This document shows, piece after piece, positions 1 through 59,906 of a stretch of 59,906 nt of DNA. The translations under genes and the position numbers were made by a program. The DNA comes from Candidatus Pacearchaeota archaeon (GTDB lineage Archaea; Nanobdellota; Nanobdellia; Pacearchaeales; GW2011-AR1), in contig JAFCGC010000003.1 in the NCBI GenBank assembly GCA_017608305.1, positions 1 to 59,906 of the forward strand, read 5' to 3'. The notes under the pieces are model-generated. The model saw nothing but the letters and a program-made list of their open reading frames with translations. It searched no databases and had not been told where the DNA came from. Positions within the stretch are counted from its first letter, which is position 1. Every line of letters begins with the position of its first letter.

Positions 1-101
1 ATAAAATATTTCTTTTTCACATCTTAGCAATCATAATAGCAATAATAACTCTACTAATTCAAAACTCACTATATATTCTGATAATCCATTTTATTTTATT
101 C

Positions 102-329
102 TTGTTTGTTACAGGTGTAATTTATCTTTCTTATAAACAAGCTAAAAAGAAAAACAAAAAATCCCATTTACATGGAATATATATCCTACTTTTTATATTT
201 TGGATATTTAATATCTTAGATTTATTGGTTCCAAATGTTCTTGTGGGTTTTCAATTATTAATCTATCTAATTTCAATTAGCATTTTCCTAGCAATTTTAT
301 ATAAAGTTCTTAAAAAAATAGGTCCTTAA
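102..329 (+). CDS. small membrane protein (hypothetical)
   Basis: 75-aa ORF. Hydrophobic segments flank a KKKNKK loop. No family recognised. Confidence 0.35.
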   Translation: MFVTGVIYLSYKQAKKKNKKSHLHGIYILLFIFWIFNILDLLVPNVLVGFQLLIYLISISIFLAILYKVLKKIGP

Positions 330-330
330 A

Positions 331-604
331 ATGACAAAACGAAATAAACTAGAAATAATAAAAGATATATTAAATATAATCAAAGAAAATCATAATTCAG
401 TAAAGATAACTCCTTTAATTAGAAAATCAAATCTTTCTTCTCAAAGATTTAATAAATACTATTTTGAATTAATTGAAAAAGGCCTTATTATTAAAAAAAA
501 ATGATGATAAAAAAGGAAAAACAATTTCATTAACAGAACAAGGCTTTAGATATTTAGAAAAATACCAAAATATCATAAGCTTTATTGAAGAATTTGATTT
601 GTAA
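331..604 (+). pseudogene. small archaeal winged-helix (HTH_45/PF14947-like) DNA-binding protein, frame broken in an A9 run
   Basis: ATG 331 reads MTKRNKLEIIKDILNIIKENHNSVKITPLIRKSNLSSQRFNKYYFELIEKGLIIKKK, then TGA at 502-504 after A-run 493-501. The +1 frame continues DDKKGKTISLTEQGFRYLEKYQNIISFIEEFDL to TAA 602-604. Removing one A joins them into a typical small wHTH. Both halves are under 60 aa, so they are absent from the ORF track. Confidence 0.6.
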
Positions 605-647
605 ATAACTCAATAAACTTTATAAACTAAAAAAAACATAATTTAAC

Positions 648-1676
648 ATGGAAAAAAAATCATTAGTGGGGGTGTTTTTAATATTATTCTTAGTAGGTTT
701 TGTGATTGCAGAAGATAATGAATCAGTCACTTGCGAAACAGACGATGATTGTGTTTTTGGAATCAAAATAGTGTGTTGCCCAATGCCATTTATTACTAAT
801 AAACAAACAGCAGAAGCAGATGAGAATATCCTTATTTATGATAAAACTAAAAGTTATTCTGAATACAGTGCAGAAAATTGTTCGGGAATTAATTGTTCTG
901 CCATAGCTCTTGATACAAGTAATCTAAATTGTATAAATAATGAATGTTCTAATGATCCTTTTTATTGTAATGAAGATACAGATTGCAATGAAGGATATGA
1001 ATGTGATGTTGGAATTTGTGTACTAGAAGAAGAAACAGAAGAAGATAAAGTATGCTGTAAAAAAATATATTCTAAAGGAAAACAAGAAACAAGATACAAT
1101 TTAATTGAAGAAAGTTCTTGTGTGTCTTCAAATTCATTTGAAGCTTCAATTGTTGATTATGAATTATGTGGGGAGAAAAAGCAAGCTATACAAGAAAAAA
1201 ATAGATTAAGATTTGAAGAAAGAACAGGTCAAGAATGTGCAGATGATTGTATTTGTACAGGAGTTGTTATGAAATGCCAGTTAGAAGGAGGAGGTCGTGA
1301 GATGACTGTTTATTCTAGATCAGGAAACATTATTATTCAAGTAAAAGGAGTAAACATGTCAACAAAAGTAGAATTATATCATCACAATAACAAAACATAC
1401 GGAGATTTTAATGGAGTCCAAAAAAGCATTTTAATGCCAGATCAAATCAAAGAAAAAATTCAAAACAGAATAAAACAAAAAACTTGTGAATGTGATGAAA
1501 TGGAATTAACAGAAGATGCTCTTTATAAAGTTCAAACAAAAAAGAAAGCTAGATTATTCTGGATATTTCCTGTAAGAGAAAAATCAAGAGTTGAAATTAA
1601 TGCAGAAAACGGAGAGATAATTAAGTTTAGAAATCCTTGGTGGGGATTTTTAGCTAATGATATTGAAGAAGAATAA
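648..1676 (+). CDS. secreted cysteine-rich protein (hypothetical)
   Basis: N-terminal signal-like segment LVGVFLILFLVGFVIA, about 22 Cys, acidic linker. The C-terminal NAENGEIIKF hairpin is reminiscent of PepSY (weak). Confidence 0.55.
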   Translation: MEKKSLVGVFLILFLVGFVIAEDNESVTCETDDDCVFGIKIVCCPMPFITNKQTAEADENILIYDKTKSYSEYSAENCSGINCSAIALDTSNLNCINNECSNDPFYCNEDTDCNEGYECDVGICVLEEETEEDKVCCKKIYSKGKQETRYNLIEESSCVSSNSFEASIVDYELCGEKKQAIQEKNRLRFEERTGQECADDCICTGVVMKCQLEGGGREMTVYSRSGNIIIQVKGVNMSTKVELYHHNNKTYGDFNGVQKSILMPDQIKEKIQNRIKQKTCECDEMELTEDALYKVQTKKKARLFWIFPVREKSRVEINAENGEIIKFRNPWWGFLANDIEEE

Positions 1677-1796
1677 TTTTTCTGGGTGATGATTGATTCT
1701 AGATGGGGACGTACGGAAGTTAAATAATCTATTCAACACCCAAACTGAGAGTTCTTTTTATATAACTTTTTAAAAGACAATATCTAGTTCTTAGTA

Positions 1797-2393
1797 ATGA
1801 ATAATAAAGAAAAGATAATCAAGCTATGTAAAGAAGGGTATTCTGAAGAAGATTATAAATACCATATCTTGCAAGTTGTTGAATATGCCTTGATATTGGC
1901 TAAAAAATTAAATGCAGATTTAGAAGTTGTTGAAATTTCTGCTTACTTACATGATATTGGAAGGGCTAAGAGAAGAAGGGAAGCTGAAGGAGATAGAAAA
2001 GCTTTTTTTGAAAATAATGATCACCATGTGGTGGGAGCTGAAGAAACAAAAGTGATCTTAAAAGATTTAGGATACAATGAGGAATTTATTAAAAAAGTGG
2101 AGCATTGTGTATTAACACATAGAGGTAGAAAAGGGCCTGCTCCAGAAACAAAGGAAGCTGAAATTATTGCATGTGCGGATGCAATGTCTCATTTTGATAC
2201 TTTTCTTGATTTATTTAGTTTCTTTTTAAAGACAACTAATTCTCTTGAAGAAGCGGTTGATAAGATTGAACAAAAGATAGATAGGAATTGGGATAAAAAA
2301 TTAACTCTTCCAGAAGCAAAGGAAATTGTTAAGGATAAATATGATGCAATAAAACTTATCCTATTAAGTATGAAAAAACGAATGAAGAAATAA
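1797..2393 (+). CDS. HD-domain metal-dependent phosphohydrolase
   Basis: HD motif in AYLHDIGR, with downstream His/Asp (VLTHRG, CADAMSH) typical of the HD/HDIG superfamily. Confidence 0.8.
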   Translation: MNNKEKIIKLCKEGYSEEDYKYHILQVVEYALILAKKLNADLEVVEISAYLHDIGRAKRRREAEGDRKAFFENNDHHVVGAEETKVILKDLGYNEEFIKKVEHCVLTHRGRKGPAPETKEAEIIACADAMSHFDTFLDLFSFFLKTTNSLEEAVDKIEQKIDRNWDKKLTLPEAKEIVKDKYDAIKLILLSMKKRMKK

Positions 2394-2412
2394 TTAAACT
2401 CCCGCCAGTGTT

Positions 2413-2425
2413 TCGGCGTGGGCGT
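2413..2425 (+). repeat. GC-rich intergenic 13-mer TCGGCGTGGGCGT, copy A
   Basis: Exact copy 20 nt after the HD gene stop. It lies in the imperfect hairpin 2394-2431 (TTAAAC TCCCGCC ... GGCGTGGGC GTTTAA). Confidence 0.8.
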
Positions 2426-2464
2426 TTAACCTAAATCTTTAAATGACATTTTCTTTTTTGGAAT

Positions 2465-2710
2465 ATGGTAAAAGAGTGGTATGTTTATATTCTTGAATGT
2501 CAAGATGGTTCATTTTATACTGGTGTGACAAATGATATTGATTCTCGGATGAATGCACATGCAAATGGAACTGGAAGTAAATATGTTTGTAAAAAAGGTT
2601 TTAAAGAATTACTTCGAGTTAAGAAATGTAAAGATAAATCTGATGCGTGTAAATGTGAATATGCAATAAAACAAATGCCTAGAAAAGATAAATTAGGTTG
2701 GTTTGATTAA
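2465..2710 (+). CDS. GIY-YIG nuclease-domain protein (stand-alone, UPF0213-like)
   Basis: WYVYILECQDGSFYTGVTNDIDSRMNAH matches the GIY-(x)-YIG core. 81 aa. Confidence 0.8.
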   Translation: MVKEWYVYILECQDGSFYTGVTNDIDSRMNAHANGTGSKYVCKKGFKELLRVKKCKDKSDACKCEYAIKQMPRKDKLGWFD

Positions 2711-2714
2711 TATC

Positions 2715-2727
2715 TCGGCGTGGGCAT
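2715..2727 (+). repeat. GC-rich intergenic 13-mer, copy B (TCGGCGTGGGCAT)
   Basis: One mismatch. Lies 5 nt after the GIY-YIG stop. Confidence 0.75.
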
Positions 2728-2804
2728 CTAACTTTTTGTTAAAATTGTGGGCTTTCAAACTTTCTCTATAACCTTCAAACAGGGAGTTGTTACCTTAAAA
2801 ATAA

Positions 2805-3623
2805 TTAGTTGGGACCAATGCTTCTAAAAAAATCAACTTGGGTATTATCAGCATCCATTGGGCAATTACTGCATAAGGGGTAAAGTTTTTTGCCACCTTT
2901 TTTTTGTAAATCTTTTACCATCTTCATATGTTTTTTTGAGAACCAAATATCCTTAATAGATTTATTAGAAATATTTCCTAAATTAAATTCATTTTTCATA
3001 TCTTCACAGCAAAAAGCAACGTTTCCATCATAATGGATAATAAGACGTTTAATAGGTTCTCCACATACTTTTTTAGATATAGCCTCCATTTTCTTTTTTG
3101 GATACAACAATAACTTGGTTATGCCATGTCTTGGAAATCTTTTTTCAATACAACTAAAACCTACTTTTGCTCCCTTAAGTTCTTTTCTCCAAAATTTAAT
3201 TTCTTTATCTCTTTCTCTTGTTGTTTTATAATCATACAATCCAATTAAGATACTATCAAAATATTTTACTGCCTGTTTTCTAAGGGTTTTATTTTTCTTT
3301 AAAATATCTCCGTTAGTATTGATATAAGGAACCATTCCTCTTTTTCTTGCTTCTTTTGCAAATTTAATTAATCTTTTATCTAAAAAAGCTTCACTTAGAT
3401 GATGAAAAGTAATTCTTCCCTTAAAGCCTAATTTTTCTAATTGATTAAAAATATCTATTACCTTGCTTGTGGGTAATTTTTTTATGATCGGCTTACCATT
3501 TTTATCCTTTCTGTTTCCAGACCTATCTCTTTTTCTTGGACAAAAATCACAATCACGATTGCAATTGGAATTTAACTCCAACATCACTCTTTGGAATAAT
3601 GGAAACTCTTTTTTTAAACTCAT
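2805..3623 (-). CDS. radical SAM protein with C-terminal Cys cluster (SPASM/twitch-like)
   Basis: CNRDCDFCP is CX3CX2C near the N-terminus. C-terminal cysteines: FCCEDM ... CSNCP. Confidence 0.75.
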   Translation of the reverse strand: MSLKKEFPLFQRVMLELNSNCNRDCDFCPRKRDRSGNRKDKNGKPIIKKLPTSKVIDIFNQLEKLGFKGRITFHHLSEAFLDKRLIKFAKEARKRGMVPYINTNGDILKKNKTLRKQAVKYFDSILIGLYDYKTTRERDKEIKFWRKELKGAKVGFSCIEKRFPRHGITKLLLYPKKKMEAISKKVCGEPIKRLIIHYDGNVAFCCEDMKNEFNLGNISNKSIKDIWFSKKHMKMVKDLQKKGGKKLYPLCSNCPMDADNTQVDFFRSIGPN

Positions 3624-3786
3624 TTTATATTTATTTTAATAATTTAATATCTTTAAATCTTCCTGATCCATACACCCCCATCTCGACAAATTTTATAAAT
3701 CAAAGCCACCACACACAATAATATCGGATTATAATCATCCGTTGAGGAAGAGGTGATCCATTGAATCAACCAAAATGGTAGAGCTT

Positions 3787-3799
3787 TCGGCGTGGGCGT
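3787..3799 (+). repeat. GC-rich intergenic 13-mer, copy C
   Basis: Exact copy in the spacer between the radical SAM start and the toxin gene end. Confidence 0.8.
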
Positions 3800-3843
3800 T
3801 CGTATATCTTAGCACAATCGAGGGATGTATTTCTAGTGAAGAA

Positions 3844-4092
3844 TTATTGTTTCTTTTTATGATATAAATCCATTACATAGATTTTATTTTCATTTTTATT
3901 ATAAACATAAGATAGTCTAAATGGTTTAAGATATAATTCTCTTGTTCCCCTTCTATTGTGCATCATAGGTTTACCTGCTTCAGAATTGCTTTCTATTTTT
4001 TTAAGTTGGTTAATAATTCTTTTTTTAATAATGTCTTCTTTTAGTTTTGAAAAAGTATTTTGAAATTTTTTTCCAAATATGAATTCTACCAT
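3844..4092 (-). CDS. RelE/ParE-family toxin
   Basis: 82 aa. C-terminal ...GTRELYLKPFRLSYVY..NKIYVMDLYHKK is typical of RelE/ParE. It overlaps the upstream antitoxin gene by 7 nt. Confidence 0.7.
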   Translation of the reverse strand: MVEFIFGKKFQNTFSKLKEDIIKKRIINQLKKIESNSEAGKPMMHNRRGTRELYLKPFRLSYVYNKNENKIYVMDLYHKKKQ

Positions 4093-4355
4093 TTCATCAT
4101 TTCTTCTTCAAGGTTTTCAGAATTAACTTTAATAAATTCTCCAGCTTCAATTCTTTTGTATGCTTCTTCAGTTCTTTTAGCAAATTCTAAATCTTCTTCA
4201 ATATTTTTACTAAAATCTTCCATTTTCTTTAAGATAATTTGTCCTCCATTCTTGAAAACAACTAACTTATCTCCTTCTTGTAAATGTTTTCTCATTTCTT
4301 GAGGAATTACAACCTGTCCCTTTGAACTTATCTTAGTTATGCTTATGTCCTCCAT
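4086..4355 (-). CDS. AbrB/SpoVT/MazE-type antitoxin
   Basis: ITKISSKGQVVIPQEMRKHLQEGDKLVV matches the SpoVT-AbrB swapped-hairpin motif. Paired with the RelE-like ORF. Confidence 0.75.
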   Translation of the reverse strand: MEDISITKISSKGQVVIPQEMRKHLQEGDKLVVFKNGGQIILKKMEDFSKNIEEDLEFAKRTEEAYKRIEAGEFIKVNSENLEEEMMKW

Positions 4356-4551
4356 GGTAAGAACAGTCTTACCTTATTTATAAATGTTTTGGACAAGAAA
4401 AGTAGTTGATAGTAAAGGAATAGTGATTCTTAGATTTAGTCAAGATAGTATGTTAATTCAAGCAGGTGTATCTCTCTTTATCCAGGCGTTACACTATTTT
4501 TATGTAGTACATAACCATAACCTTTAAATAAGAGTAGTACATAACTTATTT

Positions 4552-5457
4552 ATGGTTACTGAAAAACAAATTAAAGTTAAAGGGAAAGAATATTGGATAT
4601 TGATTCATTCAGTTAGAAAAGGTAAGAAAGTTATGCAAAAGAAAAAATATATTGGTAAATCTCTTCCACCTAAAACGAGATTAGACCAGTTGAAAAAAGA
4701 ATTCTTAAAAGAATTATCTGGAAATAAATACAAATATCTTTCTAAAGAAGATTTAGAAAAAATAGAAGATAAAAAAACAAAATATAAACAAGAATTAAGA
4801 AAACTAAGTAAGATAGAGAAAGAAAAGAAGCTAAATGAATTTATGATAAGATATACTTATGATAGTAGCAAACTTTCTGGGATCAATGTTACATTAAGAC
4901 AAACTTTTTTAATTTTAAAAGAAGGAATAATTCCCCAAGGGTTTAAGAATCTAAGAATAGCTAAAGAACTAGAAAATCATGAAAAAGGTTTTATTGCCAT
5001 TACAAAGTATAAAGGAAAATTTGATATAGCTTTTATTAAAAAATTGCATACAATTCTTTTTTTTGGAATTGATGATAGTATTGCTGGAAAATTAAGAAGC
5101 GATCTAAAAAGAGATGTAAATATTGCTGGAACCACATATGTTCCTCCAAAATGGCAAGAAATTAATAAGGAATTAGATAACTTCTTTAAGTGGTATAAAG
5201 CAAATAACAGAAAATTACACCCCTTGGAATTAACTTCATTAATACATTTGAAATTGATTTCAATACAACCTTTTGTTGATGGAAATAGTAGATTATCTAG
5301 ATTATTAATGAATTGGATTTTATGGAAGAAATCATATCCTTTAATTGATATTCCTATAGAAGATTTAGAAAATTATTATGATGTTCTAGACAAGTATCAA
5401 ATTGAAAAGGATGGAATTCCTTTTGTAAATTACATTAAGAAAAAGTATTTGGGTTAA
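4552..5457 (+). CDS. Fic/DOC-family protein with a non-canonical active-site motif
   Basis: The Fic core region reads QPFVDGNSRLSR where the family motif is HxFx(D/E)GNGRxxR. The surrounding helices look typical. Confidence 0.75.
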   Translation: MVTEKQIKVKGKEYWILIHSVRKGKKVMQKKKYIGKSLPPKTRLDQLKKEFLKELSGNKYKYLSKEDLEKIEDKKTKYKQELRKLSKIEKEKKLNEFMIRYTYDSSKLSGINVTLRQTFLILKEGIIPQGFKNLRIAKELENHEKGFIAITKYKGKFDIAFIKKLHTILFFGIDDSIAGKLRSDLKRDVNIAGTTYVPPKWQEINKELDNFFKWYKANNRKLHPLELTSLIHLKLISIQPFVDGNSRLSRLLMNWILWKKSYPLIDIPIEDLENYYDVLDKYQIEKDGIPFVNYIKKKYLG

Positions 5458-5470
5458 TTGGTGTGGGCGT
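5458..5470 (+). repeat. GC-rich intergenic 13-mer, copy D (TTGGTGTGGGCGT)
   Basis: Two mismatches. Starts directly after the Fic stop codon. Confidence 0.6.
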
Positions 5471-5529
5471 CTGTTGTTAGAAAGTTCAATATAGAAATAC
5501 TTAAATATTGTTAAAATATATCTTTTTCT

Positions 5530-5724
5530 ATGGTGAAAACAATAGATAGAGAATTAGGAAAAACAACAATAGATAAAGTCCGAAAGGAATTAAGTCCTGT
5601 GTCTTTTGCTGAACAATATCTAGAAGAGCCAGTTTATGTGGGTGCTGATGGAGTTAACTATTCGGCAGGACCAACTGTAACAGTGTGTACTTGGAGAGGA
5701 ATTCCAACTATTGATGATTTCTAA
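5530..5724 (+). CDS. candidate graspetide (omega-ester RiPP) precursor peptide
   Basis: 64-aa ORF ending 14 nt before the ATP-grasp gene. Leader segment SPVSFAEQYLEE resembles the PFFARFL-type leader motif. The C-terminal GPTVTVCTWRGIPTIDDF is rich in Thr and Asp. Confidence 0.5.
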   Translation: MVKTIDRELGKTTIDKVRKELSPVSFAEQYLEEPVYVGADGVNYSAGPTVTVCTWRGIPTIDDF

Positions 5725-5738
5725 GTTATAAATCTCAA

Positions 5739-6698
5739 ATGAAAAATATATTGATTTTAACACATAGCGAAGACCCTCATGCAGATTCGGTTTGTAAATA
5801 CTTGTCTGAAAGGGGAATAAATACTTTTAGAGTTGAAACTGAAAGATTATCTGAGAATTATAAATTAACTTTTAACTCAAATTCTCTTACATATTCCATT
5901 AGTAATGGTGGTGAAGAAATACAAATAGATGATTCTTGGAATATTTGGAATAGAAGGGTTATGAATCCAGATGTTAGAAAGGGTTTGCCAAGAAATATAA
6001 CTGATATTATTTTTGACGAATCAGAAAAAGCTTGGGATGGTTTGCTTATGTCACATAAAGGAAAAGTTGTGAATAGACCCCAAAACCATTTATATGCTAA
6101 TAATAAAATAGATCAAATGAAGTTTGTTTCAAGGTTTGACAGTTCTGTTTTAATTCCAGATACTTTGGTTACAAATGATCCTAAGAAAGTTAGAGAATTT
6201 TATGATAAACACAAAGGGAATATTTGTTTTAAACTTCATAAAGGAGCTGTTGTTGAATCTTCTGAAGGACGTAAGACAGTATATACTAACAAAGTAACAA
6301 GAGAACAAATGGCAAATGCAAATCTCATATCTTCTCATCCTTGTTTTTTCCAAGAGTATGTAGAAAAAGATTTTGAAGTGAGGGTGGTTGTAACAGATAG
6401 TGGCCATGAGGCCATAGCAATACATTCACAAAACTCAGAAATTTCAAAAATTGATTACCGAAAATATGATTTTGAAAATGTTCCTTATGAACCTATTGAA
6501 TCTTCTTTAGATGTAAAAAATGTTTGCTCTGAAATGTTAAAATATTATGGGTTGCATTTTGGTGTTTTTGATTTTATTAAATCAAAAGAGGGGAAAGACA
6601 TATTTTTAGAGTTAAATCCAAATGGACAGTGGCTTTGGTTAGAGGAGCAATCAGGGCATGATTTAACTAGTATTGTTGCTAATAATTTATTAGATTAA
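5739..6698 (+). CDS. ATP-grasp peptide macrocyclase (MvdC/MvdD, graspetide-type)
   Basis: N-terminus ILILTHSEDPHADSV, DYRKYD, and C-terminal IFLELNPNGQWLWLEE closely follow my recollection of microviridin-type ATP-grasp ligases (IFLEINPVGEFFWLE). Confidence 0.75.
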   Translation: MKNILILTHSEDPHADSVCKYLSERGINTFRVETERLSENYKLTFNSNSLTYSISNGGEEIQIDDSWNIWNRRVMNPDVRKGLPRNITDIIFDESEKAWDGLLMSHKGKVVNRPQNHLYANNKIDQMKFVSRFDSSVLIPDTLVTNDPKKVREFYDKHKGNICFKLHKGAVVESSEGRKTVYTNKVTREQMANANLISSHPCFFQEYVEKDFEVRVVVTDSGHEAIAIHSQNSEISKIDYRKYDFENVPYEPIESSLDVKNVCSEMLKYYGLHFGVFDFIKSKEGKDIFLELNPNGQWLWLEEQSGHDLTSIVANNLLD

Positions 6699-6699
6699 A

Positions 6700-7329
6700 A
6701 TGTTTAAACAAATAAAAGAGAAAATAAGAGGAAAATCCTTAATTTTATTTGGGGAATTACATGGTACTAAAGAAATTCCCAAATTCATAGAGAAATTTTT
6801 CTCCGAGTTAGCAAAGGAAGAGGAATTTAATATTTGCTTTGAAATTCCAAGAGAATTTCAAGAGAATATAGAAGAATTTTTTAAGATTAGTAAGAAAGAA
6901 GAGAGTGATGGAAGGAATTCCTTAGAATATCTAAATTTAATAAAAAAACTAAATAGTTTAGATAGAAATATTGATATATTTTGTATAGACCCCGAAGGGG
7001 AAACTCAAATAGAAAGAGAAGAAGGTCTAGCAAAAAATATTTTAAAACATGTTAATGAAAAGAAAACCTTTGTAATTCTCGGTGATGTTCATGCATCAAA
7101 AAATAAATTATCTATTGGGGGAACAAAAATAAATCCTATGGGGGCAATATTATCTGAAAAATTAAAAGAAAAAATGTTTAGCATAAGAATTGTTCCTTCA
7201 AGAGGAAAATTCTTTAATTTTGGAGTTAAAGAAATCAAAGAAGGAAGTGAAAAAGATGTTTTTAATGATAATTTTGATTATATTTATAATGTGGGGAAAG
7301 TGAGTGAATGTTCCTTTTTAAACAAATAA
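6700..7329 (+). CDS. ChaN/Tiki/erythromycin-esterase-superfamily-like protein
   Basis: LILFGELHGTKE (GExH), CFEIP (Glu) and FVILGDVHA (His) have the spacing seen in that superfamily. Starts 2 nt after the ATP-grasp stop. Confidence 0.4.
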   Translation: MFKQIKEKIRGKSLILFGELHGTKEIPKFIEKFFSELAKEEEFNICFEIPREFQENIEEFFKISKKEESDGRNSLEYLNLIKKLNSLDRNIDIFCIDPEGETQIEREEGLAKNILKHVNEKKTFVILGDVHASKNKLSIGGTKINPMGAILSEKLKEKMFSIRIVPSRGKFFNFGVKEIKEGSEKDVFNDNFDYIYNVGKVSECSFLNK

Positions 7330-7359
7330 CCATGGGCTCGTATCACTTCTGATACCCCC

Positions 7360-7372
7360 TCGGCGTGGGCGT
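7360..7372 (+). repeat. GC-rich intergenic 13-mer, copy E
   Basis: Exact copy 31 nt after the 6700..7329 stop. Preceded by hairpin GTATCA-CTTC-TGATAC (7341-7356). Confidence 0.8.
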
Positions 7373-7445
7373 AGACAACATATCCAAATTCGATCCAAGA
7401 TTTATCTCAATAAACTTTATAACTAGAAGTTATTTTTAATATTTC

Positions 7446-8228
7446 ATGGTGATGTATTCACACTCAAAATTATCTACTTTTGAACAATGCAGTCTTAAAT
7501 ACAAATACAAGTATGTAGACAAAATCAAAGTTCTTGGAAAATCTGTTGAAGCTTTATTGGGTTTTGCTGTTCATGATGTCTTAGAATATTTATACACACA
7601 AGTAAAAAACAACAAAATTCCTGAGTTAGACGAGATAATCATGATTTATTCAAATACTTGGAAAGATAACTATAATGAAAATATAGTAATAGTAAAAGAT
7701 GACTTAACAGAAAAAGATTATTTTAACAAAGGGGTTCAATTTTTAATTGACTACTACATGAAACACAAACCTTTTACTGACAATACTCTTGAAACAGAAA
7801 AAAGAATCAATATTGTTCTTGATAAACTAAACAACATTAACTTAATAGGCTATATAGATCGATTAGTCCACAATAAAGAAAAAGATGAATATGAAATTCA
7901 TGATTATAAAACAAGTAATTCTATGCCATCTCAACAAGAATTAGATCAAGACAGACAATTAGCTCTTTACTCAATTGCGATAAAAGAAGCTTTTGGTCAT
8001 GACAAACCTGTTATTCTTGTGTGGCATTATTTAGCTCACGGAATAAAAGTCACATCTAGCAGAACAAATTCCCAACTCCTAGATTTAAAAAACCAAACTA
8101 TAGAGCTAATAAAAAAAATAGAATCAACAACAATTTTTCCTCATAATAAATCTATTTTATGTAATTGGTGTGAATATAAAACAATGTGTTCTGCTTGGAA
8201 CACAGAATATAAATACAAAAACCATTAA
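7446..8228 (+). CDS. PD-(D/E)XK nuclease, Cas4/RecB-like with Fe-S cysteines
   Basis: N-terminal Cys (EQCSLKYKY), IGYIDRL...HDYKT (D..D/E-x-K core) and C-terminal CNWCEYKTMC (CX2CX5C), as in Cas4/AddB nuclease domains. Confidence 0.75.
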   Translation: MVMYSHSKLSTFEQCSLKYKYKYVDKIKVLGKSVEALLGFAVHDVLEYLYTQVKNNKIPELDEIIMIYSNTWKDNYNENIVIVKDDLTEKDYFNKGVQFLIDYYMKHKPFTDNTLETEKRINIVLDKLNNINLIGYIDRLVHNKEKDEYEIHDYKTSNSMPSQQELDQDRQLALYSIAIKEAFGHDKPVILVWHYLAHGIKVTSSRTNSQLLDLKNQTIELIKKIESTTIFPHNKSILCNWCEYKTMCSAWNTEYKYKNH

Positions 8229-8331
8229 ATATTTGAAAAATAAGGTGGAAGGAAAAAACCGAAGTTAAATCCTCCCGGTATCTGACCGAAGTCAGATGAA
8301 AAATATAAGTATTAAGGGTTTATAAGCTTTT

Positions 8332-8994
8332 TTATTGTCCATTATCTTGTACTTTGATTAGGTCGCTCACATAATCTCCTTGCTGAAGCTTGACAATTCT
8401 CACTCCTTGAGCAGCCCTCCCCATTATCCTTATGTTCTTTAAAGAAGTCCTAATAACAATACCTTTTGCAGTTGTAATAATTATTCCATCATTTTCATTT
8501 ACAGCAACAGTATTCACAACATCTCCTGTTTTTTCAGTAACTTTAAGATTAATAACTCCTTTTCCTGCCCTCGCTGTTTTCCTATAATCCTTAACCGCAG
8601 TTCTTTTTCCATAACCTTTTTTTGTAATTGTTATAATAGCATGTGTAGCTAAAATCTCTAGACTCACAACCCTATCATCTTTATCTAATTTAATTCCAGT
8701 AACACCATAACTAGCTCTTCCCATTGAACGAACATTTTCTTCTTTAAACCTAATTGCTTTACCTTTTTTAGTGGCAAGAGAAACTTCTTGACCTTTTTTA
8801 ACCAATTCAACACCAATAAGACTATCAGAACCATCACTAGGAAGATTAATTGCCTTAACTCCAGAAGCTCTTGGTTTAGAAAAATTACTCAAAGAAATTT
8901 TCTTTACAATTCCCTTTCTAGTTGCCATAAATAAATCATCTGTAAATTGATTTACAGAAATAACATTTGTAACTTTTTCATTTTTAAGATTCAA
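8332..8994 (-). CDS. gyrA: DNA gyrase subunit A, C-terminal beta-pinwheel fragment
   Basis: Repeated blades (TRKGIVKK, TKKGKAIRF, TKKGYGKRT, TAKGIVIRT). Separated from the N-terminal ORF by a frame change at C6 9014-9019. Confidence 0.85.
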   Translation of the reverse strand: MNLKNEKVTNVISVNQFTDDLFMATRKGIVKKISLSNFSKPRASGVKAINLPSDGSDSLIGVELVKKGQEVSLATKKGKAIRFKEENVRSMGRASYGVTGIKLDKDDRVVSLEILATHAIITITKKGYGKRTAVKDYRKTARAGKGVINLKVTEKTGDVVNTVAVNENDGIIITTAKGIVIRTSLKNIRIMGRAAQGVRIVKLQQGDYVSDLIKVQDNGQ

Positions 8995-9002
8995 TAAATT
9001 AA

Positions 9003-10769
9003 TTATTGCCTTACCCCCCTTGTAGTAAAAAACATAAGATAATCATGTGTAGAACAAGTTATTAGTTGTTTTACAAAATCTCCTGTTGCCAAACCACTTC
9101 CAATAACTCCTTTTCCTCCTCTTTTTTGTTCCTTATAGGTTTTAATATCCATTCTTTTACAATAACCTTTATCTGTAATATTTATAACAACTTCTTTTTT
9201 CTGTACAAGATCCTTTTCAGAAATCTCACTTATCCGTTGCAAAACATTTGTCCTTCTTTTGTCTCCATATTTATTTTTAAGTTCATTAACTTCTTTTACA
9301 ATTATTTTTAAAACTTCTCTTACATCTCCAAGAATTTTTTCAAGCATAGTAATTTTTTCTTTCAGATCTCTTTGTTCTTTTTTTAATTTATCTTTTTCTA
9401 AAGAAGTAAGTTGTTGTAGTTTTGTTTCTAAGACAGCTTGAGCTTGTTTTCGAGTTAATTTAAATTTCTTTATCAACCCTTCTAAAGCTTCTGTTATGCC
9501 TTTAGATTTTTTAATTAAAGTTATAACACTATCAATATTTTCAAGAGCAATTAAAAGACCCTCGACAATTTCTAATCTATCTTTAGCTTTTTTCAGTTCA
9601 AATTTCGACCTATTAACAACTATTTTTTTCCTATATTTTACATACTGTTCAACAACATCTTTTAGAGTCAAAATTTTTGGTTGCCCATTAACTAAAGCCA
9701 AAAAATTCACATTAAAAAAATCCTGTAGTCTGGTGTATTTATACAAAGAATTAATAATAAACTTTGGGTTGGCCCCTCGCTTTAATTCTAAAACAATTCT
9801 AATCTTACCCTTAGAACTCTCATCACGAAGATCAGAAACATCCCTTATTCTCCTTTTCTGAATCAAATCAGCTATTTGAGTTATAAGAGTTGTTTTATTT
9901 AACATATAAGGAATTTCTGTAATTACAATTGCTTCTTTTTTCTTAATAATCTCTGAAGTTGTTCTTCCTCTAAGAGTCAATCTTCCTCTTCCTGTTTTAT
10001 ATAGCTCAAGCATATCTCCTTGAACCATTCCTCCTGTAGGAAAGTCAGGACCTTCAACAATTCCACATAGTTTTTCAATATTAATATCTGGTTTTTTAAT
10101 ATACGCAACAATTGCATCACATACTTCTGTTAAATTATGAGGAGGAATATTTGTAGCCATACCAACAGCAATTCCTGTTGCACCATTAAGCATCAAAGCA
10201 GGAAGTTTTCCAGGAAGCAATTCAGGTTCTTTCAAAGAATTATCAAAATTAGGGGCAAACTTAACAGTTTCTTTCTCAATATCTTGTAATAATTCTGTAG
10301 AAATTTGCATTAATTTAGCCTCAGTATATCTATAAGCAGCAGGAGGATCTCCATCAATCGATCCAAAATTTCCTTGTCCAAAAACAAGAGGATATCTTAA
10401 AGAAAAATTTTGTGCCATTCTTACTAAAGCGTCATAAACAGCGCTATCTCCATGGGGGTGAAACTTACCAATAACATCTCCAACAATTCTAGCGCTTTTT
10501 TTAGTCTGTGTTCCTGGTTTTAATCCCATTTGGTTCATAGCATATAAAATTCTCCTCTGCACAGGTTTAAGACCATCCTCAATTGAAGGAATAGCCCTAG
10601 AAACAATTACACTCATAGCATAATCTAAATATGCTTTTTTCATCTCGCTAGAAACTTCAGTATTAACTACTCCTTTTTCTTCTTGCTTTCGTTCGATGTC
10701 TTCAGCGGACAAGACATGAGGCTTTCCCTCAGAATCTTTTTCTTCATTTGTTTTTTTCTCTGGTGTCAT
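9003..10769 (-). CDS. gyrA: DNA gyrase subunit A, N-terminal part (breakage-reunion domain plus GyrA box)
   Basis: [18 protein letters not shown], active-site region [10 protein letters not shown], and GyrA box QKRGGKG. Ends ...FFTTRGVRQ*. Confidence 0.9.
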
Positions 10770-10969
10770 TTTTTCTTCCTATATCTTTTATTGTGTATTA
10801 AAATATCAAAACAGGGCTTTCCTTTTTCAGTATCTTGTCCATACTTTTCACATCTAATAGGATTAATAGTATAACAATCTGGAACACTCCTAATTTCTCG
10901 AGCATCATTACAGTCAAAACTACAATGTGTTCTTTTAATATTAATATCTAATGATTTTTTTGGAGTCAT
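10766..10969 (-). CDS. small Cys-containing protein (hypothetical)
   Basis: 67 aa. 4-nt overlaps with both neighbours inside the gyrB-gyrA operon. Confidence 0.4.
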
Positions 10970-11184
10970 AATTCTCCCTCCACTTCATCATCATAATGAA
11001 TTAATAATTCATTTTCATCATCAACTTCAAAATGAACAGTTTCTTTACTTTCTTTTAATAATTGAAGTTTTGTAATGAGTTCTTCTATTTCTAAATTATC
11101 TAATGAAAATTCTAAGATTTCAACTTCTGTTTCTTCTTCAATTTCACTTTCAGAGTTTTGGTTTTCTGGATTAAATTCTTCCAT
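10966..11184 (-). CDS. small highly acidic protein (hypothetical)
   Basis: 72 aa, of which I count 27 Asp/Glu. Translationally coupled to its neighbours. Confidence 0.45.
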   Translation of the reverse strand: MEEFNPENQNSESEIEEETEVEILEFSLDNLEIEELITKLQLLKESKETVHFEVDDENELLIHYDDEVEGEL

Positions 11185-11498
11185 TATGCAACTTCCTCCC
11201 CTTTATTATCTAAATATTTCATAAATTCTTCTTCACTTAATTCTTCTTTTTCAACATCTGTTCCAACCCATTTACATTTTTCACATTTCCATTCTTTTCC
11301 TCCGCCTTGTTCTGCATCACTATTACTTAAAACAAGCCCAACATCATCACTTCCACATTTTGGACATTTTCTTATTGTAAAGCTCTTACCAGTTTTCTTA
11401 CTAGGTGAACTCTTACCTGTTGCTTTTGCATATTCTGCAGGAGATTCATAACCTTCTCTAATCCAATCTGGTGTGCTTAGCTTATTTTTTTTAGCCAT
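11184..11498 (-). CDS. zinc-ribbon protein (hypothetical)
   Basis: CPKCGSDD ... CEKCKW forms a four-Cys ribbon. Acidic C-terminal tail. Confidence 0.55.
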   Translation of the reverse strand: MAKKNKLSTPDWIREGYESPAEYAKATGKSSPSKKTGKSFTIRKCPKCGSDDVGLVLSNSDAEQGGGKEWKCEKCKWVGTDVEKEELSEEEFMKYLDNKGEEVA

Positions 11499-11499
11499 T

Positions 11500-11781
11500 T
11501 TAATATTCTCCCCCCCTCATTTTATCAAAACATGATGTGCCAAAATCAATAGACAAATAACTTAAATCTAATTCTAAATGCAAAATATCAACTGTTTTAA
11601 AAATCTTTTTTGAAAGCCCTTTAGCTTTAGCTTCTCCCTGAATCTCTTCTAATTGTTCTGCTAATCTTTCACAATTTTGTCTAAATGAACCATAATTTTC
11701 TGGAGTCATTTCAATTTTTTCTAGATTATCTATTCCATTAGAAATTACTCTTTCATATTTTGTTGTTAATATTTTTTTCAT
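11500..11781 (-). CDS. hypothetical protein
   Basis: 93-aa ORF starting 1 nt after the gyrB stop. Confidence 0.4.
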   Translation of the reverse strand: MKKILTTKYERVISNGIDNLEKIEMTPENYGSFRQNCERLAEQLEEIQGEAKAKGLSKKIFKTVDILHLELDLSYLSIDFGTSCFDKMRGGEY

Positions 11782-11782
11782 T

Positions 11783-13669
11783 TTATATATCTAACTGGGC
11801 TTCCTTTGCATTTTCTGCTATAAATTCTTTACGCCCTTGAACATCATCACCCATTAACATGCTAAAAACCCTATCTGCCTCAACAGCATCTTGAATATAA
11901 ATCTTTTTAATTTTTCTAGTTTTAGGATTCATAGTTGTATCCCATAATTGAGTAAGACTCATTTCTCCAAGACCCTTAAATCTAGTCACATTTGAAGTGC
12001 CTAACTTCTCAACTGTTTTTTTCAATTCTTCATCTGAATAAACATAATAATCTTTTCTTTTTCTAACTCTATAAAGAGGAGGCATAGCAGCATAAATATA
12101 ACCCTTTTTAATTAATTCTGGCATAAATCTAAAAAAGAATGTCAAAAGCAAAGTTTTAATGTGTTCTCCATCAACATCTGCATCTGCCATAAGAACTATT
12201 TTACCATATCTTAATTTTTCAAGATTAAACTGTTCTCCAACCCCTGTACCAATTGCAGTAATCATATTTGTTATTTCCTCACTTGAAAGTGCTTTTGCAG
12301 GATTTGCTTTTTCAACATTTAAAATCTTACCTTTTAGAGGCAAAATAGCCTGAAACTCTTTATTACGAGCCTGGCGACTCGAGCCCCCTGCACTTTCTCC
12401 TTCTACAATATAAAGTTCTGTAGTTTCTGTTTTTTTACTAGAACAATCAGATAATTTTCCAGGCAAACCGCCTAAAGAAAAAGCATTTTTTCTCCTAACT
12501 AAATCTTTAGCTTTTTTAGCAGCTAATCTTGCTTTGGCAGAATCAAGAGCTTTAGAAGTAACTCTCTTAGCAATAGAAGGATTTTCTTCAAAAAATTCTC
12601 CTAGGGCAGAAGTAACAATAGAATCAACAAAACCCTTAATCTCAGAATTTCCTAGTTTGGTTTTGGTTTGTCCTTCAAACTGAGGCTCAGAAATCTTAAT
12701 ACTTATAATTGCAGTAATTCCTTCACGAGCATCATCCCCTAAAATACTAGATCCGTTTTTTCCATTTCCTTTTTTCCTTAAATAATCATTAATAACTCTT
12801 GTTAAAGCGGTCTTAAATCCAGATATGTGAGTTCCACCTTCAACAGTGTTAATTGTATTTACAAAACCAAAAATACTTTCCCTATATCCTGAATTATATT
12901 GAATAGATACTTCAATAATAGTCCCTTTAATTTCTCTCTTAAAATAAATAGGCTTGTGCAACACCTCTTTAGATTTATTAATCCATTTGACAAATTCTAT
13001 TAAACCTCCAGAAGCAAAAAATTCTTCTTTTTTATTCTTGTTTTCATCTCTTAATTTAATTTTCAATCCTGCATTAAGAAAAGCAATCTCTCTAAATCTT
13101 GTTTCTAAAACCTGGTAATCAAAATCAAGAACAGAAAAAATCTCTGGATCAGGCCAAAAAATTGTTTTTGTTCCAGTCTCGTCTTTTCCGCACTTACCAA
13201 CAACTTTCAGTTTTGTTTTAGTCTTTCCTCTTGAATATTCTTGTGTATAAACTTTCCCCCCTGTTCTGATTTCAACAATCATTTTCTTAGACAAAGCATT
13301 AACACAAGACATTCCTACTCCGTGCAGTCCTCCTGAAATAGCATAAGATTTTTTATCAAATTTTCCCCCTGCATGAAGCTTAGTAAAGGCTATTTCCACA
13401 GCTGGTTTTTTAAACTTAGGATGAATATCTACAGGAATTCCTCTTCCATCATCTCCCACAGTCACAGAACCATCTTTATTCAAAGAAACATTAATATTTT
13501 TACAATAACCTACAAGAGCTTCATCAACTGAATTATCTACTATCTCATAAACCAAATGATGCAATCCATCTTTTCCAGTGCTTCCTATATACATAGCAGG
13601 TCTTTTCCTAACTCCTTCTAGGCCTTCCAGTACTTTGATTGATTCTGCTGTATATTCTGATTTAGCCAT
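11783..13669 (-). CDS. gyrB: DNA gyrase subunit B
   Basis: GHKL ATPase motifs (HHLVYEIVDNSVDEA, GGLHGVG), Toprim (ELYIVEGESAGGS, DADVDGEHI) and C-terminal tail. Confidence 0.95.
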   Translation of the reverse strand: MAKSEYTAESIKVLEGLEGVRKRPAMYIGSTGKDGLHHLVYEIVDNSVDEALVGYCKNINVSLNKDGSVTVGDDGRGIPVDIHPKFKKPAVEIAFTKLHAGGKFDKKSYAISGGLHGVGMSCVNALSKKMIVEIRTGGKVYTQEYSRGKTKTKLKVVGKCGKDETGTKTIFWPDPEIFSVLDFDYQVLETRFREIAFLNAGLKIKLRDENKNKKEEFFASGGLIEFVKWINKSKEVLHKPIYFKREIKGTIIEVSIQYNSGYRESIFGFVNTINTVEGGTHISGFKTALTRVINDYLRKKGNGKNGSSILGDDAREGITAIISIKISEPQFEGQTKTKLGNSEIKGFVDSIVTSALGEFFEENPSIAKRVTSKALDSAKARLAAKKAKDLVRRKNAFSLGGLPGKLSDCSSKKTETTELYIVEGESAGGSSRQARNKEFQAILPLKGKILNVEKANPAKALSSEEITNMITAIGTGVGEQFNLEKLRYGKIVLMADADVDGEHIKTLLLTFFFRFMPELIKKGYIYAAMPPLYRVRKRKDYYVYSDEELKKTVEKLGTSNVTRFKGLGEMSLTQLWDTTMNPKTRKIKKIYIQDAVEADRVFSMLMGDDVQGRKEFIAENAKEAQLDI

Positions 13670-13866
13670 TTTTCTTAATTTACCGCATTAAAGAGCATCC
13701 ACTACTCTCTAATAAAATTTTGATCATTTTTTGGTCAAAATCCGTTATTTTATGTTAAAAATAAGTAGCTTTTCTTTATAAACTTTTCTACCCCAAAAAT
13801 AGCATTTGTCGTCGGAAACAGAGGTACAAAAGTAACATTTAAAAAGCCCTAAAAATTCCCTATTTC

Positions 13867-14163
13867 ATGAAAATATCACTGATAACAATATCCACATTAA
13901 TAGTAATCTTAGCTGGCATTATAACATTTTTAATGGTTAATTTAGTCGAAGATGGAGGAATTACAGGAGCTGCAATAGTAAGTGAATATTCTTACACCAA
14001 AGCAATATGCAGTGAAGATGAGTGCCAAGATTATAAAATAGTATGTGAAGAAAATACACTAATAAGTAAAACTCCTATAACCGGCGCATCAATAAAGATT
14101 GATCAAAATTGGCAAGATCCAAGAGATCAAGAAACAATAGACAGTTTTTGTGATCTTAAGTAA
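13867..14163 (+). CDS. small signal-anchored secreted protein (hypothetical)
   Basis: N-terminal TM segment followed by four Cys. Confidence 0.4.
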   Translation: MKISLITISTLIVILAGIITFLMVNLVEDGGITGAAIVSEYSYTKAICSEDECQDYKIVCEENTLISKTPITGASIKIDQNWQDPRDQETIDSFCDLK

Positions 14164-14198
14164 GATTTTTATACTTATTTTGCATTTAAAAATAAAAG

Positions 14199-14762
14199 AT
14201 GGTGGCAAAAAATTTAGCATATATCTTAATTGCAATTATTACTGCAATATCTATTGTACTTATTTCATTAGTAGTGATAGAAAAAAGACTGCATCGAAAA
14301 GCTACTAGAAAAAAAGATACAAAAAATAAATATTATATAGAAAAACTTTCAAGAGTAAATCTTAAGGATACAGAAAGAACTCTCAAACAATTTGATAAGC
14401 TCGCAAGAAATTTCTTTAGAGAGGCTTTTAAAACCAAAGCAGGTTTAGAGTATGCTGAATTAAAAGATTATTTTGCAAAAAGACACAACAAAAAAGCTGA
14501 GCAATTTTGTGATATTATGGACAATGTACTCTACTCTGGAAGCAAAGCAACTAAAAAAGATAATCTAAAATTGTTAAATATTTTAGCTGAAATAATAGGA
14601 AGCAATAGAATCATCACTAAAAAAGAAAAAAAAGAACTAGATAAAAAAAGTGTAGTCAAAGAAAAAAAATTAAAACTCTTAAATTTTCTAAGGAATATTA
14701 AGATACCTGGTATTATTAAGAAAAAAAGTAATAACAAAAAGAATAATAGCAAAAATAATTAA
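14199..14762 (+). CDS. N-terminally anchored Lys-rich protein (hypothetical)
   Basis: TM segment then a basic, low-complexity tail. The 3' end overlaps the convergent VWA gene by 75 nt, so its true end is uncertain. Confidence 0.35.
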   Translation: MVAKNLAYILIAIITAISIVLISLVVIEKRLHRKATRKKDTKNKYYIEKLSRVNLKDTERTLKQFDKLARNFFREAFKTKAGLEYAELKDYFAKRHNKKAEQFCDIMDNVLYSGSKATKKDNLKLLNILAEIIGSNRIITKKEKKELDKKSVVKEKKLKLLNFLRNIKIPGIIKKKSNNKKNNSKNN

Positions 14763-15608
14763 ATATCCTTCTAAACTTATTGAAACTTTTTTCTCTGTTA
14801 ATTCTAAAATATCTGAAAAAGATTGTGTTAAATCTTCTTCATTTTCTACACTAAAAAAACTTCCTCCTGTATTATAGGCAATGCTTTGTAAAGAATCTTT
14901 ATCAACCTTTGAAATAGCATATGTAGCTATTCCTCCTTCTTTTGTTCCTATTGCTACAGTATGCACAAGCACATCATTTTTATTAGCATAATCAATAGCA
15001 TCATCAACTGTTCCAACATTTATTTGACCATCACTCAATAAAACAACTGCCTTACTATCCTCATTTTTTAATAGATTACTAGAAGTTATGATTGCCTCAT
15101 AAAGGTCTGTCCCTCCAAAACCACTCAATCCAATTTTGTTGATTGCAGCTTTTATATCCTCTTTTTCTTGAGCAATATCTTTTTCTACCAACGAACTTCC
15201 TGAAAAAGAAATAATTCCAATTCTTGTACCATATTTAACAACATCTACAAATTCAACGGCTTTTTGTTTTGAAAACTCTAATCGATTAGGAGAAAGATCA
15301 TCAGCACTCATACTCTGTGAAGAATCAATAGCCAAAACAAAAGAAAAAGAACTAACTTCTTTAAAAGTGTGGAGAGTCAAACCTGAAACAGCCATTATCA
15401 TCAAAAAAGCAATCACAACACTCAAAAAAAGAATCACTACATTTTTAGAAAAAAAATCAATTCCTTGGATCTTTGCTATTGCATTAAAATTAGCAAATTT
15501 AAGAGCTACTTTTTTCCTATTACTCAAAGAAAAAAAATGGATTACAAAAATAAGAGGAAGTGCAAAAAGAAAAAACAAATATTGGGAATTTGCAAATGAA
15601 AAAATCAT
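14688..15608 (-). CDS. VWA-domain membrane protein (BatA-like)
   Basis: N- and C-terminal TM segments. MIDAS motif AIDSSQSMS. Confidence 0.8.
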   Translation of the reverse strand: MIFSFANSQYLFFLFALPLIFVIHFFSLSNRKKVALKFANFNAIAKIQGIDFFSKNVVILFLSVVIAFLMIMAVSGLTLHTFKEVSSFSFVLAIDSSQSMSADDLSPNRLEFSKQKAVEFVDVVKYGTRIGIISFSGSSLVEKDIAQEKEDIKAAINKIGLSGFGGTDLYEAIITSSNLLKNEDSKAVVLLSDGQINVGTVDDAIDYANKNDVLVHTVAIGTKEGGIATYAISKVDKDSLQSIAYNTGGSFFSVENEEDLTQSFSDILELTEKKVSISLEGYLIIFAIILFVITFFLNNTRYLNIP

Positions 15609-16505
15609 CTAGATAGTATGCCTCCTTTCTTGTAAAAATAATACTAAAGGTTCTGCAAAGGGCTTATCTGTAGTCAAACCCAAATAGTCTGCTTGAGTTT
15701 TATTAAATATTTGAGCCACAAGATCTTGTTGTTCTTCTACATATTTTTCATATTCTACTTTAGCAACCTTAGGATTAACAACTACTTGTTCATTAGTAGC
15801 AGGATCTTCTAACACTACTTCTCCTTCAACATCAGGAAGAGAAATATCCAAAGGATCTCTAACCTGCACAAGGACAGTCTCAAACATACTAGATAAAAGA
15901 GTCAATCTTTTCTCAGTTTCAGGAGTTACACTCAAAAAATCTGAAACAATAAAGATAGAAGAAATAGATTTACTAAAATATTCCATTGCAAAATCTATGG
16001 CCTGATTTAAATTTGTTTGTCCACCATAATTTACAGGATTGGATAATAAATCTACAAAATAGTGAAAATGTTTTAATCCTGTCTTACAATCAACAAAATT
16101 AGAAATAGCATCACTAAAAAAGAAAAATCCAATCTTATCATTAGAACTTACAATTAAGTGTGAAAGCGCAGCAACAAGTTCAGTCACAAATTCACATTTT
16201 AGTTTGTCTGTAGATCCAAAAACCATATTACTCCCAACATCGATGATAAACATAATTCTCAAATCTCTTTCTTCTTTATACTGTTTAACTAAAAGTTTCT
16301 CAGCTCTCGCACTAGTTTTCCAATCAATATCCGCAGCATCATCATCAGGAGTAAATTTTCTAAATCCCTCAAATTCCAATCCTTTTCCCCTAAAGAGAAT
16401 TCTATAAATCTCTTTTTTTAATCTAAAAGCTTTCATCATGGCTTCTAACTCATTAATTGCTTCAGGAATATCTACATTCAACTTTGATTTTTTAATTTTT
16501 GCCAT
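15609..16505 (-). CDS. DUF58-family protein (MoxR-associated)
   Basis: GKGLEFEGFRKFTPDDDAADIDWKTSAR signature of DUF58. Adjacent to MoxR and VWA genes. Confidence 0.8.
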   Translation of the reverse strand: MAKIKKSKLNVDIPEAINELEAMMKAFRLKKEIYRILFRGKGLEFEGFRKFTPDDDAADIDWKTSARAEKLLVKQYKEERDLRIMFIIDVGSNMVFGSTDKLKCEFVTELVAALSHLIVSSNDKIGFFFFSDAISNFVDCKTGLKHFHYFVDLLSNPVNYGGQTNLNQAIDFAMEYFSKSISSIFIVSDFLSVTPETEKRLTLLSSMFETVLVQVRDPLDISLPDVEGEVVLEDPATNEQVVVNPKVAKVEYEKYVEEQQDLVAQIFNKTQADYLGLTTDKPFAEPLVLFLQERRHTI

Positions 16506-16541
16506 GTATTAACCTCTTTTTTTTAAACCAATCTATAAGAA

Positions 16542-16889
16542 TTATAATAAAGTTTCATTAATATAGTTTTCGACCTGATTTACTATATCATTATAGGATA
16601 ATGCAGAATTCTCCCAGACATTGAATATATTGTAAGAACTAGAAACCATATTTGTAAAACTTTCTTCTCCTGTAACATAATTAAATGCCCATCTTTGATT
16701 ATCTAAAAAAGAAACTTTATCAAACACACCATTACTTTGTGTTCCATTCATGTATCTAATATCAACTTCAAGATCTGTGTAAATAGTAGCAGTTGGAGTT
16801 TCATTATTTATTCCATCTTCTATTGCCTGTCTTCCTAGTGTTTCATTAGCTTCTCCACTTAAAACAACCAAAATACTTGAAGTTTTCAA
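16542..16889 (-). CDS. hypothetical protein
   Basis: 115-aa ORF with a 4-nt overlap with the MoxR gene. Confidence 0.4.
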   Translation of the reverse strand: MKTSSILVVLSGEANETLGRQAIEDGINNETPTATIYTDLEVDIRYMNGTQSNGVFDKVSFLDNQRWAFNYVTGEESFTNMVSSSYNIFNVWENSALSYNDIVNQVENYINETLL

Positions 16890-18103
16890 ATCCCAATAAG
16901 GCCTAGAATCTCGTCGATTATCTTATCAGAATCTATTTTTTCTGCCCTTGCCTTGTAATTCAAAATAATCCTATGCCTCAAAACATAATGTGCTATATCT
17001 TTCACATCTTTAGGGATAACATAATTCCTTCCTTTCATCAAAGCCCAAGCTTTAGCAGCGATAAATAAACCAATACTCGCTCTTGGAGAACCACCCCAAT
17101 CAATATATTGTCCATTCTTAAAATCTTTTTTCCTGGTTTTTTCTACAATCTTAAAAATATAATCTTTAACTTTATCATCAAGATATATATTCTTAGCAAG
17201 ACTCTGCATATGAATAATCTTTTCAGGAGAAAGTACAGCCTTTATATCATAATCTTCAAATTTTTTAAGAGTAACATTAGTATTCATAATTTTTTTCTCT
17301 TCTTCTCCTGATTTAGGGTATCCTATTAAAAGTTTAAACAAAAATCTATCAATCTGTGCTTCAGGAAGTTCATAAACTCCACTTGTCTCAAGAGGATTGT
17401 TATTTGCCATAACAAAAAATGGAAGAGGAAGTTTATGAGTTTCTTTTGCAATTGTTACTTGTTTTTCCTGCATAGCTTCAATCAAAGCAGATTGAGTTTT
17501 CGGAGGACTCCTATTAATTTCATCTGCAACAATAAAATTAGCAAATATTGGCCCTTTAAGAGTTTCAAATCCTTTTTCAGGAGTATAAGTTGTCATTCCA
17601 AGAATATCACTAGGCAATAAATCAACTGTGAACTGAATTCTCTTTGAACTTGACCCAGAGGCCTTTGCCAAAGTCTTTACAATAAGAGTTTTTGCTATAC
17701 CTGGAACCCCCTCTAATAAAACATGTCCATTACAAATCAAAGCACATATAAAAGCTTCAATAACTATTTCTTGACCAATAACTGTCTTAGCCATTTCTAC
17801 CTTTACCTTAGAAATAATATCTGCTATCTCTTTTATCTCATTAGCATCTGGAACATTTCCAAAATCTGATTTAATTATTTTTTTCTCCACTATTTCTGAT
17901 TTTGATTTTTCTAGAAATTTCTCTTTTATTTTAGGAACTCTTTCAATTCCTTCTCGAACAGTCAAGATTTCTTCTATTTCATCAGCAGTATAACCATCTC
18001 CACTAAGAAGATCTATAATCTCTTGTTTAGAATATCCTCTTTCAATTGATTCTTTTACCCATTTCTGAACTTCACCATTTTTTTCCATTTTAATATTAAA
18101 CAC
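16886..18103 (-). CDS. MoxR-like AAA+ ATPase with about 95-aa N-terminal extension
   Basis: Walker A GVPGIAKT, Walker B VADEINR, and a MoxR-type C-terminal lid. Confidence 0.9.
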   Translation of the reverse strand: MFNIKMEKNGEVQKWVKESIERGYSKQEIIDLLSGDGYTADEIEEILTVREGIERVPKIKEKFLEKSKSEIVEKKIIKSDFGNVPDANEIKEIADIISKVKVEMAKTVIGQEIVIEAFICALICNGHVLLEGVPGIAKTLIVKTLAKASGSSSKRIQFTVDLLPSDILGMTTYTPEKGFETLKGPIFANFIVADEINRSPPKTQSALIEAMQEKQVTIAKETHKLPLPFFVMANNNPLETSGVYELPEAQIDRFLFKLLIGYPKSGEEEKKIMNTNVTLKKFEDYDIKAVLSPEKIIHMQSLAKNIYLDDKVKDYIFKIVEKTRKKDFKNGQYIDWGGSPRASIGLFIAAKAWALMKGRNYVIPKDVKDIAHYVLRHRIILNYKARAEKIDSDKIIDEILGLIGI

Positions 18104-18111
18104 TTCTTACT

Positions 18112-21100
18112 TTAAATGCTTTCCTTTATTTTTATTATTTTCTCCTTTTTATCAACAATCATTCTACTTTTCAAGGCACTTCTTTTTAATTTTATTCTTC
18201 TATAAGAATAATAAGATATTCCTGTAAAAAAAGCAAAAACTGTTGCTATAGCAAGATACCTATATAATTTATTCTCAACTACTTCTCTTGTCAAACCCCT
18301 TGTTGGTTGCTCTATAGCTTCTCTACAAGCATTAATTGCCTCTTCTGCCTTTTGATTTGCCATCTCAGTATTTCCTTCTCTTGCATATTGTTTAGCCTCC
18401 TCAATAAGCTCTTTTAATTCTAAACACTCTGGATTTTCAACAATAAATTCCTCTATAAATAATAATTTTTCTTGTATTTTATCTCCTTCTTGAATTGTCA
18501 AATAAATTTTTCCCCAATCATGGTATTTTGGACTAGTCACACTAGCATTAATTGTTATTTCAAAGGTTCCAAGATCATCTGTATCTATATCTGCTGTTAA
18601 AGTCACAGCTTCTGAATTTCCAACTCCTAAACTAGAAAAATAAGTTTTATCAAATGAAAGGATAATATCATTCCTAAGTTCACCATCTTTAGCCACACTT
18701 CCTGATAAATTAATTCCAAAAAGACTAATCTTTCCATCATTTTGCAAAGTAATTGGCAATACTATCTGATCTTTTTTAAATGCTGAAACAGGATCAGGCA
18801 TAATTATTTTTAAAGACACTGGTTGAAGAGTTGTTCCTCCACCACCACTTGGAGTAACAGTAACAGTCTCAGGTTCTGTAAACTTAACTAAAAAATCATT
18901 ACTAGTAACACTTGTTAAGATTGAATTGTCTGACGAATTTATATCAGAAGCAGTTATATTTAACATTTCAGTAACAGCAATTATGGCAGATAAAGTCAAA
19001 AGCCAATCAGAAGAAACACTCGAAGTAATATCTGTAGGTGAAGAATTACTTGATATTGTAAAATTAACTGTTTGATTATATTTAGCATCTGTATAATCTA
19101 TATCTGAAAAATATTGAGTCAGATCTATTTCTATATCACTGTTATAAGTTGCTTGTTTGTATCCAATATACCCCCTAAATGCAACAGGAGAATTGTTATG
19201 AGTTATATTTGAATTCCAATTTATAGTATAATTAAAATCAGTTGCATTTGCAAGATCACTAGTAGCAGGATAAATTAATAAACTTAAATTCTCAAACAGA
19301 CCATAAGTCTCGTCAGTAAAATTAGGAGTAAAAGCCCAGGTTAAATTAGTATTATTTCCATAAGAACTCGCATTATACTTGTAAATCTCATTTAAATAAA
19401 ATGCATAAGTTAAATTATCATTTACAGAATGATTTGCTCTAAATATTAAACTAGAAGTTACATTTTCTTGCAGACTAAAATTATAAGTAGGTAAAGGAAA
19501 AGTTATGTTAGGAGTTCCATAAACCAAAACCCAAAAATCCTGAGAATCTATACTTCCATCAGTATCATTAACAGTTATATTTATATTATATTTTCCTGCC
19601 TGCGTATCATTAAAAGTAATATCTAATTCTCCTGAAGTTGTATTAAAAATAGACTCATTATTTCCTATAAAATCAGTTCCACTAAGAAAAGCATAATCAT
19701 AGGTTAAATTTCCAGAACTATCATCTCCATCTTCTGTATCTGAAGCATTAATATTATAATAAAGAGTCCTATTTACTCCAGAAGATTGATTTGTTAAATT
19801 CATTAAAACAGGATTATGGCTTATTTCAATAATAGTAAGATTAAAAGATAAAAACACAGAAGCATTAGAGATATCTGTAACATTTATACTAACATTATAA
19901 CCTCCTATATCTGATTTTCCAGGAGTAAATGAGGCAGTATATCGAGTTCTATTAGCCCCAGGAGTAGGAAAATTACCATCTTTAGTAAAACTAAACAAAC
20001 TTGAATTAGGACCCTCAATAGTCAAATTAACTGTCAAAGTCTCATTATAATAACTCTTTTGACTTGCATTCACTTTCAAATCTTCATCTTGAACCCAAAG
20101 AGTAATAATGGTGTAATTATCTTCTGCAGTAGTTATATTTGAATTAGACTCTACAGTAGCATTAACATTCACACTAAGCGGCGTTTCCATCATGGGTTCT
20201 GTATTTATATTTGAAACATTAAATATAAACAAAGTTGTGTTTTCAAGTCCTAGAGAATCATTAGCAGTAACACTAAATTCCCAATAACCTATATCTAGTT
20301 TCCAAGGAGTAAAATCCACCATCCCACCTGAACTTAAATTAAATCCAGGAAATGCTGTTGATGAAGTAAAAGTGAGAACATCCCCAATATCAGTAACATA
20401 CAAATCCCCTGTTAAATTAATTGGGCCAAATTGATCAGTAGTTGCAAGAGTAGAATTAACAGTTAAATCAAAACTATAATTTGTTTGATTCCAAGTAGGA
20501 AATGTATTTGATGAAATAGTTAAATTAAATATAATTGAATAAAAAGCATTCTCACTGTCATTCACAGATAAGTTAACAGTATAATCTCCCACTTGAGTCT
20601 CATTTGGAGTAAATCTTATCTCAGCTGTTGTTTGGTTTGTGGGCACAGTAACATTCAAAACAGGCATACTCAAAATAGTTACTGTAAAATTATCAATAGT
20701 CAAAGCTTGACTTAAATCAGATTGATTAAACAAAGTTGCATTAAAAGTAATTGTTTCATTATATCCTCCAGAAACATCATTTTTATCTGGGATTAATAAA
20801 TCATTATCATAAACAGACAAACTAATTGTTCTTTCTAAATCCATAGAAGTTTGAACATTAGCCACATCAGTGATTTCAGGAGCATCATTAAGCGAACTAT
20901 TTCTTTCAACATAAACAGGAATTTGAACTGTAATATTTTGTCCATAAGTATCATCAAAAACAGTGAAATTAATTGTCCAATTTCCAATCTCTGTTTTTTG
21001 AGGAGTCACATTTATCAAAATCTCTTTTGTAAAATTATCAGAAGTTGTTGTTGAATTAACAAGAAACCAACTCCTATTTAAAACCCCTCCTCCATAATTC

Positions 21101-22029
21101 CTTAAAAGAGCTATACTAGAAATATTCAGAGCATCTTCTTCGCCTTGGGTAGTTAGATTAATATAACAAAAATCTGCAACATTTTCTGTAAAAACTTTAT
21201 TTTCACAATCAGTTATGTTTGCATCTAAACTTGCAAAAACATTAAATCTAACAGCTACAGAATAGATCGTTGTCTGATTTTGTTCATAAGCTGCAGCATC
21301 ACAATAATTATGAGGGCAAGAATAATTTTCACCAAAGTCCATTACAGAAATATTTGCCCAATAAGTACCAACATCATCTTTTGTAGGGGTAAAATTCATA
21401 GCAGCTGAATCATTTGTAAGATCTGTTAGAGTCATGCCTAAAACAAATAAAGAACAATTCTCTCCATCATTTCTTTGAGACCAAGAAGCATGACTACAAT
21501 TATCTATAAAAAAACTTATATTAAAAGTTAAATTAAGATGAGATTCTTGATCTGTTGCATTTAAATAATCATAAAAACTTTGATTCTGAGTCAAATTAAA
21601 GACACTAGACATATTAACAAATTCAGGAGCATCATTTGTTGCATTAACCTCAAAGAAAAAAGTCTCAATATCTCCTGAACCAGTATCATTTTGCACACTC
21701 ATAGTAATATTAAATCTTCCTGTTTCATTATCTTTAGAAGAAGTAAAATTCATAAGTCCTAACACATCATCTGTCAAATTAATCCAATAAATATCACTTG
21801 CAGTATAAGTATCATCTTCAGACCAATTTATAGACAAAACAGTAAAAAGATGTGGAGGCTCAGAAGTTGATAAGTTTGCTGTAAAATTATGTTGATAATC
21901 AGTATCTTCAACCAAAAAATAAGGTCCTCTTGATCCAGTATCAAATTGAGGCTTAGCTAAAACAAATCCAAGTAAAAAGAGAATTGCAAAGATCCCAAGA
22001 TAAATTAAAATATTTTTTCTAGACTTCAT
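18112..22029 (-). CDS. large (1305 aa) surface protein with cadherin/Ig-like repeats and a C-terminal TM anchor
   Basis: Signal peptide. Repeat boundaries of NDAPEF / NDAPEI / NTEPM / SHNPV type. Dozens of N-x-S/T sequons. C-terminal TM followed by basic residues. Confidence 0.8.
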   Translation of the reverse strand: MKSRKNILIYLGIFAILFLLGFVLAKPQFDTGSRGPYFLVEDTDYQHNFTANLSTSEPPHLFTVLSINWSEDDTYTASDIYWINLTDDVLGLMNFTSSKDNETGRFNITMSVQNDTGSGDIETFFFEVNATNDAPEFVNMSSVFNLTQNQSFYDYLNATDQESHLNLTFNISFFIDNCSHASWSQRNDGENCSLFVLGMTLTDLTNDSAAMNFTPTKDDVGTYWANISVMDFGENYSCPHNYCDAAAYEQNQTTIYSVAVRFNVFASLDANITDCENKVFTENVADFCYINLTTQGEEDALNISSIALLRNYGGGVLNRSWFLVNSTTTSDNFTKEILINVTPQKTEIGNWTINFTVFDDTYGQNITVQIPVYVERNSSLNDAPEITDVANVQTSMDLERTISLSVYDNDLLIPDKNDVSGGYNETITFNATLFNQSDLSQALTIDNFTVTILSMPVLNVTVPTNQTTAEIRFTPNETQVGDYTVNLSVNDSENAFYSIIFNLTISSNTFPTWNQTNYSFDLTVNSTLATTDQFGPINLTGDLYVTDIGDVLTFTSSTAFPGFNLSSGGMVDFTPWKLDIGYWEFSVTANDSLGLENTTLFIFNVSNINTEPMMETPLSVNVNATVESNSNITTAEDNYTIITLWVQDEDLKVNASQKSYYNETLTVNLTIEGPNSSLFSFTKDGNFPTPGANRTRYTASFTPGKSDIGGYNVSINVTDISNASVFLSFNLTIIEISHNPVLMNLTNQSSGVNRTLYYNINASDTEDGDDSSGNLTYDYAFLSGTDFIGNNESIFNTTSGELDITFNDTQAGKYNINITVNDTDGSIDSQDFWVLVYGTPNITFPLPTYNFSLQENVTSSLIFRANHSVNDNLTYAFYLNEIYKYNASSYGNNTNLTWAFTPNFTDETYGLFENLSLLIYPATSDLANATDFNYTINWNSNITHNNSPVAFRGYIGYKQATYNSDIEIDLTQYFSDIDYTDAKYNQTVNFTISSNSSPTDITSSVSSDWLLTLSAIIAVTEMLNITASDINSSDNSILTSVTSNDFLVKFTEPETVTVTPSGGGGTTLQPVSLKIIMPDPVSAFKKDQIVLPITLQNDGKISLFGINLSGSVAKDGELRNDIILSFDKTYFSSLGVGNSEAVTLTADIDTDDLGTFEITINASVTSPKYHDWGKIYLTIQEGDKIQEKLLFIEEFIVENPECLELKELIEEAKQYAREGNTEMANQKAEEAINACREAIEQPTRGLTREVVENKLYRYLAIATVFAFFTGISYYSYRRIKLKRSALKSRMIVDKKEKIIKIKESI

Positions 22030-22205
22030 TTTAAAACCCCTTTTTTTAATTTTTTTAAAAAATCATAAACTGCAAGATCAATAAATTGTTTTTTATTAAC
22101 AAATTTCAACCTATTCTCTTCTTCTTGAATAAATTGATCTATTTTAGTTAACAAACTAGAATCAATCTTTACAACAGAATCTTTATTATTATTTCCCCTT
22201 TTCAT
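22026..22205 (-). CDS. small ribbon-helix-helix-like protein (not in ORF track, 59 aa)
   Basis: MKRGNNNKDSVVKIDSSLLTKIDQFIQEEENRLKFVNKKQFIDLAVYDFLKKLKKGVLK. The beta-strand plus two-helix pattern is as in CopG/RHH. Its stop overlaps the ATG of the 1305-aa gene (ATGA). Confidence 0.45.
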   Translation of the reverse strand: MKRGNNNKDSVVKIDSSLLTKIDQFIQEEENRLKFVNKKQFIDLAVYDFLKKLKKGVLK

Positions 22206-22308
22206 TTTATTTTTTACAATGAAAGCGTAGCAAATTTTATATTTACCCTTTTCATTGATTTTAGTTACTTTTTGTTACTATTAATTACTTAAGGTAACTT
22301 TTTAAATG

Positions 22309-24417
22309 TTACTGTGTGGGGAGAGTCCTGACTGGTTTTTGCGCCCTTCTAAACTTAAGAATTTTACGTATTTTACGAATAATTAGCATTATAATCACTA
22401 AAATCAGTATGGCTATGATAATCATAAAACCTGTTCTCTTAAAAAGAGGAGGAGCAGGAGGACATTTCCAAGGACAAGGACCTCCACAATCTATCCCTTC
22501 TTCACCTTGATTTTGAATTCCATCTGAACAAGTAGCACAAGCAGAACAAGGGCCTCCACAATCTATTAATAATTCACAAGATCCATGATGACAGTTTTTA
22601 ATTCCATCATCACAACGAGGATTTTCAGTATAATGGCAAAATTGAGTCTCATTTGGTTTCCAAAGAGTATTACTACAATTTTTAAGATCTGTACAAACTC
22701 TTATTTGAAACCCACAAGTTTTTTCATTAAGGCCTGATTGTTCACACTGTTCTTGAATAAATCTATAATCTTCTCCTGAAAGAACACCTTGTTTTAAAGA
22801 TGATTCTGCATGCTGACAAACTCTCCAATCAGCACAGCCCCATTCAGGAATACAACGAGGAGTTCCTCCGCCTCCGTCTCCGCCACTAGGAGAAGAAGGA
22901 CAAATCACACTCTCTATTTCAAAAGTCCAATTAAGAGAGTCATTTAATAAGCCATCTGTAACATCCACCTTAACAAAATGTTTTCCAGAAATTCCACAAC
23001 CAAAATTAAAAAAGAAATGATCAGTATTATTTATAGAATCCATCCCATTGTCATATTCTAAAAAAGTTTCATCAACATACCAATAAGCATCTGGAACAGT
23101 TCCATCAGGGTCATATTTAGTTATATTAAAATATAAATCATTTGAACCAGTTATATTTAAACTCAAATTTAAAGGATAATAATTTAAAATAGTTGGAGGA
23201 CGATTTCTATCTGTGATAGTTAAACTAAAATAATTACATTCTGTGATTATGCCCCCTGTTTGATTACATACTGATAAAAGATTAATATCTGGATTTAATA
23301 TTCCAGTATCATTTACACATAAACTCACATTATAAACTCCAAGAAGAGTGCTTGAGTTTGCAGTAAAATTCATTATTCCTGTCGAGCTCACATTAAAAAG
23401 ATTTATCTGGGTTGAATTAGGATCAATAATTGTTAAACTAAAATTCAAATTTCCAGAACTTGCATTTCCATCTTCTACATCATCTACTTGAGTTTCATGA
23501 TAAAAAGTCATATTATCACCCAAAATCCAAACTTCAAGAGTATGTGCAGTAATATTTTCTATAACAGGACGATTATTTATTTCTATCACAACTATGCTTG
23601 TGTTTGCAGTATCTATATGGGCAAAATTATCTCTAACAAAAATAGTTCGATTATGAGTTTGAGATCCTCCATCAATTCCTCCTGCATGAGTTTTATTTAA
23701 TCTCCCAGAAATGATAGTAGAACTAATATTAACCAAACCAAAAAAAGTTTCTCTACCAGACTCAATAAAAAAAGGATCTTGAGGAGTTATTCCTATTGTT
23801 AAATCATCCTCATCAGGATCTGTTGCATTAAAATCATAATTTAAAATATCTCTTTCACAAATATGAATTGTAGAATTAATTGGGCCTAAAATAGGTGCAG
23901 AATTATTAACATAAACAAAAAATACCACACTAGCATTGATTATCTCAAGAGGAAGGTCATCTGTGTCTGCATAAACAAGCAATAAATTATCCCATCTCAT
24001 AGGATTAAAAGTAGTATTCAAGGTTCCTGGAAAAGCAACATCTTCATCAATAGTGGTGTTGTGTCTTAGATCATATAAACTATATCTCCAATTAGAAGCA
24101 GGAAAATTAGCACTAACATTTAAATTAAGCAAGATTGGATCTCCAATCTCAAAATTATAAGTGGTGTTAAGAGGATGTGCTATATTTATTCTCGGAGGAT
24201 TAATTATATTAAATAAAGCCGACCCAATAGCTGAAGGAGAAGGCATGATACGTGAAGGAAACCCAAATAGAACAAAATAAGAAGTAATTAATGAAATAAG
24301 TATTAATAAACCAACTGCAATTAATAAAAATTTATTGTTTAATTTTTTCTTCCTCTTTTTCATTTTACCTCTTATTATGAAAAGCGTAGGAAGGTTTTTA
24401 TTCTTCCTCTTTTTCAT
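22309..24417 (-). CDS. surface protein (702 aa) with Ig/cadherin-like repeats, Cys-rich C-terminal modules and a TM anchor
   Basis: N-terminal TM. NNSAPIL / NNRPVI / RNRPPTI repeat boundaries. Duplicated CxDGIxN...DCGGPC module. C-terminal TM. The start could be the second MKKRKKK. Confidence 0.75.
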   Translation of the reverse strand: MKKRKNKNLPTLFIIRGKMKKRKKKLNNKFLLIAVGLLILISLITSYFVLFGFPSRIMPSPSAIGSALFNIINPPRINIAHPLNTTYNFEIGDPILLNLNVSANFPASNWRYSLYDLRHNTTIDEDVAFPGTLNTTFNPMRWDNLLLVYADTDDLPLEIINASVVFFVYVNNSAPILGPINSTIHICERDILNYDFNATDPDEDDLTIGITPQDPFFIESGRETFFGLVNISSTIISGRLNKTHAGGIDGGSQTHNRTIFVRDNFAHIDTANTSIVVIEINNRPVIENITAHTLEVWILGDNMTFYHETQVDDVEDGNASSGNLNFSLTIIDPNSTQINLFNVSSTGIMNFTANSSTLLGVYNVSLCVNDTGILNPDINLLSVCNQTGGIITECNYFSLTITDRNRPPTILNYYPLNLSLNITGSNDLYFNITKYDPDGTVPDAYWYVDETFLEYDNGMDSINNTDHFFFNFGCGISGKHFVKVDVTDGLLNDSLNWTFEIESVICPSSPSGGDGGGGTPRCIPEWGCADWRVCQHAESSLKQGVLSGEDYRFIQEQCEQSGLNEKTCGFQIRVCTDLKNCSNTLWKPNETQFCHYTENPRCDDGIKNCHHGSCELLIDCGGPCSACATCSDGIQNQGEEGIDCGGPCPWKCPPAPPLFKRTGFMIIIAILILVIIMLIIRKIRKILKFRRAQKPVRTLPTQ

Positions 24418-24454
24418 TTAATCCAAAACAAAATAGAATATAAAAACTTAACTT

Positions 24455-24889
24455 TTAATCAATATATCTTTTAAATTCAATACTTACTATTCCATTATAA
24501 TTTCCAAAAGGTTCATTTTTAAACATAACTGTATCTATAGAGATAGATTTTATTTCTCCTGGATCTAATTTAATCTCTTTTTCATACAAAAGAAAATCAG
24601 CTATGTCCCCTTTGACATTAATAATCGCCAGAACCGGAAAACTATAATTATTTACTAGATCTAAATCTCTGGTAGAATAAGAACCATAAGGAACTCTTCC
24701 AAAACCAAGAATACCTTGAGTAAGGTTAAAACCAGCACGCTCCCCAATAATTAAGGTTGTTGGAATCTCTTTTTTATCTAAAACAACATTTCCAGTCATA
24801 TTTACTCTAAGAGTAAGTAAAAATACCATAAGAGCAACTACAAAAAGGCAAATAACCAAAACATAAATTTTTTTATTTTGCATCTTCAA
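24455..24889 (-). CDS. signal-anchored small protein (hypothetical)
   Basis: 144 aa with an N-terminal TM segment. Confidence 0.5.
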   Translation of the reverse strand: MKMQNKKIYVLVICLFVVALMVFLLTLRVNMTGNVVLDKKEIPTTLIIGERAGFNLTQGILGFGRVPYGSYSTRDLDLVNNYSFPVLAIINVKGDIADFLLYEKEIKLDPGEIKSISIDTVMFKNEPFGNYNGIVSIEFKRYID

Positions 24890-24898
24890 ATTTAAAAA

Positions 24899-26041
24899 TT
24901 ATTTTTTCTTTTTAAATATATATTTTCTCAATAATATCAATACTATGACTAAAACAATGAGTCCTACAAGAATATAAACTACTATCATCATATTAAATGG
25001 TTTTTTAATAAATTCTATTTTAACTAATTCATTTGAGGTTCTTGATTTGTCTTTTCCATAATATGTTAAAGTTATATTTGCATCATAAAATCCTTCTGTA
25101 ATATTAGTTGCATCAAAATAACCTACAATAGTCTTTTTTTGCCAAGGAGTTAATTGTGTTGTGGTTGTTTCAAACCCAACAAGCTCATTTAAACCTCTCA
25201 AAATAGACACGTCTGCATAAAGTCCTTGTATAGGATCATTCCATCCACTCTCTAATTCAAGATTAAATCTAGAAATTTTATCAATAATAATTTTTTTAGA
25301 ATAATTTAAAATATCTATAGATAAATCTCCTATTTTAAAATCAGCTTCTCTAATAGAAGGTTTTGCTCCTCCATAATTAACTGTAGCTACTGCTTTATAT
25401 TCTCCAGCATTATAATTACTTGTATCAAGAAATTTTTTTAATTTAATTTTTTCTTGGCTTGCTAAATCTCTTTCTTGAAAAACAAGAGTTTCAAGAAGTT
25501 TTTGATCTGAAAAAATATCTATTTTGGGGTTGATTATTAAATCTTCATCTCCTCTACTTATAACTTCCAAATCAAATTTAATTGGTTCTCCAATATTTGC
25601 ATTACTAGAAATCAATTTAGTTTCTAAATATTTTCCAGGATATGGAACATGAATAACAATAATTGACTTAACTACAACAGAAACAGCAATCATAGTTGAA
25701 ATTTCTTTATCTACTTCTTCCCTAATTGCAACAAATATTTTATTTGGTCCTGGATTTTCTATGTGGTCTGGAAGCTCTATAATTGCTGAAAACTCTCCTG
25801 GACCTTTCATTGAATCCCTATCTAATTTAACATATTTAGATAAATCTCCTGACACATAAAGAGATAATTCTTTATCAGAATCAATACCAAGAACCCTATA
25901 ATTAATTATTTTTTCAAAACCTGGTTGAAAATTAAATTGTTTACTCGAAGGAGAAACTCCAAGACTAAAAACTCCCTCCATTAAAAATAAAAAAATAATA
26001 AATACTAAAAAAAAATTTATCACACTCTTTTTCTTGTTCAT
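24899..26041 (-). CDS. surface protein with N-terminal signal and C-terminal TM/KKKK anchor
   Basis: Paralogue of 27089..28480. Shared pieces include SLGVSP/ISITPG after the signal, HVPYPGKYLE / HVPYPDKYIE, and the anchor. Confidence 0.6.
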   Translation of the reverse strand: MNKKKSVINFFLVFIIFLFLMEGVFSLGVSPSSKQFNFQPGFEKIINYRVLGIDSDKELSLYVSGDLSKYVKLDRDSMKGPGEFSAIIELPDHIENPGPNKIFVAIREEVDKEISTMIAVSVVVKSIIVIHVPYPGKYLETKLISSNANIGEPIKFDLEVISRGDEDLIINPKIDIFSDQKLLETLVFQERDLASQEKIKLKKFLDTSNYNAGEYKAVATVNYGGAKPSIREADFKIGDLSIDILNYSKKIIIDKISRFNLELESGWNDPIQGLYADVSILRGLNELVGFETTTTQLTPWQKKTIVGYFDATNITEGFYDANITLTYYGKDKSRTSNELVKIEFIKKPFNMMIVVYILVGLIVLVIVLILLRKYIFKKKK

Positions 26042-26095
26042 AATAAAGAGAAAATAAAATAGTTTTTATATTTTACTAAAAAATTCACAGAACAA

Positions 26096-26815
26096 TTATA
26101 AGCTTTCTATTGCTGTAGCAGTAATTATTACATCTCTTTGTCCAGCTGGAGCAGATATAGGAACTAATAACTGAAAGTTAATTTCTATTGTGTCGTCTGT
26201 ATCTAGAGCAAGGAATTCATCACAAACAAAAAGACCATCTCCACCTACATCACACGGATCTCCACTCCTACACACATCTTCCCAACCAGACCAAAAAGCT
26301 TCATCTCCGCCTACATCATCAATATCTTTGTCTGTACAAGAAGCTGTTGTACCTAAATCCTCAAATTGCCAGTTAAAATCATGAGTTGCTGTGGCAATAC
26401 AATTAGCATCATCATCACAAATAAATGTATCTGCATTCTCAGTAGTATCAACATAAAGATCTACATTAACATTTCCATAATTCTCAAGCTCTAATCCTCC
26501 ATCCATACCCACATCTAAAGGACAATCAGGAGGAGTACAATCCCAGTTAGCATCATTATAAGGAGAAGTTACTGAATCTAAAGTAGCAGGGTCAGTATTA
26601 ACAGATCCTGTTCCCCAATCAAGTGCATCTTCACCAACAACAAATCTAATATGGACGGCAGATTCAATCTCCACATCAGCAGTTCCTGTATCAAACTCTG
26701 CATAACCAGTAATTGAATTTAAATCTCCAACTTTATTTATAGTAACTAGTAAATTAAATAATGCAAATGCTACTGCAACCACAGCAACAATTGTTAAAAG
26801 ATTTGAGGATTTCAT
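26096..26815 (-). CDS. secreted, very acidic protein
   Basis: N-terminal hydrophobic segment followed by ITGYAEFDTGT, which is weakly reminiscent of SipW/TasA-class signals. Asp-rich body with several Cys. Confidence 0.5.
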   Translation of the reverse strand: MKSSNLLTIVAVVAVAFALFNLLVTINKVGDLNSITGYAEFDTGTADVEIESAVHIRFVVGEDALDWGTGSVNTDPATLDSVTSPYNDANWDCTPPDCPLDVGMDGGLELENYGNVNVDLYVDTTENADTFICDDDANCIATATHDFNWQFEDLGTTASCTDKDIDDVGGDEAFWSGWEDVCRSGDPCDVGGDGLFVCDEFLALDTDDTIEINFQLLVPISAPAGQRDVIITATAIESL

Positions 26816-27009
26816 TAACCTGTTCCTCCAGCAGTGCTTTTTTCAATAGTAAATCCAACACTTGCACTTTGTGTTGGTTGGGATGGTTGTTGTGTCAATG
26901 CTCTTGCAAAGTTATCACTAAAATCTGTTATATTACTAACAATTGCTAATGATGTTACAGATAACACAATTGTAACAAGCAACAACACCACAATAAGTTT
27001 TTCGTTCAT
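26815..27009 (-). CDS. small signal-anchored protein (hypothetical)
   Basis: 64 aa with an N-terminal TM. Its stop abuts the next ATG. Confidence 0.4.
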   Translation of the reverse strand: MNEKLIVVLLLVTIVLSVTSLAIVSNITDFSDNFARALTQQPSQPTQSASVGFTIEKSTAGGTG

Positions 27010-27088
27010 TTTTATCCCCTTTTTTATTAAAGTATAAAATACAAAACCCTTTATAAACTTTTTGTTGATTCAAAATATCTTAACAAGT

Positions 27089-28480
27089 TCATCTTTTCTT
27101 CTTTTTCAAAAGCTTTTTCACGACGACAAACCAAATAATATTTGCAACAATTAAGAAGATTAATAAAATCAACAACAAATTATTCAAATTAAATTTAGTT
27201 CCTCTTTGAACAATTACTCTTCCTGTCACACCAAGAACTTCAATTTCATAATCGCTTATTTTTAATTGTATATTTCTATCTGTTGATTTATCTCCATATT
27301 TTAAAATTAATTTACCATCATAAGTTCCTTCATGCACCCCCACAGTATCCCAATAAGCAACCATCTCAGATTTACTCAAGGCATTAATATCATATGTAGG
27401 AGACTTAAAGTCTGCCATTGTTTCTCCTTCTTCATTATAAACTAAAATATTCAAATAAACATCTTTTAAATCATTTGACCATTTATTCTCGACAAGAGCA
27501 TTAAATTTAGCAATTTGTCCAAGTTCAAAATCTCTTACATGTATTTCTTTAATTTCTAAAATCATTTCTCCAACATTAAATTCTTTTTCAATTTTAGTCA
27601 CTTCATTATCATAAATAATTGTAATATCTGCTAAATATTTCCCAGGATTAACATCAGCTACCCAGTCTGCAACTAATTCTTTTCTTTCTAAACTATTCAA
27701 GGTTTCTGTATTTGAATCTATTGTTGCAACCTTCTCATTTAAAGAAGTATAAATATCAATTACTGCCCTAACATCTACAATATCTAATTTTCCTCTACTA
27801 ACAACAGGAATTAAAAACACAGTGTTTTCGTTTTGCCCAGCCTCTATAATATTAACATCTACTTCGATATATTTATCAGGATAAGGAACATGAACATAAA
27901 GTTGAGTAATAACTCCAACTGTCGCCCCAACAAAAGTTCCTTGCTCCTTAATGTCTTTTGGCATTTGTAAAGCTACAATTTCTGCTTCATGTAATCCTGG
28001 TTTTCCAAGTGTCGACGGAAGATTAAGAGTATAACTAAATGATTTAGATTCATCTGAACTTGAAAACTCTTCATATGTTTTAGTTAATGTAATATAATCT
28101 GCTAAATCTCCTCTAACAGTAAATACAACAGACATTTCTTTGTTCTCTGAATTAATAATCGAAAAAGGAATTTCTTGACTTAACCCAGGTTCAAAATTAA
28201 TTGTTGTCCTACCAGGAGTTATACTTATGGCTGAAATTAATTGAGAAGAAAATAAAATTATTAAAATTGCAGAGATTGCTAACATAATTAATCGGCTAAT
28301 ACACTTACAAGTATTGCTATTATCTAAAAATTTCTGGTTAATTAAATTACATCCAGGGAGGGGGGTTGGGGGTGTTTTGACTTTGACTAATTTTTTAGTA
28401 TCACTAACAAAGTCAGGACACGAGTGAATTTTGTGGGACTCTCCACCAATCAAACTCCTTTTAAATTCTTCCTTCATCAT
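27089..28480 (-). CDS. surface protein, paralogue of 24899..26041, with an about 60-aa N-terminal extension
   Basis: Shared motifs with the 380-aa paralogue and a C-terminal TM plus KKLLKKKKR. The start is uncertain: MLAISAILI is an alternative. Confidence 0.6.
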   Translation of the reverse strand: MMKEEFKRSLIGGESHKIHSCPDFVSDTKKLVKVKTPPTPLPGCNLINQKFLDNSNTCKCISRLIMLAISAILIILFSSQLISAISITPGRTTINFEPGLSQEIPFSIINSENKEMSVVFTVRGDLADYITLTKTYEEFSSSDESKSFSYTLNLPSTLGKPGLHEAEIVALQMPKDIKEQGTFVGATVGVITQLYVHVPYPDKYIEVDVNIIEAGQNENTVFLIPVVSRGKLDIVDVRAVIDIYTSLNEKVATIDSNTETLNSLERKELVADWVADVNPGKYLADITIIYDNEVTKIEKEFNVGEMILEIKEIHVRDFELGQIAKFNALVENKWSNDLKDVYLNILVYNEEGETMADFKSPTYDINALSKSEMVAYWDTVGVHEGTYDGKLILKYGDKSTDRNIQLKISDYEIEVLGVTGRVIVQRGTKFNLNNLLLILLIFLIVANIIWFVVVKKLLKKKKR

Positions 28481-28968
28481 TTCCTACCTCCCTCATATTT
28501 TGAATCATCCTTTTCAACCTCAACATATTCTCCTGCTTCTAAATCAAATTCCTCTTCCTCATTTTTAGTAACTTCTAAATCTACATTTCCTGAATTTTCT
28601 AATTCATAATTTTCTTTTCTTTCTCTCAAATCTAATCCCACAGAATCTTGAATTGAAAAGATCTTCACTTCACTCTCTCTTCCAAATCTTCCTCTAACTT
28701 TCCAATAATAATCTCCAGGAGGAAGAATCATGTCAGAACCTTCTTCTAGTGTGATAAAATTTTCAAAATTCTCATTTACAGAGAGTATTACTTTTTCTCC
28801 ATTTTCAATTTCAAAAACAAAATTCGGATTTTCAATAGTCATTCCATGTAAAGGATAAATCTGACTAGGCATAGTTGAAAATAATAAATAAATTAAAATT
28901 CCAACTACAAACACAGTTTCAACTATTAAAATTCTTTTTTCTATTTTTTTCCAATTTCTTTTTTTCAT
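28477..28968 (-). CDS. signal-anchored protein (hypothetical)
   Basis: 163 aa with an N-terminal TM. Its 3' end overlaps the downstream gene's start (ATGATGA). Confidence 0.5.
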   Translation of the reverse strand: MKKRNWKKIEKRILIVETVFVVGILIYLLFSTMPSQIYPLHGMTIENPNFVFEIENGEKVILSVNENFENFITLEEGSDMILPPGDYYWKVRGRFGRESEVKIFSIQDSVGLDLRERKENYELENSGNVDLEVTKNEEEEFDLEAGEYVEVEKDDSKYEGGRK

Positions 28969-29007
28969 TTTCTTTTCCTATTCTGGTTTTGTCTATGCGA
29001 GTAACTT

Positions 29008-32000
29008 TTATTCATTTAAACTTGCTGTAAAAGTTAGTGTAGATGATCTAGATCCTGCGCCTTCTGTAGCTCCTGGAACAGTAAGCTCTAAATCAACATA
29101 TGCTTCATCTTCAGCAGCATTCCATTTAAATTCAACTAAAAATGTCTCTTCAGTAGGATCAATTGGGATATTTGCCCAACTAGTAGTACCTGAAGTAAAA
29201 CTACCTGTATCTTTTTCTTGAACCTTATATCTATAATCACTAGAAGCACTTGATCGAGTATTCCATAATTGTGTTGCTTTTATATCTACATTTGCAATAC
29301 AATTTCCATCATTTTCTAATGTGAATGGATTGGGGGGGGTAGGATCTGTGGCTTTGGTTTCATCTGGTTGCATTGTTCCAAAATCAATAGTTGGGTCTGG
29401 ATTTGAAGGAGGATCTGTAATTGAAATACTTACTTCTGATTGAATCTTTAAATTCCATTTTTCACTCCAATCCCCCCACCCAACACTATCTCTAGCTCTT
29501 ACTCTCCATGTATAATAATAAGTATTATCAAATAAATATTGCAAAAAATCAGGATCAGGAAGTGTATAACTTTCATCAACAGGAGAGCCAGTAATTATTG
29601 AAATTAGTTTATAATCGTCTGGAGAACAAACAGAATCAGAACAAGAAATCTCTAATTCATATTCTTGAATATCTGCTTCTCCATCAGCATCAACACCATC
29701 CCAAACAAAAGTTGGGGTCCTATCTATATTAGAAGAATCATTAGCAGGAGAAACCAAAGTCACTGTTGGGAGAGAATTTAGCAAAACAAAAACTTCTCCA
29801 CTAGATATTTTTTCCTCATAAGCTCCTTTATGACAAGTAATATTATATTTGTAAAGCCCACCTTTTTCAAAACTCCGATTATATTCCCATAAATTAGAAG
29901 TTAAATTCCAAGACAATCTTCCAGAAACAGAATCATTAAAATCTATTTTACATCTAGAGTCCTGAATCACATCAAGATAACCTTCATTAGGGTTATTAGA
30001 AACATAAGACACAAAGCCAATATCTGCAACACCATCATAATTAAAGTCACCAGCATCTAATTCTGGATGTTTTCCAAAACTAGGTCTAGGACCAAAAGTT
30101 CCACTTGGATAAGACTTTAAACTATCATAAATTAAAACAATTCCCCCATTACTTTCAATAATAAAGGCTTGCATGTGACTTTGAGAATTATTATTCATCG
30201 CGATAAATTCCATTTCAGTGTCATCATCAATATCAATTCCTAATAAATCAATTGAACTAAAACCCTTAGAAACATTCCAAATATAATTTAAACTAGAATC
30301 ATAAACAAATATTTTAGCAGAAAAAAAACTTGTAACAACATATTTGTCTCCATTATTATAAATATCAGAAATTATAATTTCAGTGGGATTATCTCCAGGT
30401 TCAAAATCCCAATGAAGACTATCTTTTAAACCACCTGTAAAATTGTAAACAAAAAGATATTGTGAATTTCCTGATAAAATCTCCATTTCACCATCATTAT
30501 CTAAATCACCTACAGCAAGAGGAACTTTCCCTTTATTTTTCCAAAGATATTCCCCAGAACTATTTAATGCAGTAACAGAAGTATTTCCCTCGCTTGAAAA
30601 AACCACATCATCTTTTCCATCATTATTAAGATCTTCCACCACAATCTTATCAATCCCTGTAATACCAACGCAATTATAACTCCAATCCTGAATCCAAATA
30701 TTATTTTCTCCGGTATATGCTAAAATATTTTTATCTCCAGATCCCTGTACAATAACAAAATCATCATCTAACCCATCTCCATCCAAATCTCCAATAGAAC
30801 TAATTGCTAATTCGGAAAAAGTTCCTTCTTGCCAAATATTTTGTCCTAAATTATTTATAACAGAAATACTAGCAGTGCCTTCAAGAAATTCACCTTCGTA
30901 ATTATCACTATCTAAATCTCCAACAAAAATACTTTGCCCAGAACCTGTGTTAGGAGAATTAAATACATTTACTCCAAGAGCATTAAAAAATTGATTATGG
31001 GCCTCATTTATTCCAATAATTAATCCATCTTTTCTTCCTGTTTTAGATAAATCAATTGCCCGAATAGTTCTAACTTTCCCAATATTCCCTGTATCCCACA
31101 AAAAAATCCCTAAATCACCAATATCAACATTTGAATCTGTTTCAGAATAATTTGCAGTAAATAAAACTTGGGTTTTAGAATTTTGATTATCTTCATCTGT
31201 AATAGATAAAGAAGTTGAATAATTTCTAATTTTCCTAGTTTGGCTTTGATACCAGCCAGTAGATTCTACCCCATCATTTGCATTAATCCTACAATAAAAA
31301 TCATCATCATAATGTGTGTAAGTATAACTTAAATTAGAAAAATATAATGTAGATTGTGTATAATCTGAAATTGTTTGATTTAAAAAATTACTTCCATTAC
31401 TATACCACTTAACTTCTACATTTAAAAGAGGGGAATCAAAATCAGTAACATTAAAACCACATTGTAAATGATCTTTTGTATAAGGTAAAGAAGGCAACAA
31501 ATTAATACTTTGATATTCAGGAGCAGAATTTATTATTTCAAGTGTATTACTTAAAACAGTTTCACCATCTCCCAAGGCATCATTTGGTGTTAAAGCAACA
31601 CTCCAATTATCTCCTAATTTAGTTTCAAAAGAAGAAAGATTTTCAAAATGTTTGTCTGCCATTCCAGAGTCATAAAGAATTTTTATTTGTTCTTCACTTA
31701 AACTACGATTGAAAATTCTAACTCCATCAATTGTCCCAGAAAAATAATTATTCCATCCATCTTGTGCAATTAATAAAGGAGAATTAGAACTTTGAATTTG
31801 ATTTAGAAGAGCTGTATCTTTTAAATCTCCATTTAAATAAATTAAAGCAGAAGTTCCATTATAAACCCCAACAACATGATACCATTGCCCTGTTGTTAAA
31901 TCTTGATCAAGATTAACCCAAACACCTGGAATAACATTATCCTGATTAAATTGGATGCCTAACCTATCACTAGGGCCCCCCTCACTAAGCCCCCCAAACC

Positions 32001-35000
32001 TTAATTGCCAAGTCCAATCAGGATTTAATGCTTTTGCTAAAACACCAAAATTATCTCCTGTTTCATGCGCCATGCTTGTTTTAATCCAAGATTCAAATGT
32101 AATCTCATCAGTAATATCTAAACTACTATCACTGCCACAATTGATATAATCATCTCCATCAAATTTATATGCCCCCCCAACTTTTTCACTTATCTCCCAA
32201 ACAGGATTTCCATAAATTGTGGCATTATTTTGGTAAGTGGAATAATCTCTAATAATATCAAAAGTTAAACTTGTTTCTTCTGTATCAAAAGGCATATTTA
32301 AAACAGCAATTGATTCACCTCCAAGTCTCCAGTCAGTGATGGTTATGGGTGTGCTATCTGCATCAATTATTTCATAATAAACAGATAAATTTTCCAAACT
32401 AGAATTATGTCCTAAAGAAGAATTTAAAACCACATTTGAAATTACAGGATAAGTATTTACATCAACTGTTCTTATCTCTGTCTGATTTAAATTTCCAGCT
32501 AAGTCCTGAACATAAGCAACATATTCATATTCTCCGGAATCCAAACTTGTAAAATTCCTATAAAGCCTATTAAGTCCTGCATTATACGAAGCATCAATTT
32601 CTTCTTCACTCAAGGCCCTATTCCAAACTCTTAATTCATCTATTGTTCCATTAAAAAAATGTGTTGATCCTTCTTGAGTAGCACCAATTGTAAAATTATT
32701 CTCCTTATCAGGATCAAAAAAAGGACCTGATTGAATAAAGGAATCTGTGCTTTCTAAAACCCCATTAAAATAAAGTTTATATGAAGTTCCTGCATCCATT
32801 ACCACTAAAACATGTGTCCAAACACCAATTGGTACAGAAGAGAAAACAAAAGTATCTCCATTCTCTACATAAGACCTAATCTCATCTCCAACCATATAAA
32901 GCAAAAAATCCCCATCTTCAATCCCCCCCCCATCATAAACATCAAAAATATAACACTCTGAACAAGTACCTTTAGGTTTTATCCAAGCACTTACAGTAAA
33001 ATTTTCAAAATCAGTTAAACTGTCTGATTTCTCAACAAGAACATAATCATCAATACCATCAAAATTTAATCCAGGTCCAAACTTTCCTGCAGAAGTCCAG
33101 ACAGGAGGGGAGTCTCCATCTTGATTGCTTGGATTAAAGTCATAAAGAGTTCCATTATTACTCCAACTAGAACTATCATAAGCAGTTGTTCCTGTAAATT
33201 CATTAAATCTCCACCAACCAACTAAACTTTTATTCCAATCCATAAAAGAGGTCACATCATTGGCATCAGAAACACTTACATTAACATAAACACTATTTCC
33301 CCTAACAAAACTATCATCAGTAAGAGTGGGGGGGACAAATTCAATTAAAGGAGTTATAGTATCTATGCTTATTTTTCTTGTTTCTGTTTGATTAAAGTTC
33401 TCAGATAAATCCTTAAGATAAGCAAAATATTCATAAGTTCCATCACTTAAACTAGTTTTGTTAACATACAAATTCCAAACACTAGAAGCACTTTGTACAA
33501 GACTTGCTCCTGCGTTTTCACCACTCCAATTAATATATGTTGCAGATTCATTTAAATTATCTTCTAAAATAGAAACATTAACATAAATTGAAGTGTAATT
33601 TGTATAAGTATTATTATCAAAAGTTGGAAAAACAAAATTAATTTCAGGGGGAACAACATCTAATAAAATATTAAGAAAAGTACTCTCAGTTAAATTCAAA
33701 GAAACAAAAGTAGTTGAAGGATCTTTTTTAGCTTGAATAGTATAATTAGTTGCAAAAGTTTTTGCGATTTTTGTTTGAGAATATTCCATTAAAATTTCTC
33801 TATCTATTTGACCAAGTGAATTAGTATAACTTGTGAATATTAAATCATTTGTTTTATTCCATACAGAAACTTCCACATTCTCAAGAGAATTTCCTAATTC
33901 ATCTGAAACATTTACCCTAAAATACCATTTTACATCCACTGAACCTAAATTACTCCAACCTCCATCAAAAAACAAAATTTTATTTTCATCAAAAGTTGTA
34001 TTAATTAAATTCAATACACTAGTTTGAGTTGTAGAAACTGTTCGAATATCATAAGAAGTGCTATCTTGAATTAATGAATTAAATACTAAAAGCTTAGCAG
34101 AACTCTGAACTTCAATACCAACCTCATTATCCTTAATTTTACTAGAAGAAATATTGTTATTAGAAGAAGAAACTTGGATTCCTGCAATATTATTCTCAAA
34201 AATAGAAAGATTAGTTAAATTATTATTTTCTGCTGAATCTTTCAAATCTAATCCAACACTAGAATAAGAAAAAATATTATCAAAAATTAAATTATTATCG
34301 CCTGAAATACGCAAACCTAAACCATTATTAGTAAAATTATTATTAGAAACATTGCAATTATCTCCCTCCACTGTTAATGCAATCCCCCCATTATTTGTAA
34401 AATAATTTCCAGAAATCAAAAAATTATTTCCAAAAAAAGTAGGTTGAGCATTATTTGAAAAAACATTGCCAATTATTTTTACATCATCTGCATAAATTTT
34501 AAGCCCAATTTTGAATGAAGTACGATTTCCTGAACAATAACTTAAACTAGATTTATTCATAAAAAAATCAGCTCCATTTTCAACAATAAAAATAAAAGTA
34601 GGATCAGAACCCCCACCATTAGTAATATTGCTCTTAGCTTTGATTGTCATATTTCCTGTGCTTGTAACATTAATTCCAACACCCCCATCATTAGTACCAT
34701 TCATTCTCAAAGTTGAATTTTCTAAAATAAAATCACCTTCAATTGTTAAATTTCCATTTTGCCAAATTGTATTTTTTGAATTTTTAATTGTGAAATTCCC
34801 CTTATTCTCAACTAAAGTGAAATCTTCAACATTTAAGGAAATTGAATCTATTGTCAAATCCCCATCTGAAGTAACGTTTAATGAATTCACCTTTAAATCA
34901 TCATAAGTTTCATCACAAACTAAATCAGTTGTTATTACTAAATCTACATTAGGAAAAGTTGGTTCGCAAGTATTATATTGAATTATAGATTCCCAATCTC

Positions 35001-38000
35001 CATTTAAACACTCATAATCATCATTATATCTTTCTCCTTCTGCATAACAAGCATCTGGACCTGCACAATCTGTTATAGAATCACAACAAGCTTCATACTC
35101 AATCTCCATTGTAGAACTTACAAAGTTCTCCCCAGAATCATCGCCACAACAATTTCCAGTTGTTCCTGTTTCAAAAAACAAAGATTCACCATAACAACTT
35201 CCTTGATTACAAGATACTCCATTTGCAATTCCCTCTAAACCACAATCACATGCATTAGAAGAAGTATCAGGATCTATTTCATAACTTCCAGCTTCACATG
35301 CTTTAAAAGTTCCAATTCCAGATTCACAAAAATTATCACTTGCTCCATCATCTCCACAACAAGGACCAGGAGATAAAGCTCCAGCAATCCAAGTTTGGGC
35401 AATACAAGTTCCAGCAGTCTTCTCACAATATACTTGAGCCAAATCTCTATCTCTATTCTGATAAACTCTCTTTGCACAAGAACCTCCTATTCCATCTGGG
35501 CAACCAAATAAAGTGCAAGAGGCGTCTCTAAATATGGCTTGCACGCTAGTACAAGTATCATCACTATTAGTATCATGCGATGATACATAAGTTCCATAAT
35601 AAGAATAATATCCAACATAATAATCATCAACAGAAGAACCTGAACAATAATCTCTTTTATATGTTAGTTCACAACTACCCCCTAAACAAGAATCAGAATA
35701 ATCAATTAAATATCCTGCTGTATCCCAATTATCTTTTCCATCAGAATCCCAAGATGACAAAGTTGCACAGTCTGTTGAACTCCATCCATCAATTGTATTG
35801 TAAACAGATTCTTGACTGCAACTAAAATTGTCATTATTATAACAAGTAAAATAACCTATATCTACCCCTAATCCATCTTGCTCAGCACACTCATCACTTT
35901 CATCTGTACATGCCCAAGTATCATCTGGTTTAGTATTACAGTCACTACTTAAACACTCTGTATCTCCTTCACAAGAATAAGTATTTTTAGTTAAACAAAA
36001 ACCTAAACCATCACATGCTTGACTACCCAAACAAGTTAAAACACCTTCAATATCTTCTGTACCACTAGGAGCTATAAAAACACAATCAAAAGAAGTTGCA
36101 TCAGTACAAGTTTCGCAAATACCACAATTTCTTTCTCCAGAAGTAAACCATCCACAAGCTTTATTTCCATTACAATTTCCTGTTCCACAATCTTCTTGAG
36201 CACATTCAATATCAGGATCTGTACCAGAAGAAACAGCAGAACAAGTTCCATCATTTCCCCCTGTTTTTAAAGCTAAACATGCTTCACATTCTCCACCACA
36301 AGAAGTATCGCAACAAACCCCATCTTGAGAAGGACAATTTCCAGAATCACATTCAGCTCCAGAACTACAACTACAACCATTTACTTTAGCAAGACCCCAA
36401 TAAGTAGGCCCATCAATATTACAATATCTTCCACTCTCAGGTGCGGTTCCACAATGTTCAATAGATGTAGCAAGACCACTATCATCACTAACAGTTCCAC
36501 ATTCATATAAATTTCCACTATAACACAAAATTCTTTCATCTGTTTCTCCAGAATTTAAAATATTTCCATTATAACAACAACCTTCAAAAAGACCTGAAGC
36601 TTCAAAATCTTCTCCAGGATTATTACCACAACAATAATCTCCTTGAGTTGCAGTACTAAGCCATTCACCTAAATTAGTACAAGAAGGTTCTTCACAAGCA
36701 GATTCATCAGTATTTCTATTTTCACTAGACCAAGATCCAGAACTACAAGAACTTACAGTATCTTCAGTACACGATGTTTCAGTACCAGAAGAATAACAAA
36801 CACCTGTATTAACACAATCATTAGCATTATCACAACAAGCTATATCACCTAAATCTAAATTATTTTCTACAATATACTCATTATCATCATCACCACAACA
36901 TTCATCCTTTTCAAAAACAACATCATATTCCCCAACCTCTGCTTCTCCACTTTTTATCCACCCATCTAGATAACCACAATAAACTTCGCAAACAGTACTT
37001 CCTCCTGCAGCAGAATCACAATCAAGCCAAAGACCTGAGGCGCAAGCAAGATTCTCCCCAGAGATAACAATAGGAGACCCAACAACAACACCATTACAAA
37101 AACTCTCATAAATACAATCATTTTCATTATCACAACAAGCATTATCTGAAATTGATGCAGAAAAATTAGGTAAATCATTATCTGGATAAGTATAAGTAGG
37201 ATCTAATTTTCTATATAAAGCATTTTCTCCAGCATCATCTCCACAACACTCTGTATCACAATCATAAGGGTCTGTTCCAGAAGTAGCAGAACAATGTTCA
37301 CCACCAAGGTTATAACCAAAATCATTACTACAATCAGTACAAGTTAAAGAATCATTATCACAATCAATCCAATAACCTCCTTTAGAGGTAGAAAGATTTG
37401 CACAATACATTACACCATCTCCTAAAACAGTTGCATCCCCAAAATCATAACAAGTTCCATTAGAAAGAACACAATCCCTAGGGTTATCCGAAGTATTACA
37501 ACAAGCATAAATAGTTTCTCCACTCGTTGGACAAGCTCCCTCTGTTGAAGATTCGCAAGGATTAGAAGCACCTCCCAGATTAACCCTATTAAAATAAGCC
37601 ACATATTCTCCTGCATCATCTCCACAACAACTTGGATAAGTCCCAAATTCATATGAAAAAGAAGAAGTATTATAAAAAGGGCTCACATATTCATACAACT
37701 CACAACAAATAGGTTCATAAAGAGAACTCTTTGCTTTACAAGCAAAAGATTCACAAAAATTAGGAGTAATATCAGGATCACCAATAGCAAGATAACATTC
37801 ATCATTCCCCCCCAGCAAACTATAATTACTTTCATTACCAACACTTTGATTAGCACTAACATTAATCAAATCCATTGTTATGTTATTAATAACAGCATTG
37901 TAAACATTAATTCTAGAAATATTAATATCTTCAAAACTAATTGGAAGTCCTGTTGTTTTAAATCTTATTTTTAATTCATCCACAGATAGAGTTTCATTTT

Positions 38001-40140
38001 CTAAAACAAGTGCGCTCGCACCTGCAACCATTGGCGCACTCATTGATGTTCCTGATTTAATTTCTGAAATTCCATTAATTCCTAAAACTTCTATATTTTT
38101 TCCAGGAGCAAATAAATCAGTAATTAAATTTACATTAGCAAAATCTGCAATATTATCTTGTTTGTCTGTAGCTGAAACCCTAACTGCTTGAGTTGCACAA
38201 CTAGGAGTCTTAATATTAGAAGAACCATCATTTCCTGTTGCAGCAACTACAAAAATTCCATTATCCACAGCATTATTAACAAATTCAGCAACAATATTTG
38301 TATCACAATAACCATCATAACTTCCAGCACCAATACTAAAACTAATTATATTTGCATTGTTGTTAATACACCATTGTAATCCTTCTAAAACATCACTTTC
38401 ATAACCAATTCCATTTGAATCAATTACTTTAGCAACTAAAATCTCAGCCCCAGGCGCTATTTTATTTATAACAGAAGCAACTTCTGTCCCATGACCATTA
38501 TCATCACTAGCATCATTATCTTCATTAACAAAGTCATAACCTGAAACATAAGACACAACACTAGAATCAACACCAGTATCAACTACACAAATACTCTTGC
38601 CCTGCCCTGTTAAACCAAATTCATCCCTAGTTTTAAAAGAACTAATAATATTTTCAGAATCTTCTAATAATACTAAAACTTCTTGATCAGGAATTATCTC
38701 TATTTCAAGGTCTTTTAAAAGTTCTAATTTATCTACATCAAGTTCAAGAACTTCAAGATTACTCAAACCTACAAGATCTTTACCAATAACAGTATCTCCT
38801 TTAATAATAACCCTAACTAATCTATCATCAATTAATAATTTTGAAATAACTTCTTGGTCTAATTTAACTTTATTAAATTTAATCACTTCATTTATTCTAT
38901 CTAACTTACTAATAATTGTAAAATTTGTATCATTAATCACAATAGTTTCATTAGGCAAAAGCTCAGACTCTTCAATTTCTCCAAAACTAATTATTTCACT
39001 CAAAGAAGCAATATTAAATTCTTCAAATATTAAATCTACTTTAAATTGTCCATCTTCTCCAATCAATCCTAAGCCATCTAAATCAAAACTCAACTCAATT
39101 TTTTCATCTCCTAAATATTCTTCACCAAATCCTTGCTCTGATTCAGAATAAGATGTTGAAACAATAACATTATTCTCCTCGATCACTAATTTAACCTCTT
39201 GAGAAGAACTAATAATTTCTGCTGTTTCTCCTTCTAAAAGACCATAAACAAAAGGATTTTCTCCTGTAATCACTTCTTCAATTATTAATTCAGGGGGAGA
39301 TGCCAATACAGAATCTTCAACAACAGGTTCACTTGACTCTTCAGAGTCTTCACTTGGTTCTTCTGTTATTTCTTCTTCAACAACTTCTTCAGGCTCATCA
39401 AGAACTGGTTCCTCAGAGTCTACTGGTTCTTCAATAGGAATTTCGGGTTCAGGAACAGGTTCAATTGGAATTTCTGGTTCTTGAGTTATATTTTCTGGGA
39501 TGTCTGTTTCATTTATAGGGATTTCTGGTTCATCAGAGCCTGTTATATTTTCAGGCGGAATCTCTGTTTCATTTTCAGGTTCTTGTGTTTGATTTCCTAA
39601 AATATCTGGCTCTTCAACTGTTTGTGTAATCATCAAAACAAAATCTACTTCTGGATAAATAGTTTTTTCACCAATAATTCCAAACCCTTCTCCAATACCA
39701 GATATTTCTATAGAACCAATATAAAACTCACCGTAATTTGTTGGGCCAGAAATTAAATTTTCTAAGAAAAATTCTTGTTCATCACCAACATTGTCAATTA
39801 AAACTCTTGTTGATTTAGGAATTAATTCGCCTTTTTGCAAATTTATTTTTACACTACCAGTGATGGGGTCACCTAAAACAGGAAGTTCATCAATTAAAAG
39901 CACAAATCTTTCTTCAGGAGCTAGATAAATTGTTTGTTGTAAATAATTCATGAACACAATTCCTGAAAAAAAGATTAATCCGAGTAGTGTAAAAGTTAAA
40001 ATAAAATTTAAAACAGAAGTTTTTTTCTCTTTATGTTTTCCTAAATATTTAGAAACAACTTTTCCATCTCTTTTATGACTATGATAAATATAAGGACCAT
40101 ATACTTTCCCTCCTCTTTTAATATATCTTTTATAAGCCAT
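29008..40140 (-). CDS. giant (3710 aa) multidomain surface protein: basic N-terminus, TM, acidic PE-rich linker, subtilisin-like S8 domain, Cys-rich CCGDD modules, beta-helix, 2x LamG, FG-GAP/VCBS-type repeats, Ig/Fn3-like C-terminus
   Basis: One uninterrupted ORF. S8 triad contexts VVDTGVD, HGTEVAS, GTSMSAP. PbH1-like NN(F/I)xxN repeats. LamG hallmarks WWRFNE...DELRVWNRALSEEEI and DGVRIFNRSLSEEQI. GDLDGDGLDD / DLNNDGKDD / GDLDNDGEME repeats. Confidence 0.9.
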   Translation of the reverse strand: MAYKRYIKRGGKVYGPYIYHSHKRDGKVVSKYLGKHKEKKTSVLNFILTFTLLGLIFFSGIVFMNYLQQTIYLAPEERFVLLIDELPVLGDPITGSVKINLQKGELIPKSTRVLIDNVGDEQEFFLENLISGPTNYGEFYIGSIEISGIGEGFGIIGEKTIYPEVDFVLMITQTVEEPDILGNQTQEPENETEIPPENITGSDEPEIPINETDIPENITQEPEIPIEPVPEPEIPIEEPVDSEEPVLDEPEEVVEEEITEEPSEDSEESSEPVVEDSVLASPPELIIEEVITGENPFVYGLLEGETAEIISSSQEVKLVIEENNVIVSTSYSESEQGFGEEYLGDEKIELSFDLDGLGLIGEDGQFKVDLIFEEFNIASLSEIISFGEIEESELLPNETIVINDTNFTIISKLDRINEVIKFNKVKLDQEVISKLLIDDRLVRVIIKGDTVIGKDLVGLSNLEVLELDVDKLELLKDLEIEIIPDQEVLVLLEDSENIISSFKTRDEFGLTGQGKSICVVDTGVDSSVVSYVSGYDFVNEDNDASDDNGHGTEVASVINKIAPGAEILVAKVIDSNGIGYESDVLEGLQWCINNNANIISFSIGAGSYDGYCDTNIVAEFVNNAVDNGIFVVAATGNDGSSNIKTPSCATQAVRVSATDKQDNIADFANVNLITDLFAPGKNIEVLGINGISEIKSGTSMSAPMVAGASALVLENETLSVDELKIRFKTTGLPISFEDINISRINVYNAVINNITMDLINVSANQSVGNESNYSLLGGNDECYLAIGDPDITPNFCESFACKAKSSLYEPICCELYEYVSPFYNTSSFSYEFGTYPSCCGDDAGEYVAYFNRVNLGGASNPCESSTEGACPTSGETIYACCNTSDNPRDCVLSNGTCYDFGDATVLGDGVMYCANLSTSKGGYWIDCDNDSLTCTDCSNDFGYNLGGEHCSATSGTDPYDCDTECCGDDAGENALYRKLDPTYTYPDNDLPNFSASISDNACCDNENDCIYESFCNGVVVGSPIVISGENLACASGLWLDCDSAAGGSTVCEVYCGYLDGWIKSGEAEVGEYDVVFEKDECCGDDDNEYIVENNLDLGDIACCDNANDCVNTGVCYSSGTETSCTEDTVSSCSSGSWSSENRNTDESACEEPSCTNLGEWLSTATQGDYCCGNNPGEDFEASGLFEGCCYNGNILNSGETDERILCYSGNLYECGTVSDDSGLATSIEHCGTAPESGRYCNIDGPTYWGLAKVNGCSCSSGAECDSGNCPSQDGVCCDTSCGGECEACLALKTGGNDGTCSAVSSGTDPDIECAQEDCGTGNCNGNKACGWFTSGERNCGICETCTDATSFDCVFIAPSGTEDIEGVLTCLGSQACDGLGFCLTKNTYSCEGDTECLSSDCNTKPDDTWACTDESDECAEQDGLGVDIGYFTCYNNDNFSCSQESVYNTIDGWSSTDCATLSSWDSDGKDNWDTAGYLIDYSDSCLGGSCELTYKRDYCSGSSVDDYYVGYYSYYGTYVSSHDTNSDDTCTSVQAIFRDASCTLFGCPDGIGGSCAKRVYQNRDRDLAQVYCEKTAGTCIAQTWIAGALSPGPCCGDDGASDNFCESGIGTFKACEAGSYEIDPDTSSNACDCGLEGIANGVSCNQGSCYGESLFFETGTTGNCCGDDSGENFVSSTMEIEYEACCDSITDCAGPDACYAEGERYNDDYECLNGDWESIIQYNTCEPTFPNVDLVITTDLVCDETYDDLKVNSLNVTSDGDLTIDSISLNVEDFTLVENKGNFTIKNSKNTIWQNGNLTIEGDFILENSTLRMNGTNDGGVGINVTSTGNMTIKAKSNITNGGGSDPTFIFIVENGADFFMNKSSLSYCSGNRTSFKIGLKIYADDVKIIGNVFSNNAQPTFFGNNFLISGNYFTNNGGIALTVEGDNCNVSNNNFTNNGLGLRISGDNNLIFDNIFSYSSVGLDLKDSAENNNLTNLSIFENNIAGIQVSSSNNNISSSKIKDNEVGIEVQSSAKLLVFNSLIQDSTSYDIRTVSTTQTSVLNLINTTFDENKILFFDGGWSNLGSVDVKWYFRVNVSDELGNSLENVEVSVWNKTNDLIFTSYTNSLGQIDREILMEYSQTKIAKTFATNYTIQAKKDPSTTFVSLNLTESTFLNILLDVVPPEINFVFPTFDNNTYTNYTSIYVNVSILEDNLNESATYINWSGENAGASLVQSASSVWNLYVNKTSLSDGTYEYFAYLKDLSENFNQTETRKISIDTITPLIEFVPPTLTDDSFVRGNSVYVNVSVSDANDVTSFMDWNKSLVGWWRFNEFTGTTAYDSSSWSNNGTLYDFNPSNQDGDSPPVWTSAGKFGPGLNFDGIDDYVLVEKSDSLTDFENFTVSAWIKPKGTCSECYIFDVYDGGGIEDGDFLLYMVGDEIRSYVENGDTFVFSSVPIGVWTHVLVVMDAGTSYKLYFNGVLESTDSFIQSGPFFDPDKENNFTIGATQEGSTHFFNGTIDELRVWNRALSEEEIDASYNAGLNRLYRNFTSLDSGEYEYVAYVQDLAGNLNQTEIRTVDVNTYPVISNVVLNSSLGHNSSLENLSVYYEIIDADSTPITITDWRLGGESIAVLNMPFDTEETSLTFDIIRDYSTYQNNATIYGNPVWEISEKVGGAYKFDGDDYINCGSDSSLDITDEITFESWIKTSMAHETGDNFGVLAKALNPDWTWQLRFGGLSEGGPSDRLGIQFNQDNVIPGVWVNLDQDLTTGQWYHVVGVYNGTSALIYLNGDLKDTALLNQIQSSNSPLLIAQDGWNNYFSGTIDGVRIFNRSLSEEQIKILYDSGMADKHFENLSSFETKLGDNWSVALTPNDALGDGETVLSNTLEIINSAPEYQSINLLPSLPYTKDHLQCGFNVTDFDSPLLNVEVKWYSNGSNFLNQTISDYTQSTLYFSNLSYTYTHYDDDFYCRINANDGVESTGWYQSQTRKIRNYSTSLSITDEDNQNSKTQVLFTANYSETDSNVDIGDLGIFLWDTGNIGKVRTIRAIDLSKTGRKDGLIIGINEAHNQFFNALGVNVFNSPNTGSGQSIFVGDLDSDNYEGEFLEGTASISVINNLGQNIWQEGTFSELAISSIGDLDGDGLDDDFVIVQGSGDKNILAYTGENNIWIQDWSYNCVGITGIDKIVVEDLNNDGKDDVVFSSEGNTSVTALNSSGEYLWKNKGKVPLAVGDLDNDGEMEILSGNSQYLFVYNFTGGLKDSLHWDFEPGDNPTEIIISDIYNNGDKYVVTSFFSAKIFVYDSSLNYIWNVSKGFSSIDLLGIDIDDDTEMEFIAMNNNSQSHMQAFIIESNGGIVLIYDSLKSYPSGTFGPRPSFGKHPELDAGDFNYDGVADIGFVSYVSNNPNEGYLDVIQDSRCKIDFNDSVSGRLSWNLTSNLWEYNRSFEKGGLYKYNITCHKGAYEEKISSGEVFVLLNSLPTVTLVSPANDSSNIDRTPTFVWDGVDADGEADIQEYELEISCSDSVCSPDDYKLISIITGSPVDESYTLPDPDFLQYLFDNTYYYTWRVRARDSVGWGDWSEKWNLKIQSEVSISITDPPSNPDPTIDFGTMQPDETKATDPTPPNPFTLENDGNCIANVDIKATQLWNTRSSASSDYRYKVQEKDTGSFTSGTTSWANIPIDPTEETFLVEFKWNAAEDEAYVDLELTVPGATEGAGSRSSTLTFTASLNE
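30000..30960 (-). other. FG-GAP/VCBS-like Asp-rich Ca-binding repeats (approximate bounds)
   Basis: Repeated GDxDxDGxxD loops. Confidence 0.6.
31660..33230 (-). other. two LamG/concanavalin-like lectin domains (approximate bounds)
   Basis: See the motifs listed for the giant ORF. Confidence 0.7.
34960..37810 (-). other. about 950-aa cysteine-rich region with repeated CCGDD...ACCDxxxDC modules (approximate bounds)
   Basis: Six CCG(D/N)(D/N) motifs and four ACC(D/N)xxxDC motifs at recurring spacing. Confidence 0.7.
37900..38620 (-). other. subtilisin-like (S8) peptidase domain inside the giant ORF (approximate bounds)
   Basis: Asp in DTGVD near 38585, His codon 38491-38493, Ser codon 38044-38046. 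Confidence 0.75.
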
Positions 40141-40336
40141 TCAAAACAACCTACGGTTTTTTTGGATTTTCCCTTTTTATATTATAAAAAGATTTTTTAA
40201 TTGTCTCCGATAAAATCTCACAAACAATATTATTATCCCTCTTTTAATACGGAAAATAAGTGGTAGTGTAACTATTTAAAGATTATTATTTAAAGAAAGA
40301 AATTAAAATTTACTTTATTATTCTTTTTTAACTTCT

Positions 40337-40525
40337 TTAGGTTTTACAGAACTCTTTTCTTTTTTCTTTTTTCTTTTTACTAATCCATCTGACCTTTCTT
40401 CTTTTCATCAACTTATTCTTTCTACATTTAGAAGAACAAAAATAATTTACACTACCATCTTTAGTAACAAGTGTTAGTCCTTTATGAGAATCATAATCTT
40501 TTCCGCAATAAACACACTTAGGCAT
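40337..40525 (-). CDS. rpl24e: ribosomal protein L24e
   Basis: MPKCVYCGKDYDSHKGLTLVTKDGSVNYFCSSKCRKN zinc-ribbon signature. Start taken at the internal Met, not the ORF-track start. Confidence 0.85.
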   Translation of the reverse strand: MPKCVYCGKDYDSHKGLTLVTKDGSVNYFCSSKCRKNKLMKRRKVRWISKKKKEKRKEFCKT

Positions 40526-40745
40526 TTTTTTTATACTCCCTTCCAATTCTAAAAACATATAATCCAGGAATTCTTTTTTCTTTAATAATAGAATAACCCC
40601 TATCAACTAGCCCTTGTTTATAACCTTTAAAAGAAGAATCACTATCAATAGAAGAATGAACTAGAAATTCAACTAAAGCTTCACTTTCTCCAGAATCAAT
40701 TAAACAATTTAAATCTTGATTGATTTTTATTTTGTCTAAACACAT
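40518..40745 (-). CDS. hypothetical protein
   Basis: 75-aa ORF between rps28e and rpl24e. No family recognised. Confidence 0.3.
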   Translation of the reverse strand: MCLDKIKINQDLNCLIDSGESEALVEFLVHSSIDSDSSFKGYKQGLVDRGYSIIKEKRIPGLYVFRIGREYKKNA

Positions 40746-40746
40746 T

Positions 40747-41037
40747 TTAAGTATACGCTCCTTTTGTCACTTTTGATTTAATTCTACGAGCTTCAATCTC
40801 TGTTTCTCTAAGCATTAAAGTGTCACCAATTCTTATAGCCCCTTTAACATTTCTTCTCATTACTCTTCCTTTATCTCTTCCTTCTTGAACCAAACATCTA
40901 ACTTGCGTAACTTCCCCTCTAAATCCTGTTCTACCTATGAGTTCTTCTACAACTGCGGGCACAACTTCTCCTAAAATCTTATCACTTCCTTTAGAAGCTT
41001 GTGGTTTTCCTTGTTTAGTTTTTTGTTGTTTAACCAT
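40747..41037 (-). CDS. rps28e: ribosomal protein S28e
   Basis: [16 protein letters not shown]...[30 protein letters not shown]. Confidence 0.85.
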
Positions 41038-41293
41038 GATTGTTTAACTTATTCTTTAGATTAGGACATTCACAATAAACTTTTTCACAAACAGCCCTGT
41101 GATAAAGTTCAGGAAATACTTTTTCTTCTGAGTTCTCAACTAAATAATTAAAATAATCACAATTAGAAGAACTTATCTCACACCCACCTTTATCTGTTTT
41201 AGGGCACCCTATAAACCTAACCCGGGCTTTCTCTATAATTTCTTTCATCAATTCATCAACACTAACTGTTTTTTCAATTGTTTTGTCTGCCAT
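41030..41293 (-). CDS. Cys-rich small protein (hypothetical)
   Basis: 87-aa ORF between rpl7ae and rps28e. Confidence 0.4.
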
Positions 41294-41309
41294 TTTATAT
41301 TAATTAAAA

Positions 41310-41609
41310 TTATTTAGTCTGAGGCATAAGCTTTTCAGCTTCCCCAAGCTCAATTATTGCGACAGAAGACGCAGCAACAGGAATACCTACTGCAATTCCT
41401 AATTTTTGTTTACTATCAACTTCTTGACATGAAATACCCTTTTCTTTACATAAAATAGGTATATGTTGAACAATCTCTTTAGGCTCAACATCAGTAGCAT
41501 AAGCCACAAATTTAGCTGTTCCTCTTTCTATTGCTTTTGTGACTTCATTTGTACCTTTCTCAATTTTTCCAGTTTTTCTAGCGGCTTCAATTATTTTATA
41601 TGTATCCAT
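41310..41609 (-). CDS. rpl7ae: ribosomal protein L7Ae
   Basis: GKIEKGTNEVTKAIERGTAKFVAYATDVEPKEIVQHIPILCKEKGI. Start taken at the internal Met. Confidence 0.85.
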   Translation of the reverse strand: MDTYKIIEAARKTGKIEKGTNEVTKAIERGTAKFVAYATDVEPKEIVQHIPILCKEKGISCQEVDSKQKLGIAVGIPVAASSVAIIELGEAEKLMPQTK

Positions 41610-41743
41610 TTTAATAGACCATAGAACGAAATTATCCATCCCGAATTGAATTTCGTTCATCGGATGATGTATCAAAAAAGTAGGTGTTTTTAAATCTTTT
41701 GCACAACACAAATTCTTTTATATCTTCTTCAAACAATAAAATT

Positions 41744-42001
41744 ATGGATGAAAACCAAAATTTAGAAAAAAAATTAGCAGAAGAGATATTAAAAAAAATA
41801 AAAAACTACATTAACACAAAATCAATAATTGAGATTATAGAGGAATACAAAATATATTTAAATGATTATACAAAAAAGCATAGGCTAAATCAAGAACAAA
41901 AAACAAAAATAACAAAATATATATGTGATTTAATTTATATTGATCATAGATCAGGAGAATATTTATCAGAGAGAATAAAAAAGCATATGAAAATAGATTA
42001 A
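41744..42001 (+). CDS. hypothetical protein
   Basis: ORF from internal ATG 41744. The longer ORF-track start overlaps the rpl7ae upstream region. Confidence 0.35.
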   Translation: MDENQNLEKKLAEEILKKIKNYINTKSIIEIIEEYKIYLNDYTKKHRLNQEQKTKITKYICDLIYIDHRSGEYLSERIKKHMKID

Positions 42002-42002
42002 A

Positions 42003-43082
42003 TTATTTCCAATTAACATCAACATCATCTGTACGTTGGCGAGGCAATATATCAACATCACTAATTTTCATCCTAATCCCCTTTTTGAACATAATTTCTC
42101 CAAGATAACCAATAAACCCCCCATTATCAACAAGCAAAGAATTATCAAGAACAAATAATTTAGCTCCTCTCTCCTTACACATTATTCTGCACATTTCTTG
42201 TAATCTTTTATTACAAGCAACTCCTCCTCCTAAAAGTAATTCTTTTTTTCCTGTATGGGCAAGTGCACGCTCAGCTGTTTCAACAAGCATAGCAAAAACA
42301 GTTTCTTGTAAACTATAAGCAAGATCATTAAGATTATAATTAACTCGCTTATCAGCTCGAGATTTTTTAGATTTTGATAAGGATAAACCTCTATGTTTTT
42401 TAGTTAATAGTTTGGGGTTGGTGGCTGGGAATTGTGGTGGACTAACATTATTTATCTTTTGCTTAATATTTGTTTGAATTCCAGAAAGAGTAATATCCAT
42501 CCCTTTAACACTATAAGGCAACTCAACATACTTTCCATTTTTTGCAAGCTCTTCTATTTTTGGACCTCCAGGAAAACCCAAACCCATAAATCTAGCAATT
42601 GTATCAATAAAATTTCCAACACCAATATCTAGAGTCTCACCAAAAATTCTGTATTTTCCAGATTCATAAGCAATTATTTGTGTGTTTGCTCCAGAAACAT
42701 AAAGCATAACAGGATTTTTGGCCTTAGTAGTCTTACCTATTTCTAAATGAGCAATACAATGATTTACTGGAACAAGTGGCTTACCTAGTCTTTTACTTAA
42801 TTCTTTAGCAAATTTCATTCCTTCAAGTAAACAAGGAGCTAATCCAGGGCCTTGAGAAAAAGCAATTGCATCAATCTCTTTTTCTTCAACACCAGAACCA
42901 TCTAAAGCCTCAAAATAAATTTCATTTTTGTTCTGCCTATGAAACTCAGCAGCATCAGAAGGAATTATACCTCCTTGCTCTGTTGTGTAAGTACGCTTGA
43001 TATTACTCAGAACTTTCAAATTTTTCACGACACCAATTCCAAATGTATGTGCGGTTGATTCAATTCCTAAAATAGTTGGCAT
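42003..43082 (-). CDS. kae1: Kae1 (tRNA t6A37 threonylcarbamoyltransferase) carrying a 33-codon insertion
   Basis: GIESTAHTFGIG, HCIAHLE, LLLGGGVACNKRLQEM. There is no Bud32 fusion. Confidence 0.9.
   Translation of the reverse strand: MPTILGIESTAHTFGIGVVKNLKVLSNIKRTYTTEQGGIIPSDAAEFHRQNKNEIYFEALDGSGVEEKEIDAIAFSQGPGLAPCLLEGMKFAKELSKRLGKPLVPVNHCIAHLEIGKTTKAKNPVMLYVSGANTQIIAYESGKYRIFGETLDIGVGNFIDTIARFMGLGFPGGPKIEELAKNGKYVELPYSVKGMDITLSGIQTNIKQKINNVSPPQFPATNPKLLTKKHRGLSLSKSKKSRADKRVNYNLNDLAYSLQETVFAMLVETAERALAHTGKKELLLGGGVACNKRLQEMCRIMCKERGAKLFVLDNSLLVDNGGFIGYLGEIMFKKGIRMKISDVDILPRQRTDDVDVNWK
42345..42443 (-). repeat. C-rich in-frame insertion element, Kae1 copy (99 nt)
   Basis: Coding strand AGTCCACCACAATTCCCAGCCACCAACCCCAAACTATTAACTAAAA...AAGCGA. 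Homologous to 58285..58428. Confidence 0.75.
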
Positions 43083-43144
43083 AAATGAAAGAAAGAAAAA
43101 AGAATATAAAAAGTTAATTAAAAATGAAAATTAAAAGAAGGAAA

Positions 43145-43639
43145 TCAATCTCTTAACTTAAAATACCCTTCAGGCAAAAATTCTTTCTTCAATTTTCTCT
43201 TAGATTCTCTTAATTCGCTTTCAAGCTTACCAGCTCTTTTTCTAGCCCTCTTGATAGATTTCTTGATTTTAGAATCAGAATCTTTCATTTCCACTAATTT
43301 TTTTACCAAAGGATGATTTGAATCATATCCTGTTAATTCAATAGCATTAAACCCATTAGAAGCCCCTTTCTGAAGATAATGTTTTACATAATCCTCTCTT
43401 CCAAATGTAGGTTCATCTTCATAAGAACCAAACGTATCATCAGTTAAAGCATAACAAATACCATTTGGGTCATGATAAAGAAACATATTATTCTTGGTAG
43501 TCACAGATACCCAAGCTCGTTCTGCTTCCCCAAGATAAACTGCATACAAATTATCTCCAAGTTCTTCACGAGGCTCTGCTTTTGGCCAAGATTTTGGATC
43601 ATACACAATCTCTGGAAGTTTTATTTCTTTAGTTGTCAT
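43145..43639 (-). CDS. hypothetical protein
   Basis: 164-aa ORF with a basic C-terminal helix. Confidence 0.45.
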   Translation of the reverse strand: MTTKEIKLPEIVYDPKSWPKAEPREELGDNLYAVYLGEAERAWVSVTTKNNMFLYHDPNGICYALTDDTFGSYEDEPTFGREDYVKHYLQKGASNGFNAIELTGYDSNHPLVKKLVEMKDSDSKIKKSIKRARKRAGKLESELRESKRKLKKEFLPEGYFKLRD

Positions 43640-43640
43640 C

Positions 43641-44095
43641 TTACTTATTACCTCCTTTCAGCTCTTTTTGTTTAGAATAAATCTTTTCGTTATCAGAAAA
43701 ATAAAACTTTTTTAAACTTCCCTTAGGCTTTGTTTCAATTATTGCCCAACCTTTCTTCTTTCCTCTAACGTCCTTTTCAAGTTTTGATGTCTGATATTTT
43801 TTTTTGTACCATAATCCCTCTTTACCCACATATTCTCTCAAAAGAACGTGATCCCCCCATAAAATATCCCGGTAACATCTACGGGCAAGAAAATTCTCTC
43901 ATCAGATTTCAAATCCTTTTTTGAGAGATAAAAGATAAATTCAGTCTCTTTAAAATTACCAGATTCATTAAGATATTTTTTCAAATGTAAAACTTCCCCT
44001 TCATATTCATAAATTTCCATTGGACCAAGAAGCCCAAGCTTCTCTAAGAGTCCTTTCTTCTTTCTAGGTTTTTGTTTTGTTGTTTTATTTTTCAT
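43641..44095 (-). pseudogene. paralogue of 44085..44549, frame broken in a G6 run
   Basis: ORFs 43838..44095 and 43641..43841 together align to the upstream paralogue (FKETxF...LPVDVxGI..GG / GLWYKK.Y). Adding one G at 43853-43858 (C6 on the + strand) gives GGDHVLLREYVGKEGLWYKK, against GGDYVFLNEYAEKQGLWYKK in the paralogue. Confidence 0.6.
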
Positions 44096-44549
44096 TTTTT
44101 ATTTCCTCCTTTTTTTCTTCTACTTTTGGTTTATATTTTTCATTTGCAGAATTGTAATATTTCTTGAATTCTCTTCCAGAAGAAAAAAGAGTGGTTCCCT
44201 TTGTAATTTTTCCTTCTAAATTTCCTTTAGACTCATCATAATTTTCTGATTTTGTAACGCTATAGCTCTTCTTATACCAAAGTCCTTGTTTTTCAGCATA
44301 TTCATTTAAAAAAACATAATCTCCTCCAGAAATAATCCCTCTTACATCTACAGGAAGAACCATATAAGACCCAAAAGAATAAAAAACAGTCTCTTTAAAA
44401 GATCCATCTTTATTTAAAGAGACCCCTATCTGAGGAATAATTCCCTCATACCTTGAAATTCTTTTCTTATCAGAATCTTCTATAAGCCCCATATTTTCTT
44501 GGAGATTCTTCCCTGCTCTTTCGCTTTTGTTTGTTTTATTATTTGTCAT
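44085..44549 (-). CDS. hypothetical protein (paralogue family)
   Basis: 154-aa ORF, the intact copy of the family. Confidence 0.5.
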   Translation of the reverse strand: MTNNKTNKSERAGKNLQENMGLIEDSDKKRISRYEGIIPQIGVSLNKDGSFKETVFYSFGSYMVLPVDVRGIISGGDYVFLNEYAEKQGLWYKKSYSVTKSENYDESKGNLEGKITKGTTLFSSGREFKKYYNSANEKYKPKVEEKKEEIKNEK

Positions 44550-44640
44550 GGTATAGTAATAACATAGGATTATATTAAAGTTTCTGTTAAAAAACTAACC
44601 AAAACAAAATATTTATATAGTAATAGTTTGTTTTAAGCAT

Positions 44641-45582
44641 ATGCTAACTAAAAAAGATATTCAAATACTAAGAGAGCTAGATATTAACTCAAGACAATCA
44701 ATCTCACAAATTGCTAAAAAAACACACATAAACAAAGAAACAGTAAACTACCATATTCAAAAACTTGAAAAAGAAAACATAATCCAAGGATATTTCTCTC
44801 TTATTAATTATTTTAAACTTAAATCAAATGTTTTCAAACTTCTTCTAAGATACAAAAATATTGGAGAAAAAGGAGAATCTAAAATAGTCTCTTGGTTAAC
44901 AAAAAAATCTGAAGTAATTTGGGTTGGAAAAACAGAGGGCCAGTGGGATCTAATAATAACAATCAGAAATCAAAACATTGAAAACATCTACAAAATATTA
45001 GAAGAATTCAATTCAATCTTCTCAAAAAATATACAAAAAAAACAAATACTAATTTCATATGAATTCAACTGGCTAAGTGAAAAAAATCTTTACAACAACA
45101 AACAACAATACTACAACACACTCTTCACCCAGTTTGACAAAAAAGAAACAATAGATAAAATTGATGAGATAATAGTTAAAGAACTTGAAAAAAATTCAAG
45201 AATACCTTTAGTAAACATAGCAGAAAAAACAAAATTAACTGCTGAAGCAACTGCAAAAAGAATAAAAAATCTAGTAAAGAAAAAAATAATTCCAAGAAAC
45301 AAAGTTCGATTAAATTTTGAAAAACTAGATTTTGGTTATCATCATCTTTTTATCTCTCTCAAAGATTTTTCAAAAATAAAAGAAATAACAGATTATTATG
45401 AACAATCAGAAAAATGCACTTTTTTCATGAAATACCACGGCCACTATGATCTCCATCTAGAATTAATTAGTAACTCACAAAAAGATTTCAGAGAAATAAT
45501 AACAGAATTTAGGGCAAAATTTGGTGATTTAATCTCAGATTATTCACAACTAACAATTATTAAAGAATTTAAATTATTGTGA
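44641..45582 (+). CDS. tandem Lrp/AsnC-like transcription regulator
   Basis: Two HTH_AsnC-like units: DIQILRELDINSRQSISQIAKKTHINKETVNYHIQKLEKENII and IIVKELEKNSRIPLVNIAEKTKLTAEATAKRIKNLVKKKII. Confidence 0.65.
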   Translation: MLTKKDIQILRELDINSRQSISQIAKKTHINKETVNYHIQKLEKENIIQGYFSLINYFKLKSNVFKLLLRYKNIGEKGESKIVSWLTKKSEVIWVGKTEGQWDLIITIRNQNIENIYKILEEFNSIFSKNIQKKQILISYEFNWLSEKNLYNNKQQYYNTLFTQFDKKETIDKIDEIIVKELEKNSRIPLVNIAEKTKLTAEATAKRIKNLVKKKIIPRNKVRLNFEKLDFGYHHLFISLKDFSKIKEITDYYEQSEKCTFFMKYHGHYDLHLELISNSQKDFREIITEFRAKFGDLISDYSQLTIIKEFKLL

Positions 45583-45619
45583 AAAATGAAAAAAGATATT
45601 TAAAACTATTTTATTTTTC

Positions 45620-45946
45620 TTAAATATCCTCAAGACCAATAACAGATTTCCATTTTCGATTAATTTCAAGAATATTATTGGGATAATCATGTTTAAAATA
45701 ATTCAATAAATCTGCATTAACAAGATCTACAAAATAACTACTAGGAATTTTTGAACATGCTTTACACGAGCCATAATTTCCCAACTTATAAACATCATCA
45801 ACACTTGGTTTAAATACTCCACTTTGTTGCCAAACAAAACCCTCCCCTACATTCTCTATCTTATTTAATAAATTTGCATGAGTTTGAGTAATTTCAATAT
45901 CATTTACTCTTCTAATTTCTTTAATCAAAACTCCATTAACTACCAT
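45620..45946 (-). CDS. hypothetical protein
   Basis: 108-aa ORF. Confidence 0.4.
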   Translation of the reverse strand: MVVNGVLIKEIRRVNDIEITQTHANLLNKIENVGEGFVWQQSGVFKPSVDDVYKLGNYGSCKACSKIPSSYFVDLVNADLLNYFKHDYPNNILEINRKWKSVIGLEDI

Positions 45947-46005
45947 AAAAATAATCCCTTTTACTCATTTAAATAAATTATTGTATAAAAAAACCTATGA
46001 TTAAT

Positions 46006-46426
46006 TCACCATTTTCCAATTTTCTTTGCATAAGCTTTTATCTGTTTTGAAGAAAGATATCCCCTATCTTTTCTCCTATAGAATATTGCATATTTATCAG
46101 CCTCAGTTTCAAACCAAGCTTTTCCCTTTTTAGTAAATAACCATTTAAATGCAAATTTAAGTTTCTCAATAAAATTCATATTCAAAATTAATTCATAATG
46201 AGCTAATTCATGTGCCAACAAACCTCTCAAATGATCTTCTGAATAATTTTTTGCCTTGGGAAAAGCCAAAATAAGTAATTGAAGCACTTGGCCAACTAAT
46301 TTGGATAGGGGATTTTGTAACCCAAATAAATTTTGGGTTTAACTTCGGGTAGCTCTTCTTAACCAATTCATCTACAATTTTCTTATAATTCTTAAGATAC
46401 TTACCCATTAAACTAAAAACACTCAA
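46006..46426 (-). pseudogene. HExxH metallopeptidase-like gene split into two overlapping frames
   Basis: ORFs 46208..46426 and 46006..46287 overlap by 80 nt in adjacent frames. The second carries AHELAHYE. Short T/A runs lie in the overlap. Confidence 0.5.
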
Positions 46427-46476
46427 ATAACTATATAAAATTAATTAAATAAAAATAAAAAAAATAAATTTTAAAT

Positions 46477-46680
46477 CTATCTCTTCTTCTTTTTCTTCTT
46501 AACTACTTTTTTCTTTTTAGCTGGTTTTTTCTTTACTACTTTCTTTTTCTTTGCAACCTTTTTCTTCTTCTTTTTTCCCCCACGAGACATTTTTGCCTCA
46601 CAAACATTTCCTTTTCCATCTACATAATAAAGATATCCAGGTTTTCTTTTAATAACATTCTTTTTAATAACTTTTCCCAT
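46477..46680 (-). CDS. small Lys-rich basic protein
   Basis: MGKVIKKNVIKRKPGYLYYVDGKGNVCEAKM followed by a poly-Lys tail. Start at the internal Met. Confidence 0.5.
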   Translation of the reverse strand: MGKVIKKNVIKRKPGYLYYVDGKGNVCEAKMSRGGKKKKKKVAKKKKVVKKKPAKKKKVVKKKKKKR

Positions 46681-46762
46681 TTTATCTACCTCCTTTTTGT
46701 ATTGTGTCGAGCACAACATTAATCTTATACACATTGCAATACAAAACTCTTTTTAAACTTTT

Positions 46763-47101
46763 CTAATCACCGTCGAGAAGTTCAATCACCTTTCTATATT
46801 TTCCATTGATAGGAATCTCCACAAGTTTTACAAATCTCTGTTTAGGCCTAATTAAAGACTTAAACCTCTCAACCCTTTTAATTTCAATAATTTTATTTTT
46901 ATCGTCGAGCCAAAGAGCATAAAAAGGAAAAAACACAAAAAAAGAGTGAATAGGTTCTCTAACTAATTTCCCAAAATCAAACAAAAGAGCACTAGCCTTA
47001 CTTCTTTTCTTAAACATTAAACCAATTCCTCTTCTTAAAAAGTCGAGTTTCTCTACATCAATTTTAAATCTCTTATTTTTATATCTTAAACCAATTTGCA
47101 T
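46763..47101 (-). CDS. DUF192-like protein
   Basis: Pattern GLMF...PIHSFFVFFPFYALWLDDKNKIIEI resembles DUF192 (COG1430). Confidence 0.5.
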   Translation of the reverse strand: MQIGLRYKNKRFKIDVEKLDFLRRGIGLMFKKRSKASALLFDFGKLVREPIHSFFVFFPFYALWLDDKNKIIEIKRVERFKSLIRPKQRFVKLVEIPINGKYRKVIELLDGD

Positions 47102-47477
47102 TTTTCAAGGCCTCTTTTTTTGCTTTGTAAGTCTGATAATGAAGATTAACATTTTTATCTGTGACATGATCATGATGTTTAAATCCCCCTCCAAAGGTTT
47201 TAGGAATATGCATAAGTTCGTGGATTATAACTTTAAGTTGTTCTTCTCTACTAAGTTTATCAAATCTTTCTGATAAAAATTCAAGAGCATAAAAAGCCTT
47301 AACCCCCATTGCTTTTTGCATGACTTTACCAAGAGCATGACATCTTGCAATTGTTCTTTTAGTAGAAGTCCCATAACTCCTGATACACTTAACAAAACCA
47401 ATTTTAATATGGGGAAATAATAACCGAGATATTTCTTCTGCAATTTCCTGTAATTCAAAATCATATTCATATTTCAT
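47079..47477 (-). CDS. predicted metallopeptidase (COG4900-like)
   Basis: IIHELMHIPKTFGGGFKHH motif. Confidence 0.6.
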   Translation of the reverse strand: MKYEYDFELQEIAEEISRLLFPHIKIGFVKCIRSYGTSTKRTIARCHALGKVMQKAMGVKAFYALEFLSERFDKLSREEQLKVIIHELMHIPKTFGGGFKHHDHVTDKNVNLHYQTYKAKKEALKNANWFKI

Positions 47478-47839
47478 TTTAAATTAAACTCCCAAAAACC
47501 TAATTGCCCTTTAGCAGAAATTGATTTAATTCTTTTAACATCCCTTAATGCAAATCCATAAGTCCCAAAAATACTATTAGCTAAATGTAACACTCTATCT
47601 TTTTTATGTTCCTCATCATCTTTATATCTTTTAACATCAACTAACCTAGCTTTCCCTACAATAAACCCGCAAGGAAGATCAGTAAATCCAAACTTTTCCA
47701 TAGCCATAGAGTCAGGTATTTTCGAAGCATGAATCAAAAACTCCCCTCTAAATTTAGTATTCCACTTTCTTAACTCTATCTTTTTCTTACCCTGCAATAT
47801 CAACTCTGCAAAAGGTTGCTTAATAGATAAGGTTTTCAT
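47474..47839 (-). CDS. ASCH-domain protein
   Basis: LSIKQPFAELILQGKKKIELRKW is typical of the ASCH/PUA-like fold. Confidence 0.7.
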   Translation of the reverse strand: MKTLSIKQPFAELILQGKKKIELRKWNTKFRGEFLIHASKIPDSMAMEKFGFTDLPCGFIVGKARLVDVKRYKDDEEHKKDRVLHLANSIFGTYGFALRDVKRIKSISAKGQLGFWEFNLK

Positions 47840-47896
47840 AACAACAAAAAACAAAATAAGATTTATATAGATTCTCTTCTACTCTTAAGTTAATAA

Positions 47897-49318
47897 TTAA
47901 GATGAATCTCTTGGATCATCCCCAAACTTAGAAGAAACATCTAAATCTCCCTCAATTAAATCAAAACTAAACTCATGTCCAAGATTTACATTAAAATTAT
48001 CTAAATAAGGAGAATAAGTTTGAACAAAAACTTTATTTAAAAAAGGATTAAATCTCATTATTCTTAAATAACCAGTAGGTCCATTAATACAAGCTCCATT
48101 AACAAGACATTGATAATTAGAAAGAATTTGAACAATTTTATTCCCCTTATCTCCATTACTTTCTAAATAACCTGTGCCATCATTAAGAATATGACCATTT
48201 AAAACTAAAAAAATATTTTTATGCTTCCTAACAAGTTTATCCCATATTTCATCCCCATTATTTCCTTCAATTCCATATTCAGTACAATCCCATCTATCAG
48301 AAGCATCAACCCAAGTATCATCAGAATATAAATAAGAATGAGTGGAAATAATAACTCTCTTATCTAAATTTTCCAAAATAATTTGATTTGCCCAATTTAA
48401 AATTTCGTTTCGTGGACAAAATTCTAAGTGAAAGATAAGAAATTCAAAATCCCCTGATGCAAAATATTGATAAGTATTTTGAGTTGTGTTGTCAAAATTT
48501 CCCCCCCACCAAGAATAATTGTTATAATCTGCTAAAGGAAAATAATTATCCCAAAAAATAGCAGATCTTGTTTTAGCTTTATCATCATAATCATGATTTC
48601 CAATTATCAAACCATAAGGAATAATTCCATTTAATAATGATAAACTTTCTTTAGAAGATATCCATTGAGATTCATCACTATCCCCCCCATCAACAACATC
48701 CCCTAAATGAGTTACAAAAACAACATTAAGCTTATCTTTTACGTCCTTAATCCAATTTGTTTGCTTTAAAAAAATTTCAGGATAGTTTTTAGCATAATCT
48801 TGGGTATCTGGAAGAACAATTAATGTAAAATCAGACGAATCAAGTAATTCTAAATTAAATTCCTTAGAATTGTAGTTATCTAAATCATCATAACAATATC
48901 CAATAACAAGATGATCTCCAAGAACATAATTCCTGCTATCAAAAGTAAAAGAATCAACATCTGATACAGAAACCCCATCAACAACCCAATTATATGAAAT
49001 AGGTTCTACTCCTGAACAAGAAAGAGAAAATTCAAAAGATTGCCCTTTTTGCAACCAATTATTAAAGTAAAGTGGATTAAAATCCACAATCATCAATATT
49101 TCTTTATTGCACTCAAGATCTAAAGGATGTGTAGCTTTTGGTTTAGATATTTTAATATCTTTAGATAATCCATAAATTAAATTAGCATTTTTTTCAATTT
49201 CAATCCCATAAAAAATAGATGCACAAACAACCCCAATTAGAGAAATAATTAAGAAAATAAAAAAAAGTTTTCTTACCATAAAATAAATAAGTTTTTTCAT
49301 ATTATAAATATTTCCCAA
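47897..49318 (-). CDS. secreted/anchored calcineurin-like metallophosphoesterase
   Basis: N-terminal TM. HLGDVVDGG and GNHDYD motifs. Confidence 0.7.
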   Translation of the reverse strand: MGNIYNMKKLIYFMVRKLFFIFLIISLIGVVCASIFYGIEIEKNANLIYGLSKDIKISKPKATHPLDLECNKEILMIVDFNPLYFNNWLQKGQSFEFSLSCSGVEPISYNWVVDGVSVSDVDSFTFDSRNYVLGDHLVIGYCYDDLDNYNSKEFNLELLDSSDFTLIVLPDTQDYAKNYPEIFLKQTNWIKDVKDKLNVVFVTHLGDVVDGGDSDESQWISSKESLSLLNGIIPYGLIIGNHDYDDKAKTRSAIFWDNYFPLADYNNYSWWGGNFDNTTQNTYQYFASGDFEFLIFHLEFCPRNEILNWANQIILENLDKRVIISTHSYLYSDDTWVDASDRWDCTEYGIEGNNGDEIWDKLVRKHKNIFLVLNGHILNDGTGYLESNGDKGNKIVQILSNYQCLVNGACINGPTGYLRIMRFNPFLNKVFVQTYSPYLDNFNVNLGHEFSFDLIEGDLDVSSKFGDDPRDSS

Positions 49319-49371
49319 TAAAAATTATAAAAAACATAAGTTTATAATTTCTTACATAATCTAGACAATAT

Positions 49372-49872
49372 ATGATCAAACAAATAACAGAAAATATTTG
49401 GCAACTTTATTTTAAAGAATTTAGTTCTTGCGTATATGTAATAAAAAACCCAGAACCAATTTTAATTGATACTGGATCAAAAGAAGCAAAAAATGAACTT
49501 CTTGCAGATTTAAAAACCCTCCACATAGAACCAGAAGATGTTAAATCAATAATCCTTACCCACAACCATTATGATCACAATGAAAATATAAATTTATTTG
49601 CAAACGCCAAGATTTATTCTTTTGCAAACTTAAATGAATTAAAAAAAGATTTTCCAGATTTCAAAGTAATTGAAACACCAGGCCATTCAAGAGACAGTAT
49701 TGCAATTTTGTATGATGATGTTTTATTTTCAGGGGATACGATTTTTGACAAACAACATCATTATATTGGAAGAACAGACCTTCCGGAGTCAAATCCAAAA
49801 GACATGAAAACAAGTTTAGAAAAATTAAAAACACTCAACTACAAGCATCTTTGTGCAGGGCATCTTGTATAA
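49372..49872 (+). CDS. MBL-fold metallo-hydrolase
   Basis: THNHYDH (HxHxDH), GHSRDS. Confidence 0.8.
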   Translation: MIKQITENIWQLYFKEFSSCVYVIKNPEPILIDTGSKEAKNELLADLKTLHIEPEDVKSIILTHNHYDHNENINLFANAKIYSFANLNELKKDFPDFKVIETPGHSRDSIAILYDDVLFSGDTIFDKQHHYIGRTDLPESNPKDMKTSLEKLKTLNYKHLCAGHLV

Positions 49873-49927
49873 TTTTTATTTTCATCTTTTAGCAATCCCA
49901 AAAATTTTGTAAACAAAATAAGAAATA

Positions 49928-51160
49928 CTAACGAGTTACAATCTCAAGCGCATCTCTATGCTTCAACCCATAATTTTTACCTAAAGCTTTTTTTGTTCGA
50001 GCATCAATTGCCTTAATAAAGTTTTTTCCAAAATCAGTATGTAAATAATATGCAAAATCTAAAGCAGTAGATCCACTAGGCAATAAAAAACAATCAGGTA
50101 AAATATTTCCCTTGCTATCTCCTAATTTATTTGCTCCTGCAGGAAATATTGCAATATATTTTAATAAATCAAATACAGCTAAATTCAAAACTTCTTGAAC
50201 ACCTGTGCCTTCATAAACATCTAAAACATTTTTCTTGATTTTTTCAAGAGCCTGCTTTTGTTTCTCCTCCAAATCTTTTAAAATCTTAAAATCTTTATTC
50301 CCAGGAATATATTCTATTAATTCAGACTTGGCTGCTTGTCTCAAAGCTAATTCAGAATCAGCACTGCAAGCATAAATCAAATAATTAGGATATTTATTTT
50401 CTATTTTTTTAATATTTTTTTCAGCATCTGGACGATCACATTTATTAGCTGCAATTATCATTGGTTTACTAAGTTTTCTTAATTCAGAAGCAAATAACAT
50501 AATTTCATCTTCACTCCATGTACTTGGTTTTTCAGGTAAATCTGAATTTCTAATAACCTCTTTAACATGTTCTTCATTAACTTTTAATCCTGAAAACTGC
50601 TTAGCAACAGCTTGTGAAAATTTGGTTTTTTCCATTTCAGCCTTTCTAGCAAACCCCTTCCAAACCTTAATTAAAATTCCATAATACCATTTATTTAATT
50701 CATCTTCTAAAAAATCTATATCTTTACAAACATCATAACCAGATGTTTGCTTTCGTTCGATTCCAGATTCATTAGCGGACGAATGAAAATCTATGATTTG
50801 CTTACCTTCAACATCTGTTTCGCCAGAAGCATCCACAATATGAATAAAAACATCTGCATTTCTTAAATCATCTAAAAACTGATTACCTAATCCTTTTCCT
50901 TCACTTGCACCAGGAACCAAACCAGCAACATCCATTAATTCAACAGGCACAAATCTATGAGAATCAATACAAAAACCATGATTTGGATTACACTTTACAT
51001 TAAATTCTTTATCAACACATTCAACTTTAACATAACCCACTCCATGATTAGGTTTTATAGTAACAAAAGGCCTATCCCCTATCTCAATTTCTGCTAGAGT
51101 CGCTGCTTTAAAAAAAGTAGATTTTCCTACATTTGGTTTTCCTATAAGGCCGATTAACAT
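49928..51160 (-). CDS. Obg-family (YchF/Drg-like) GTPase with C-terminal TGS domain
   Basis: G1 GKPNVGKS, G3 DVAGLV, G4 NKCD. Start set at MLIGLIGK, because the longer ORF-track start runs into tRNA sequence. Confidence 0.8.
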   Translation of the reverse strand: MLIGLIGKPNVGKSTFFKAATLAEIEIGDRPFVTIKPNHGVGYVKVECVDKEFNVKCNPNHGFCIDSHRFVPVELMDVAGLVPGASEGKGLGNQFLDDLRNADVFIHIVDASGETDVEGKQIIDFHSSANESGIERKQTSGYDVCKDIDFLEDELNKWYYGILIKVWKGFARKAEMEKTKFSQAVAKQFSGLKVNEEHVKEVIRNSDLPEKPSTWSEDEIMLFASELRKLSKPMIIAANKCDRPDAEKNIKKIENKYPNYLIYACSADSELALRQAAKSELIEYIPGNKDFKILKDLEEKQKQALEKIKKNVLDVYEGTGVQEVLNLAVFDLLKYIAIFPAGANKLGDSKGNILPDCFLLPSGSTALDFAYYLHTDFGKNFIKAIDARTKKALGKNYGLKHRDALEIVTR

Positions 51161-51213
51161 GAAACAATCTATAGAAAAACCTTTAAATATGTTGTTAAGT
51201 ATTTTTGTGTAGT

Positions 51214-51236
51214 GAGCCTGTAGCTCAGTCTGGTCA
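51214..51236 (+). repeat. 23-nt exact duplicate of the 5' end of tRNA-Ile
   Basis: GAGCCTGTAGCTCAGTCTGGTCA occurs at 51214-51236 and again at 51269-51291. Confidence 0.9.
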
Positions 51237-51268
51237 AAAGCTAAAGCTAGACCACCCTGAAGGTTCAT

Positions 51269-51389
51269 GAGCCTGTAGCTCAGTCTGGTCAGAGCACTGC
51301 TCTTATATGAGTGTGGTTTGTTAAAATCACTTTCTCTTGGAGATCTCTAAGAGAGGCAGGGGTCCACGGTTCAACTCCGTGCAGGCTCA
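51269..51389 (+). tRNA. tRNA-Ile(UAU) with a 46-nt intron at 37/38
   Basis: Hand-folded. Acceptor GAGCCTG/CAGGCTC, D arm GCTC/GAGC, anticodon stem CTGCT/GGCAG, loop C-T-TAT-A, T arm CACGG-TTCAACT-CCGTG, discriminator A. Mature length 75 nt. Confidence 0.8.
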
Positions 51390-51425
51390 TAAAACATTTA
51401 AAAATACCATTAACCTAAATATAAC

Positions 51426-51785
51426 ATGCCAAAGAAAAAAAAGGTGAGTAAAAAAAGAACTACAAAAAAATCAAAAAAAGATGATGACAGAAAGCTCTTT
51501 GCATTTTTAGCAACATTCCTAAGCATTTTAGGATTTATTATTGCTCTTCTTGCAAAAAAAGACGACAAATATGTAATGTTCTATGCAAAGCAATCTCTAG
51601 TAGTTTTTATTGCATATGTTGTGGCATTAATAATAGCAATGATTCCAGGAATAGGACTTATTCTAGGCCCAATAGCCTATTTATTAAGTTTTATACTTTG
51701 GTTAATTAGCTGGATATATGCATTGAGTGGAAACATGAAAACAGTTCCAGTTATAGGTGATTATGCAAAAAACATAAACTTGTAA
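51426..51785 (+). CDS. small multi-pass membrane protein (DUF4870-like)
   Basis: Basic N-terminus and three hydrophobic segments. The YAKQSL motif is as in DUF4870/Tic20-like proteins. Confidence 0.5.
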   Translation: MPKKKKVSKKRTTKKSKKDDDRKLFAFLATFLSILGFIIALLAKKDDKYVMFYAKQSLVVFIAYVVALIIAMIPGIGLILGPIAYLLSFILWLISWIYALSGNMKTVPVIGDYAKNINL

Positions 51786-51931
51786 CTCTTTAGTTAGCTT
51801 TTTAAACTAATTTTTTCTTTTTTAATTAGTAGATGCCCTAAGCCGACCACACATGGACGGTTTAGTGGAAAGGTTTTGATTTATCAAAATCTTTGTTCAA
51901 TCTTTGATTGAACCTTTTGTCACAGACAAAA

Positions 51932-52056
51932 GCCCCGATAGTTCAGAGGCCAAGAATTCTGCCCTTTCAAGGTAAGATTCTCTGAATCTTCCATTTCTCC
52001 TCTCCTCTGAGGATTGAAGAAAGGCAGTGACCCGGGTTCGAATCCCGGTCGGGGCG
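51932..52056 (+). tRNA. tRNA-Glu(UUC) with an about 52-nt intron at 37/38
   Basis: Hand-folded. Acceptor GCCCCGA/TCGGGGC, D arm GTTC/GAAT, anticodon stem CTGCC/GGCAG, loop C-T-TTC-A, T arm CCGGG-TTCGAAT-CCCGG. Confidence 0.85.
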
Positions 52057-52287
52057 TTTTCTAAATTTAAATATTAGTTTAGTGCTTAAATTTATTTAAC
52101 AGAATTATTTTTCTAAAACATATGATTTGTCCCCAAATTATATAAATACAGAGAAAAATATATAAAGAGGAGACGTTTTGTAATGTTGATTTTTGTTATT
52201 TTGTAATAAAGACACAACTTTTATAAGGGGTTGATAAATCTCAAAGGGAACTTTATAATAAAAAATCAAAATTTAACACATTTAAAA

Positions 52288-53043
52288 ATGAAAAAAATAG
52301 GAATTGTTGGAGGAGTAGGACCAGAAGCATCAAATAAATTTTGTGAACTCTTAATAAAAAGAAAAAGAAAACTAAAAGACCAAGACAATATTCCATTTAT
52401 ACACTATTGTAATCCTCAAATACCAGATAGAACAGAATTTATCTTAGGGGAAGGAGAAGATCCTATTCCAGAATTAATAAGAAGTTGTTTAGAATTAGAA
52501 AAAATCAATGCAGACTTTATAGTCATACCTTGTAATACTGCTCATTGTTTTTTAGACAAAATCCAAGAAAATGTATCTATCCCAATAGTTGATATGACTA
52601 AAGTCTTAATAAAAAAAATAATAACAGAAAGACCCCTCATAAAAAGAGTTGGAGTCTTAGCAACAACAGGAAGTATAAAAAGCAGATTATTTGAAGATTA
52701 CCTTAACAGTTTAGGAATAGAAACAGTTGCTCCAGATGAAATAGAACAAGAAGCATTAGTCATGGAAGCGATTTATGGGAAAAAAGGAATAAAAACAGGG
52801 AAAAAAGCGCATCCAAAAAGATTATTATTACAAGCAGCAGAAAATCTAATTCAACAAGGCGCAGAAGCAATAATTTTAGGGTGTACAGAAATTCCTTTGG
52901 TTCTCAAACAAAAAGATTTTGCAATAAAATTATATGATCCAATGGACATTCTTGCAAAAGAAATTGTCCAATATGTAGAATCTGAAGAAAAAACAGAGGT
53001 TATAACTGTAAAATATGTCATTACAAATCCTTCAAAACAATGA
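52288..53043 (+). CDS. aspartate racemase (Asp/Glu racemase family)
   Basis: GIVGGVGPEAS plus two catalytic Cys contexts, IPCNTAH and LGCTEIP. Start at MKKIGIVGG. Confidence 0.8.
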   Translation: MKKIGIVGGVGPEASNKFCELLIKRKRKLKDQDNIPFIHYCNPQIPDRTEFILGEGEDPIPELIRSCLELEKINADFIVIPCNTAHCFLDKIQENVSIPIVDMTKVLIKKIITERPLIKRVGVLATTGSIKSRLFEDYLNSLGIETVAPDEIEQEALVMEAIYGKKGIKTGKKAHPKRLLLQAAENLIQQGAEAIILGCTEIPLVLKQKDFAIKLYDPMDILAKEIVQYVESEEKTEVITVKYVITNPSKQ

Positions 53044-53921
53044 AAATTGCGATCATCTATTTCAAAGAACTACAATGGACAGAAGAGCAACTAATTTTAT
53101 TCTTTAAAAAACAAAATATTGAAACAGACCCAATTGAAGTAAAAGAACTGGATCCTTCACGACTCAAAGAATACTCTTTAATCTTAAACAGAATATATGC
53201 GAGTACAGCCAATGAAAACCAATTTGATTTTAAGGAATTCATAGAAAAATTAGAGGAAATAGAAAAAGCAGGGATCAAAGTGATAAATTCTAGTTTTTGT
53301 TCAATGTGTGATTATAGCAAACACTTTGCTGCACAAGCAATGGAAAAACAAAATATTCTCACTCCAAAAACAATAAAGGTATCATCTCTAGAAGAAATTA
53401 AAAAATTTCTCTCAGAAGAAAACCCAATAATTTTTAAACCAGATACAGGAGGAAGGGGTGCAAGTATCTATAAAATAGATTCAATTGAAAAAATACCTGA
53501 AGATATTTTTTCTCAAAAAGACACAAAATCCCAAGATTTTATTATCCAACCTTTAGCAAAATCAATAATTCCTATTGATTATAGGATATTTGTATGCGGA
53601 GAGTATGTCTTATGTGTTAATGCAAGAACTCTTGTAAATGGTTGGCTCGGAAGCAGAAGTCAAGGCTCAGAAATATCATTATTAGATGAATTTCCAAAAG
53701 AACTTAAAGAAATAGCAATTAAAGCTACAAAAACAATAGATGCAGAAATAAATAGTTTAGACATTGTCCAAACTAATAAAGGGTTTTCAATAATAGAAAA
53801 CAACCCAACTCCAAATTTTAATCAAAATTATGTTGATTCTTTTGGATTTAACCCCATAGAAATTTTAGTAAACCATCTAATTAAAAATTATCTTCAAATC
53901 CCGCTTCCAAAAGAAAAATGA
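53040..53921 (+). CDS. ATP-grasp ligase (RimK/LysX-like)
   Basis: IIFKPDTGGRGASIYKI, FIIQPLA, DYRIFV, SLDIV...IIENNPTPNF. Confidence 0.75.
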   Translation: MKIAIIYFKELQWTEEQLILFFKKQNIETDPIEVKELDPSRLKEYSLILNRIYASTANENQFDFKEFIEKLEEIEKAGIKVINSSFCSMCDYSKHFAAQAMEKQNILTPKTIKVSSLEEIKKFLSEENPIIFKPDTGGRGASIYKIDSIEKIPEDIFSQKDTKSQDFIIQPLAKSIIPIDYRIFVCGEYVLCVNARTLVNGWLGSRSQGSEISLLDEFPKELKEIAIKATKTIDAEINSLDIVQTNKGFSIIENNPTPNFNQNYVDSFGFNPIEILVNHLIKNYLQIPLPKEK

Positions 53922-54877
53922 ATCTAGGAATTATTGCCAGAATTGATTATATTAATGAAATTCCAAAAGGAGACAAAATAAATTATATTAAATTCATCAC
54001 AGATTATCTCAGGAAAAAAAGAGAATTAGTTTTAATTGATTGGAGAGATATTGATAAAAATCTTGAAACATCTAGATATTTATTTTGCAATAAAGAAGGA
54101 ATTCATTTAAAAGAGAGAAAAACTCTTCTAACTAAAATTTGTGATAGTTTGTTTATTAAACAACTTGGAAAAATTCATAAAGAAAAAGAAAATTTCTTAA
54201 ATTTTCTTGATTCTCTAGAAAAATTTAGAGGAAAAATTATAAACCCTCCGCAGACAATAAAAAACAATTTATCAAAACAATATCTACTAGACTTCCAGGA
54301 AAAAGGATTTCCAATAATTCCTACAATTGAAATAAAAAACCAAATTTCACTTAAAGAATTAAAAAAATTAGATTTTTCTTTTAACCAACACTATGAAGAT
54401 AAAGCAAAAGACCTAGTAGTTAAACCAAAATTATTTGGAGAACAGGGATTTGCAGTAAGAAAATTAAGTTCATTTAAAGATCAAAAAGAATTTAAAAGAT
54501 ATTTAAAGCAAAATTCACCAATAATAGTCCAACCTTTAATAAAAGAAATTTCTGAAAAAGGGGAAAACTCTCTTATATTTCTTAAAGAAAAATTCATACA
54601 TGGAGTAAACAAATTTACAGGAAAATTCAAAATAAATTGTTGTGAAGGAATACAATGCTCTATTTATAACCCCTCTCAAAAAGAATTTGAAATAAGTAAA
54701 AAAATATTAGACTTATGGCCAGATCAAACAGATTATATGAGAATAGATTTAATCCCTTACCAAAATAAAGCTCTTATCAGTGAGATAGAAGTTGTTAATC
54801 CTGCATTTTACATAGAAAATGTGCTAGAACTAAAAGATAATTTTGCAAAAAAATTAGAAGATTTTTTTTATAAATAA
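53918..54877 (+). CDS. ATP-grasp-like ligase 2
   Basis: VVKPKLFGEQGFAVRKL, IIVQPLI, MRIDLI...ISEIEVVNPAFY. Confidence 0.55.
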   Translation: MNLGIIARIDYINEIPKGDKINYIKFITDYLRKKRELVLIDWRDIDKNLETSRYLFCNKEGIHLKERKTLLTKICDSLFIKQLGKIHKEKENFLNFLDSLEKFRGKIINPPQTIKNNLSKQYLLDFQEKGFPIIPTIEIKNQISLKELKKLDFSFNQHYEDKAKDLVVKPKLFGEQGFAVRKLSSFKDQKEFKRYLKQNSPIIVQPLIKEISEKGENSLIFLKEKFIHGVNKFTGKFKINCCEGIQCSIYNPSQKEFEISKKILDLWPDQTDYMRIDLIPYQNKALISEIEVVNPAFYIENVLELKDNFAKKLEDFFYK

Positions 54878-54878
54878 A

Positions 54879-55832
54879 ATGACAGAAGTAAAATTAATTG
54901 TTGGGGCAAATTCAATAGAAAGAATCACAACAAAACACAAATGGTATAACCCAGAACGTTATGAAGCGTTTGTTGAAGTTTTTGGAGAAGGAAATTTTGG
55001 ATTAGTTGCATCACCAGGACTAGAAAGAGAAATAATCACAGGAGAACTCTGTGAAACCGTTGTTTTAAATAAAGATCTAGAAATATTAAAAACAGAAAGA
55101 AGTGGAATTAAATCAAAATTAATCTTAGCAAGTACTTTTGAAAATCCAGATGAGACAAAAGTCTCAAGAAAAAACATGGAGAGATTTATGAATTACCTAG
55201 AAAAACAAAGAATTAAAGGTAATATAAAACACTTAGTAAACTCAAGAAAATCAAGCTTATACGAAGACAAATTAACATGCTTAGATCTAAAAGAAAAAGG
55301 AGTCAAAACACCTCCAACATATCACTTTAATACATTTAAGGAACTTAAAGCACACGTAGAAACAAATTCAAAAAATTATATTGTCAAACATAGGTTTGGA
55401 GAAGCAGGATCACAAGTATCAAAAATTAATTCCTCAAACATAGATTCTGTTCAAAATTATAATATAGAAGATTACATTGTTCAAGAAGAAATAGATCTGG
55501 TTTCTGAATCAAGAATGATTTTTGTCAACAAAGATTTTCTAGGAGCAAGAATAATTCACGATAGAAATCGTCCGTGGGACAAAAATAAGGATATCAAAAG
55601 AAAACACCAAGTTCTACCATATAAACCTTCAATCCAGGAAACAAAAGATTCAAAAAGAATCATGGAAATTACAGACACAGATTTAGGTTGTGTTGATTGG
55701 GCTTTTACAAAAAACAAAGAAAGATATTTTTTAGAATTAAATGGGGTTGGAACAGGATTAGGATATACTGGAGGACCCTATAATTTTAATAAAGAGGCAG
55801 CAAAAAGACTAAAAGAAAAATATCTAAAATGA
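54879..55832 (+). CDS. ATP-grasp-like ligase 3
   Basis: YIVKHRFGEAGSQVSKI, YIVQEEI, ESRMIFV, CVDWAF...YFLELNGVGTG. Confidence 0.55.
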   Translation: MTEVKLIVGANSIERITTKHKWYNPERYEAFVEVFGEGNFGLVASPGLEREIITGELCETVVLNKDLEILKTERSGIKSKLILASTFENPDETKVSRKNMERFMNYLEKQRIKGNIKHLVNSRKSSLYEDKLTCLDLKEKGVKTPPTYHFNTFKELKAHVETNSKNYIVKHRFGEAGSQVSKINSSNIDSVQNYNIEDYIVQEEIDLVSESRMIFVNKDFLGARIIHDRNRPWDKNKDIKRKHQVLPYKPSIQETKDSKRIMEITDTDLGCVDWAFTKNKERYFLELNGVGTGLGYTGGPYNFNKEAAKRLKEKYLK

Positions 55833-56677
55833 GTTTAGTAGCAATTATAACTCCTTCAAATCACTGTCCAAAAAAAGAAATAAATCAAGCAAAAAAGAAT
55901 CTAAAAAAATTAGAGTTCACAGAAATATTGGATTTTACTTCTAGTAAAAAATTTCTCGATAGATGGGCTGGATCTCCAAAAGAAAGATTAAAGTTATTTC
56001 AAAAAGCATTAAAATCCAAATCAAAAACAGTGTTTGCTTGTAGAGGAGGATCAGGAGTATTTCATTTTATTTTTAAACTAGATTTCAATGAAATAAAAAA
56101 GACAAATAAAACCTTTGCAGGATATAGCGATCTAACTCCCTTACTCAATAGTGTTTATCAAAAATCAGGATTAATTGCACTACACAGTCCAATGCCTACA
56201 AAAAATCTAGATAAAAAAAGCCTTCAAGCACTAAAAGATGCTCTTAAAAGAAAAAATTATGGTATAAATTTTTCAAAAAAACACATTATAAATCTTCCTA
56301 ATAAAAAAATAATTCAAGAAAAGATTATGGGGGGAAATCTAGAGAGGATTAGAGATCTTGTTGTTAGCCCATTAAAAATCAATTTCAACAATAAAATCAT
56401 ATTTATAGAAGAAGTGGATAAAACAGAACAAGGCATATTCAACTTATTAATAACTCTAAAACAATCAGGATTGTTCAAACCAAAAGCCCTCCTAATAGGA
56501 CACCTAAATATAAATAACAAAAGACTAATAATCAAAATGTTAAAACATCTTTTTCCAAAAATCCCCATTATTCTAGATCTCCCCTTTGGACACACTCTTC
56601 CAAACATAACAATTCCAATAGGAGCCAAAACAACAATTAATTTTAAAAAAGGGAAGATTTTATTTTCTTTTCCTTGA
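55829..56677 (+). CDS. S66-family LD-carboxypeptidase (LdcA/MccF-like)
   Basis: CRGGSG, nucleophile motif FAGYSDLT, IFIEEVD (Glu), LPFGHT (His). Confidence 0.8.
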   Translation: MSLVAIITPSNHCPKKEINQAKKNLKKLEFTEILDFTSSKKFLDRWAGSPKERLKLFQKALKSKSKTVFACRGGSGVFHFIFKLDFNEIKKTNKTFAGYSDLTPLLNSVYQKSGLIALHSPMPTKNLDKKSLQALKDALKRKNYGINFSKKHIINLPNKKIIQEKIMGGNLERIRDLVVSPLKINFNNKIIFIEEVDKTEQGIFNLLITLKQSGLFKPKALLIGHLNINNKRLIIKMLKHLFPKIPIILDLPFGHTLPNITIPIGAKTTINFKKGKILFSFP

Positions 56678-56715
56678 TCCAAAAATCCTTTAAACCCTCT
56701 CTTCTTCTTTTCCCT

Positions 56716-57537
56716 ATGAGAAAAAGATATAGTTTTTCATCAAGAAGAACAGGCCAAGCCAAAGATGCAAAAAACATCAAAAAACAAAAACCCAAATTTC
56801 CAGAAGTAGTTGAAAAACTCATAAAAGAATCAGAAATAATACTCCAAATACTTGATGCTAGATTCATAGATGATACAAGAAATTTAGAAATTGAAAAATA
56901 CCTAAAAGATAAAAGAAAAAAATTAATCAATGTAATAAATAAATCTGATTTAGCTCAAATTAAATACATTAAACCAAGATTAATCCCTTATGTGGTTACT
57001 TCTTGCAAAAAAAGAACAGGAATAAAACAATTAAGAGAAAAAATAAAAACAATTTCTAAACAAATTAAAAAAGAAAAAGTAATTGTGGGAATTATTGGTT
57101 ATCCTAACACAGGAAAATCTTCACTAATTAATTTACTTATAGGGAAAAAATCTGCTGGCACAGGAGCAGAAGCAGGTTATACAAAAGGGTTACAAAAATT
57201 AAAACTAGATAAAAAAATATTATTGTTTGATAGTCCAGGAGTGATTCCAAAAGAAGAATACACATCAGTAAAAAACAAAAAACTTACCAAACATGTAAAG
57301 GTGGGAGCAAGAACATGGAGCCATGTTAGAAACGCAGAACAAATAGTGGCAGAATTAATAAAAGAATTTCCAAATATATTACAAAATAAGTATAAAATTC
57401 AAACCAAAAGTCCAGAGCACCTTCTTGAAAAACTAGGTAGAAAAAAGAATTTCCTAAAAAAAGGAAATGAAGTTGATATTGACAGAACAGCTAAATCTAT
57501 CTTAAAAGATTGGCAAGACGGAAAGATTAAAATTTAA
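56716..57537 (+). CDS. circularly permuted GTPase (YlqF/RbgA-Nog2-like)
   Basis: Motif order G4 NKSDL, then G1 GYPNTGKSS, then G3 DSPG. Start at the internal MRKRY is assumed. Confidence 0.75.
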   Translation: MRKRYSFSSRRTGQAKDAKNIKKQKPKFPEVVEKLIKESEIILQILDARFIDDTRNLEIEKYLKDKRKKLINVINKSDLAQIKYIKPRLIPYVVTSCKKRTGIKQLREKIKTISKQIKKEKVIVGIIGYPNTGKSSLINLLIGKKSAGTGAEAGYTKGLQKLKLDKKILLFDSPGVIPKEEYTSVKNKKLTKHVKVGARTWSHVRNAEQIVAELIKEFPNILQNKYKIQTKSPEHLLEKLGRKKNFLKKGNEVDIDRTAKSILKDWQDGKIKI

Positions 57538-57707
57538 TTTTTCTCATCAACTTCTAAAATCATTATTTTCAAAGGGAAATAATAAGAACATTTAGGATTA
57601 TTAATTATATCATAATCACATCCATAACAAGAATCTACAGGTCTTCCTTCAATAAAGTGTGTTTTAGTTTCAAAAATTTTTTGCCAACACCTCTCTTGTA
57701 AATCCAT
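57534..57707 (-). CDS. small Cys-containing ORF (57 aa, not in ORF track)
   Basis: MDLQERCWQKIFETKTHFIEGRPVDSCYGCDYDIINNPKCSYYFPLKIMILEVDEKN. Starts 2 nt after the upstream gene's stop. Confidence 0.3.
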   Translation of the reverse strand: MDLQERCWQKIFETKTHFIEGRPVDSCYGCDYDIINNPKCSYYFPLKIMILEVDEKN

Positions 57708-57708
57708 T

Positions 57709-58017
57709 TTAATCTAAAAAATCTAATCCTCCAACCCCTTTAAATTCACCACAATACATCACTCTAACTCTTCTATTCTTATTTCTATTTATTTCAAATA
57801 AATTATCTAATAATTTATCATAATCAGAGTAACCTTCAGAACCATCACCAAAACTATAAACTAATTTCTTAACAAGATTCTTTGATTCAATGTTCCCTTT
57901 TGAGTTAACAACCATAACCTTTTCATCTATCTCTATATAAACTTCAACATCTAAAGAAATATTTTGATCATAAACACAACTATGGAATTTCCCTTCTAAA
58001 ACTTTTTCTCCAGGCAT
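57709..58017 (-). CDS. hypothetical protein
   Basis: 102-aa ORF. Confidence 0.4.
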   Translation of the reverse strand: MPGEKVLEGKFHSCVYDQNISLDVEVYIEIDEKVMVVNSKGNIESKNLVKKLVYSFGDGSEGYSDYDKLLDNLFEINRNKNRRVRVMYCGEFKGVGGLDFLD

Positions 58018-58041
58018 ACTAATAAAGGTATAGATTTATTT

Positions 58042-59559
58042 TTAAGCTTTAATATCTTTAACCATATAGGTCTTTTCTAACTTATACCCAAGTCTTTTAT
58101 AATATTCTCTAACTCCAACTCCACTTATCACACTTAATGTTTTTATTTTATTTTTCTTACAGATTTTTTCAGCTTCTTGCATTAATTCCTTTCCAATTCC
58201 AGTGTGTTGCCCTAACTTCCCTATTTCGCCTAGTTTCAACGCTTGCCCATAAACATGAAGCTCCCTTATTATAGCAAACTTACCTCGCTTTAGGTCAACC
58301 TCGCTAGGGAGATCTTTTTCATTTTTTTTATTTGTTCGGAAATTTTTATTACTATTAACATTAACCTTACTTTGAGTTTTAGTATTAACAGTTTGGGGTG
58401 GGTGGCTGGGGAGTTGGCTGGTGGGACTATTTTCATCAAACACTCTCAACCTTAACAATCCAAATAAAATATCATCTTTATTTATTATTTCTAAAAAATA
58501 TTCATCACCATCACTGGCTTTGTATTTTGTGATTTTTAATTTTAAATCCTTACTAACTTTTCCTCTATTCAATGCAAAACCAATTTCCCTATAACGAATT
58601 TCTTTCAACTTACTCTTATTTTTCCTCAATTCAGCCTCAATATCCTTACGAAGATCAATTCTAATTGTCCCTGCAACAAGATAATCAGGAGGAATTTCCC
58701 TCATTACTCTCATGACTCTACAATATCTAGGAACTAATTTCAGCATCTTCATTAATAATTTTTCTGTTTGTTCTTTGGTATAAGGTTTATATTTTTTCTT
58801 CCAATAAAGTTCTTCAAGTTCTGCTCCAGGAATAACCTGACAAGGATAAAGTTTTAATTGATCTGGCTTAAATCTATTATCTGAAAAAAGCTTCTTAAAT
58901 AATCTTAAATCTTTTTGCAAATCACTTCCAGGTAAGCCAGGCATAATATGATAACCTATTTTAAATCCAGCATTTCTAAGAGCTTTTGTTGCCTCAACTA
59001 CCTCCTTAACTGTATGTCCTCTTTTAACTTTTTTATAAATTTCATCATCAATAATTTGAACACCCAACTCAACTCTTGTACAACCAAACTCCCTCATCCT
59101 ATCAATATACTCAATACAAACATCGGGTCTTGTTTCAACACAAAGAGCAACACACCTGTGTTTTGATTTTTCATTTAATTTTTGAGCAGAAATCAAATCT
59201 TTAGATCTTTTACTATTAAGAGCCTCATAAAGTTCTTTAATAAATTTATATTGAAACTTTTTACCATATTCTAAAAAAGTTCCTCCCATGATAATTAATT
59301 CAACCTTATCTGTTGGATGAATCATTGCTTGAAATGCTTTTATTCTAGCTTGCACTTGTTTAAATGCATTATACTTAACTCTTCTAGCCCTCATAACAAC
59401 AGGAGATTTAGGGGTATAACTCTGAGGCACATTTAAACTAGGACAATAAACACAACTACCATGATTACATTTCCGGGGAGGAAGCATAACTGCTATAGGA
59501 GTTATACCTGATATTGTTCTTGTTGGCTTTCTAATCTCTCCATGTTTTGGAATTAACAT
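58042..59559 (-). CDS. elp3: Elp3 (radical SAM plus GNAT tRNA U34 modification enzyme) carrying a 48-codon insertion
   Basis: CNHGSCVYCP cluster, IIMGGTF, C-terminal IRELHVYG and QHTGIGKELM (GNAT). Confidence 0.9.
   Translation of the reverse strand: MLIPKHGEIRKPTRTISGITPIAVMLPPRKCNHGSCVYCPSLNVPQSYTPKSPVVMRARRVKYNAFKQVQARIKAFQAMIHPTDKVELIIMGGTFLEYGKKFQYKFIKELYEALNSKRSKDLISAQKLNEKSKHRCVALCVETRPDVCIEYIDRMREFGCTRVELGVQIIDDEIYKKVKRGHTVKEVVEATKALRNAGFKIGYHIMPGLPGSDLQKDLRLFKKLFSDNRFKPDQLKLYPCQVIPGAELEELYWKKKYKPYTKEQTEKLLMKMLKLVPRYCRVMRVMREIPPDYLVAGTIRIDLRKDIEAELRKNKSKLKEIRYREIGFALNRGKVSKDLKLKITKYKASDGDEYFLEIINKDDILFGLLRLRVFDENSPTSQLPSHPPQTVNTKTQSKVNVNSNKNFRTNKKNEKDLPSEVDLKRGKFAIIRELHVYGQALKLGEIGKLGQHTGIGKELMQEAEKICKKNKIKTLSVISGVGVREYYKRLGYKLEKTYMVKDIKA
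58285..58428 (-). repeat. C-rich in-frame insertion element, Elp3 copy (144 nt)
   Basis: Coding strand AGTCCCACCAGCCAACTCCCCAGCCACCCACCCCAAACTGTTAATACTAAAA...AAGCGA. Homologous to 42345..42443. Confidence 0.75.
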
Positions 59560-59906
59560 AAAAATACAGAATAAAGTTTGTTTAAAAAGATAGTGATTGG
59601 CCTATTTTCTAGAGTAAATAATCTGCCCAATCCAAAATAAGAGCTTATAAAGAAAGGATAAGAAATAAATAATTACCTGATTTTTTACACTATAATAATA
59701 TTTAAAAATAGGAAAAACAACAAAAAGTTATATGGAAAATAGGAGAAGGATACTATCTCGCGATAAAAAAACATTGACTTTAGATGATTTGGATGTGACA
59801 TCCTCTGTCACCTAAAGGTTTGATGCTTCGCATCAAATCCTCGCTTTGCTCGGATGACAGCGTCCTTAATATGCATGGTGCAACTCTTGATTCTGAACAT
59901 AACTTA

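Follow-up and report, generated by a model that had tools for sequence, protein, structure and literature searches.

Direct repeats between aIF2-gamma and gyrA

We analysed a 59,906-nucleotide stretch of DNA from a Candidatus Pacearchaeota archaeon (the window, 59.9 kb), in which a GC-rich 13-mer, TCGGCGTGGGCGT, recurs between gene units. The relevant features are as follows.

1797 to 2393, + strand: HD hydrolase gene, the last gene of the 2.9-kb unit running from U2 (see below) to copy A
2413 to 2425, + strand: copy A, exact; 19 nt past the HD stop and 39 nt ahead of the GIY-YIG start
2465 to 2710, + strand: GIY-YIG gene, in the 302-bp unit from copy A to copy B
2715 to 2727, + strand: copy B, TCGGCGTGGGCAT, one mismatch; 4 nt past the GIY-YIG stop, with convergent genes on either side
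2805 to 3623, - strand: rSAM-SPASM gene, in the unit between copies B and C
3665 to 3786, + strand: promoter-bearing conserved element, CCCCATCTCGACAAATTTTATAAAT plus about 80 nt, running up to copy C
3787 to 3799, + strand: copy C, exact; flanked by two - strand features, the rSAM start and the RelE stop
3800 to 3843, + strand: flank past copy C, resembling the sequence after motif copy m1 in the relatives' loci L248 and L246
3844 to 4355, - strand: RelE/Gp49-like and MazE/AbrB-like gene pair, between the copy C flank and the Fic promoter
4495 to 5457, + strand: Fic module, a promoter with two GTAGTACATAAC boxes plus the gene
5458 to 5470, + strand: copy D, TTGGTGTGGGCGT, two mismatches; 0 nt past the Fic stop
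5530 to 7329, + strand: graspetide unit (64-aa precursor candidate, MvdD-type ATP-grasp, ChaN-like), between copies D and E
7360 to 7372, + strand: copy E, exact, the right end of the array; 30 nt past the ChaN-like stop
7446 to 8228, + strand: Cas4-like PD-(D/E)XK gene, a conserved gyrA neighbour in relatives
8332 to 10769, - strand: gyrA, present as two ORFs that differ in frame; the conserved anchor on the right of the hotspot
51932 to 52056, + strand: resident intron-containing tRNA-Glu(TTC) gene, 3' end CCGGTCGGGGCG, of the same family as the motif

At up to two mismatches the motif occurs five times in the window, against 0.02 expected from shuffles, and none of 100 shuffles reached five copies. 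The original prediction of five copies was recovered with the same coordinates, mismatch counts, strand and placement: all five are on the plus strand, all are intergenic, and four follow closely on plus-strand stops (HD, GIY-YIG, Fic and ChaN-like), at the gaps listed above. The 8-mer GTGGGCGT is confined to four of the five copies (expected 0.01), copy B having GTGGGCAT instead. No additional copy was found in the window at three mismatches on either strand; two more lie just to its left. These were read from L001, a contig that matches window positions 1-2899 except for one 1-nt indel and that carries the plus-strand copies U1 (TCGACGTGGGCGT) and U2 (GCGGCGTGGGCGT) at window-equivalent positions -1382 and -460, in line with an array running toward the window start. 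In total, the array has at least seven copies over about 8.8 kb, 7/7 on the plus strand and all intergenic. The motif was not found in the 7.9 kb farther upstream of U1 and U2 in L001; in all, it is absent from the other ~60 kb examined outside the 8.8-kb array. Comparison of the copies revealed no sequence common to their flanks beyond the 13-mer, and the unit ends have no shared terminal sequence.

All seven copies lie inside a 12.9-kb variable stretch from aIF2-gamma to gyrA. Among related Pacearchaeota (DPANN archaea), L209 and L225 have the two genes immediately side by side, and in other relatives they are 0.8-7 kb apart with different genes between them. Hotspot content varies from 0 to 12.9 kb among the related genomes, and the copies do lie at junctions of gene units within a variable accessory region. 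On the right, copy E is 73 nt from the Cas4-like gene, which, judging by its conservation beside gyrA, is the border of the variable region and not cargo. The motif at up to two mismatches was not found in the 40 relatives' loci collected via GyrA, and it is absent at the hotspot in relatives with 50-83% GyrA identity. What looked like GC-rich repeat families in L218 and L222 turned out to be coding paralogue motifs. A further motif, TAGATGGGGA, found where the two insertion blocks have their left edges, was neither more frequent than chance nor conserved in relatives. Relatives of the DUF3160 protein encoded by an adjacent gene (80 loci) showed neither synteny nor motif; the gene has been spread by horizontal transfer (Methanosarcinales, Caldisericota and others).

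Annotation of the gene units gave a mixed result for the cargo list originally proposed. The HD, GIY-YIG, rSAM-SPASM, Gp49/RelE-like, MazE/AbrB-like, Fic, MvdD-type ATP-grasp and Cas4-like annotations hold, but two of the listed genes are no rare cargo, namely the Cas4-like gene, a conserved gyrA neighbour, and the GIY-YIG gene, which is conserved clade-wide (75-84% protein identity across Pacearchaeota) and in L242 lies 8 nt after a tRNA-Glu(CTC) gene. A graspetide trio is found at the same hotspot in the relative L253, in the opposite orientation, and graspetide homologues elsewhere are without such repeats. Exact-protein look-ups with the Cas4-like and rSAM proteins of the window returned no record of either.

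Match between the motif and tRNA-Glu gene ends

The original prediction had overlooked where the motif comes from. Among all tRNAs found in the loci examined, those nearest to the motif are Glu and Asp genes. The tRNA-Glu(TTC) gene of the relative L256 has the 3' end GTTCGAATCTCGGCGGGGGCG followed by T (also written TCGGCGGGGGCG followed by T), with which the motif agrees at 12 of 13 positions (one mismatch). In tRNA terms, the motif consists of the T-stem end TCGG, then CGTGGGC from the 3' strand of the acceptor stem, the discriminator G and a single additional base. In the resident tRNA-Glu(TTC), 4 of 12 positions are unlike those of the core, and its end is not repeated nearby. No exact cognate tRNA turned up for the window genome, no intact tRNA was detected in or beside the island with ARAGORN and Rfam, and tRNA-Glu similarity upstream of the 13-mer was not significant at any window copy.

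Homology in relatives breaks at the core

The motif-bearing loci of relatives were then compared. In L248, a tRNA-Glu(TTC) gene (3352-3498) is followed by Fic, MNT and HepT genes and by motif copy m1 (5530-5542), beyond which lie a leader with Fic, the conserved element and a second repeat, m2 (6792-6804). The tRNA gene and both repeats are on the plus strand, the repeats bracket toxin-type units (Fic, MNT/HepT), and 12 nt of m1 (CGGACGGGGCGT) are identical to the tRNA-Glu end of the same genome, with the downstream flank of the tRNA shared too. In L259, a tRNA-Glu T-arm and acceptor strand stand directly ahead of CGGTCGGGGCG, followed by the flank and Fic. L260 and L261 encode a Fic protein identical to that of L259 and share its core and a near-identical flank, but their leftward sequence is unrelated to it, starting exactly at the core. 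Similarly, the sequences of L245 and L243 part exactly at the 3' edge of TCGGCATGGGCGT. In L243/L244 the variants TTGGCGTGGGTAT and TTGGCGTGGGTGT lie on either side of Fic, the motif copies of L243 (3/3) are on one strand, and in other loci same-strand genes lie 16-96 nt ahead of motif copies. Breakpoints at the core are seen in relatives, and the comparison of related genomes proposed in the original prediction revealed both varying hotspot content and homology breaks at core sites.

Around copy C, the element at 3665-3786 shows homology to L248 6670-6815 and partial homology to three L246 copies, and it may be read either as a small-RNA gene or as the arm of an att junction on the element's side. 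The flank past copy C, via the m1 flanks of L248 and L246, resembles the native downstream flank of the L248 tRNA-Glu gene. Copy C would retain the fuller layout of a right-hand junction, running from the element-side arm through the core and the tRNA-Glu-like downstream flank to Fic. DNA homology of the Fic module to L246, L248 and L249 stops at its stop codon, which is the start of copy D. The RelE/AbrB pair, previously placed in one unit with Fic, appears from the sequence to have been inserted later into an older motif-leader-Fic unit, carrying no motif copy of its own. Two scans of viral contigs for a viral origin of the conserved arm yielded nothing, or one coding chance match.

Serial integration as the probable origin of the array

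Because the motif is real and matches a tRNA-Glu gene end, the array is most likely the footprint of repeatedly inserted mobile DNA, and the identity of the motif with a tRNA-Glu gene 3' end indicates classical tRNA-targeted integration. It is therefore probable that serial site-specific integration at one hotspot left att-core repeats derived from the tRNA-Glu end; as part of the same reading, we favour the 13-mer being a terminal segment of the tRNA-Glu gene reused as the att-site core. Site-specific recombination at the copies, as first suggested, is the best-supported explanation, with homology in relatives breaking exactly at the sites. A circular DNA with the same core would integrate site-specifically, adding one more direct copy per event, and repeated events at the convergent aIF2-gamma/gyrA junction would leave same-orientation cores between independently acquired units. 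The cognate tRNA expected under serial integration would have the 3' end (C)TCGGCGTGGGCG. A tyrosine-type integrase, encoded elsewhere now or formerly, was presumably responsible, and the sites may still be active or may be mere scars.

This reading accords with published islands, in that archaeal integrases favour the asymmetric tRNA 3' end and att sites as short as the acceptor end are possible (PMC8371274), island ends are marked by displaced tRNA fragments (PMC4383910), and partial tRNAs scattered in islands are a record of older serial integrations (bioRxiv 10.1101/2020.12.28.424599). Features of att islands seen here are the tRNA 3' segment (12/13, L256), the direct orientation, and presence or absence with breaks at the repeat in relatives. 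An intact target tRNA at one end and an internal integrase gene are missing from the window island; the former is present at the island end in L248.

A Pfam search of 50 proteins (window plus 10 kb upstream) detected no integrase or transposase domains, as had been noted for the window. The existing Pfam annotation of the remaining upstream genes in L001 also contained no integrase, so the tyrosine recombinase that might have been encoded on the upstream contig did not appear. Likewise, no integrase or transposase domain is annotated in the relatives' motif-bearing loci L246, L248, L256 and L259; the lone exception among such loci is a Y1 transposase gene in L243/L244.

The points that we counted against serial integration were the 302-bp unit holding a clade-conserved gene; the repeat-free graspetide homologues elsewhere and the motif-free hotspots of GyrA relatives (50-83%); and the lack of an intact tRNA, of an integrase and of upstream tRNA similarity, together with the 4/12 differences of the resident tRNA-Glu.

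Alternative explanations

Several other kinds of site were examined. For integron attC sites, the criterion was a pair of RYYYAAC and GTTRRRY cores 50-150 nt apart around an imperfect palindrome. A regular-expression scan for such R''/R' pairs (69 kb, both strands) found none at any copy, the sole pair lying at window 1731-1884. Folding 113-nt windows as DNA put six copies at z-scores of -0.5 to +1.0 and U1 alone at -2.6, without a hairpin shared among the seven, and no Rfam family was detected at the motif sites at the gathering threshold or at E<=10. Transposon or MITE ends were rejected (no inverted 13-mer partner at three mismatches, no terminal sequence shared by unit ends), and so were Ter-like polar replication-terminus sites at the convergent junction, since the motif is absent from relatives that share this junction. 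Among the matches listed for the 14-mer TTCGGCGTGGGCGT against viral contigs, there were single chance ones in GC-rich phages (median GC 62%).

A rather unlikely alternative is an integrase-less but active cassette platform, whose units are excised and captured at the core by a recombinase encoded elsewhere in the genome. The units are 0.3-2.9 kb long, none has a recombinase, and 7/7 cores share one orientation. In addition, the cores are nearly identical in this genome and their variants differ by genome, as Ghaly et al. described for chromosomal attC (PMC9668308); the majority of copies stand behind a same-strand gene, as attC sites do; and Fic units occur in differing contexts across genomes with cores at their edges. 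Such a platform would resemble an integron or CALIN (an attC cluster without integrase) in which a linear 13-bp tRNA-derived site replaces the folded attC. However, a candidate recombinase was not found, the layout is also explained by decay of ordinary integrated elements, the RelE/AbrB pair and the graspetide homologues move motif-free, and circular or empty-site forms of the window units are not in evidence. It is also rather unlikely that Pacearchaeota (DPANN) run an integron-like economy in which recombinase-less toxin, defence and peptide units are reshuffled at a linear 13-bp tRNA-Glu-end site by a recombinase encoded elsewhere; the promoter-bearing conserved arm beside some sites would then drive or guide recombination. 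If units do move without their own integrase, the system would be integron-like but would use another type of site.

The motif is quite improbable as an RNA-level signal, that is, a tag for 3'-end processing, stability or protein binding, perhaps mimicking a tRNA acceptor. Four window copies do lie 0-30 nt past plus-strand stops, copies in other loci follow same-strand genes at 16-96 nt, and copy C ends a promoter-bearing, sRNA-like element. Nevertheless, there is no partner strand, common fold or U-tract past the motif, U1 and U2 sit behind minus-strand genes, ~50 other window genes have no motif behind them, and neither the strain breakpoints at the core nor the L248 layout from a real tRNA gene is explained.

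Very improbable is an operator for an island DNA-binding regulator (e.g. HTH_45 or AbrB-type) that co-regulates foreign genes. The 13-mer is GC-rich and non-palindromic and contains the tandem GGCGT/GGGCGT, plus-strand genes have TATA-like boxes 10-40 nt downstream of copies A, D, E and U2, and the island encodes regulators; on the other hand, B, C and U1 face convergent gene ends, promoter spacing varies from 0 to 40 nt, and the tRNA-Glu-end identity and the homology breakpoints are left unexplained.

Finally, a true integron cassette array (CALIN) with attC sites is largely refuted: the array is same-oriented behind short cassettes, and integrons and CALINs have been reported in Archaea, Nanoarchaeota included (PMC9668308), but the attC analogy of the original prediction fails because the copies have no RYYYAAC...GTTRRRY pair and no common or imperfect-palindrome fold, while conservation is limited to a linear 13-mer and neither IntI nor an Rfam match at the sites was seen.

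Comparison with known islands

With serial integration as the preferred reading, the window resembles tRNA-gene islands (PMC4383910, PMC8371274) in its direct repeats of a tRNA 3' segment, its variable presence and its homology breaks at the repeat, and L248 has the full order of tRNA-Glu, island, repeat, island, repeat. Unlike those islands, it has no intact tRNA at its ends and no integrase or integrase fragment, lies between aIF2-gamma and gyrA, and has a core of just ~13 nt in seven copies with units down to 302 bp. The tycheposon islands of Prochlorococcus (bioRxiv 10.1101/2020.12.28.424599) are likewise hotspots of flexible genes in a streamlined genome, where older elements are driven inward as new ones integrate at the one att, and where scattered partial tRNAs record old events. 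They adjoin full-length tRNA genes, however, and many keep tyrosine recombinase and replication modules, none of which was found in the window island, whose host is a DPANN archaeon. Integron and CALIN arrays (PMC9668308) differ by their folded attC (R''/L''/L'/R'), GTTRRRY core, IntI and attI. The window site, in contrast to attC, is a linear, tRNA-derived sequence. In the dif/pdif modules of Acinetobacter plasmids, short Xer sites bound small accessory modules and the host recombinase acts in trans; pdif sites are 28-bp dyads of alternating orientation, whereas the window motif has no dyad and a constant orientation. The island is of a known kind, unusual in its one 302-bp unit and in showing neither an integrase nor an intact cognate tRNA. 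Rather than an integron, it most likely reflects a familiar process in a lineage that has received little study.

The DPANN archaea, whose genomes are tiny, are for the most part uncultured, and hardly anything has been described of their mobile elements. They go unmentioned in a 2021 review of archaeal tyrosine recombinases (PMC8371274). Here, a Pacearchaeota chromosome would hold a hotspot of flexible genes assembled by the classical route, through att repeats of a tRNA end. The 12-13-nt signature family CGGNNNGGGCGT may serve as a tool for mapping islands and strain variation in metagenomes, and it could track cargo such as Fic, MNT/HepT, RelE/AbrB, graspetide and rSAM genes.

Direct repeats form an array of at least seven copies

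Scanning the window for the GC-rich 13-mer TCGGCGTGGGCGT (core, TCGGCGTGGGCG; family pattern of the intergenic copies, CGGNNNGGGCGT) returned five copies, all on the plus strand:

2413, plus strand, copy A, exact
2715, plus strand, copy B, one mismatch
3787, plus strand, copy C, exact
5458, plus strand, copy D, two mismatches
7360, plus strand, copy E, exact

Shuffled sequences gave an expectation of 0.02 matches against these five, and allowing up to three mismatches added no further copy in the 59.9 kb. The 8-mer GTGGGCGT was confined to four of the copies (expected 0.01), copy B having the variant GTGGGCAT. These counts exclude a chance origin of the array. All five copies are intergenic, and a plus-strand stop codon precedes four of them by 0-30 nt. 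The original prediction was thus borne out as to the positions, mismatches, common orientation and placement of the copies, and Pfam confirmed its gene annotations.

It had also noted that the left side of the array runs toward the window start, and the array does continue past it. L001, a contig from JGI sample 3300033153 that equals window positions 1-2899 except for one 1-nt indel, carries two further copies on the array's strand, U1 (TCGACGTGGGCGT) and U2 (GCGGCGTGGGCGT), 1382 and 460 nt left of the window start, respectively; the 7.9 kb of L001 beyond U1 holds none. At least seven copies therefore lie inside 8.8 kb of window plus L001, with start-to-start spacings, from left to right, of 922, 2872, 302, 1072, 1671 and 1902 nt. 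Comparison of their flanks showed no common sequence beyond the 13-mer. The repeat array is real.

Some minor features were seen here. The indel, which lengthens a poly-A run by one base in the window (A9, against A8 in L001), is the sole difference over the 2.9-kb overlap and cuts an HTH_45 winged-helix gene to 57 aa (window 331-504; L001 9685-9957). The motif contains GCGTGGGCG (window 2415-2423 and the other copies), the textbook Zif268/EGR1 zinc-finger site; we regard this as a coincidence. Several copies have, 25-31 nt upstream of their core, an inverted box, ACGCCCA(CG), that is preceded by an A-run and complements the 3' part of the window motif (L001 7936-7942, L246 8722-8734, and the upstream arm of L259 and L260; L-numbers denote fetched contigs or loci).

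The array occupies a variable chromosomal hotspot

The window has a GC content of about 30%, and the nearest homologues of its proteins belong to Pacearchaeota/Nanoarchaeota MAGs, which places the source among the DPANN archaea. The array is bordered on the left by aIF5B, S6e and aIF2-gamma, and on the right by a Cas4-like nuclease gene followed by gyrA and gyrB on the opposite strand. A set of 40 metagenomic loci with GyrA relatives (50-83% identity) revealed a conserved order: gyrB-gyrA facing the Cas4-like gene, a 342-aa secreted protein, aIF2-gamma, S6e and aIF5B. In two loci (L209 and L225) gyrA adjoins aIF2-gamma directly, and in the others 0.8-7 kb of varying genes separate the two. Because of this, the 12.9-kb aIF2-gamma to gyrA interval of the window, which contains all seven motif copies, is an expanded variable hotspot. 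Another locus, L253, carries a homologous graspetide trio in the same hotspot, in reversed orientation. The Cas4-like and 342-aa genes are conserved residents rather than cargo, so the earlier listing of the Cas4-like nuclease among the cassette genes did not hold. The exact motif was absent from the GyrA-relative loci and from loci with relatives of the adjacent DUF3160 gene, and no tRNA lies between aIF2-gamma and gyrA in the relatives.

Behind the 342-aa gene lies a candidate small RNA of C/D-box-like type (window 1676-1756, plus strand; Rfam snoCD11, 27 bits, E about 0.1). The ~25 nt at its start (TTTTTCTG..TGATTC.TAGATGGGGA) recur after a 152-aa gene at the left border of the variable stretch (L001 5323-5347); this short motif by itself was not significant.

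The motif matches the 3' end of tRNA-Glu

The motif was identified from the genomic context of homologous accessory genes in relatives. The GIY-YIG protein is 75-84% identical across Pacearchaeota, and in L242 a distance of 8 nt separates its start from a preceding tRNA-Glu(CTC) gene whose end reads CTCGGCAGGGGCA. In L256 a tRNA-Glu(TTC) gene, directly followed by an assembly gap, ends in GTTCGAATCTCGGCGGGGGCG/T and agrees with the motif at 12 of 13 positions. On account of this match, the motif corresponds to the T-stem end (TCGG), the acceptor 3' strand (CGTGGGC) and the discriminator (G). Of all the tRNA genes present in the fetched loci, those for Glu and Asp came closest to it. The resident tRNA-Glu(TTC) of the window ends in CCGGTCGGGGCG, with four mismatches to the motif, and its neighbourhood contains no repeats of its own end. 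Coordinates of tRNA genes are as follows:

Window 51269-51389, tRNA-Ile(TAT), intron-containing (ARAGORN intron mode)
Window 51932-52056, tRNA-Glu(TTC), intron-containing (ARAGORN intron mode)
L248 3352-3498, tRNA-Glu(TTC), ending CCCGGACGGGGCG/TATAGCCTTTTTGGCAC

Both intron-containing tRNAs are detected by Rfam and missed by the default tRNA tool.

Homology breaks at the motif in relatives

L248 (GCA_018816625.1) shows a textbook layout of tRNA, island, repeat, second island and repeat, in a single orientation throughout. Its tRNA-Glu gene is followed by Fic, MNT, HepT, the repeat m1, a second Fic, and a conserved element terminating in the repeat m2 (ACGGTCGGGGCGT). In m1 (TTCGGACGGGGCG/TAATACCATTTTGGCAT), 12 nt (CGGACGGGGCGT) equal the end of the tRNA, whose flank the m1 flank also resembles. 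The MNT-HepT toxin-antitoxin pair also lies between 48-nt direct repeats, 94% identical (4601-4648 and 5484-5531), the second of which extends into m1.

Three loci, L259, L260 and L261, encode one identical Fic protein (89% identity to the window Fic) behind differing upstream sequences. In L259, a tRNA-Glu T-arm and acceptor strand immediately precede CGGTCGGGGCG, then come the flank and the Fic gene. This core recurs in L260 and L261, whose flank and region upstream of Fic are nearly the same as those of L259; their sequence left of the core is unrelated to that of L259, the break falling exactly at the core. Similarly, L245 and L243 diverge precisely at the 3' edge of TCGGCATGGGCGT, the Fic gene of L243/L244 lies between TTGGCGTGGGTAT and TTGGCGTGGGTGT, and DNA homology of the window Fic module to L246, L248 and L249 ends with the stop codon, immediately before copy D. 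L259 also contains an inverted duplication (460-720 versus 860-1000), with arm, core and flank on the minus strand beside the tRNA-fragment version, a pattern suggestive of two coexisting variants joined during assembly.

At copy C, the 120 nt on the left, a conserved promoter-like box CCCCATCTCGACAAATTTTATAAAT plus about 80 nt, are homologous to the pre-m2 element of L248 and partly to three L246 copies. The 40 nt on the right resemble the post-m1 flank in L248 and L246 and, through these m1 flanks, the sequence that natively follows the tRNA-Glu gene of L248. This order of arm, core, native flank and Fic looks like a right-hand attachment (att) junction. Between the copy C flank and the Fic promoter lies the RelE/AbrB pair, apparently inserted later and without bringing a motif copy. 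Two GTAGTACATAAC boxes around the TATA box of the Fic promoter (window 4495-4551; L246, L248, L249 and L259), conserved across genomes with 86-89% identical Fic proteins, are likely an autoregulatory operator.

Proposed island building at tRNA ends and its alternatives

Within tRNA genes, archaeal tyrosine integrases favour the asymmetric 3' end, and an att site may be no longer than the acceptor end (PMC8371274). Since integration restores the tRNA and a displaced fragment stays behind, two repeats mark the island ends (PMC4383910); under serial integration at one site, older elements are pushed inward and partial tRNAs are left through the island (bioRxiv 10.1101/2020.12.28.424599). We consider it reasonably probable that the motif represents an att core taken from the 3' end of tRNA-Glu and that the interval grew by such tRNA-type island building, of which the locus is a new DPANN example. 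The array would then be a stack of old, perhaps also recent, integration events at tRNA-end cores, and the predicted cognate tRNA-Glu, probably the CTC isoacceptor, would end in CTCGGCGTGGGCG. Unlike known tRNA-type islands, the locus showed no integrase and no neighbouring tRNA, and its units are very small, features that could make it a variant of the known kind; units down to 302 bp may be decayed elements, or else cassettes mobilised in trans.

Two other readings, both considered unlikely, fit part of the array. An RNA 3'-end tag fits the position after same-strand genes; however, there is no common structure at the motif, the placement does not hold for U1 and U2, and the homology breakpoints are left unexplained. 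Rfam scans gave no match at the motif sites, and no oligo-T follows the motif. If the motif were instead an operator, the closeness of four copies to promoters would suit it, but three copies face convergent gene ends. Between the motif and the downstream TATA box lie anywhere from 0 to 40 nt.

The features that were tested exclude a true integron. No copy has the attC core pair RYYYAAC...GTTRRRY, and folds of 113-nt windows gave no hairpin common to the copies, that of U1 alone being notable (z = -2.6; ACGCCCA pairs with TGGGCGT). No integrase or transposase domain was found in 50 proteins of the window and upstream contig, where a tyrosine recombinase had been suggested as a check, or in the precomputed annotation of the remaining upstream genes. 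The original prediction, in which recombination sites bound acquired units, was accordingly right in kind and wrong in its comparison with integron attC arrays.

Additional features of the gyrA region and beyond

The window gyrA (8332-10769, minus strand) is split into ORFs of 588 aa (9003-10769) and 220 aa (8332-8994) in different frames, both of which are open across 9003-9042; the split comes from a frameshift or a sequencing error, or marks a pseudogene. In relatives gyrA is a single ORF, and in several of them (L221-L225) it is 3.7-4.9 kb long, which suggests inteins. Two stable UUCG-tetraloop hairpins (8258-8300, minus strand; z = -3.2) come right after the gyrA stop, and a similar sequence follows gyrA in L203; they probably form a conserved structure of the 3' UTR or terminator. 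Near gyrB in L221 (4187-4290), three tandem 36-nt repeats contain AAATCCACGCAGTGATTT, a box that also occurs in L214 (8649, 8714 and 12765; two direct, one inverted) and is possibly of origin type or regulatory. Finally, the minus strand of the window has giant ORFs of 3710 aa (29008-40140) and 1305 aa (18112-22029); the latter adjoins a MoxR/DUF58/VWA gene set, and the former lies about 7 kb beyond.

Follow-up and report, generated by a model that had tools for sequence, protein, structure and literature searches.

A three-gene graspetide cassette with a Tiki/ChaN/erythromycin-esterase-superfamily partner in DPANN archaea

The window analyzed here, a 59,906-nt stretch of a Candidatus Pacearchaeota archaeon contig, contains a small ORF followed closely by an ATP-grasp ligase gene and a third gene, raising the question of whether this archaeon encodes a complete graspetide pathway. 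The precursor candidate (5530..5724, + strand; 64 aa plus stop) has the sequence MVKTIDRELGKTTIDKVRKELSPVSFAEQYLEEPVYVGADGVNYSAGPTVTVCTWRGIPTIDDF, the tail of which holds four Thr and two Asp. Its TAA is separated by 14 nt (gttataaatctcaa) from the ATG at 5739 of the ligase gene (5739..6698, +; 319 aa), which carries ILILTHSEDPHADSV, IDYRKYD and IFLELNPNGQWLWLEE. The ligase TAA ends at 6698 and, after a spacing of 1 nt, the third gene (6700..7329, +; 209 aa) begins with an ATG at 6700 and displays the motifs GELHG (18-22), E48 and GDVH (128-131). A sequence-only reading had seen in this arrangement a graspetide precursor, an MvdC/D-like ATP-grasp and a Tiki/ChaN-like protein, and its ORFs, motifs and spacings, including the 64-aa ORF ending 14 nt before the ligase and the third gene starting right after the ligase stop, were all borne out when the window was read again. 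We propose that the locus as a whole is best explained as a self-contained, horizontally mobile three-gene graspetide cassette, a reading to which we give a probability of about three in four.

The window ligase matched, over its full length, the NCBIfam models for MvdC (1.8e-60, 204.7 bits), SAV_5884 (1e-53, 182.6 bits) and MvdD (2.5e-47, 161.6 bits) far more strongly than those for RimK (1.4e-9, 37.7 bits) or GshB (about 23 bits), the RiPP maturase scores exceeding that of RimK by 125-165 bits. It also contains the MvdD-type pre-ATP-grasp domain (PF21068; 1.7e-14, 54.4 bits, above the cut-off of 27). When the family profile was compared with the PDB, the matches at E<=1e-5 were solely the graspetide ligases MdnB, AMdnB, CdnC, MdnC, an MvdD-like protein and PsnB (1e-59 to 2e-12), with no RimK or GshB structure reaching this threshold. 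The ligase alignment contains 44 invariant columns, including the FLELNPNGQW block. With its MdnB/MdnC-type homology and its pre-ATP-grasp domain the enzyme is a graspetide synthetase that groups with the RiPP macrocyclases rather than with RimK or GshB. The earlier label of an MvdC/D-like ATP-grasp hence stands as far as affiliation with the RiPP macrocyclases goes, but not in the sense of a microviridin enzyme: the ligase falls below the equivalog cut-offs for both MvdC (TIGR04185; 204.7 vs 425) and MvdD (TIGR04184; 161.6 vs 475), and therefore constitutes a distinct graspetide subfamily. It is likewise below the cut-offs of the Grasp-with-SPASM model TIGR04192 (83.7 bits vs 230), of RimK (37.7 vs 143.4) and of the GshB models (about 23 vs 272-299).

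Our searches recovered 206 homologues of the ligase, the named ones belonging to Pace-, Nano- and Woesearchaeota. Close to 30 homologous loci, nearly all from Pace-, Woese- and Nanoarchaeota MAGs with taxonomic labels that rest on MAG binning, have a small ORF directly upstream of the ligase, and this ORF was present in every homologous locus with enough upstream sequence. The ligase family is monophyletic in a neighbor-joining tree, and its members are at least 42% identical to the window ligase, whereas in the next loci this identity does not exceed 36%. The neighboring genes vary from one homologous locus to another, and it is therefore the three genes that form the conserved unit; the cassette is a real three-gene graspetide unit conserved across DPANN archaea. 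The host is archaeal, as indicated by a Kae1 protein scoring above the curated cut-off, Elp3, two tRNAs of 121 and 125 nt with introns, and the homologues in DPANN MAGs. One fragment (P0068) bears the label of the bacterium Lutibacter, and L112 is a 42-kb contig labelled 'Patescibacteria', through either mis-binning or a CPR-DPANN transfer. Viral carriage of the family was considered and rejected, the viral contigs holding only relatives that are at most 31% identical and no family members. The family is an undescribed archaeal one within a mostly bacterial class, with implied chemistry of a known kind: the parts of the literature covered hold no description of it beyond unannotated DPANN ATP-grasps in one supplement (PMC8939145), and the family motifs found no match in the covered portions of the supplements of PMC13097080 and PMC8939145, an absence that is not proof. 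The statement that graspetides are described essentially from bacteria needs softening, both for these DPANN ATP-grasps and for a Thermoprotei graspetide group already predicted in the literature.

Apart from the precursor of the window itself, only two homologous entries turned up among 5.8 billion protein clusters; with 25 more read directly from the loci, the set came to 28 precursors. The motif SFAEQYLEEP (S25-P34; 5602..5631, +), previously likened to the PFFARFL recognition helix of microviridin leaders, recurs in relaxed form in all 28, with Y as its first residue in L237. Its consensus is F-[AS]-E-[QM]-[YF]-L-E-x-P in the precursor family or, written another way, F-[ASG]-E-[QM]-[YF]-[LM]-E-[EKRN]-P. 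The core peptide (P48-F64, PTVTVCTWRGIPTIDDF; 5671..5721, +), with candidate donors T51, C53 and T54 and candidate acceptors D62 and D63, conforms to the signature [ST]-x-[CS]-[TSYG]-x7-D-D, whose spacing is fixed in all but one of the 28 precursors. Across the six frames of the entire window the leader and core patterns match once each, both times in the precursor ORF, with expected counts in shuffled translations of 0 and 0.18, respectively. Of the donor-type positions, just 51 ([ST]) and 53 ([CS]) are conserved throughout the 28 sequences; position 54 is mostly Thr, with Tyr or Gly in four loci, and Thr49 and Thr60 are not conserved. Thus, the core with four Thr and two Asp described earlier is there, but the conserved donors are confined to Thr51, Cys53 and, mostly, Thr54. 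Cys53 is replaced in 3/28 precursors, always by Ser, and the two of these three loci that were checked use TCT and AGC, which represent different codon routes. Most precursors end one residue after the DD pair, and in six (L008, L009, L020, L025, L234 and L237) 4-18 residues follow it; therefore, the conserved element is the side chains and not the terminus. In the stretch that joins the leader motif to the core, no conserved site for leader cleavage could be recognized. Several synonymous codons are used at invariant positions of the precursor, which is under purifying selection (mean pN 0.278 vs pS 0.723; pN/pS 0.385; pN<pS in 253/253 pairs). The small ORF is accordingly retained beside the ligase homologues together with its leader and its donor/acceptor core at conserved spacing. 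Neither of the two outcomes by which the sequence-only reading could have been refuted computationally, a ligase clustering with primary-metabolism ATP-grasps or a small ORF that is not conserved beside homologues, was observed.

Expression signals were also found upstream of the precursor. A putative archaeal TATA box (TTAAATAT; 5501..5508, +) has its center about 26 nt ahead of the start codon of the precursor, a position that would imply a leaderless transcript. Among 26 family loci a strict TATA match near -26 was seen in 14, or in 17 if the CTTAAATA variant of the window, shared by L007 and L025, is counted, against a background of 1.7%; a Shine-Dalgarno signal was seen in 8/26, against a background of about 2%. 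A scan for bacterial sigma-70 promoters and terminators yielded chance-level counts, and was set aside given that these are bacterial signals and the host is archaeal.

Of the 31 family loci that could be assessed, about 27 have the third gene next to the ligase, in four cases on the opposite strand; four family loci (L016, L019, L021 and L237) lack it nearby. Two distant ligases (L032 and L042) are also accompanied by such a partner and by precursors ending in DD. In 51 partner sequences G18, E19 and H21, E48, and G128 and H131 are invariant, amounting to two GxxH motifs and a conserved Glu, which we take to be the signature of the Tiki/ChaN/Ere superfamily. An AF2 model of the partner (pLDDT 93.4) shows the alpha/beta fold of this superfamily; in Foldseek it matched the Ere-like Bcr135/136 (E 5e-7, TMq 0.73-0.77), with the entries 3b55, 2qgm and 2rad together spanning E 5e-7 to 7e-6 and TMq 0.71-0.77, as well as EreC (6xcq), HopBA1 (5t09) and ChaN (2g5g), TMt being about 0.4 for the 209-aa partner against targets of about 400 aa. 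The closest solved structures are thus esterases, not peptidases. PF04187 scored 25.9 bits against the window partner, just under its gathering cut-off of 27.7; it was matched by 47 of the 51 partner relatives (E<=0.01), several more distant relatives from a separate search pass the cut-off, and one family member matches Pfam Erythro_esteras. By sequence the partner profile found no significant match in the PDB, and only the fold comparison was informative. This comparison and the invariant residues uphold the assignment of the third gene to the superfamily, and as modelled it is a minimal erythromycin-esterase/ChaN/Tiki domain, in which the large helical lid seen in Ere enzymes is missing. 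The superfamily includes peptide processors, namely Tiki, which acts on Wnt, and PrgY/TraB, which act on pheromones. Macrolactone esterases are also among its members. One partner relative is fused to a Peptidase_S41 domain, and none of the 150 relatives ranking highest against the partner profile was seen to be fused to an ATP-grasp. The partner has neither a signal peptide nor a membrane anchor, the precursor likewise has no signal peptide, and there is neither a GNAT nor an ABC exporter within about 3 kb of the cassette, in agreement with the earlier claim; an extracellular role is therefore unsupported.

The cassette sits within an accessory island and is evidently mobile. A 13-nt motif, TCGGCGTGGGCGT, occurs in five copies between 2413 and 7372, all intergenic and on the + strand, where 0.36 are expected (up to 3 mismatches), and its 8-mer core occurs four times vs 0.01 expected. 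Two copies bracket the cassette as putative island boundaries, one upstream (TTGGTGTGGGCGT; 5458..5470, +; 2 mismatches) and an exact one downstream (7360..7372, +), which gives substance to the earlier impression of a cassette-like island. Direct repeats also flank L111 (166 nt) and L010 (290 nt). Of 113 loci compared, 112 lack the motif, the lone match lying in an unrelated viral contig, and a 14-mer containing it had only single, scattered, chance-like matches in viral contigs. An integron array was rejected as an explanation: single-stranded DNA folds at the five copies are no better than those of shuffles (z -1.3 to +1.7), and neither attC hairpins nor an IntI integrase was found in the stretch from 1 to 8.3 kb, the first copy lying only 2.4 kb from the window start. 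The rSAM/SPASM gene at 2805-3623 was likewise discarded as a part of the pathway, lying in a separate repeat-bounded module and having across the loci a sole, weak relative (L111, 1.7e-7), and the locus does not have the SPASM maturase as a conserved neighbor that typifies the Grasp-with-SPASM systems (TIGR04192/TIGR04193).

In the mechanism that we envisage, an archaeal promoter of its own would drive transcription of the precursor, probably into a leaderless mRNA, and SFAEQYLEEP, as a variant of the graspetide hydrophobic recognition motif, would dock on the ATP-grasp ligase, by which the carboxylates in the side chains of Asp62 and Asp63 would be phosphorylated at the expense of ATP. One or two macrocycles would then be closed by Thr51 plus Thr54 and/or Cys53, with a predicted loss of 18 Da per ring. 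Esters (or a thioester) are expected rather than amides, given that the cores of the compiled precursors share no conserved Lys; the closest characterized relatives of the ligase are, marginally, of the amide-forming MdnB/AMdnB type, yet the core Lys is not conserved. The cytoplasmic Tiki/Ere/ChaN-fold partner, with its intact E-H-E-H constellation, would most likely remove the leader. As to a biological role, the peptide could possibly be a protease inhibitor or a signalling-type molecule, and one may speculate that the conserved [WF]-[RK]-G loop suits a trypsin-like P1.

The esterase affinities of the partner fold bring up a different function, in which it would be a macrolactone or thiolactone esterase that reopens (thio)ester rings for self-immunity, proofreading or turnover, like the erythromycin esterases. 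The best fold matches, Bcr135/136 and EreC, and the Erythro_esteras match favor this proposal, as do the predicted ester rings of the product and the cytoplasmic location of the partner, the compartment expected of an enzyme for immunity or turnover. However, we consider it unlikely, as the catalytic-type residues are common to the whole Tiki/Ere/ChaN superfamily and cannot tell the two functions apart, nothing else in the cassette is a candidate leader peptidase, a translationally coupled pair that makes and breaks the same bonds would be futile and seems less parsimonious, and related CPR proteins have been read as peptidases by Makarova et al. (PMC8939145). A non-catalytic, chaperone-like contribution of the partner to the stability or activity of the ligase, as of MirC to rosaritide synthetase, has a precedent in partner-protein-dependent graspetide synthetases (PMC13097080) and would fit the tight co-occurrence and the 1-nt gene spacing. 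We nevertheless regard it as improbable: the invariant E19/H21/E48/H131 constellation points to catalysis, the partner is missing nearby in four family loci and on the opposite strand in four others, and no fusion with the ligase was found among its distant relatives. Removal of the leader is the function of the partner that we favor.

Two further alternatives concern the ligase and the setting of the cassette. If the ATP-grasp were a primary-metabolism or RimK-like ligase, adding C-terminal amino acids or producing a small metabolite, the small ORF would be incidental. Weak RimK, MptN and GshB matches, the JGI label 'glutathione synthase/RimK-type ligase-like' on some homologues and the proximity of the DD pair to the end of most precursors speak for such an enzyme. 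It is nonetheless highly improbable in view of the margin of the RiPP maturase scores over RimK, the failure of the family profile to reach any RimK or GshB structure at E 1e-5, the residues past the DD pair in six precursors, and a small ORF that is conserved, selected and equipped with its own expression signals. Alternatively, the cassette might belong to a defense or toxin-antitoxin island, with the peptide serving as an intracellular regulator or antiviral effector that is not secreted. Its neighbors in the window include a SoFic-like Fic protein, a Cas4-like nuclease, a HigB/MazE-type pair and a weakly viperin-like rSAM protein, L111/L112 have a ParE toxin-antitoxin pair inside a repeat-flanked unit, and both exporter and signal peptide are absent; but the cassette proteins have no PADLOC match and the neighbors are not conserved across loci. 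This seems to us quite unlikely and, since it bears on the biological role only, it is compatible with the graspetide mechanism.

Among known systems, microviridins share with the present cassette a ligase homologous over its full length including the pre-ATP-grasp domain, a small precursor directly upstream, a leader in which F-A-x-x-[YF]-L is akin to PFFARFL, and Asp acceptors near the C-terminal end of the core. They differ in that the present cassette has a single ligase where they have two, lacks both a GNAT and an ABC transporter, belongs to an archaeal host, and has a Tiki/Ere-like partner and a core (TVTVCTWRGIPTIDDF) with no TxKxPSDx(D/E)(D/E) motif and no conserved Lys; the locus thus falls outside microviridin group 1, which combines two ligases, a GNAT, the PFFARFL leader and that core motif. 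Thuringinin and plesiocin, with the core motifs TTxxxxEE and TxxTxxT…ExxDxD, resemble it in the single ATP-grasp, the Thr/Ser donors and the clustered acidic acceptors, and are set apart by these different motifs and by core repeats that are absent here. For 'branch 2' of the CPR graspetides, Makarova et al. 2022 (PMC8939145) reported co-expression of a Tiki/TraB-family protein with the ATP-grasp and suggested leader cleavage as its role. The likeness to branch 2, with partners compared by description, lies in this neighbor and in the ultra-small episymbiotic-type hosts, whereas its loci come from bacteria, contain a 'cluster 23' protein in every case and often SPASM or methyltransferase genes, and for the most part have no identified precursor, in contrast to the clear precursor and only three genes here (PMC8939145). 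RODEO group 27 has representative cores of the form T-x-T-[VK]-C-T-x6-7-D-G-D, e.g. GGIGTKTVCTIGANHAKDGD (Carter et al. 2026, PMC13097080, Fig. S4), and by core sequence these are strikingly like the T-V-T-V-C-T-x7-D-D of the present family, Cys included. The group 27 leader differs (…ARxQARxL…GG, with a double-Gly site), and in the part of the source covered the group is bacterial (candidate phyla), with ligase and precursor only and NHLM transporters in 26% of clusters (PMC13097080). No group-27-like precursor (T.C[TS]…D.D) was found in the loci of the bacterial relatives. In DPANN, the portion of the supplement covered places the two ATP-grasps of the archaeon GW2011_AR18 under 'Branch_Thuringinin' with no precursor (PMC8939145); they may be related to the present family.

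If Cys53 were a true donor, the product would contain a Cys-Asp thioester beside a Thr51-Asp ester in an archaeal, Tiki/Ere-type-processed peptide, and would be the first native thioester-linked graspetide, which we think doubtful. The graspetide papers covered mention thioesters only as 'non-native' products from engineered substrates. A reactive thioester, if real, could act as an acyl donor toward a target. Staphylococcal autoinducing peptides have a thiolactone ring, with a lactone in S. intermedius, and offer an analogy only: their ring-closing Cys is replaced by Ser in some lineages, as Cys53 is here, whereas the AgrB enzymology is unrelated and the ring is closed onto the C-terminal carboxylate and not an Asp side chain.

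DPANN archaea have genomes of roughly 1 Mb and depend on hosts, and a conserved mobile peptide cassette is therefore a rare handle on their interactions with hosts, competitors or viruses. In the RiPP field, the cassette provides a compact and easily expressed three-gene system, a new ring-forming motif, T-x-C-T…DD, with a possible native Cys donor, and a Tiki/Ere-type processing enzyme that is a candidate for a new leader peptidase or a ring-opening esterase. Graspetide mining confined to bacteria or to RefSeq misses archaeal families of this kind, because most of their precursors are not called as genes.

The three genes of the cassette lie consecutively on the forward strand, and the observation of this locus made in the sequence-only reading was confirmed, with all three ORFs and the peptide strings quoted from them found in place. 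Read from the sequence, these are a 64-residue precursor (5530-5724), a 319-residue ATP-grasp ligase (5739-6698) that follows after a 14-nt gap, and a 209-residue third protein (6700-7329), here termed the partner, which starts one base past the ligase ORF. Regular expressions derived from the leader and core motifs of the family, that is the DPANN loci with closely related ligases, each matched just one place when the whole window was translated in all six frames, both times within the 64-residue ORF; chance matches in shuffled translations amounted to 0.18 for the core expression and 0 for the leader expression.

The ligase contains the MvdD pre-ATP-grasp domain of Pfam (PF21068, 1.7e-14), and its full-length NCBIfam matches are to MvdC (1.8e-60, 204.7 bits), GRASP_SAV_5884 (1e-53) and MvdD (2.5e-47), with weaker matches to RimK (1.4e-9) and glutathione synthase (~1e-5). 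None of its NCBIfam matches reached the curated equivalog cut-offs, and the ligase is a separate subfamily rather than a microviridin enzyme. PDB searches with the protein and with a family profile built from 35 sequences recovered only graspetide ligases, namely MdnB (5ig8), AMdnB (7m4s), CdnC (7mgv), MdnC (5ig9), 9bou and PsnB (7drm), the profile matching them with e-values of 1e-59 to 2e-12. Thus, judged by the RiPP-maturase NCBIfam scores and by PDB matches to graspetide ligases only, the enzyme does not cluster with the primary-metabolism ATP-grasps. Of the columns in the family alignment, 44 are invariant, among them the block F289-L-E-x-N-P-x-G-Q-W, which holds an E-x-N pair of the kind usual at the Mg/ATP sites of ATP-grasp enzymes. 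Searching 5.8 billion clusters brought up 206 relatives. Within the family loci, collected from genome and metagenome scans, identity to the window ligase ranges from 42 to 82%; loci beyond these do not exceed 36%, which leaves a clear gap, and the family forms one clade in a neighbour-joining tree. Three Hainich groundwater contigs (L111-L113) are labelled Patescibacteria; their ligases nest deep in the Pacearchaeota clade and they have the BRE/TATA string CAATAAAGTTTAAATAGTTT in common with the Pacearchaeota loci L003 and L006. Given this placement and the common string, the bacterial label is probably a binning error and not a sign of cross-domain transfer.

Wherever a family locus extends far enough upstream, a small ORF is present directly 5' of the ligase, which answers the check, proposed along with the original reading, of its conservation beside ligase homologues. 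The relaxed leader motif F-[ASGCV]-E-[QMIR]-[YF]-[LMIF]-E-[EKNR] was detected in all 28 precursors compiled for motif comparison, allowing Y for the first F in the precursor of L237, and is usually followed by a proline. The core, [ST]-x-[CS]-[TSYG]-x7-D-D, is found with invariant spacing in 27 of the 28 and usually stops one aromatic residue short of the stop codon. Over the leader and core blocks mean pN was 0.278 vs a mean pS of 0.723, pN being lower than pS in 253/253 pairs, and several synonymous codons are used at the invariant Thr/Ser, Cys and Asp positions. Furthermore, a strict archaeal TATA box lies 17-39 nt 5' of the precursor ATG in 14 of 26 loci (background 1.7%), CTTAAATA takes the TATA position in three further loci, including the window (5501-5508), and a GGAGG-type Shine-Dalgarno sequence is seen instead of a TATA box in 8/26 (background 2%). 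Selection, codon use and its own expression signals thus all mark the small ORF as a genuine gene. The protein-cluster search returned only two homologous precursor entries besides that of the window, and gene callers have mostly missed this ORF. One precursor (L008, 3681-3986) is 101 residues long, with the leader motif occurring twice (TFSEIFLEEQ and FFSEQFFERP), a single core, and an extra acidic tail after it (...IPTIDDPDLDDI).

Within the core, numbered after the precursor of the window, position 51 is always Ser or Thr. At position 53, 25 precursors have Cys and the other three (L024, L111 and L237) have Ser; a codon-level check of L024 and L111 showed that they reached Ser by different codon routes. 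Position 54 is Thr/Ser in 24 precursors, with Tyr and Gly in two each, and the Asp pair at 62 and 63 is conserved. Positions 49 and 60, both Thr in the window, are variable, position 60 being Leu, Val or Ala in many precursors. Position 56 is mostly Arg and at times Lys, and the core therefore has no conserved Lys nucleophile. Four Thr and two Asp residues had been put forward for crosslinking: both Asp and Thr51 are retained, Thr54 is mostly so, and the variable Thr49 and Thr60 drop out. We predict that one or two ester rings would be closed onto Asp62/Asp63, with Thr51 plus either Thr54 or Cys53 as the ring donors. A native Cys-Asp thioester would be a more unusual reading of the core, favored by the restriction of position 53 to Cys or Ser, but the graspetide literature examined mentions thioesters only as non-native products. 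The graspetide interpretation itself is supported, and is refined to a distinct subfamily with different key residues from those originally proposed.

Synteny was assessed with a partner profile from 92 homologues: of 31 family loci that could be assessed, ~27 have the partner adjoining the ligase. It converges on the ligase instead of running in the same direction in L009, L020, L025 and L056, and is missing from L016, L019, L021 and L237. It also lies beside the ligases of two metagenome contigs (L032 and L042), which are 32-33% identical to that of the window and whose precursors combine a PFA..[YF] leader with a DD close to the C-terminus. The ligase-partner pairing is therefore of greater age than the DPANN family itself, or more readily exchanged. 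The invariant residues of the partner (G18, E19, H21, G22, T23, E25, P27, E48, G71, Y77, G128 and H131) make up two GxxH motifs and a Glu. Against PF04187 (ChaN, Tiki superfamily) the partner of the window falls slightly short of the cut-off, at 25.9 vs 27.7 bits, with weak matches in 47/51 partner relatives and more distant relatives exceeding the cut-off. Its AlphaFold2 model, of high confidence (pLDDT 93.4, pTM 0.91), best matches the Ere-like Bacillus cereus structures 3b55, 2qgm and 2rad (E 5e-7 to 7e-6, TMq 0.71-0.77), followed by EreC, HopBA1, domains of large bacterial toxins and ChaN; it represents a minimal domain of ~200 residues. These invariants, profile matches and fold comparisons bear out the earlier assignment to the Tiki/ChaN/Ere superfamily. 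No signal peptide was seen by eye, residues 14-19 already forming the first strand of the fold. The cassette may carry a Tiki-type processing enzyme, and the partner is a candidate peptidase or esterase. The role of leader peptidase is favored because the three genes stay together in otherwise unrelated surroundings, with no other protease among them, and because Tiki/TraB peptidases, mentioned in CPR 'branch 2', have been proposed for leader removal in CPR graspetide loci (PMC8939145). The core family of the partner is small (58 clusters at 50% identity, E<=1e-30), with a wide halo of 2,177 clusters at E<=1e-3.

The description of the locus as a cassette-like island is supported by repeats in the window and in two other genomes. 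A 13-nt G+C-rich motif, TCGGCGTGGGCGT, occurs in five copies within 5 kb (expected 0.36), all intergenic and on the forward strand (2413-2425, 2715-2727, 3787-3799, 5458-5470 and 7360-7372), the last two of which bracket the graspetide cassette. The motif was not found elsewhere in the window or in related family loci, apart from a single match, ascribed to chance, in a viral contig that is unrelated; its copies form no attC-like hairpins and no integrase is visible nearby. The modules that it sets are a small one of 290 bp, an rSAM/SPASM module, a toxin-antitoxin plus Fic module, and the cassette. The 272-residue rSAM/SPASM protein (2805-3623, reverse strand) weakly resembles peptide maturases and prokaryotic viperins; its gene lies 2 kb away from the cassette and does not accompany it elsewhere as a conserved neighbor. 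A Gp49/HigB-like and MazE/AbrB-like pair (3844-4355, reverse strand) shares its module (3844-5457) with a SoFic-like Fic protein (4552-5457), and a Cas4-like PD-(D/E)XK nuclease is encoded at 7446-8228. None of these neighbors is conserved beside the cassette in other loci, save a close Fic orthologue (1935-2852; 1e-150) ~1 kb from the cassette of the Pacearchaeota locus L006. In L111/L112, 166-nt direct repeats of 92% identity (L111 9479-9644 and 12190-12355, equivalent to L112 3-168 and 2714-2879) surround a unit made up of the three cassette genes together with a ParE-type toxin-antitoxin pair, and in L010/L023 the cassette is flanked by 290-nt direct repeats of 93% identity (125-414 and 2988-3277 in L010, with the same in L023). 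Each L111 repeat codes for a C-terminal fragment (...FELRDTDKEKPMKFYRAVQN*) that resembles the end of a surface-protein-like gene of 330 residues nearby; next to the L042 cassette a fragment of this kind is also present (2226-2426). The L111 repeats look like attL/attR-type duplicated gene 3' ends, such as site-specific integration leaves behind, but the repeat-flanked units contain no integrase.

Makarova et al. (2022) compiled 174 graspetide families, with emphasis on those of CPR bacteria, and their supplementary table, in the rows covered, places two ATP-grasps of the DPANN archaeon GW2011_AR18 under 'Branch_Thuringinin' without precursor or comment (PMC8939145). Carter et al. (2026) defined 43 RODEO groups out of 21,584 predicted graspetides; group 36 (Thermoprotei), the only archaeal group that they mention, has a precursor unrelated to that of the DPANN family, and neither PF04187 nor the DPANN family motifs were found among the supplement entries listed (PMC13097080). 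The view that graspetides are essentially bacterial is thus tempered by these prior hints of archaeal ATP-grasps. The group 27 core, T-x-T-x-C-T-x6-7-D-G-D, resembles that of the DPANN family, but its leaders and hosts differ (PMC13097080). Nothing else linking DPANN or Pacearchaeota with RiPPs was found in the literature searched, within which we conclude that the DPANN family is undescribed, although graspetides as a class are well known. The bioinformatic evidence is clean, and the cassette offers a system amenable to experiment in a lineage that has received little study.

With regard to the host, the MAGs holding homologous loci are labelled Pacearchaeota, Woesearchaeota and Nanoarchaeota. 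The window (G+C ~29%) encodes an archaeal-type Kae1 (TIGR03722, 415.8 bits vs a cut-off of 375), Elp3 and gyrase B. Rfam detected two tRNA genes, of 121 nt (51269-51389, 54 bits) and 125 nt (51932-52056, 51 bits), lengths that indicate introns when set against the 71-position model; ARAGORN with bacterial/linear settings reported zero tRNAs over the window. Within the limits of MAG labels, an archaeal (DPANN) origin of the window is well supported. A 1,305-residue ORF (18112-22029) and several neighboring ORFs are without an NCBIfam match at 1e-10. Gyrase A is encoded on the reverse strand in two ORFs of different frame, a C-terminal part of 220 residues (8332-8994) and an N-terminal part of 588 residues (9003-10769), which could reflect a frameshift, a sequencing error or a true split gene. 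The same strand also carries a giant ORF of 3,710 residues (29008-40140).

Follow-up and report, generated by a model that had tools for sequence, protein, structure and literature searches.

The locus studied here raises the question of what a run of about 25 kb of tightly packed genes, coding for very large surface proteins and for a MoxR-DUF58-VWA set, might do in an archaeon, and whether it constitutes a single unit. The window, that is the whole stretch of DNA that was analysed, comprises 59,906 nucleotides, and the initial annotation had proposed that it carries one super-operon for a dedicated cell-surface attachment apparatus assembled with the help of MoxR. The reading that we favour, and hold to be moderately probable, is that of a cell-surface system in two modules, typical of DPANN archaea of the Pacearchaeota/Woesearchaeota type, in which a display platform is combined with MoxR-linked cadherin-like proteins for adhesion.

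All 14 co-directional ORFs between positions 14688 and 40140 of the minus strand were confirmed, with junctions ranging from a 4-nt overlap to a 103-nt gap, and so were the ten secreted or membrane-anchored products, which carry hydrophobic anchors at the N and/or the C terminus. The roughly 8,350 aa that had been attributed to surface proteins correspond to all 14 products together (8,353 aa), whereas the membrane/secreted subset sums to 7,476 aa. The block does end in genes for MoxR, DUF58, and BatA-like VWA proteins, as confirmed by Pfam. The minus-strand gene run continues well past the block, so that the non-chance signal lies in conserved synteny and not in co-directionality; a 15th conserved gene, cv187, is convergent with the others. 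TATA-like AT-rich boxes are found in most gaps, internal ones included, but are uninformative in a genome with 30% GC. That the host is an archaeon is indicated by two intron-bearing tRNAs, by the flanking L7Ae/S28e/L24e and Kae1 genes, and by the relatives carrying the cluster, which are nearly all labelled DPANN MAGs; it is of the Pacearchaeota/Woesearchaeota kind. The features of the block are the following.

29008..40140, minus strand: giant passenger protein of 3710 aa, described from Pfam domains, catalytic triad, and locus comparison.
28477..28968, minus strand: s163, small N-anchored protein, position kept in 39 loci.
27089..28480, minus strand: A463, stalk protein made up of beta-sandwich domains, anchored by a C-terminal TM segment and paralogous to B380.
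26815..27009, minus strand: s64, 64-aa N-anchored mini-protein, position kept but sequence poorly conserved.
26096..26815, minus strand: s239, N-anchored Cys-containing beta-sandwich protein, aligned by hhalign to the giant C-terminal unit.
24899..26041, minus strand: B380, stalk protein and family marker, with AlphaFold2 model and family search.
24455..24889, minus strand: s144, N-anchored protein with a single ASH/PapD-like beta-sandwich, assigned from its family profile.
22309..24417, minus strand: C702, sequon-rich cadherin/Ig-like protein, from sequon count and orthologue domains.
22026..22205, minus strand: r59, 59-aa RHH-like protein, with a 4-nt overlap with the start of D1305.
18112..22029, minus strand: D1305, tandem cadherin-like/Ig repeats, directly upstream of MoxR.
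16886..18103, minus strand: MoxR AAA+ ATPase (AAA_3 and AAA_lid_2).
16542..16889, minus strand: s115, 115-aa ORF with a gene-fragment match.
15609..16505, minus strand: DUF58 protein, soluble VWA-like adaptor (Pfam, 1.4e-41).
14688..15608, minus strand: BatA-like VWA membrane protein, from Pfam VWA and TM layout.
14199..14762, plus strand: cv187, the 15th member, a convergent protein with one TM helix and a Lys-rich cytoplasmic domain.

When 160 related loci were compared, the cluster proved to consist of two conserved modules rather than of one indivisible operon. The core module (24455-40140) includes the passenger, the four small N-anchored proteins, and the two paralogous three-beta-sandwich stalk proteins, and is collinear in about 80 genome loci. 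The extension module (14199-24417) includes C702, D1305, r59, the MoxR-DUF58-VWA set, and the convergent DUF4381-like cv187. The s115 ORF is probably a fragment of a larger surface-protein gene and not a family-wide member of the cluster: it aligns at 64% identity with the C-terminal 107 aa of a protein of 649 aa encoded in locus L104, and no orthologue was found at the equivalent position in the other loci.

The MoxR protein of the extension matches AAA_3 (6.9e-56; 188 bits against a cutoff of 27) and AAA_lid_2 (2.6e-21), and both the Walker A (GVPGIAKT) and the Walker B (DEINR) motifs are intact. Its N-terminal helical extension of about 95 aa, pointed out previously, is indeed coding, but it is lineage-specific and conserved in the closest relatives only. 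The DUF58 protein has a degenerate MIDAS motif (DVGSN), and that of the VWA protein is intact (D95/S97/S99, T167, D193). The latter protein is organised as TM1-TM2-VWA-TM3 and matches Pfam VWA with 59 bits, with the BatA N-terminal domain at 21.6 bits, below the cutoff of 25.9. By the positive-inside rule the VWA domain is predicted to face outwards, which agrees with the topology mapped by experiment for Borrelia BB0173, a protein of the same architecture with a periplasmic VWA domain (PMC5700661). The match of cv187 to DUF4381 (E 0.0044, 17.8 bits) stays below the cutoff of 27.2, and DUF4381 is also the commonest weak match in its family (8/27 members). This gene order is largely maintained in the relatives, with DUF58 downstream of the MoxR orthologue in 57/61 loci, VWA present in 48/54, and cv187 in 29 of the 36 loci that have at least 4 kb downstream.

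Upstream, the MoxR orthologue is directly preceded by a 1305-aa-type gene in 52/57 loci, and it is accompanied by a 702-aa-type gene in 28/30. The synteny check in relatives proposed in the initial annotation thus found the linkage kept, and it is evident from this gene order that MoxR-DUF58-VWA travels with the two cadherin-like proteins and not with the giant. The suggested coupling of MoxR to the surface proteins as a whole needs correcting, its evident partners being C702 and D1305.

C702 and D1305 both have a C-terminal anchor, a TM segment in the former. Next to the membrane lies a Cys-rich domain in C702, which also has a Gly linker, and a helical segment in D1305. The designation of both as cadherin/Ig-like is supported, though only through their orthologues, which match Big_9, He_PIG, PKD, and Cadherin. 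The saturation of the 1305-aa protein with N-x-S/T sequons is real, with 94 found against 26.6 expected, and is maintained across orthologues (about 2.9x); C702 (702 aa) has 31 against 8.6 expected, and 2.8x across orthologues. Most ectodomain families show an enrichment of 1.6-2.9x in counts made without kinship correction, which fits extracellular exposure, and from these sequons both C702 and D1305 are predicted to be heavily N-glycosylated. As an indicator of topology the sequon ratio was discarded as ambiguous, since the cytoplasmic MoxR is enriched (1.7x), and VWA (0.48x) and A463 (0.54x) are depleted.

The RHH-like 59-aa ORF reported to overlap the start of the 1305-aa gene does so by 4 nt, and the 31 loci in which it is conserved all have it between C702 and D1305, with a mean column identity of 57%. 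Its conserved pattern, SVVKID-...EEFI...-KKQFIDLAV.EFLKK, fits a strand-helix-helix arrangement; r59 had no match in Pfam, NCBIfam, or the PDB.

The core module is headed by the giant passenger, in which Pfam identified Peptidase_S8 (E 3.5e-32), two Laminin_G_3 (E 1.2e-52), Big_13, and FG-GAP domains, the FG-GAP matches being marginal. The protein starts with a cytoplasmic part restricted to residues 1-39, which contains a 'GPYxY' motif, followed by a TM helix and an acidic linker, and then by the subtilase, a Cys-rich region, a beta-helix-like region, Ig-like domains, the two Laminin_G_3 domains, the FG-GAP region, and a C-terminal unit. The subtilase matches savinase at 2.7e-30 and is predicted to be active from its intact catalytic triad, formed by D521 (VVDTG), H550 (HGTE), and S699 (GTSMSAP).

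Conservation of the passenger is limited to the N-terminal anchor and the last ~260 aa. The latter unit (residues ~3450-3710) is conserved in 46/48 loci and the remainder is variable: the orthologues range from 351 to 2408 aa, so that with the giant the family spans 351-3710 aa, and the shortest complete orthologues, of 351 aa, consist only of the anchor and the C-terminal unit. Neither the gigantism nor the subtilase domain is conserved, the subtilase occurring in only 2/48 genome loci with giant-like matches. Since a homology search with the C-terminal unit as query gave no match, the diversity of the heads was read from the ORFs at related loci.

The two proteins previously described as paralogous, with a signal and a C-terminal anchor, are A463 (463 aa) and B380 (380 aa), whose paralogy was confirmed by BLASTP (2e-25). 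B380 has a signal peptide, three tandem beta-sandwich domains, a C-terminal TM helix, and a Lys-rich tail, and its AlphaFold2 model (pLDDT 91.5) presents the three beta-sandwiches and the TM anchor. The stalk family counts 1,930 clusters at 50% identity (E<=1e-30), with a uniform length of about 380 aa, and has no Pfam model. The stalks, with their three beta-sandwiches and a C-terminal anchor, recall the anchors of S-layers, and the Foldseek matches of B380 include a Haloferax S-layer chain. Archaeal S-layer glycoproteins are typically heavily enriched in sequons, and the core itself is found, in the same order, almost throughout the lineage. One could hence propose a structural cell envelope, in the form of an S-layer-type lattice with A463 and B380 as SlaB-like stalks and the giant, D1305, and C702 as canopy glycoproteins, which we nevertheless consider unlikely. 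The TM-scores of the Foldseek matches are low and the folds generic Ig-like ones (ASH/MG/integrin-leg/S-layer), many genomes lack the extension in cis, and a passenger that varies from 351 to 3710 aa in length, with shuffled lectin, protease, and beta-helix heads, is typical of adhesins or enzymes rather than of lattice proteins.

The small N-anchored proteins of the core are related to the passenger itself. By hhalign comparison, s239 is homologous to the terminal domain of the giant (Prob 98.7%, E 2.9e-16, 142 columns), and s163 is probably so (Prob 79%, E 1.6e-5), its ectodomain resembling the C-terminal unit in an Fn3-like 'YYWKV' part. The s239 family had no Pfam or PDB match in sequence and profile searches, and profile searches against the PDB for the s163, B380, and r59 families likewise gave nothing useful. 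At the s64 position, ORFs of 62-71 aa are present in loci L001, L003, and L004, and tblastn matches in L005, L085, and L108. The s144 protein was found in 60 loci, and its family profile matches the ASH domains of FAP65/Hydin (E 5e-5).

A domain shared by s239 and the giant C-terminus, beside beta-sandwich proteins with C-terminal TM anchors, recalls the Csc/WxL clusters of Lactobacillales, which combine WxL proteins with a DUF916/DUF3324 WxL-interacting protein. By analogy with these, or with a mini-cellulosome, the cluster could form an extracellular enzyme and lectin complex for scavenging nutrients, in which WxLIP-like proteins hold the shared C-terminal attachment domain; the intact subtilase and the LamG lectin domains of the giant are in line with this proposal, as are weak matches among 30 members of the stalk family to WxLIP_HBD (3/30, best 1.2e-5), WxLIP_PGBD (1/30, 0.009), and CARDB (6/30). 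We give it rather little credence. The WxLIP matches are few and lie in a generic E-set background, with none in the window's own proteins, and homology to WxL/Csc was rejected, as no WxL match was obtained in 46 s239 members (E<=0.1) nor in the giant. Furthermore, the subtilase is rare in the family, and the MoxR/cadherin-like module would be left unexplained.

The same shared domain mirrors the logic of pilus adhesins and subunits, and could suggest a surface fibre, in which s239-type subunits polymerise by donor-strand exchange as in TasA, with the giant as tip adhesin and PapD-like stalks as chaperone or base. In agreement with this, s239 is multi-copy in several loci (L009, L033, L043, L050, and L065), ASH/PapD-like folds are present in s144 and B380, and the best Foldseek matches of the s239 model are the TasA-like TLP-1a (E 0.011) and the TasA fibre (E 0.021). 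However, this model is poor (pLDDT 55), which makes these matches unreliable, the s239 profile had no PDB match, and hhalign of s239 against a TasA sequence gave a Prob of 0.2%, so that TasA was set aside as a weak lead. In addition, the N-terminus of s239, with about 20 hydrophobic residues and no obvious cleavage site, looks like a permanent anchor, and there is no SipW-type peptidase within the block. A fibre is in our view improbable.

With regard to the relation between the two modules, 18/24 MoxR loci have core genes in the 10 kb upstream, even at 58-87% MoxR identity. Starting from the core, MoxR is within 10 kb in at least 21/45 loci, which is a lower bound, because one 53,888-nt contig, listed as both L011 and L104, has MoxR and B380 about 18 kb apart. 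In the remaining ~24/45 loci the core has neither MoxR nor the extension within 10 kb, indicating that it does not need MoxR in cis, and in four loci (L007, L053, L057, and L074) the extension is inverted as a block. Of the super-operon originally envisaged, what stands is the linkage between surface and MoxR genes, and, more generally, a dedicated cell-surface gene set whose synteny is evolutionarily conserved across relatives; its unity does not, considering the cores found alone and the inverted extensions. The cores found alone, the inversion as a unit, and the TATA-like boxes in internal gaps could be taken to mean that two unrelated systems, one of adhesins and the other a Bat-like one with MoxR and substrates of its own, merely lie side by side, but this is very improbable, as the proximity is kept in the 18/24 loci at such MoxR divergence, one of the six exceptions (L104) has the core on the same contig just past the 10-kb flank, adjacency persists through inversion, and the linkage is far above chance for a single-copy gene in a ~1-Mb genome, by estimate and not by computation.

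We therefore return to the two-module adhesion system, for which the following mechanism may be envisaged. The first module would be a display platform, presenting a membrane-anchored passenger with a variable head. In this archaeon the head has a subtilase that looks active, followed by the Cys-rich region, the beta-helix, the pair of LamG lectin domains, and the FG-GAP region. The C-terminal ~260-aa unit of the passenger would dock onto a membrane platform through like-with-like beta-sandwich contacts, a step that we infer from paralogy and gene order alone. The platform would be composed of s239 and probably s163, as paralogues of the unit itself, together with s64, the ASH-like s144, and the stalks A463 and B380.

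In the second module, cytoplasmic MoxR and its DUF58 adaptor would act on the VWA protein, on the DUF4381-like cv187, and on the tails of C702 and D1305, and thereby assemble or switch these cadherin-like proteins, with r59 probably serving as regulator of C702/D1305. The outward MIDAS of the VWA protein may establish a metal-bridged contact with C702/D1305. The MoxR substrate would accordingly be C702/D1305 and their membrane partners, an assignment drawn from gene neighbourhood; the coupling step is a matter of speculation, because MoxR and DUF58, being cytoplasmic, have no direct access to the outward VWA domain or to the ectodomains. Together, the two modules could provide adhesion to the surface of another cell and its proteolytic or lectin engagement, and a role in host contact or attachment is plausible.

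Little is known of how the vast uncultured DPANN archaea attach to other cells and exploit them, and the cluster offers a concrete and widely conserved candidate. Its marker family comprises about 1,900 sequence clusters for which Pfam has no model, and the domain shared between a variable head protein and its small neighbours constitutes a defined candidate docking domain. Moreover, the near-obligate genetic coupling of MoxR-DUF58-VWA to two specific predicted glycoproteins yields candidate substrates for a class of MoxR proteins whose function has stayed obscure since the description of the Bat operon. The gene combination had been considered not to be a described system, and we too found no published description, in a literature search that was thin on subscription journals, so that an earlier description is possible.

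Among known systems, the Bat clusters (Borrelia bb0170-bb0176 and Leptospira bat) share with the present locus an AAA_3 MoxR, a DUF58 protein, a three-TM BatA-like protein with an intact MIDAS and an outward VWA domain, a single-TM protein (DUF4381-like here, below the cutoff), and the association with large beta-sandwich membrane proteins. In contrast, the present set is archaeal, has one VWA membrane protein only and the DUF4381-like gene on the opposite strand, and is joined to the adhesin core, to an RHH-like gene, and to a pair of giant cadherin-like proteins rich in sequons. No Pfam match to BatB (the second VWA), BatC (TPR), BatD, or BatE (SH3) was obtained in the 14 products or in 21 D1305 orthologues, and the possibility of D1305 being BatD-like was dropped on this basis. 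The initial annotation took MoxR-DUF58-VWA triads to be established insertion modules, which was overstated, as the function of Bat-type triads is still unsettled even in bacteria (PMC3557215, PMC5700661).

The PFNA cluster of Bifidobacterium (pkb2-fn3-aaa_atp-duf58-tgm) also places a MoxR-type ATPase and DUF58 beside a surface protein with Fn3/Ig-like repeats, the Fn3 protein being implicated in host communication (PMC8430577). PFNA differs by its Ser/Thr kinase and transglutaminase, and by lacking a BatA-like VWA protein, a giant passenger, and stalk paralogues.

The SPEARE proteins of Nanohaloarchaeota, with a proposed role in host interaction, are likewise very large DPANN surface proteins with a serine protease and a laminin-G/adhesion ectodomain, but their defining feature is a conserved cytoplasmic type III restriction-endonuclease region (PMC6642349). 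The giant was rejected as a SPEARE protein, since it has no nuclease or helicase domain and its cytoplasmic part has 39 aa, and its conserved part is instead the C-terminal unit, with paralogues encoded next door. Type IV pilins were also discarded, as the N-termini of s163, s64, s239, and s144 have no class III signal peptide motif, and the window contains no T4P ATPase (PilB) or platform (PilC) genes.

The Csc/WxL clusters resemble the core in encoding, beside TM-anchored beta-sandwich proteins, both small and very large proteins that have a C-terminal attachment domain in common. Here the stalk is duplicated, the host is archaeal, and there is no peptidoglycan/LPXTG partner; the resemblance is an analogy rather than a demonstrated homology.

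A conceptual analogue is provided by the integrins, which also combine FG-GAP repeats, Ig-like legs, Cys-rich stalks, a VWA domain with an outer-face MIDAS, and short cytoplasmic tails, suggesting a metal-dependent adhesion controllable from inside the cell. In the archaeal locus these elements are spread over separate proteins, with marginal FG-GAP matches and no talin/kindlin-type partners, and cytoplasmic control by an AAA+ ATPase is a hypothesis only. A bolder proposal, to which we attach a low probability, would be that of an undescribed DPANN-wide adhesion machine, in which a docking platform with interchangeable heads and cadherin-like arms set by a MoxR motor through the outward MIDAS/VWA seize and release host cells, as an ATP-driven counterpart of integrin inside-out signalling.

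The cluster is real and conserved. All 14 minus-strand ORFs reported in the initial annotation were found, with junctions that overlap by up to 4 nt or are spaced by up to 103 nt, and hydrophobic anchors are present on ten products, the number predicted as secreted or membrane-bound. For the proposed MoxR-DUF58-VWA set, Pfam gives AAA_3 plus AAA_lid_2, DUF58 and VWA, with the BatA N-terminal domain below threshold. The figure of about 8,350 aa of surface proteins is too high: 8,353 aa is the sum over all 14 products, and the membrane or secreted subset amounts to 7,476 aa. The co-directional run exists as described, but minus-strand genes continue far past the block, and therefore co-directionality by itself is weak evidence. 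A 15th member, cv187 (14199-14762, +), had been left out; it encodes 187 aa with a single TM and a cytoplasmic Lys-rich domain, shares 75 nt with the end of the VWA gene, and has DUF4381 as its commonest weak match.

The window has ~30% GC; the genes for L7Ae, S28e, L24e and Kae1 lie immediately upstream of the block, and gyrase genes follow it downstream. Rfam detects two tRNA genes, of 121 nt (51269-51389, +) and 125 nt (51932-52056, +), that ARAGORN misses in bacterial mode, so both are presumably intron-bearing. A separate co-directional run (52231-57537, +) opens with an Asp/Glu racemase, continues with three RimK/ATP-grasp-type ligases, and also holds ORFs 55829-56677 and 56674-57537; its candidate product may be a D-amino-acid-containing peptide or polymer. 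Other window genes, at 4552-5457, 5739-6698 and 58042-59559, encode a Fic-domain protein, an MvdD-like pre-ATP-grasp protein and an Elp3-like radical-SAM/GNAT protein.

Almost all homologues of the block proteins come from MAGs whose labels read Pacearchaeota, Woesearchaeota, Nanoarchaeota, Aenigmatarchaeota or 'archaeon'. Together with the window features above, these labels identify the host as a DPANN archaeon. A metagenome scan that took the AAA part of MoxR as query gave 80 loci (47-87% identity), among which the linkages below were counted; each denominator covers the loci whose flanks were long enough:

D1305-type gene (1305-aa cadherin-like protein), directly upstream of the MoxR orthologue: 52 of 57 loci
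C702 (702-aa cadherin-like protein), near the MoxR orthologue: 28 of 30 loci
Core genes, at most 10 kb upstream of the MoxR orthologue: 18 of 24 loci
DUF58 gene, near the MoxR orthologue: 57 of 61 loci
VWA gene, near the MoxR orthologue: 48 of 54 loci
Convergent ORF matching cv187 (window 14199-14762), near the MoxR orthologue: 29 of 36 loci

The five loci lacking an upstream D1305 comprise two that are rearranged and three with the most distant MoxRs, so this MoxR clade is almost obligately linked to the cadherin-like proteins. These counts address the refuting case named beforehand, MoxR unlinked from surface genes in relatives, and what they give is linkage. Between this extension and the core, linkage is strong without being absolute.

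Working outward from the core, B380 (the 380-aa stalk marker) retrieved 48 relatives, and a pattern scan of species-representative genomes yielded 149 matching stretches, from which the 80 best loci were taken; all window proteins were mapped onto these 80 by tblastn. In this map the core is collinear, running from the passenger protein (the giant) through s163, A463, a ~64-aa ORF, s239 and B380 to s144. Of the 45 loci whose sequence extends 6 kb or more downstream, at least 21 continue with C702, r59, D1305, MoxR, DUF58 and VWA. This count is a lower bound because L011, scored negative, is the same 53,888-nt contig as L104, with MoxR ~18 kb from B380. In 4 of the 21 (L007, L053, L057, L074) the extension set is inverted as one block; in other loci housekeeping genes directly follow the core, such as tRNA synthetases (L001) or ribosomal proteins (L003).

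In the B380 model (pLDDT 91.5) a signal helix is followed by three beta-sandwiches in tandem and then by a TM helix at the C-terminus; its Foldseek matches are of a generic Ig-like kind (ASH domains of hydin, MG domains of macroglobulin, integrin legs, a haloarchaeal S-layer). The two anchor proteins are paralogous, as had been claimed (463-aa vs 380-aa, 2e-25). Several cluster families lack a Pfam model, including the stalk family, which gave only scattered CARDB and WxLIP matches; its members are uniformly ~380 aa long and form 3,847 50%-identity clusters at E ≤ 1e-3, 2,652 at 1e-10 and 1,930 at 1e-30. The s144 family profile matches ASH-domain proteins (5e-5). In the 3710-aa giant, Pfam detects Peptidase_S8, two Laminin_G_3, Big_13 and marginal FG-GAP matches, and the Asp/His/Ser triad of the subtilase is intact. 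It is conserved only in its last ~260 aa (46/48 loci), the LamG region being common and the subtilase rare, and the shortest complete orthologue, of 351 aa, consists of anchor plus C-terminal unit, while the longest has 2,408 aa. This terminal unit shares homology with s239 over 142 columns (Prob 98.7%, E 2.9e-16) and probably with s163 as well (Prob 79%, E 1.6e-5). The small core proteins have long hydrophobic N-termini, which look like permanent anchors.

Residues 1-68 of the giant (window 39937-40140) hold a conserved cytoplasmic motif, M[VA][YH]K[KR]YI..GK.[YF]GPY.Y.S.R..GK....Y[LI]G, followed by a TM helix. This GPYxY-type motif also occurs in L009, L010, L015, L023, L040, L041, L054, L061, L075, L092, L102-L104, L115, L117, L120, L144, L151, L153 and L154, and heads several different large surface proteins of the lineage, D1305-like paralogues and second subtilase/LamG giants among them; its sole Pfam hint is a weak DUF6788 match (E 0.21), and a role as a tag for sorting or anchoring is conceivable. 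Close relatives (L092, L094, L102, L103, L104, L109) have a second giant gene past the extension, downstream of the cv187 homologue. It shares the N-terminal motif, and its subtilase region has 42-53% identity to residues ~230-780 of the window giant. Such sequences suggest head shuffling among paralogous giants.

In the extension, C702 and D1305 have a repeat in common (2.8e-8); their orthologues match Big_9, He_PIG, PKD and Cadherin, and NATNDAPxF and ATDxDGDxLTF are among the consensus motifs that agree with cadherin-like repeats. C702 additionally has a Gly linker and a Cys-rich membrane-proximal domain. The 59-aa r59 is highly conserved, with a strand-helix-helix pattern, and database searches gave no match for it. 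The Walker motifs of MoxR are intact. Its previously noted N-terminal extension is present and helical (residues 1-95, 'ERGYSKQEIIDLL..GYTADEIEEIL'), but none except the closest relatives keep it (L005, L018, L019, L022, L027); it gave weak UBA, RecX-HTH and PF0610-like matches only. The MIDAS motif is degenerate in the DUF58 protein and complete in the VWA protein, for which the positive-inside rule gives TM1-in-TM2-out, with the VWA domain predicted outside, in agreement with Borrelia BB0173, whose VWA domain was experimentally mapped as periplasmic (PMC5700661). Between MoxR and DUF58, the 115-aa ORF (16542-16889, -) is probably a gene fragment, since it matches the last 107 aa of a 649-aa L104 surface protein at 64% identity and related loci have no orthologue of it in that place. 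The same gap in L088, L104, L110, L112 and L113 holds an unrelated family of ~117-125-aa Cys-rich N-anchored ORFs.

D1305 is as rich in N-x-S/T sequons as had been stated (94 observed vs 26.6 expected), and C702 has 31 vs 8.6. Across orthologues, whose counts are not phylogenetically independent, enrichment is 2.9x for D1305, 2.8x for C702, 2.2x for the giant, 2.2x for s239 and 2.5x for s144, which fits extracellular, glycosylated ectodomains; the odd ratios of A463, VWA and MoxR caution against sequon-based topology.

Gene content, conservation, paralogy and linkage are direct observations, from which we infer function. The core would be a membrane platform of beta-sandwich proteins, on which the giant, as a variable head protein, would dock via the domain common to the platform subunits. 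We favour a docking platform because the C-terminal unit alone is conserved, its paralogues are encoded next door and the N-termini of the small core proteins are anchor-like. Cytoplasmic MoxR and DUF58 may act on partners in the membrane, namely VWA, cv187 and the C702 and D1305 tails, resulting in assembly or switching of these two cadherin-like proteins, with which the outward MIDAS site of the VWA protein could make a metal-bridged contact. The whole system may serve adhesion to another cell, together with its proteolytic or lectin engagement.

Among known systems, SPEARE proteins resemble the giant in ectodomain content, but their defining nuclease region is missing from it. The core is alike in logic to Csc/WxL clusters, although a WxL domain was looked for in the core and not found, and its likeness to TasA-like fibres comes from a low-confidence model only. 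As a module, the MoxR-DUF58-VWA(-DUF4381-like) set is of the Bat type, but BatB, BatC, BatD and BatE are missing from it. A literature search found no description of the cluster, which is apparently undescribed, as had been suggested, and which unites giant DPANN adhesins with a Bat-type MoxR module, both familiar as kinds of parts, in a new combination.

What the first reader, a model, noticed from the sequence alone, without database searches (positions are those of the whole stretch)
52288..56677. Operon of Asp racemase, three ATP-grasp ligases and an S66 LD-carboxypeptidase
Seen: five genes are joined by ATGA or 1-nt junctions (53040/53043, 53918/53921, 54877/54879, 55829/55832). The racemase has both catalytic Cys motifs. 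All three downstream proteins have ATP-grasp nucleotide and Mg motifs but are mutually divergent. The last has the Ser-Glu-His contexts of LdcA/MccF peptidases. Established: an Asp racemase paired with an ATP-grasp D-Asp ligase builds peptidoglycan cross-bridges in some Firmicutes. ATP-grasp L-amino-acid ligases make small peptide antibiotics. MccF-type S66 enzymes confer self-immunity or recycle L-D peptide bonds. Inference: this is ribosome-independent synthesis, with trimming or immunity, of a short D-Asp-containing peptide or peptide modification. That would be unexpected in a presumably wall-less, reduced archaeon. No precursor ORF or exporter is evident.
Basis: partly seen in the sequence, partly recalled or inferred. 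Interest (0 to 1): 0.7.

Follow-up and report, generated by a model that had tools for sequence, protein, structure and literature searches.

The report
Racemase plus three-ligase peptide operon
A tiny symbiotic archaeon (Woesearchaeota) carries a conserved, undescribed operon of an aspartate racemase, three different ATP-dependent amide-bond ligases and a peptidase that cuts L-D bonds, which most likely builds and trims a short peptide containing a D-amino acid, of unknown identity and purpose.

Summary
Five + strand genes at 52288-56677 are joined by 4-nt overlaps or a 1-nt gap. They encode an AspR-type racemase, three mutually distant ATP-grasp ligases (AG1-AG3) and an S66 Ser-Glu-His peptidase.

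The order racemase-AG1-AG2-AG3 recurs in 14 sequence-distinct loci besides the window, all from low-GC archaeal contigs (named ones: Woesearchaeota, one "Thorarchaeota" bin).
- S66 follows AG3 in six lineages on both main branches of the cassette tree. It looks ancestral and repeatedly lost, and once an M18 aminopeptidase sits there.
- One contig fuses AG1 and AG2.
- Racemase + AG1 is a wider module, about 113 protein clusters including a bacterial contig, with varying extra ligases and peptidases. One locus pairs AG1 with a PLP alanine-racemase-like gene instead.

No ligase reaches the curated cut-off of RimK, MptN, CofF, LysX, DcsG or graspetide maturases. No precursor, carrier or exporter gene is conserved nearby.

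Best reading: cytoplasmic, ribosome-independent assembly of a short peptide, or a peptide tail, containing D-Asp, with peptidase turnover. The product, the acceptor and the biological role remain unknown. I rate it a new variant of a known kind, with moderate to high interest.

The parts
52220..52226 (+). TATA-like TTTATAA in the AT-rich spacer between the tRNA gene and the racemase; possible archaeal promoter of the operon
   Evidence: Read directly from the sequence. It lies 62-68 nt upstream of ATG 52288. This is inference only, because the sigma-70 scan does not apply to archaea.
52288..53043 (+). AspR-type PLP-independent amino-acid racemase (251 aa from the ATG; a TTG at 52231 would give 270 aa but overlaps the TATA-like box)
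   Evidence: Pfam PF01177 scores 150.8 bits and TIGR00035 scores 210.6 bits, above its cut-off of 93. It matches P. horikoshii AspR (1jfl) at E 6e-55. In PhAspR numbering, Cys82, Cys194, Arg48, Lys164, Thr84, His86 and Thr124 are invariant in 15 sequences. It is the most conserved gene of the cassette, with 62% mean pairwise identity.
53040..53921 (+). AG1: RimK/LysX/MptN-like ATP-grasp amidoligase, the invariant partner of the racemase
   Evidence: Pfam RimK scores 39.8 bits. The best NCBIfam scores are rimK_fam 86.4 (cut-off 143.4), MptN 82.9 (350) and LysX 74.6 (275.6). The PDB profile search finds ArgX 3vpb at 2e-16 and RimK 7qys at 2e-15. The family holds 113 clusters and was adjacent or next-but-one to a racemase gene in every context examined.
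53918..54877 (+). AG2: divergent ATP-grasp ligase of the DcsG/GshB/RimK branch
   Evidence: The only significant PDB sequence hit is DcsG 6jil at 1.5e-14. The AF2 model has pLDDT 93. Foldseek finds DcsG at 4e-18 (TM 0.67, 17% identity), then GshB and RimK. The NCBIfam DcsG score is 58.8 against a cut-off of 360. Only 18 clusters were found in the 5.8-billion-protein collection. In L020 it is fused in frame to AG1.
54879..55832 (+). AG3: divergent ATP-grasp ligase with a conserved Arg-rich DRxRPW...RKH segment
   Evidence: The AF2 model has pLDDT 92. Foldseek matches ArgX, MdnC, PsnB, RimK, DcsG and Ddl about equally (TM about 0.6, 12-18% identity). An exhaustive HMMER search of 1.84 billion representatives gave 35 proteins at E<=1e-30. 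Its more distant relatives are mostly RimK/MptN-like. Invariant residues are listed.
55829..56677 (+). S66 LD-carboxypeptidase-family serine peptidase (LdcA-like); accessory fifth gene
   Evidence: Pfam S66 N and C domains score 84.7 and 66.7 bits, both above cut-off. The best PDB hit is the muramoyltetrapeptide carboxypeptidase 6uuk at 9e-27, aligned end to end. Ser100, Glu194 and His255 are invariant. It follows AG3 in the window, L006, L016/17, L018/19, L021 and L026, and sits in the variant locus L025.

Best explanation
This is a cytoplasmic, ribosome-independent peptide-assembly operon.

**Proposed mechanism.**
- The AspR-type racemase turns L-Asp into D-Asp, or acts on a very similar acidic amino acid.
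- AG1 is always linked to a racemase gene, so it most likely takes the D-amino acid into the first amide bond.
- AG2 and AG3 each add one further amide bond by the ATP-grasp mechanism (carboxylate to acyl-phosphate, then attack by an amine).
- The product would be a defined short peptide of up to four residues carrying a D-residue.
- The S66 Ser-His-Glu enzyme, where present, removes a C-terminal D-residue from an L-D bond. That would serve turnover, editing or recovery of the product rather than its synthesis.

**Shown.** The gene identities, intact catalytic residues, tight operon structure, strict synteny across lineages, the modular racemase + AG1 core, and the absence of any neighbouring precursor, carrier or exporter gene.

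**Inferred.** The Asp specificity, the order of the steps, a free peptide as product, and the direction and role of the peptidase.
For: - **Operon and identities:**
- **Racemase:** about 45% identical to the biochemically characterised P. horikoshii AspR. Both Cys, Arg48 and Lys164 are invariant.
- **Ligases:** all three keep the ATP-grasp catalytic positions as invariant columns and fold as ATP-grasp enzymes.
- **Synteny:** the four-gene order is conserved in every locus that holds AG2 or AG3, which is 14 sequence-distinct loci besides the window.
- **Fusion:** AG1 and AG2 are fused in frame in L020.
- **S66 history:** it occurs in both major branches of the cassette tree and has diverged as much as the ligases (43-54% identity), so it co-evolved with them. 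Its triad is invariant.
- **Peptidase swap:** an M18 (aspartyl-aminopeptidase family) gene takes the post-AG3 position in the L004 group. This fits an acidic terminal residue.
- **Variant loci keep the same logic.** They are Rac+AG1+AG2-like (L023), Rac+AG1+AG3-like+S66+C39-like peptidase (L025), AG1+YheCD-type ligase+PLP alanine-racemase-like+C39-like peptidases (L024), and Rac+AG1+a weak circularly permuted ATP-grasp in a bacterial contig (L022).
- **Location:** none of the five N-termini looks like a signal peptide (by eye).
Against: - No product, substrate or activity is known for any of these proteins.
- AG1's nearest characterised relatives (RimK, LysX/ArgX, MptN) all extend a carboxylate on a protein or cofactor rather than make free peptides, so an unlinked acceptor is a real possibility.
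- AspR-family enzymes include broad-specificity members. NCBIfam's CuyB (cysteate racemase) model also scores above its cut-off, although the P. horikoshii AspR control does too.
- S66 is missing in at least four lineages, so it is not needed for the core function.
- Loci with two ligases and loci with three both exist, so the product length is not fixed across the family.
- Sampling is limited to metagenomic contigs, and there are no expression data.
Confidence: 0.42

Rival explanations
1. Post-translational peptide tailing of a protein or carrier, in the manner of RimK/RimB or LysX/LysW. The ligases would add D-Asp and other residues to the C-terminus or a side-chain carboxylate of a protein encoded elsewhere. 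S66 or M18 would trim the tail.
For: - AG1's best structural and sequence relatives are ArgX/LysX and RimK, all of which act on protein C-termini.
- AG3's distant relatives are RimK/MptN-like, and some are fused to RimB-type peptidases.
- Pairing a ligase with an opposing peptidase is the known RimK/RimB logic (my own knowledge).
Against: - No conserved small ORF or carrier gene sits next to any cassette.
- Archaea lack bacterial S6, and no LysW-like gene is seen.
- No protein-tailing ligase is known to me to use D-amino acids.
- All scores against the RimK, LysX and MptN equivalog models are far below cut-off.
Confidence: 0.2
2. Salvage or re-tailoring of bacterial peptidoglycan peptides. These archaea may prey on or attach to bacteria. 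S66 would trim imported L-Ala-D-Glu-DAP-D-Ala-type tetrapeptides, the racemase would convert the released acidic D-amino acids, and the ligases would re-use the fragments.
For: - S66 is closest to muramoyltetrapeptide carboxypeptidases.
- Woesearchaeota and Pacearchaeota carry giant lytic-transglycosylase proteins and are proposed bacterial episymbionts or predators (PMC8204110, PMC9723730).
- One such 2052-aa SLT protein lies about 4 kb from the cassette in L001.
Against: - Catabolic salvage has no need for three ATP-consuming ligases.
- S66 is the dispensable part while the ligases are the conserved part.
- No peptide transporter is linked to the cassette.
- The racemase is AspR-like, not MurI-like.
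Confidence: 0.1
3. Synthesis of a peptide component of the cell envelope. This would be a D-amino-acid cross-bridge or stem peptide on a glycan or S-layer, analogous to racD-asl cross-bridge synthesis or to pseudomurein peptide ligation.
For: - A racemase next to an ATP-grasp ligase is the racD-asl pattern (PMC13631041).
- LD-carboxypeptidases act on wall stem peptides.
- The module also occurs in a bacterial contig that carries sigma-70 and DnaG.
Against: - No glycosyltransferase, MraY-like, Mur-ligase or flippase gene is linked in any locus.
- All five proteins look cytoplasmic.
- The pseudomurein ATP-grasp candidate is annotated as CPS-large-subunit-like (PMC11915815), unlike these RimK/GshB-type ligases.
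Confidence: 0.1
4. Graspetide-type RiPP maturation, with AG3 (and AG2) making side-chain lactone or lactam bridges on a ribosomal precursor.
For: There are weak matches of AG3 to graspetide maturases: TIGR04192 at 1.5e-7 and AMdnB 7m4s at 3e-4.
Against: - Scores are far below cut-off (31 against 230), and there is no MvdD pre-ATP-grasp domain hit.
- No conserved precursor ORF was found.
- Foldseek does not prefer graspetide enzymes over ArgX, RimK or Ddl.
- A free-amino-acid racemase has no role in a RiPP pathway.
- The same window holds a much better graspetide-type maturase (E 2e-60) with a 64-aa ORF directly upstream, at 5530-6698. AG3 matches that protein only at E 0.003.
Confidence: 0.03
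5. Cofactor tail extension (MptN/CofF-like glutamylation) or synthesis of a D-cycloserine-like cyclic product by the DcsG-like AG2.
For: - AG1 matches MptN and CofF at sub-threshold scores.
- AG2's nearest solved structure is DcsG.
Against: - The scores are MptN 82.9 (cut-off 350), CofF 43.1 (300) and DcsG 58.8 (360).
- No methanopterin, F420 or other Dcs pathway genes appear in the window or the related loci.
- AG2 is only 16-17% identical to DcsG.
Confidence: 0.03

Closest known systems
racD-asl (aspartate racemase + D-aspartate ligase Aslfm/AslA) of Enterococcus and Lactococcus
   Same: A PLP-independent Asp racemase gene is coupled to an ATP-grasp ligase that consumes the D-Asp it makes (PMC13631041).
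   Different: - Here there are three ligases of the RimK/GshB/DcsG branch instead of one Asl-type enzyme.
- The host is an archaeon with no linked UDP-MurNAc-peptide pathway.
- A peptidase gene is attached.
- Homology to Asl itself was not tested.
RimK / RimB (poly-alpha-glutamate tailing of ribosomal protein S6 and its trimming peptidase)
   Same: AG1 and the distant relatives of AG3 belong to the RimK-like branch. A ligase is paired with an opposing peptidase.
   Different: - Scores are below the RimK family cut-off (86.4 against 143.4).
- There is no S6 in archaea.
- Here there are three different ligases and a racemase.
- The peptidase is S66 or M18, not a retropepsin.
LysX/ArgX-LysW amino-group carrier system
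   Same: The best PDB match of AG1 is ArgX 3vpb at 2e-16, aligned over its full length.
   Different: - No LysW-like carrier and no LysY/Z/J/K genes are present.
- The LysX equivalog score is 74.6 against 275.6.
DcsC/DcsG of D-cycloserine biosynthesis
   Same: A racemase is paired with a DcsG-like ATP-grasp that acts on a D-amino-acid derivative. DcsG is AG2's closest solved structure.
   Different: - AG2 is 16-17% identical to DcsG, and the equivalog score is 58.8 against 360.
- The racemase family differs (AspR-type here, DapF-type DcsC there).
- None of the other Dcs genes is present.
LdcA (muramoyltetrapeptide LD-carboxypeptidase) and MccF, family S66
   Same: Both S66 domains and the Ser-Glu-His triad are present. 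The end-to-end alignment is to LdcA-type enzymes.
   Different: - The host is an archaeon.
- The protein is short (282 aa).
- The LdcA equivalog score is 91 against 378.
- It is encoded as the last gene of a ligase operon rather than in a murein-recycling or microcin context.
ATP-grasp L-amino-acid ligases (BacD/YwfE, TabS, RizA/B) and Ddl
   Same: These enzymes make short peptides without a ribosome, one ATP-grasp enzyme per bond.
   Different: - They belong to different ATP-grasp branches.
- Those systems are bacterial secondary-metabolite or wall pathways.
- None combines three ligases with an Asp racemase and an S66 peptidase.

Membership tests
Asp/Glu racemase superfamily, AspR subfamily (TIGR00035 / PF01177) | Family model score above the curated cut-off | tested here: met
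   PF01177 scores 150.8 (cut-off 31). TIGR00035 scores 210.6 (cut-off 93.1).
Asp/Glu racemase superfamily, AspR subfamily (TIGR00035 / PF01177) | Two catalytic cysteines (Cys82 and Cys194 of P. horikoshii AspR) | tested here: met
   The PCNTAH and GCTE motifs align to 1jfl. Both Cys are invariant in 15 sequences.
Asp/Glu racemase superfamily, AspR subfamily (TIGR00035 / PF01177) | Basic residues Arg48 and Lys164, which I recall contact the side-chain carboxylate | tested here: met
   Both are invariant. Their role in Asp recognition rests on my memory of the PhAspR structure papers and was not verified here.
Asp/Glu racemase superfamily, AspR subfamily (TIGR00035 / PF01177) | Racemisation of aspartate | not testable with these tools
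   This needs an enzyme assay.
Cysteate racemase CuyB (NF052483) | Equivalog score above the cut-off and specific for the family | tested here: inconclusive
   The score is 213.4 against a cut-off of 190. The verified Asp racemase of P. horikoshii scores 249.6 on the same model, so the model does not separate CuyB from AspR.
ATP-grasp superfamily (AG1, AG2, AG3) | ATP-grasp fold | tested here: met
   AF2 models have pLDDT 93 (AG2) and 92 (AG3). There are hundreds of Foldseek matches to ATP-grasp enzymes at E down to 4e-18. AG1 matches Pfam RimK and ATP-grasp_3 above cut-off.
ATP-grasp superfamily (AG1, AG2, AG3) | Conserved ATP-binding Lys, Gly-rich loop, hinge Gln, catalytic Arg and Mg-binding Asp/Glu/Asn | tested here: met
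   These are invariant columns:
- AG1: K133, G137-G138-R139, Q170, D180/R182, D241, E253, N255.
- AG2: K169, G174-E175-G177, Q205, R275/D277, E289/E291/N294.
- AG3: K170, G174/G177, Q202, E210/R212, D273, E286/N288.
I assigned the roles by position in the motif, not by structural superposition.
RimK family / S6-glutamate ligase (TIGR00768, PRK10446) | Score above the curated cut-off | tested here: not met
   - AG1: 86.4 against 143.4, and 26.2 against 331.
- AG2: 22.3.
- AG3: 24.5.
MptN / CofF cofactor glutamate ligases | Equivalog score above the cut-off | tested here: not met
   AG1 scores 82.9 on MptN (cut-off 350) and 43.1 on CofF (cut-off 300).
LysX/ArgX amino-group-carrier ligases | Equivalog score above the cut-off, and a LysW-type carrier gene in the cluster | tested here: not met
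   LysX scores 74.6 against 275.6. No conserved small ORF lies next to any of the 11 lineages compared.
D-cycloserine synthetase DcsG (NF058666) | Equivalog score above the cut-off | tested here: not met
   AG2 scores 58.8 against 360 and is 16-17% identical to 6jil.
Graspetide (MvdC/MvdD/grasp-with-spasm) maturases | Family score above the cut-off, a pre-ATP-grasp leader-binding domain and an adjacent precursor peptide | tested here: not met
   AG3 scores 31.1 against 230, 22 against 425 and 16.5 against 475. It has no PF21068 hit and no conserved precursor. For contrast, window ORF 5739-6698 scores 204.7 on MvdC and 54.4 on PF21068 and has a 64-aa ORF directly upstream.
Peptidase family S66 (LdcA/MccF) | Both S66 domains above the cut-off | tested here: met
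   PF02016 scores 84.7 (cut-off 25). PF17676 scores 66.7 (cut-off 23.7).
Peptidase family S66 (LdcA/MccF) | Ser-Glu-His catalytic triad | tested here: met
   GYSD (Ser100), FIEE (Glu194) and FGHT (His255) align to the same motifs of 6uuk. All three are invariant in 7 cassette orthologues.
Muramoyltetrapeptide carboxypeptidase LdcA (PRK11253 equivalog) | Equivalog score above the cut-off, and activity on L-Ala-D-Glu-DAP-D-Ala | tested here: not met
   The score is 91.1 against 378. Activity is not testable here.
D-aspartate ligase Asl (racD-asl system) | Homology to Aslfm, and a UDP-MurNAc-pentapeptide acceptor | not tested
Only the racemase-ligase adjacency was checked, and it holds in every locus.

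The most novel reading that the evidence does not exclude
Ultra-small episymbionts (Woesearchaeota and relatives, plus a bacterial contig labelled Patescibacteria) share a modular, previously unrecognised assembly line. An amino-acid racemase works with two or three dedicated ATP-grasp ligases to make a defined oligopeptide containing a D-amino acid, and a dedicated L-D peptidase recycles it. This would be the first assigned use for AspR-derived D-aspartate in Archaea. The product could be a mimic of a murein stem peptide or another molecule used at the interface with bacterial hosts.
Probability: 0.18. Interest if true: 0.8.

Novelty: new variant of a known kind. Interest (0 to 1): 0.6.

Why it matters
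- **D-amino acids in Archaea.** Archaeal Asp racemases, and the free D-Asp I recall being reported in hyperthermophilic archaea, have as far as I know no known downstream use. The 2026 review I read names archaeal AspR enzymes but gives no archaeal pathway that consumes D-Asp (PMC13631041). An operon that ties an AspR orthologue to three ligases and an L-D peptidase gives a concrete, clonable pathway to test that question.
- **DPANN biology.** DPANN archaea are thought to have almost no biosynthetic capacity. Keeping four or five genes of ATP-costly peptide synthesis across deep divergence (ligases 35-45% identical) argues that the product matters to their lifestyle.
- **Breadth.** The same racemase + AG1 module occurs with different extra ligases and peptidases, AG1 also occurs with a different racemase type, and one bacterial contig carries the module. 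This points to a wider, unexplored family of small D-peptide pathways.
- **Enzymology.** AG2 and AG3 define small ATP-grasp families with no characterised member.

Tried and rejected
- **Cysteate racemase.** The CuyB label from NCBIfam was rejected as uninformative, because the verified P. horikoshii AspR scores higher on the same model.
- **Graspetide RiPP.** Rejected: sub-threshold scores, no leader-binding domain and no precursor. The same window holds a much better graspetide-type maturase elsewhere.
- **Carrier or precursor ORFs.** An all-against-all comparison of 20-110-aa ORFs within 2 kb of the cassette in 11 lineages found only shadow ORFs inside the conserved genes and neighbourhood-specific genes. 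The 85-aa gene after the cassette in the L001 and L007 groups sits just upstream of r-protein genes (S15, S3Ae) and is absent elsewhere.
- **Defence system.** There were no PADLOC hits.
- **Regulatory RNA.** Rfam at gathering thresholds found only the two tRNAs.
- **Bacterial promoter and terminator scan.** It is not meaningful for an archaeon.
- **Distant bacterial relatives of AG2.** These lie on Vibrio, Rhizobium and Gemmatirosa megaplasmids at 24-26% identity. The two Vibrio loci examined show an unrelated context (iron ABC transporter, pseudoazurin) and gave no functional lead.
- **Pseudomurein link.** The candidate pseudomurein ATP-grasp is annotated as CPS-large-subunit-like, not RimK-like (PMC11915815).
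- **Literature.** Seven completed searches found no description of this gene combination.
- **YlqF-type GTPase (56674-57537).** It overlaps the S66 stop only if its TTG start is used. In L020 it follows AG3 after a gap, and in L018 it lies upstream on the other strand. I treat it as a neighbour, not a part of the operon.

Full report
**1.

The window has five + strand ORFs at the stated positions. They are the racemase (52288-53043), AG1 (53040-53921), AG2 (53918-54877), AG3 (54879-55832) and S66 (55829-56677). They are joined by three ATGA overlaps and one 1-nt spacer.

Upstream lie two tRNA genes of 121 and 125 nt that Rfam detects and ARAGORN does not, which fits archaeal intron-bearing tRNAs. 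An AT-rich spacer with a TATA-like TTTATAA at 52220-52226 follows them. That box argues for ATG 52288 rather than TTG 52231 as the racemase start.

The window is about 30% G+C throughout. Its other genes are typical of a DPANN genome:
- gyrase, a MoxR-DUF58-VWA cluster, Kae1 and an Elp3-type radical SAM protein;
- GTPases;
- a 3710-aa subtilase/laminin-G surface protein.

**2. What the five proteins are.**

*Racemase.* It scores far above the Asp_Glu_race and TIGR00035 cut-offs. It aligns over its whole length with the crystallised aspartate racemase of Pyrococcus horikoshii at E 6e-55. In a 15-sequence alignment the identity to that enzyme is 41-47%. Cys82, Cys194, Arg48, Thr84, His86, Thr124 and Lys164 (PhAspR numbering) are invariant.

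NCBIfam would also call it a cysteate racemase (CuyB, 213 bits against a cut-off of 190). I ran the P. horikoshii enzyme as a control and it scored 250 bits on that model. The label therefore carries no extra information.

*The three ligases.* All keep the ATP-grasp catalytic positions as invariant columns. They are only remotely alike, with hhalign probabilities of 48-97% at 19-29% identity.
- **AG1** is RimK/LysX/MptN-like. Its PDB profile hits are ArgX 3vpb at 2e-16 and RimK at 2e-15. It stays below every curated cut-off (rimK_fam 86 against 143, MptN 83 against 350, LysX 75 against 276, CofF 43 against 300).
- **AG2** has one meaningful PDB sequence hit, D-cycloserine synthetase DcsG at 1.5e-14. 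Its confident model (pLDDT 93) matches DcsG, then glutathione synthetase and RimK, at TM about 0.67 and 14-17% identity.
- **AG3** (pLDDT 92) matches ArgX, the graspetide cyclases MdnC and PsnB, RimK, DcsG and Ddl about equally, at TM about 0.6.

*S66.* The protein has both family domains above cut-off and aligns end to end with an LdcA-type muramoyltetrapeptide carboxypeptidase (6uuk, 9e-27). MccF proteins match only in pieces. Ser100, Glu194 and His255 are invariant in seven orthologues. It is well below the LdcA equivalog cut-off (91 against 378).

None of the five N-termini resembles a signal peptide, so I take the system to be cytoplasmic.

**3. Conservation.**

AG2 and AG3 belong to very small families.
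- The word-indexed search of 5.8 billion proteins found 18 clusters for AG2 and 20 for AG3.
- An exhaustive HMMER search of 1.84 billion representatives with the AG3 profile found 35 proteins at E<=1e-30.
- The next, more distant relatives are mostly RimK/MptN-like.

Every contig that could be examined carries racemase-AG1-AG2-AG3 in the same order and mostly with overlapping stops and starts. The loci are L001-L021 and L026, which make up 14 sequence-distinct loci besides the window.

The named records are a Ca. Woesearchaeota MAG, an unclassified "archaeon" MAG and one "Thorarchaeota" bin.

Mean pairwise identity is 62% for the racemase and 41-45% for the ligases, so the block has stayed intact across deep divergence. 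In L020, AG1 and AG2 form a single 614-aa reading frame (70% and 68% identical to the window proteins). That supports physical cooperation between the two, although it rests on a single assembly.

**4. The fifth gene.**

S66 directly follows AG3 in the window, L006, L016/17, L018/19, L021 and L026. It is absent in the L001 group, L007, L008 and L020. The L009 contig ends too soon after AG3 to tell.

In a neighbour-joining tree of the concatenated four proteins, the S66-bearing loci fall in both main branches. The S66 proteins are 43-54% identical, about as diverged as the ligases. The simplest reading is that S66 was part of the ancestral operon and was lost several times.

In the L004 group an M18-family aminopeptidase gene occupies the position after AG3. 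As I recall, that family includes the aspartyl aminopeptidases. The peptidase is therefore an accessory function, and both versions fit a product with a terminal acidic or D-residue.

**5. A wider module.**

The AG1 family is much larger, with 113 clusters at E<=1e-10 and a sharp drop in score after them. The records are labelled Woesearchaeota, Pacearchaeota, "archaeon", Thorarchaeota and Patescibacteria. All five contexts I could still look up contained a racemase gene.

| Locus | Host evidence | Gene content |
|---|---|---|
| L026 | "Thorarchaeota" bin | the full five-gene set |
| L023 | archaeal | racemase + AG1 + AG2-like only |
| L025 | 841-kb contig | racemase + AG1 + AG3-like + S66 + C39-like peptidase |
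| L024 | same genomic position as L025 in a related genome | AG1 + YheCD-type ATP-grasp + PLP alanine-racemase-like + two C39-like peptidases |
| L022 | bacterial (sigma-70, DnaG) | racemase + AG1 + weak circularly permuted ATP-grasp + two radical-SAM genes |

The invariant logic is an amino-acid racemase plus AG1, one or two further ligases, and often a peptidase.

**6. Mechanism.**

*Established chemistry (ATP-grasp superfamily, my own knowledge).* Each enzyme phosphorylates a carboxylate and lets an amine attack it, forming one amide bond.

*Inference from the anatomy.*
- The racemase supplies D-Asp.
- AG1, its constant partner, uses it.
- AG2 and AG3 add further residues, giving a peptide of up to four residues.
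- The S66 enzyme hydrolyses a C-terminal L-D bond for turnover or editing.

I put about 0.4 on a free small peptide as the product. I put about 0.2 on a peptide tail on an unlinked protein or carrier, which is what AG1's characterised relatives do. Smaller weights go to peptidoglycan-fragment salvage and to an envelope peptide.

The salvage idea draws on published proposals that small-genome Woesearchaeota and Pacearchaeota attack bacterial walls with giant lytic-transglycosylase proteins (PMC8204110, PMC9723730). One such gene lies near the cassette in L001. However, salvage does not explain three conserved ATP-consuming ligases alongside a dispensable peptidase.

**7. What it is not.**

- **Not a graspetide locus.** AG3 scores 31 against 230 on the best graspetide model, lacks the leader-binding domain and has no precursor. 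The window offers an internal contrast at 5530-6698. There a 64-aa ORF precedes an MvdC-type ATP-grasp that scores 205 bits on that model (still below its cut-off of 425), and AG3 matches that protein only at E 0.003.
- **Not RimK, MptN, CofF, LysX or DcsG** by their curated thresholds.
- **Not a known defence system**.

**8. Novelty and limits.**

Seven completed full-text searches found no description of this gene combination. A 2026 review of microbial D-Asp names archaeal AspR enzymes (P. horikoshii, T. litoralis) but describes no archaeal pathway that consumes D-Asp (PMC13631041).

The parts belong to known superfamilies, and the ligase-plus-peptidase logic is familiar. I therefore class this as a new variant of a known kind rather than something categorically new.

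The limits are these:
- Everything about the substrate, the order of steps, the product and the role is inferred.
- All related sequences are metagenomic.
- The taxonomic labels of some bins may be wrong.
- I could inspect only a sample of the AG1-family contexts.

Noticed in passing
window 5530-7329 (+): This is a separate candidate graspetide RiPP locus. A 64-aa ORF (C-terminus ...TVTVCTWRGIPTIDDF) lies directly upstream of a 319-aa MvdC/MvdD-type ATP-grasp maturase. That maturase scores 204.7 bits on TIGR04185 (E 2e-60, below the cut-off of 425) and 54 bits on the Pfam MvdD pre-ATP-grasp domain. A 209-aa protein with a weak ChaN/Tiki match follows.
   Followed up: partly
window 51269-51389 and 51932-52056 (+): Two tRNA genes of 121 and 125 nt are found by Rfam (54 and 51 bits) but missed by ARAGORN. 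This fits archaeal tRNAs with introns.
   Followed up: no
window 29008-40140 (-): A 3710-aa ORF carries a subtilase S8 domain, two Laminin_G_3 domains and a Big_13 domain. It is a giant surface protein typical of DPANN genomes. Upstream of it lie several ORFs with no family match (22309-28968).
   Followed up: no
window 14688-22029 (-): This is a MoxR AAA ATPase, DUF58 and VWA gene cluster, next to a 1305-aa protein with no clear domains.
   Followed up: no
window 47079-47854 (-): A putative phage metallopeptidase (PF18894) and an ASCH-domain gene lie in tandem. They may be a remnant of a mobile element.
   Followed up: no
window 2805-3623 (-) and 4552-5457 (+): A short radical SAM/SPASM protein (272 aa) and a Fic-domain protein lie near the graspetide-like locus.
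   Followed up: no
L020 2729-4573: AG1 and AG2 are fused into one 614-aa reading frame, 70% and 68% identical to the window proteins. This locus lacks S66 although it shares the window's YlqF-type GTPase neighbour.
   Followed up: yes
L024 6001-10282 and L025 5198-9287: Two related genomes carry different versions of the module at the same position, between r-protein genes and ftsZ. L025 has an Asp/Glu-type racemase + AG1 + an AG3-like ligase + S66 + DUF3335. L024 has AG1 + a YheCD-type ATP-grasp + a PLP alanine-racemase-like gene + two C39-like peptidases.
   Followed up: partly
L024 10334-10432 and L025 9358-9456: A conserved 32-aa ORF with an acidic C-terminal half (MRKK.IKLLQN...EE.D..D..EL.H.AM) lies between the DUF3335 peptidase gene and ftsZ in both loci. 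Whether it relates to the module is unknown.
   Followed up: no
L022 5220-10409: A bacterial contig (sigma-70 and DnaG nearby, labelled Patescibacteria) carries racemase + AG1. A 428-aa weak circularly permuted ATP-grasp and two radical SAM genes, one with a SPASM domain, follow.
   Followed up: partly
L001 14145-16984: A 2052-aa protein with a lytic-transglycosylase (SLT) domain starts about 4 kb downstream of the cassette. This is the protein class proposed to let Woesearchaeota and Pacearchaeota attack bacterial walls (PMC8204110).
   Followed up: no
L006 5735-6192 (-): A ParE toxin / VapB-like antitoxin pair lies directly after the S66 gene.
   Followed up: no
window 57534-57707 (-): A 57-aa ORF downstream of the GTPase gene is conserved with L020 6549-6740 (48% identity over 56 aa, E 1e-14). 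Its function is unknown.
   Followed up: no
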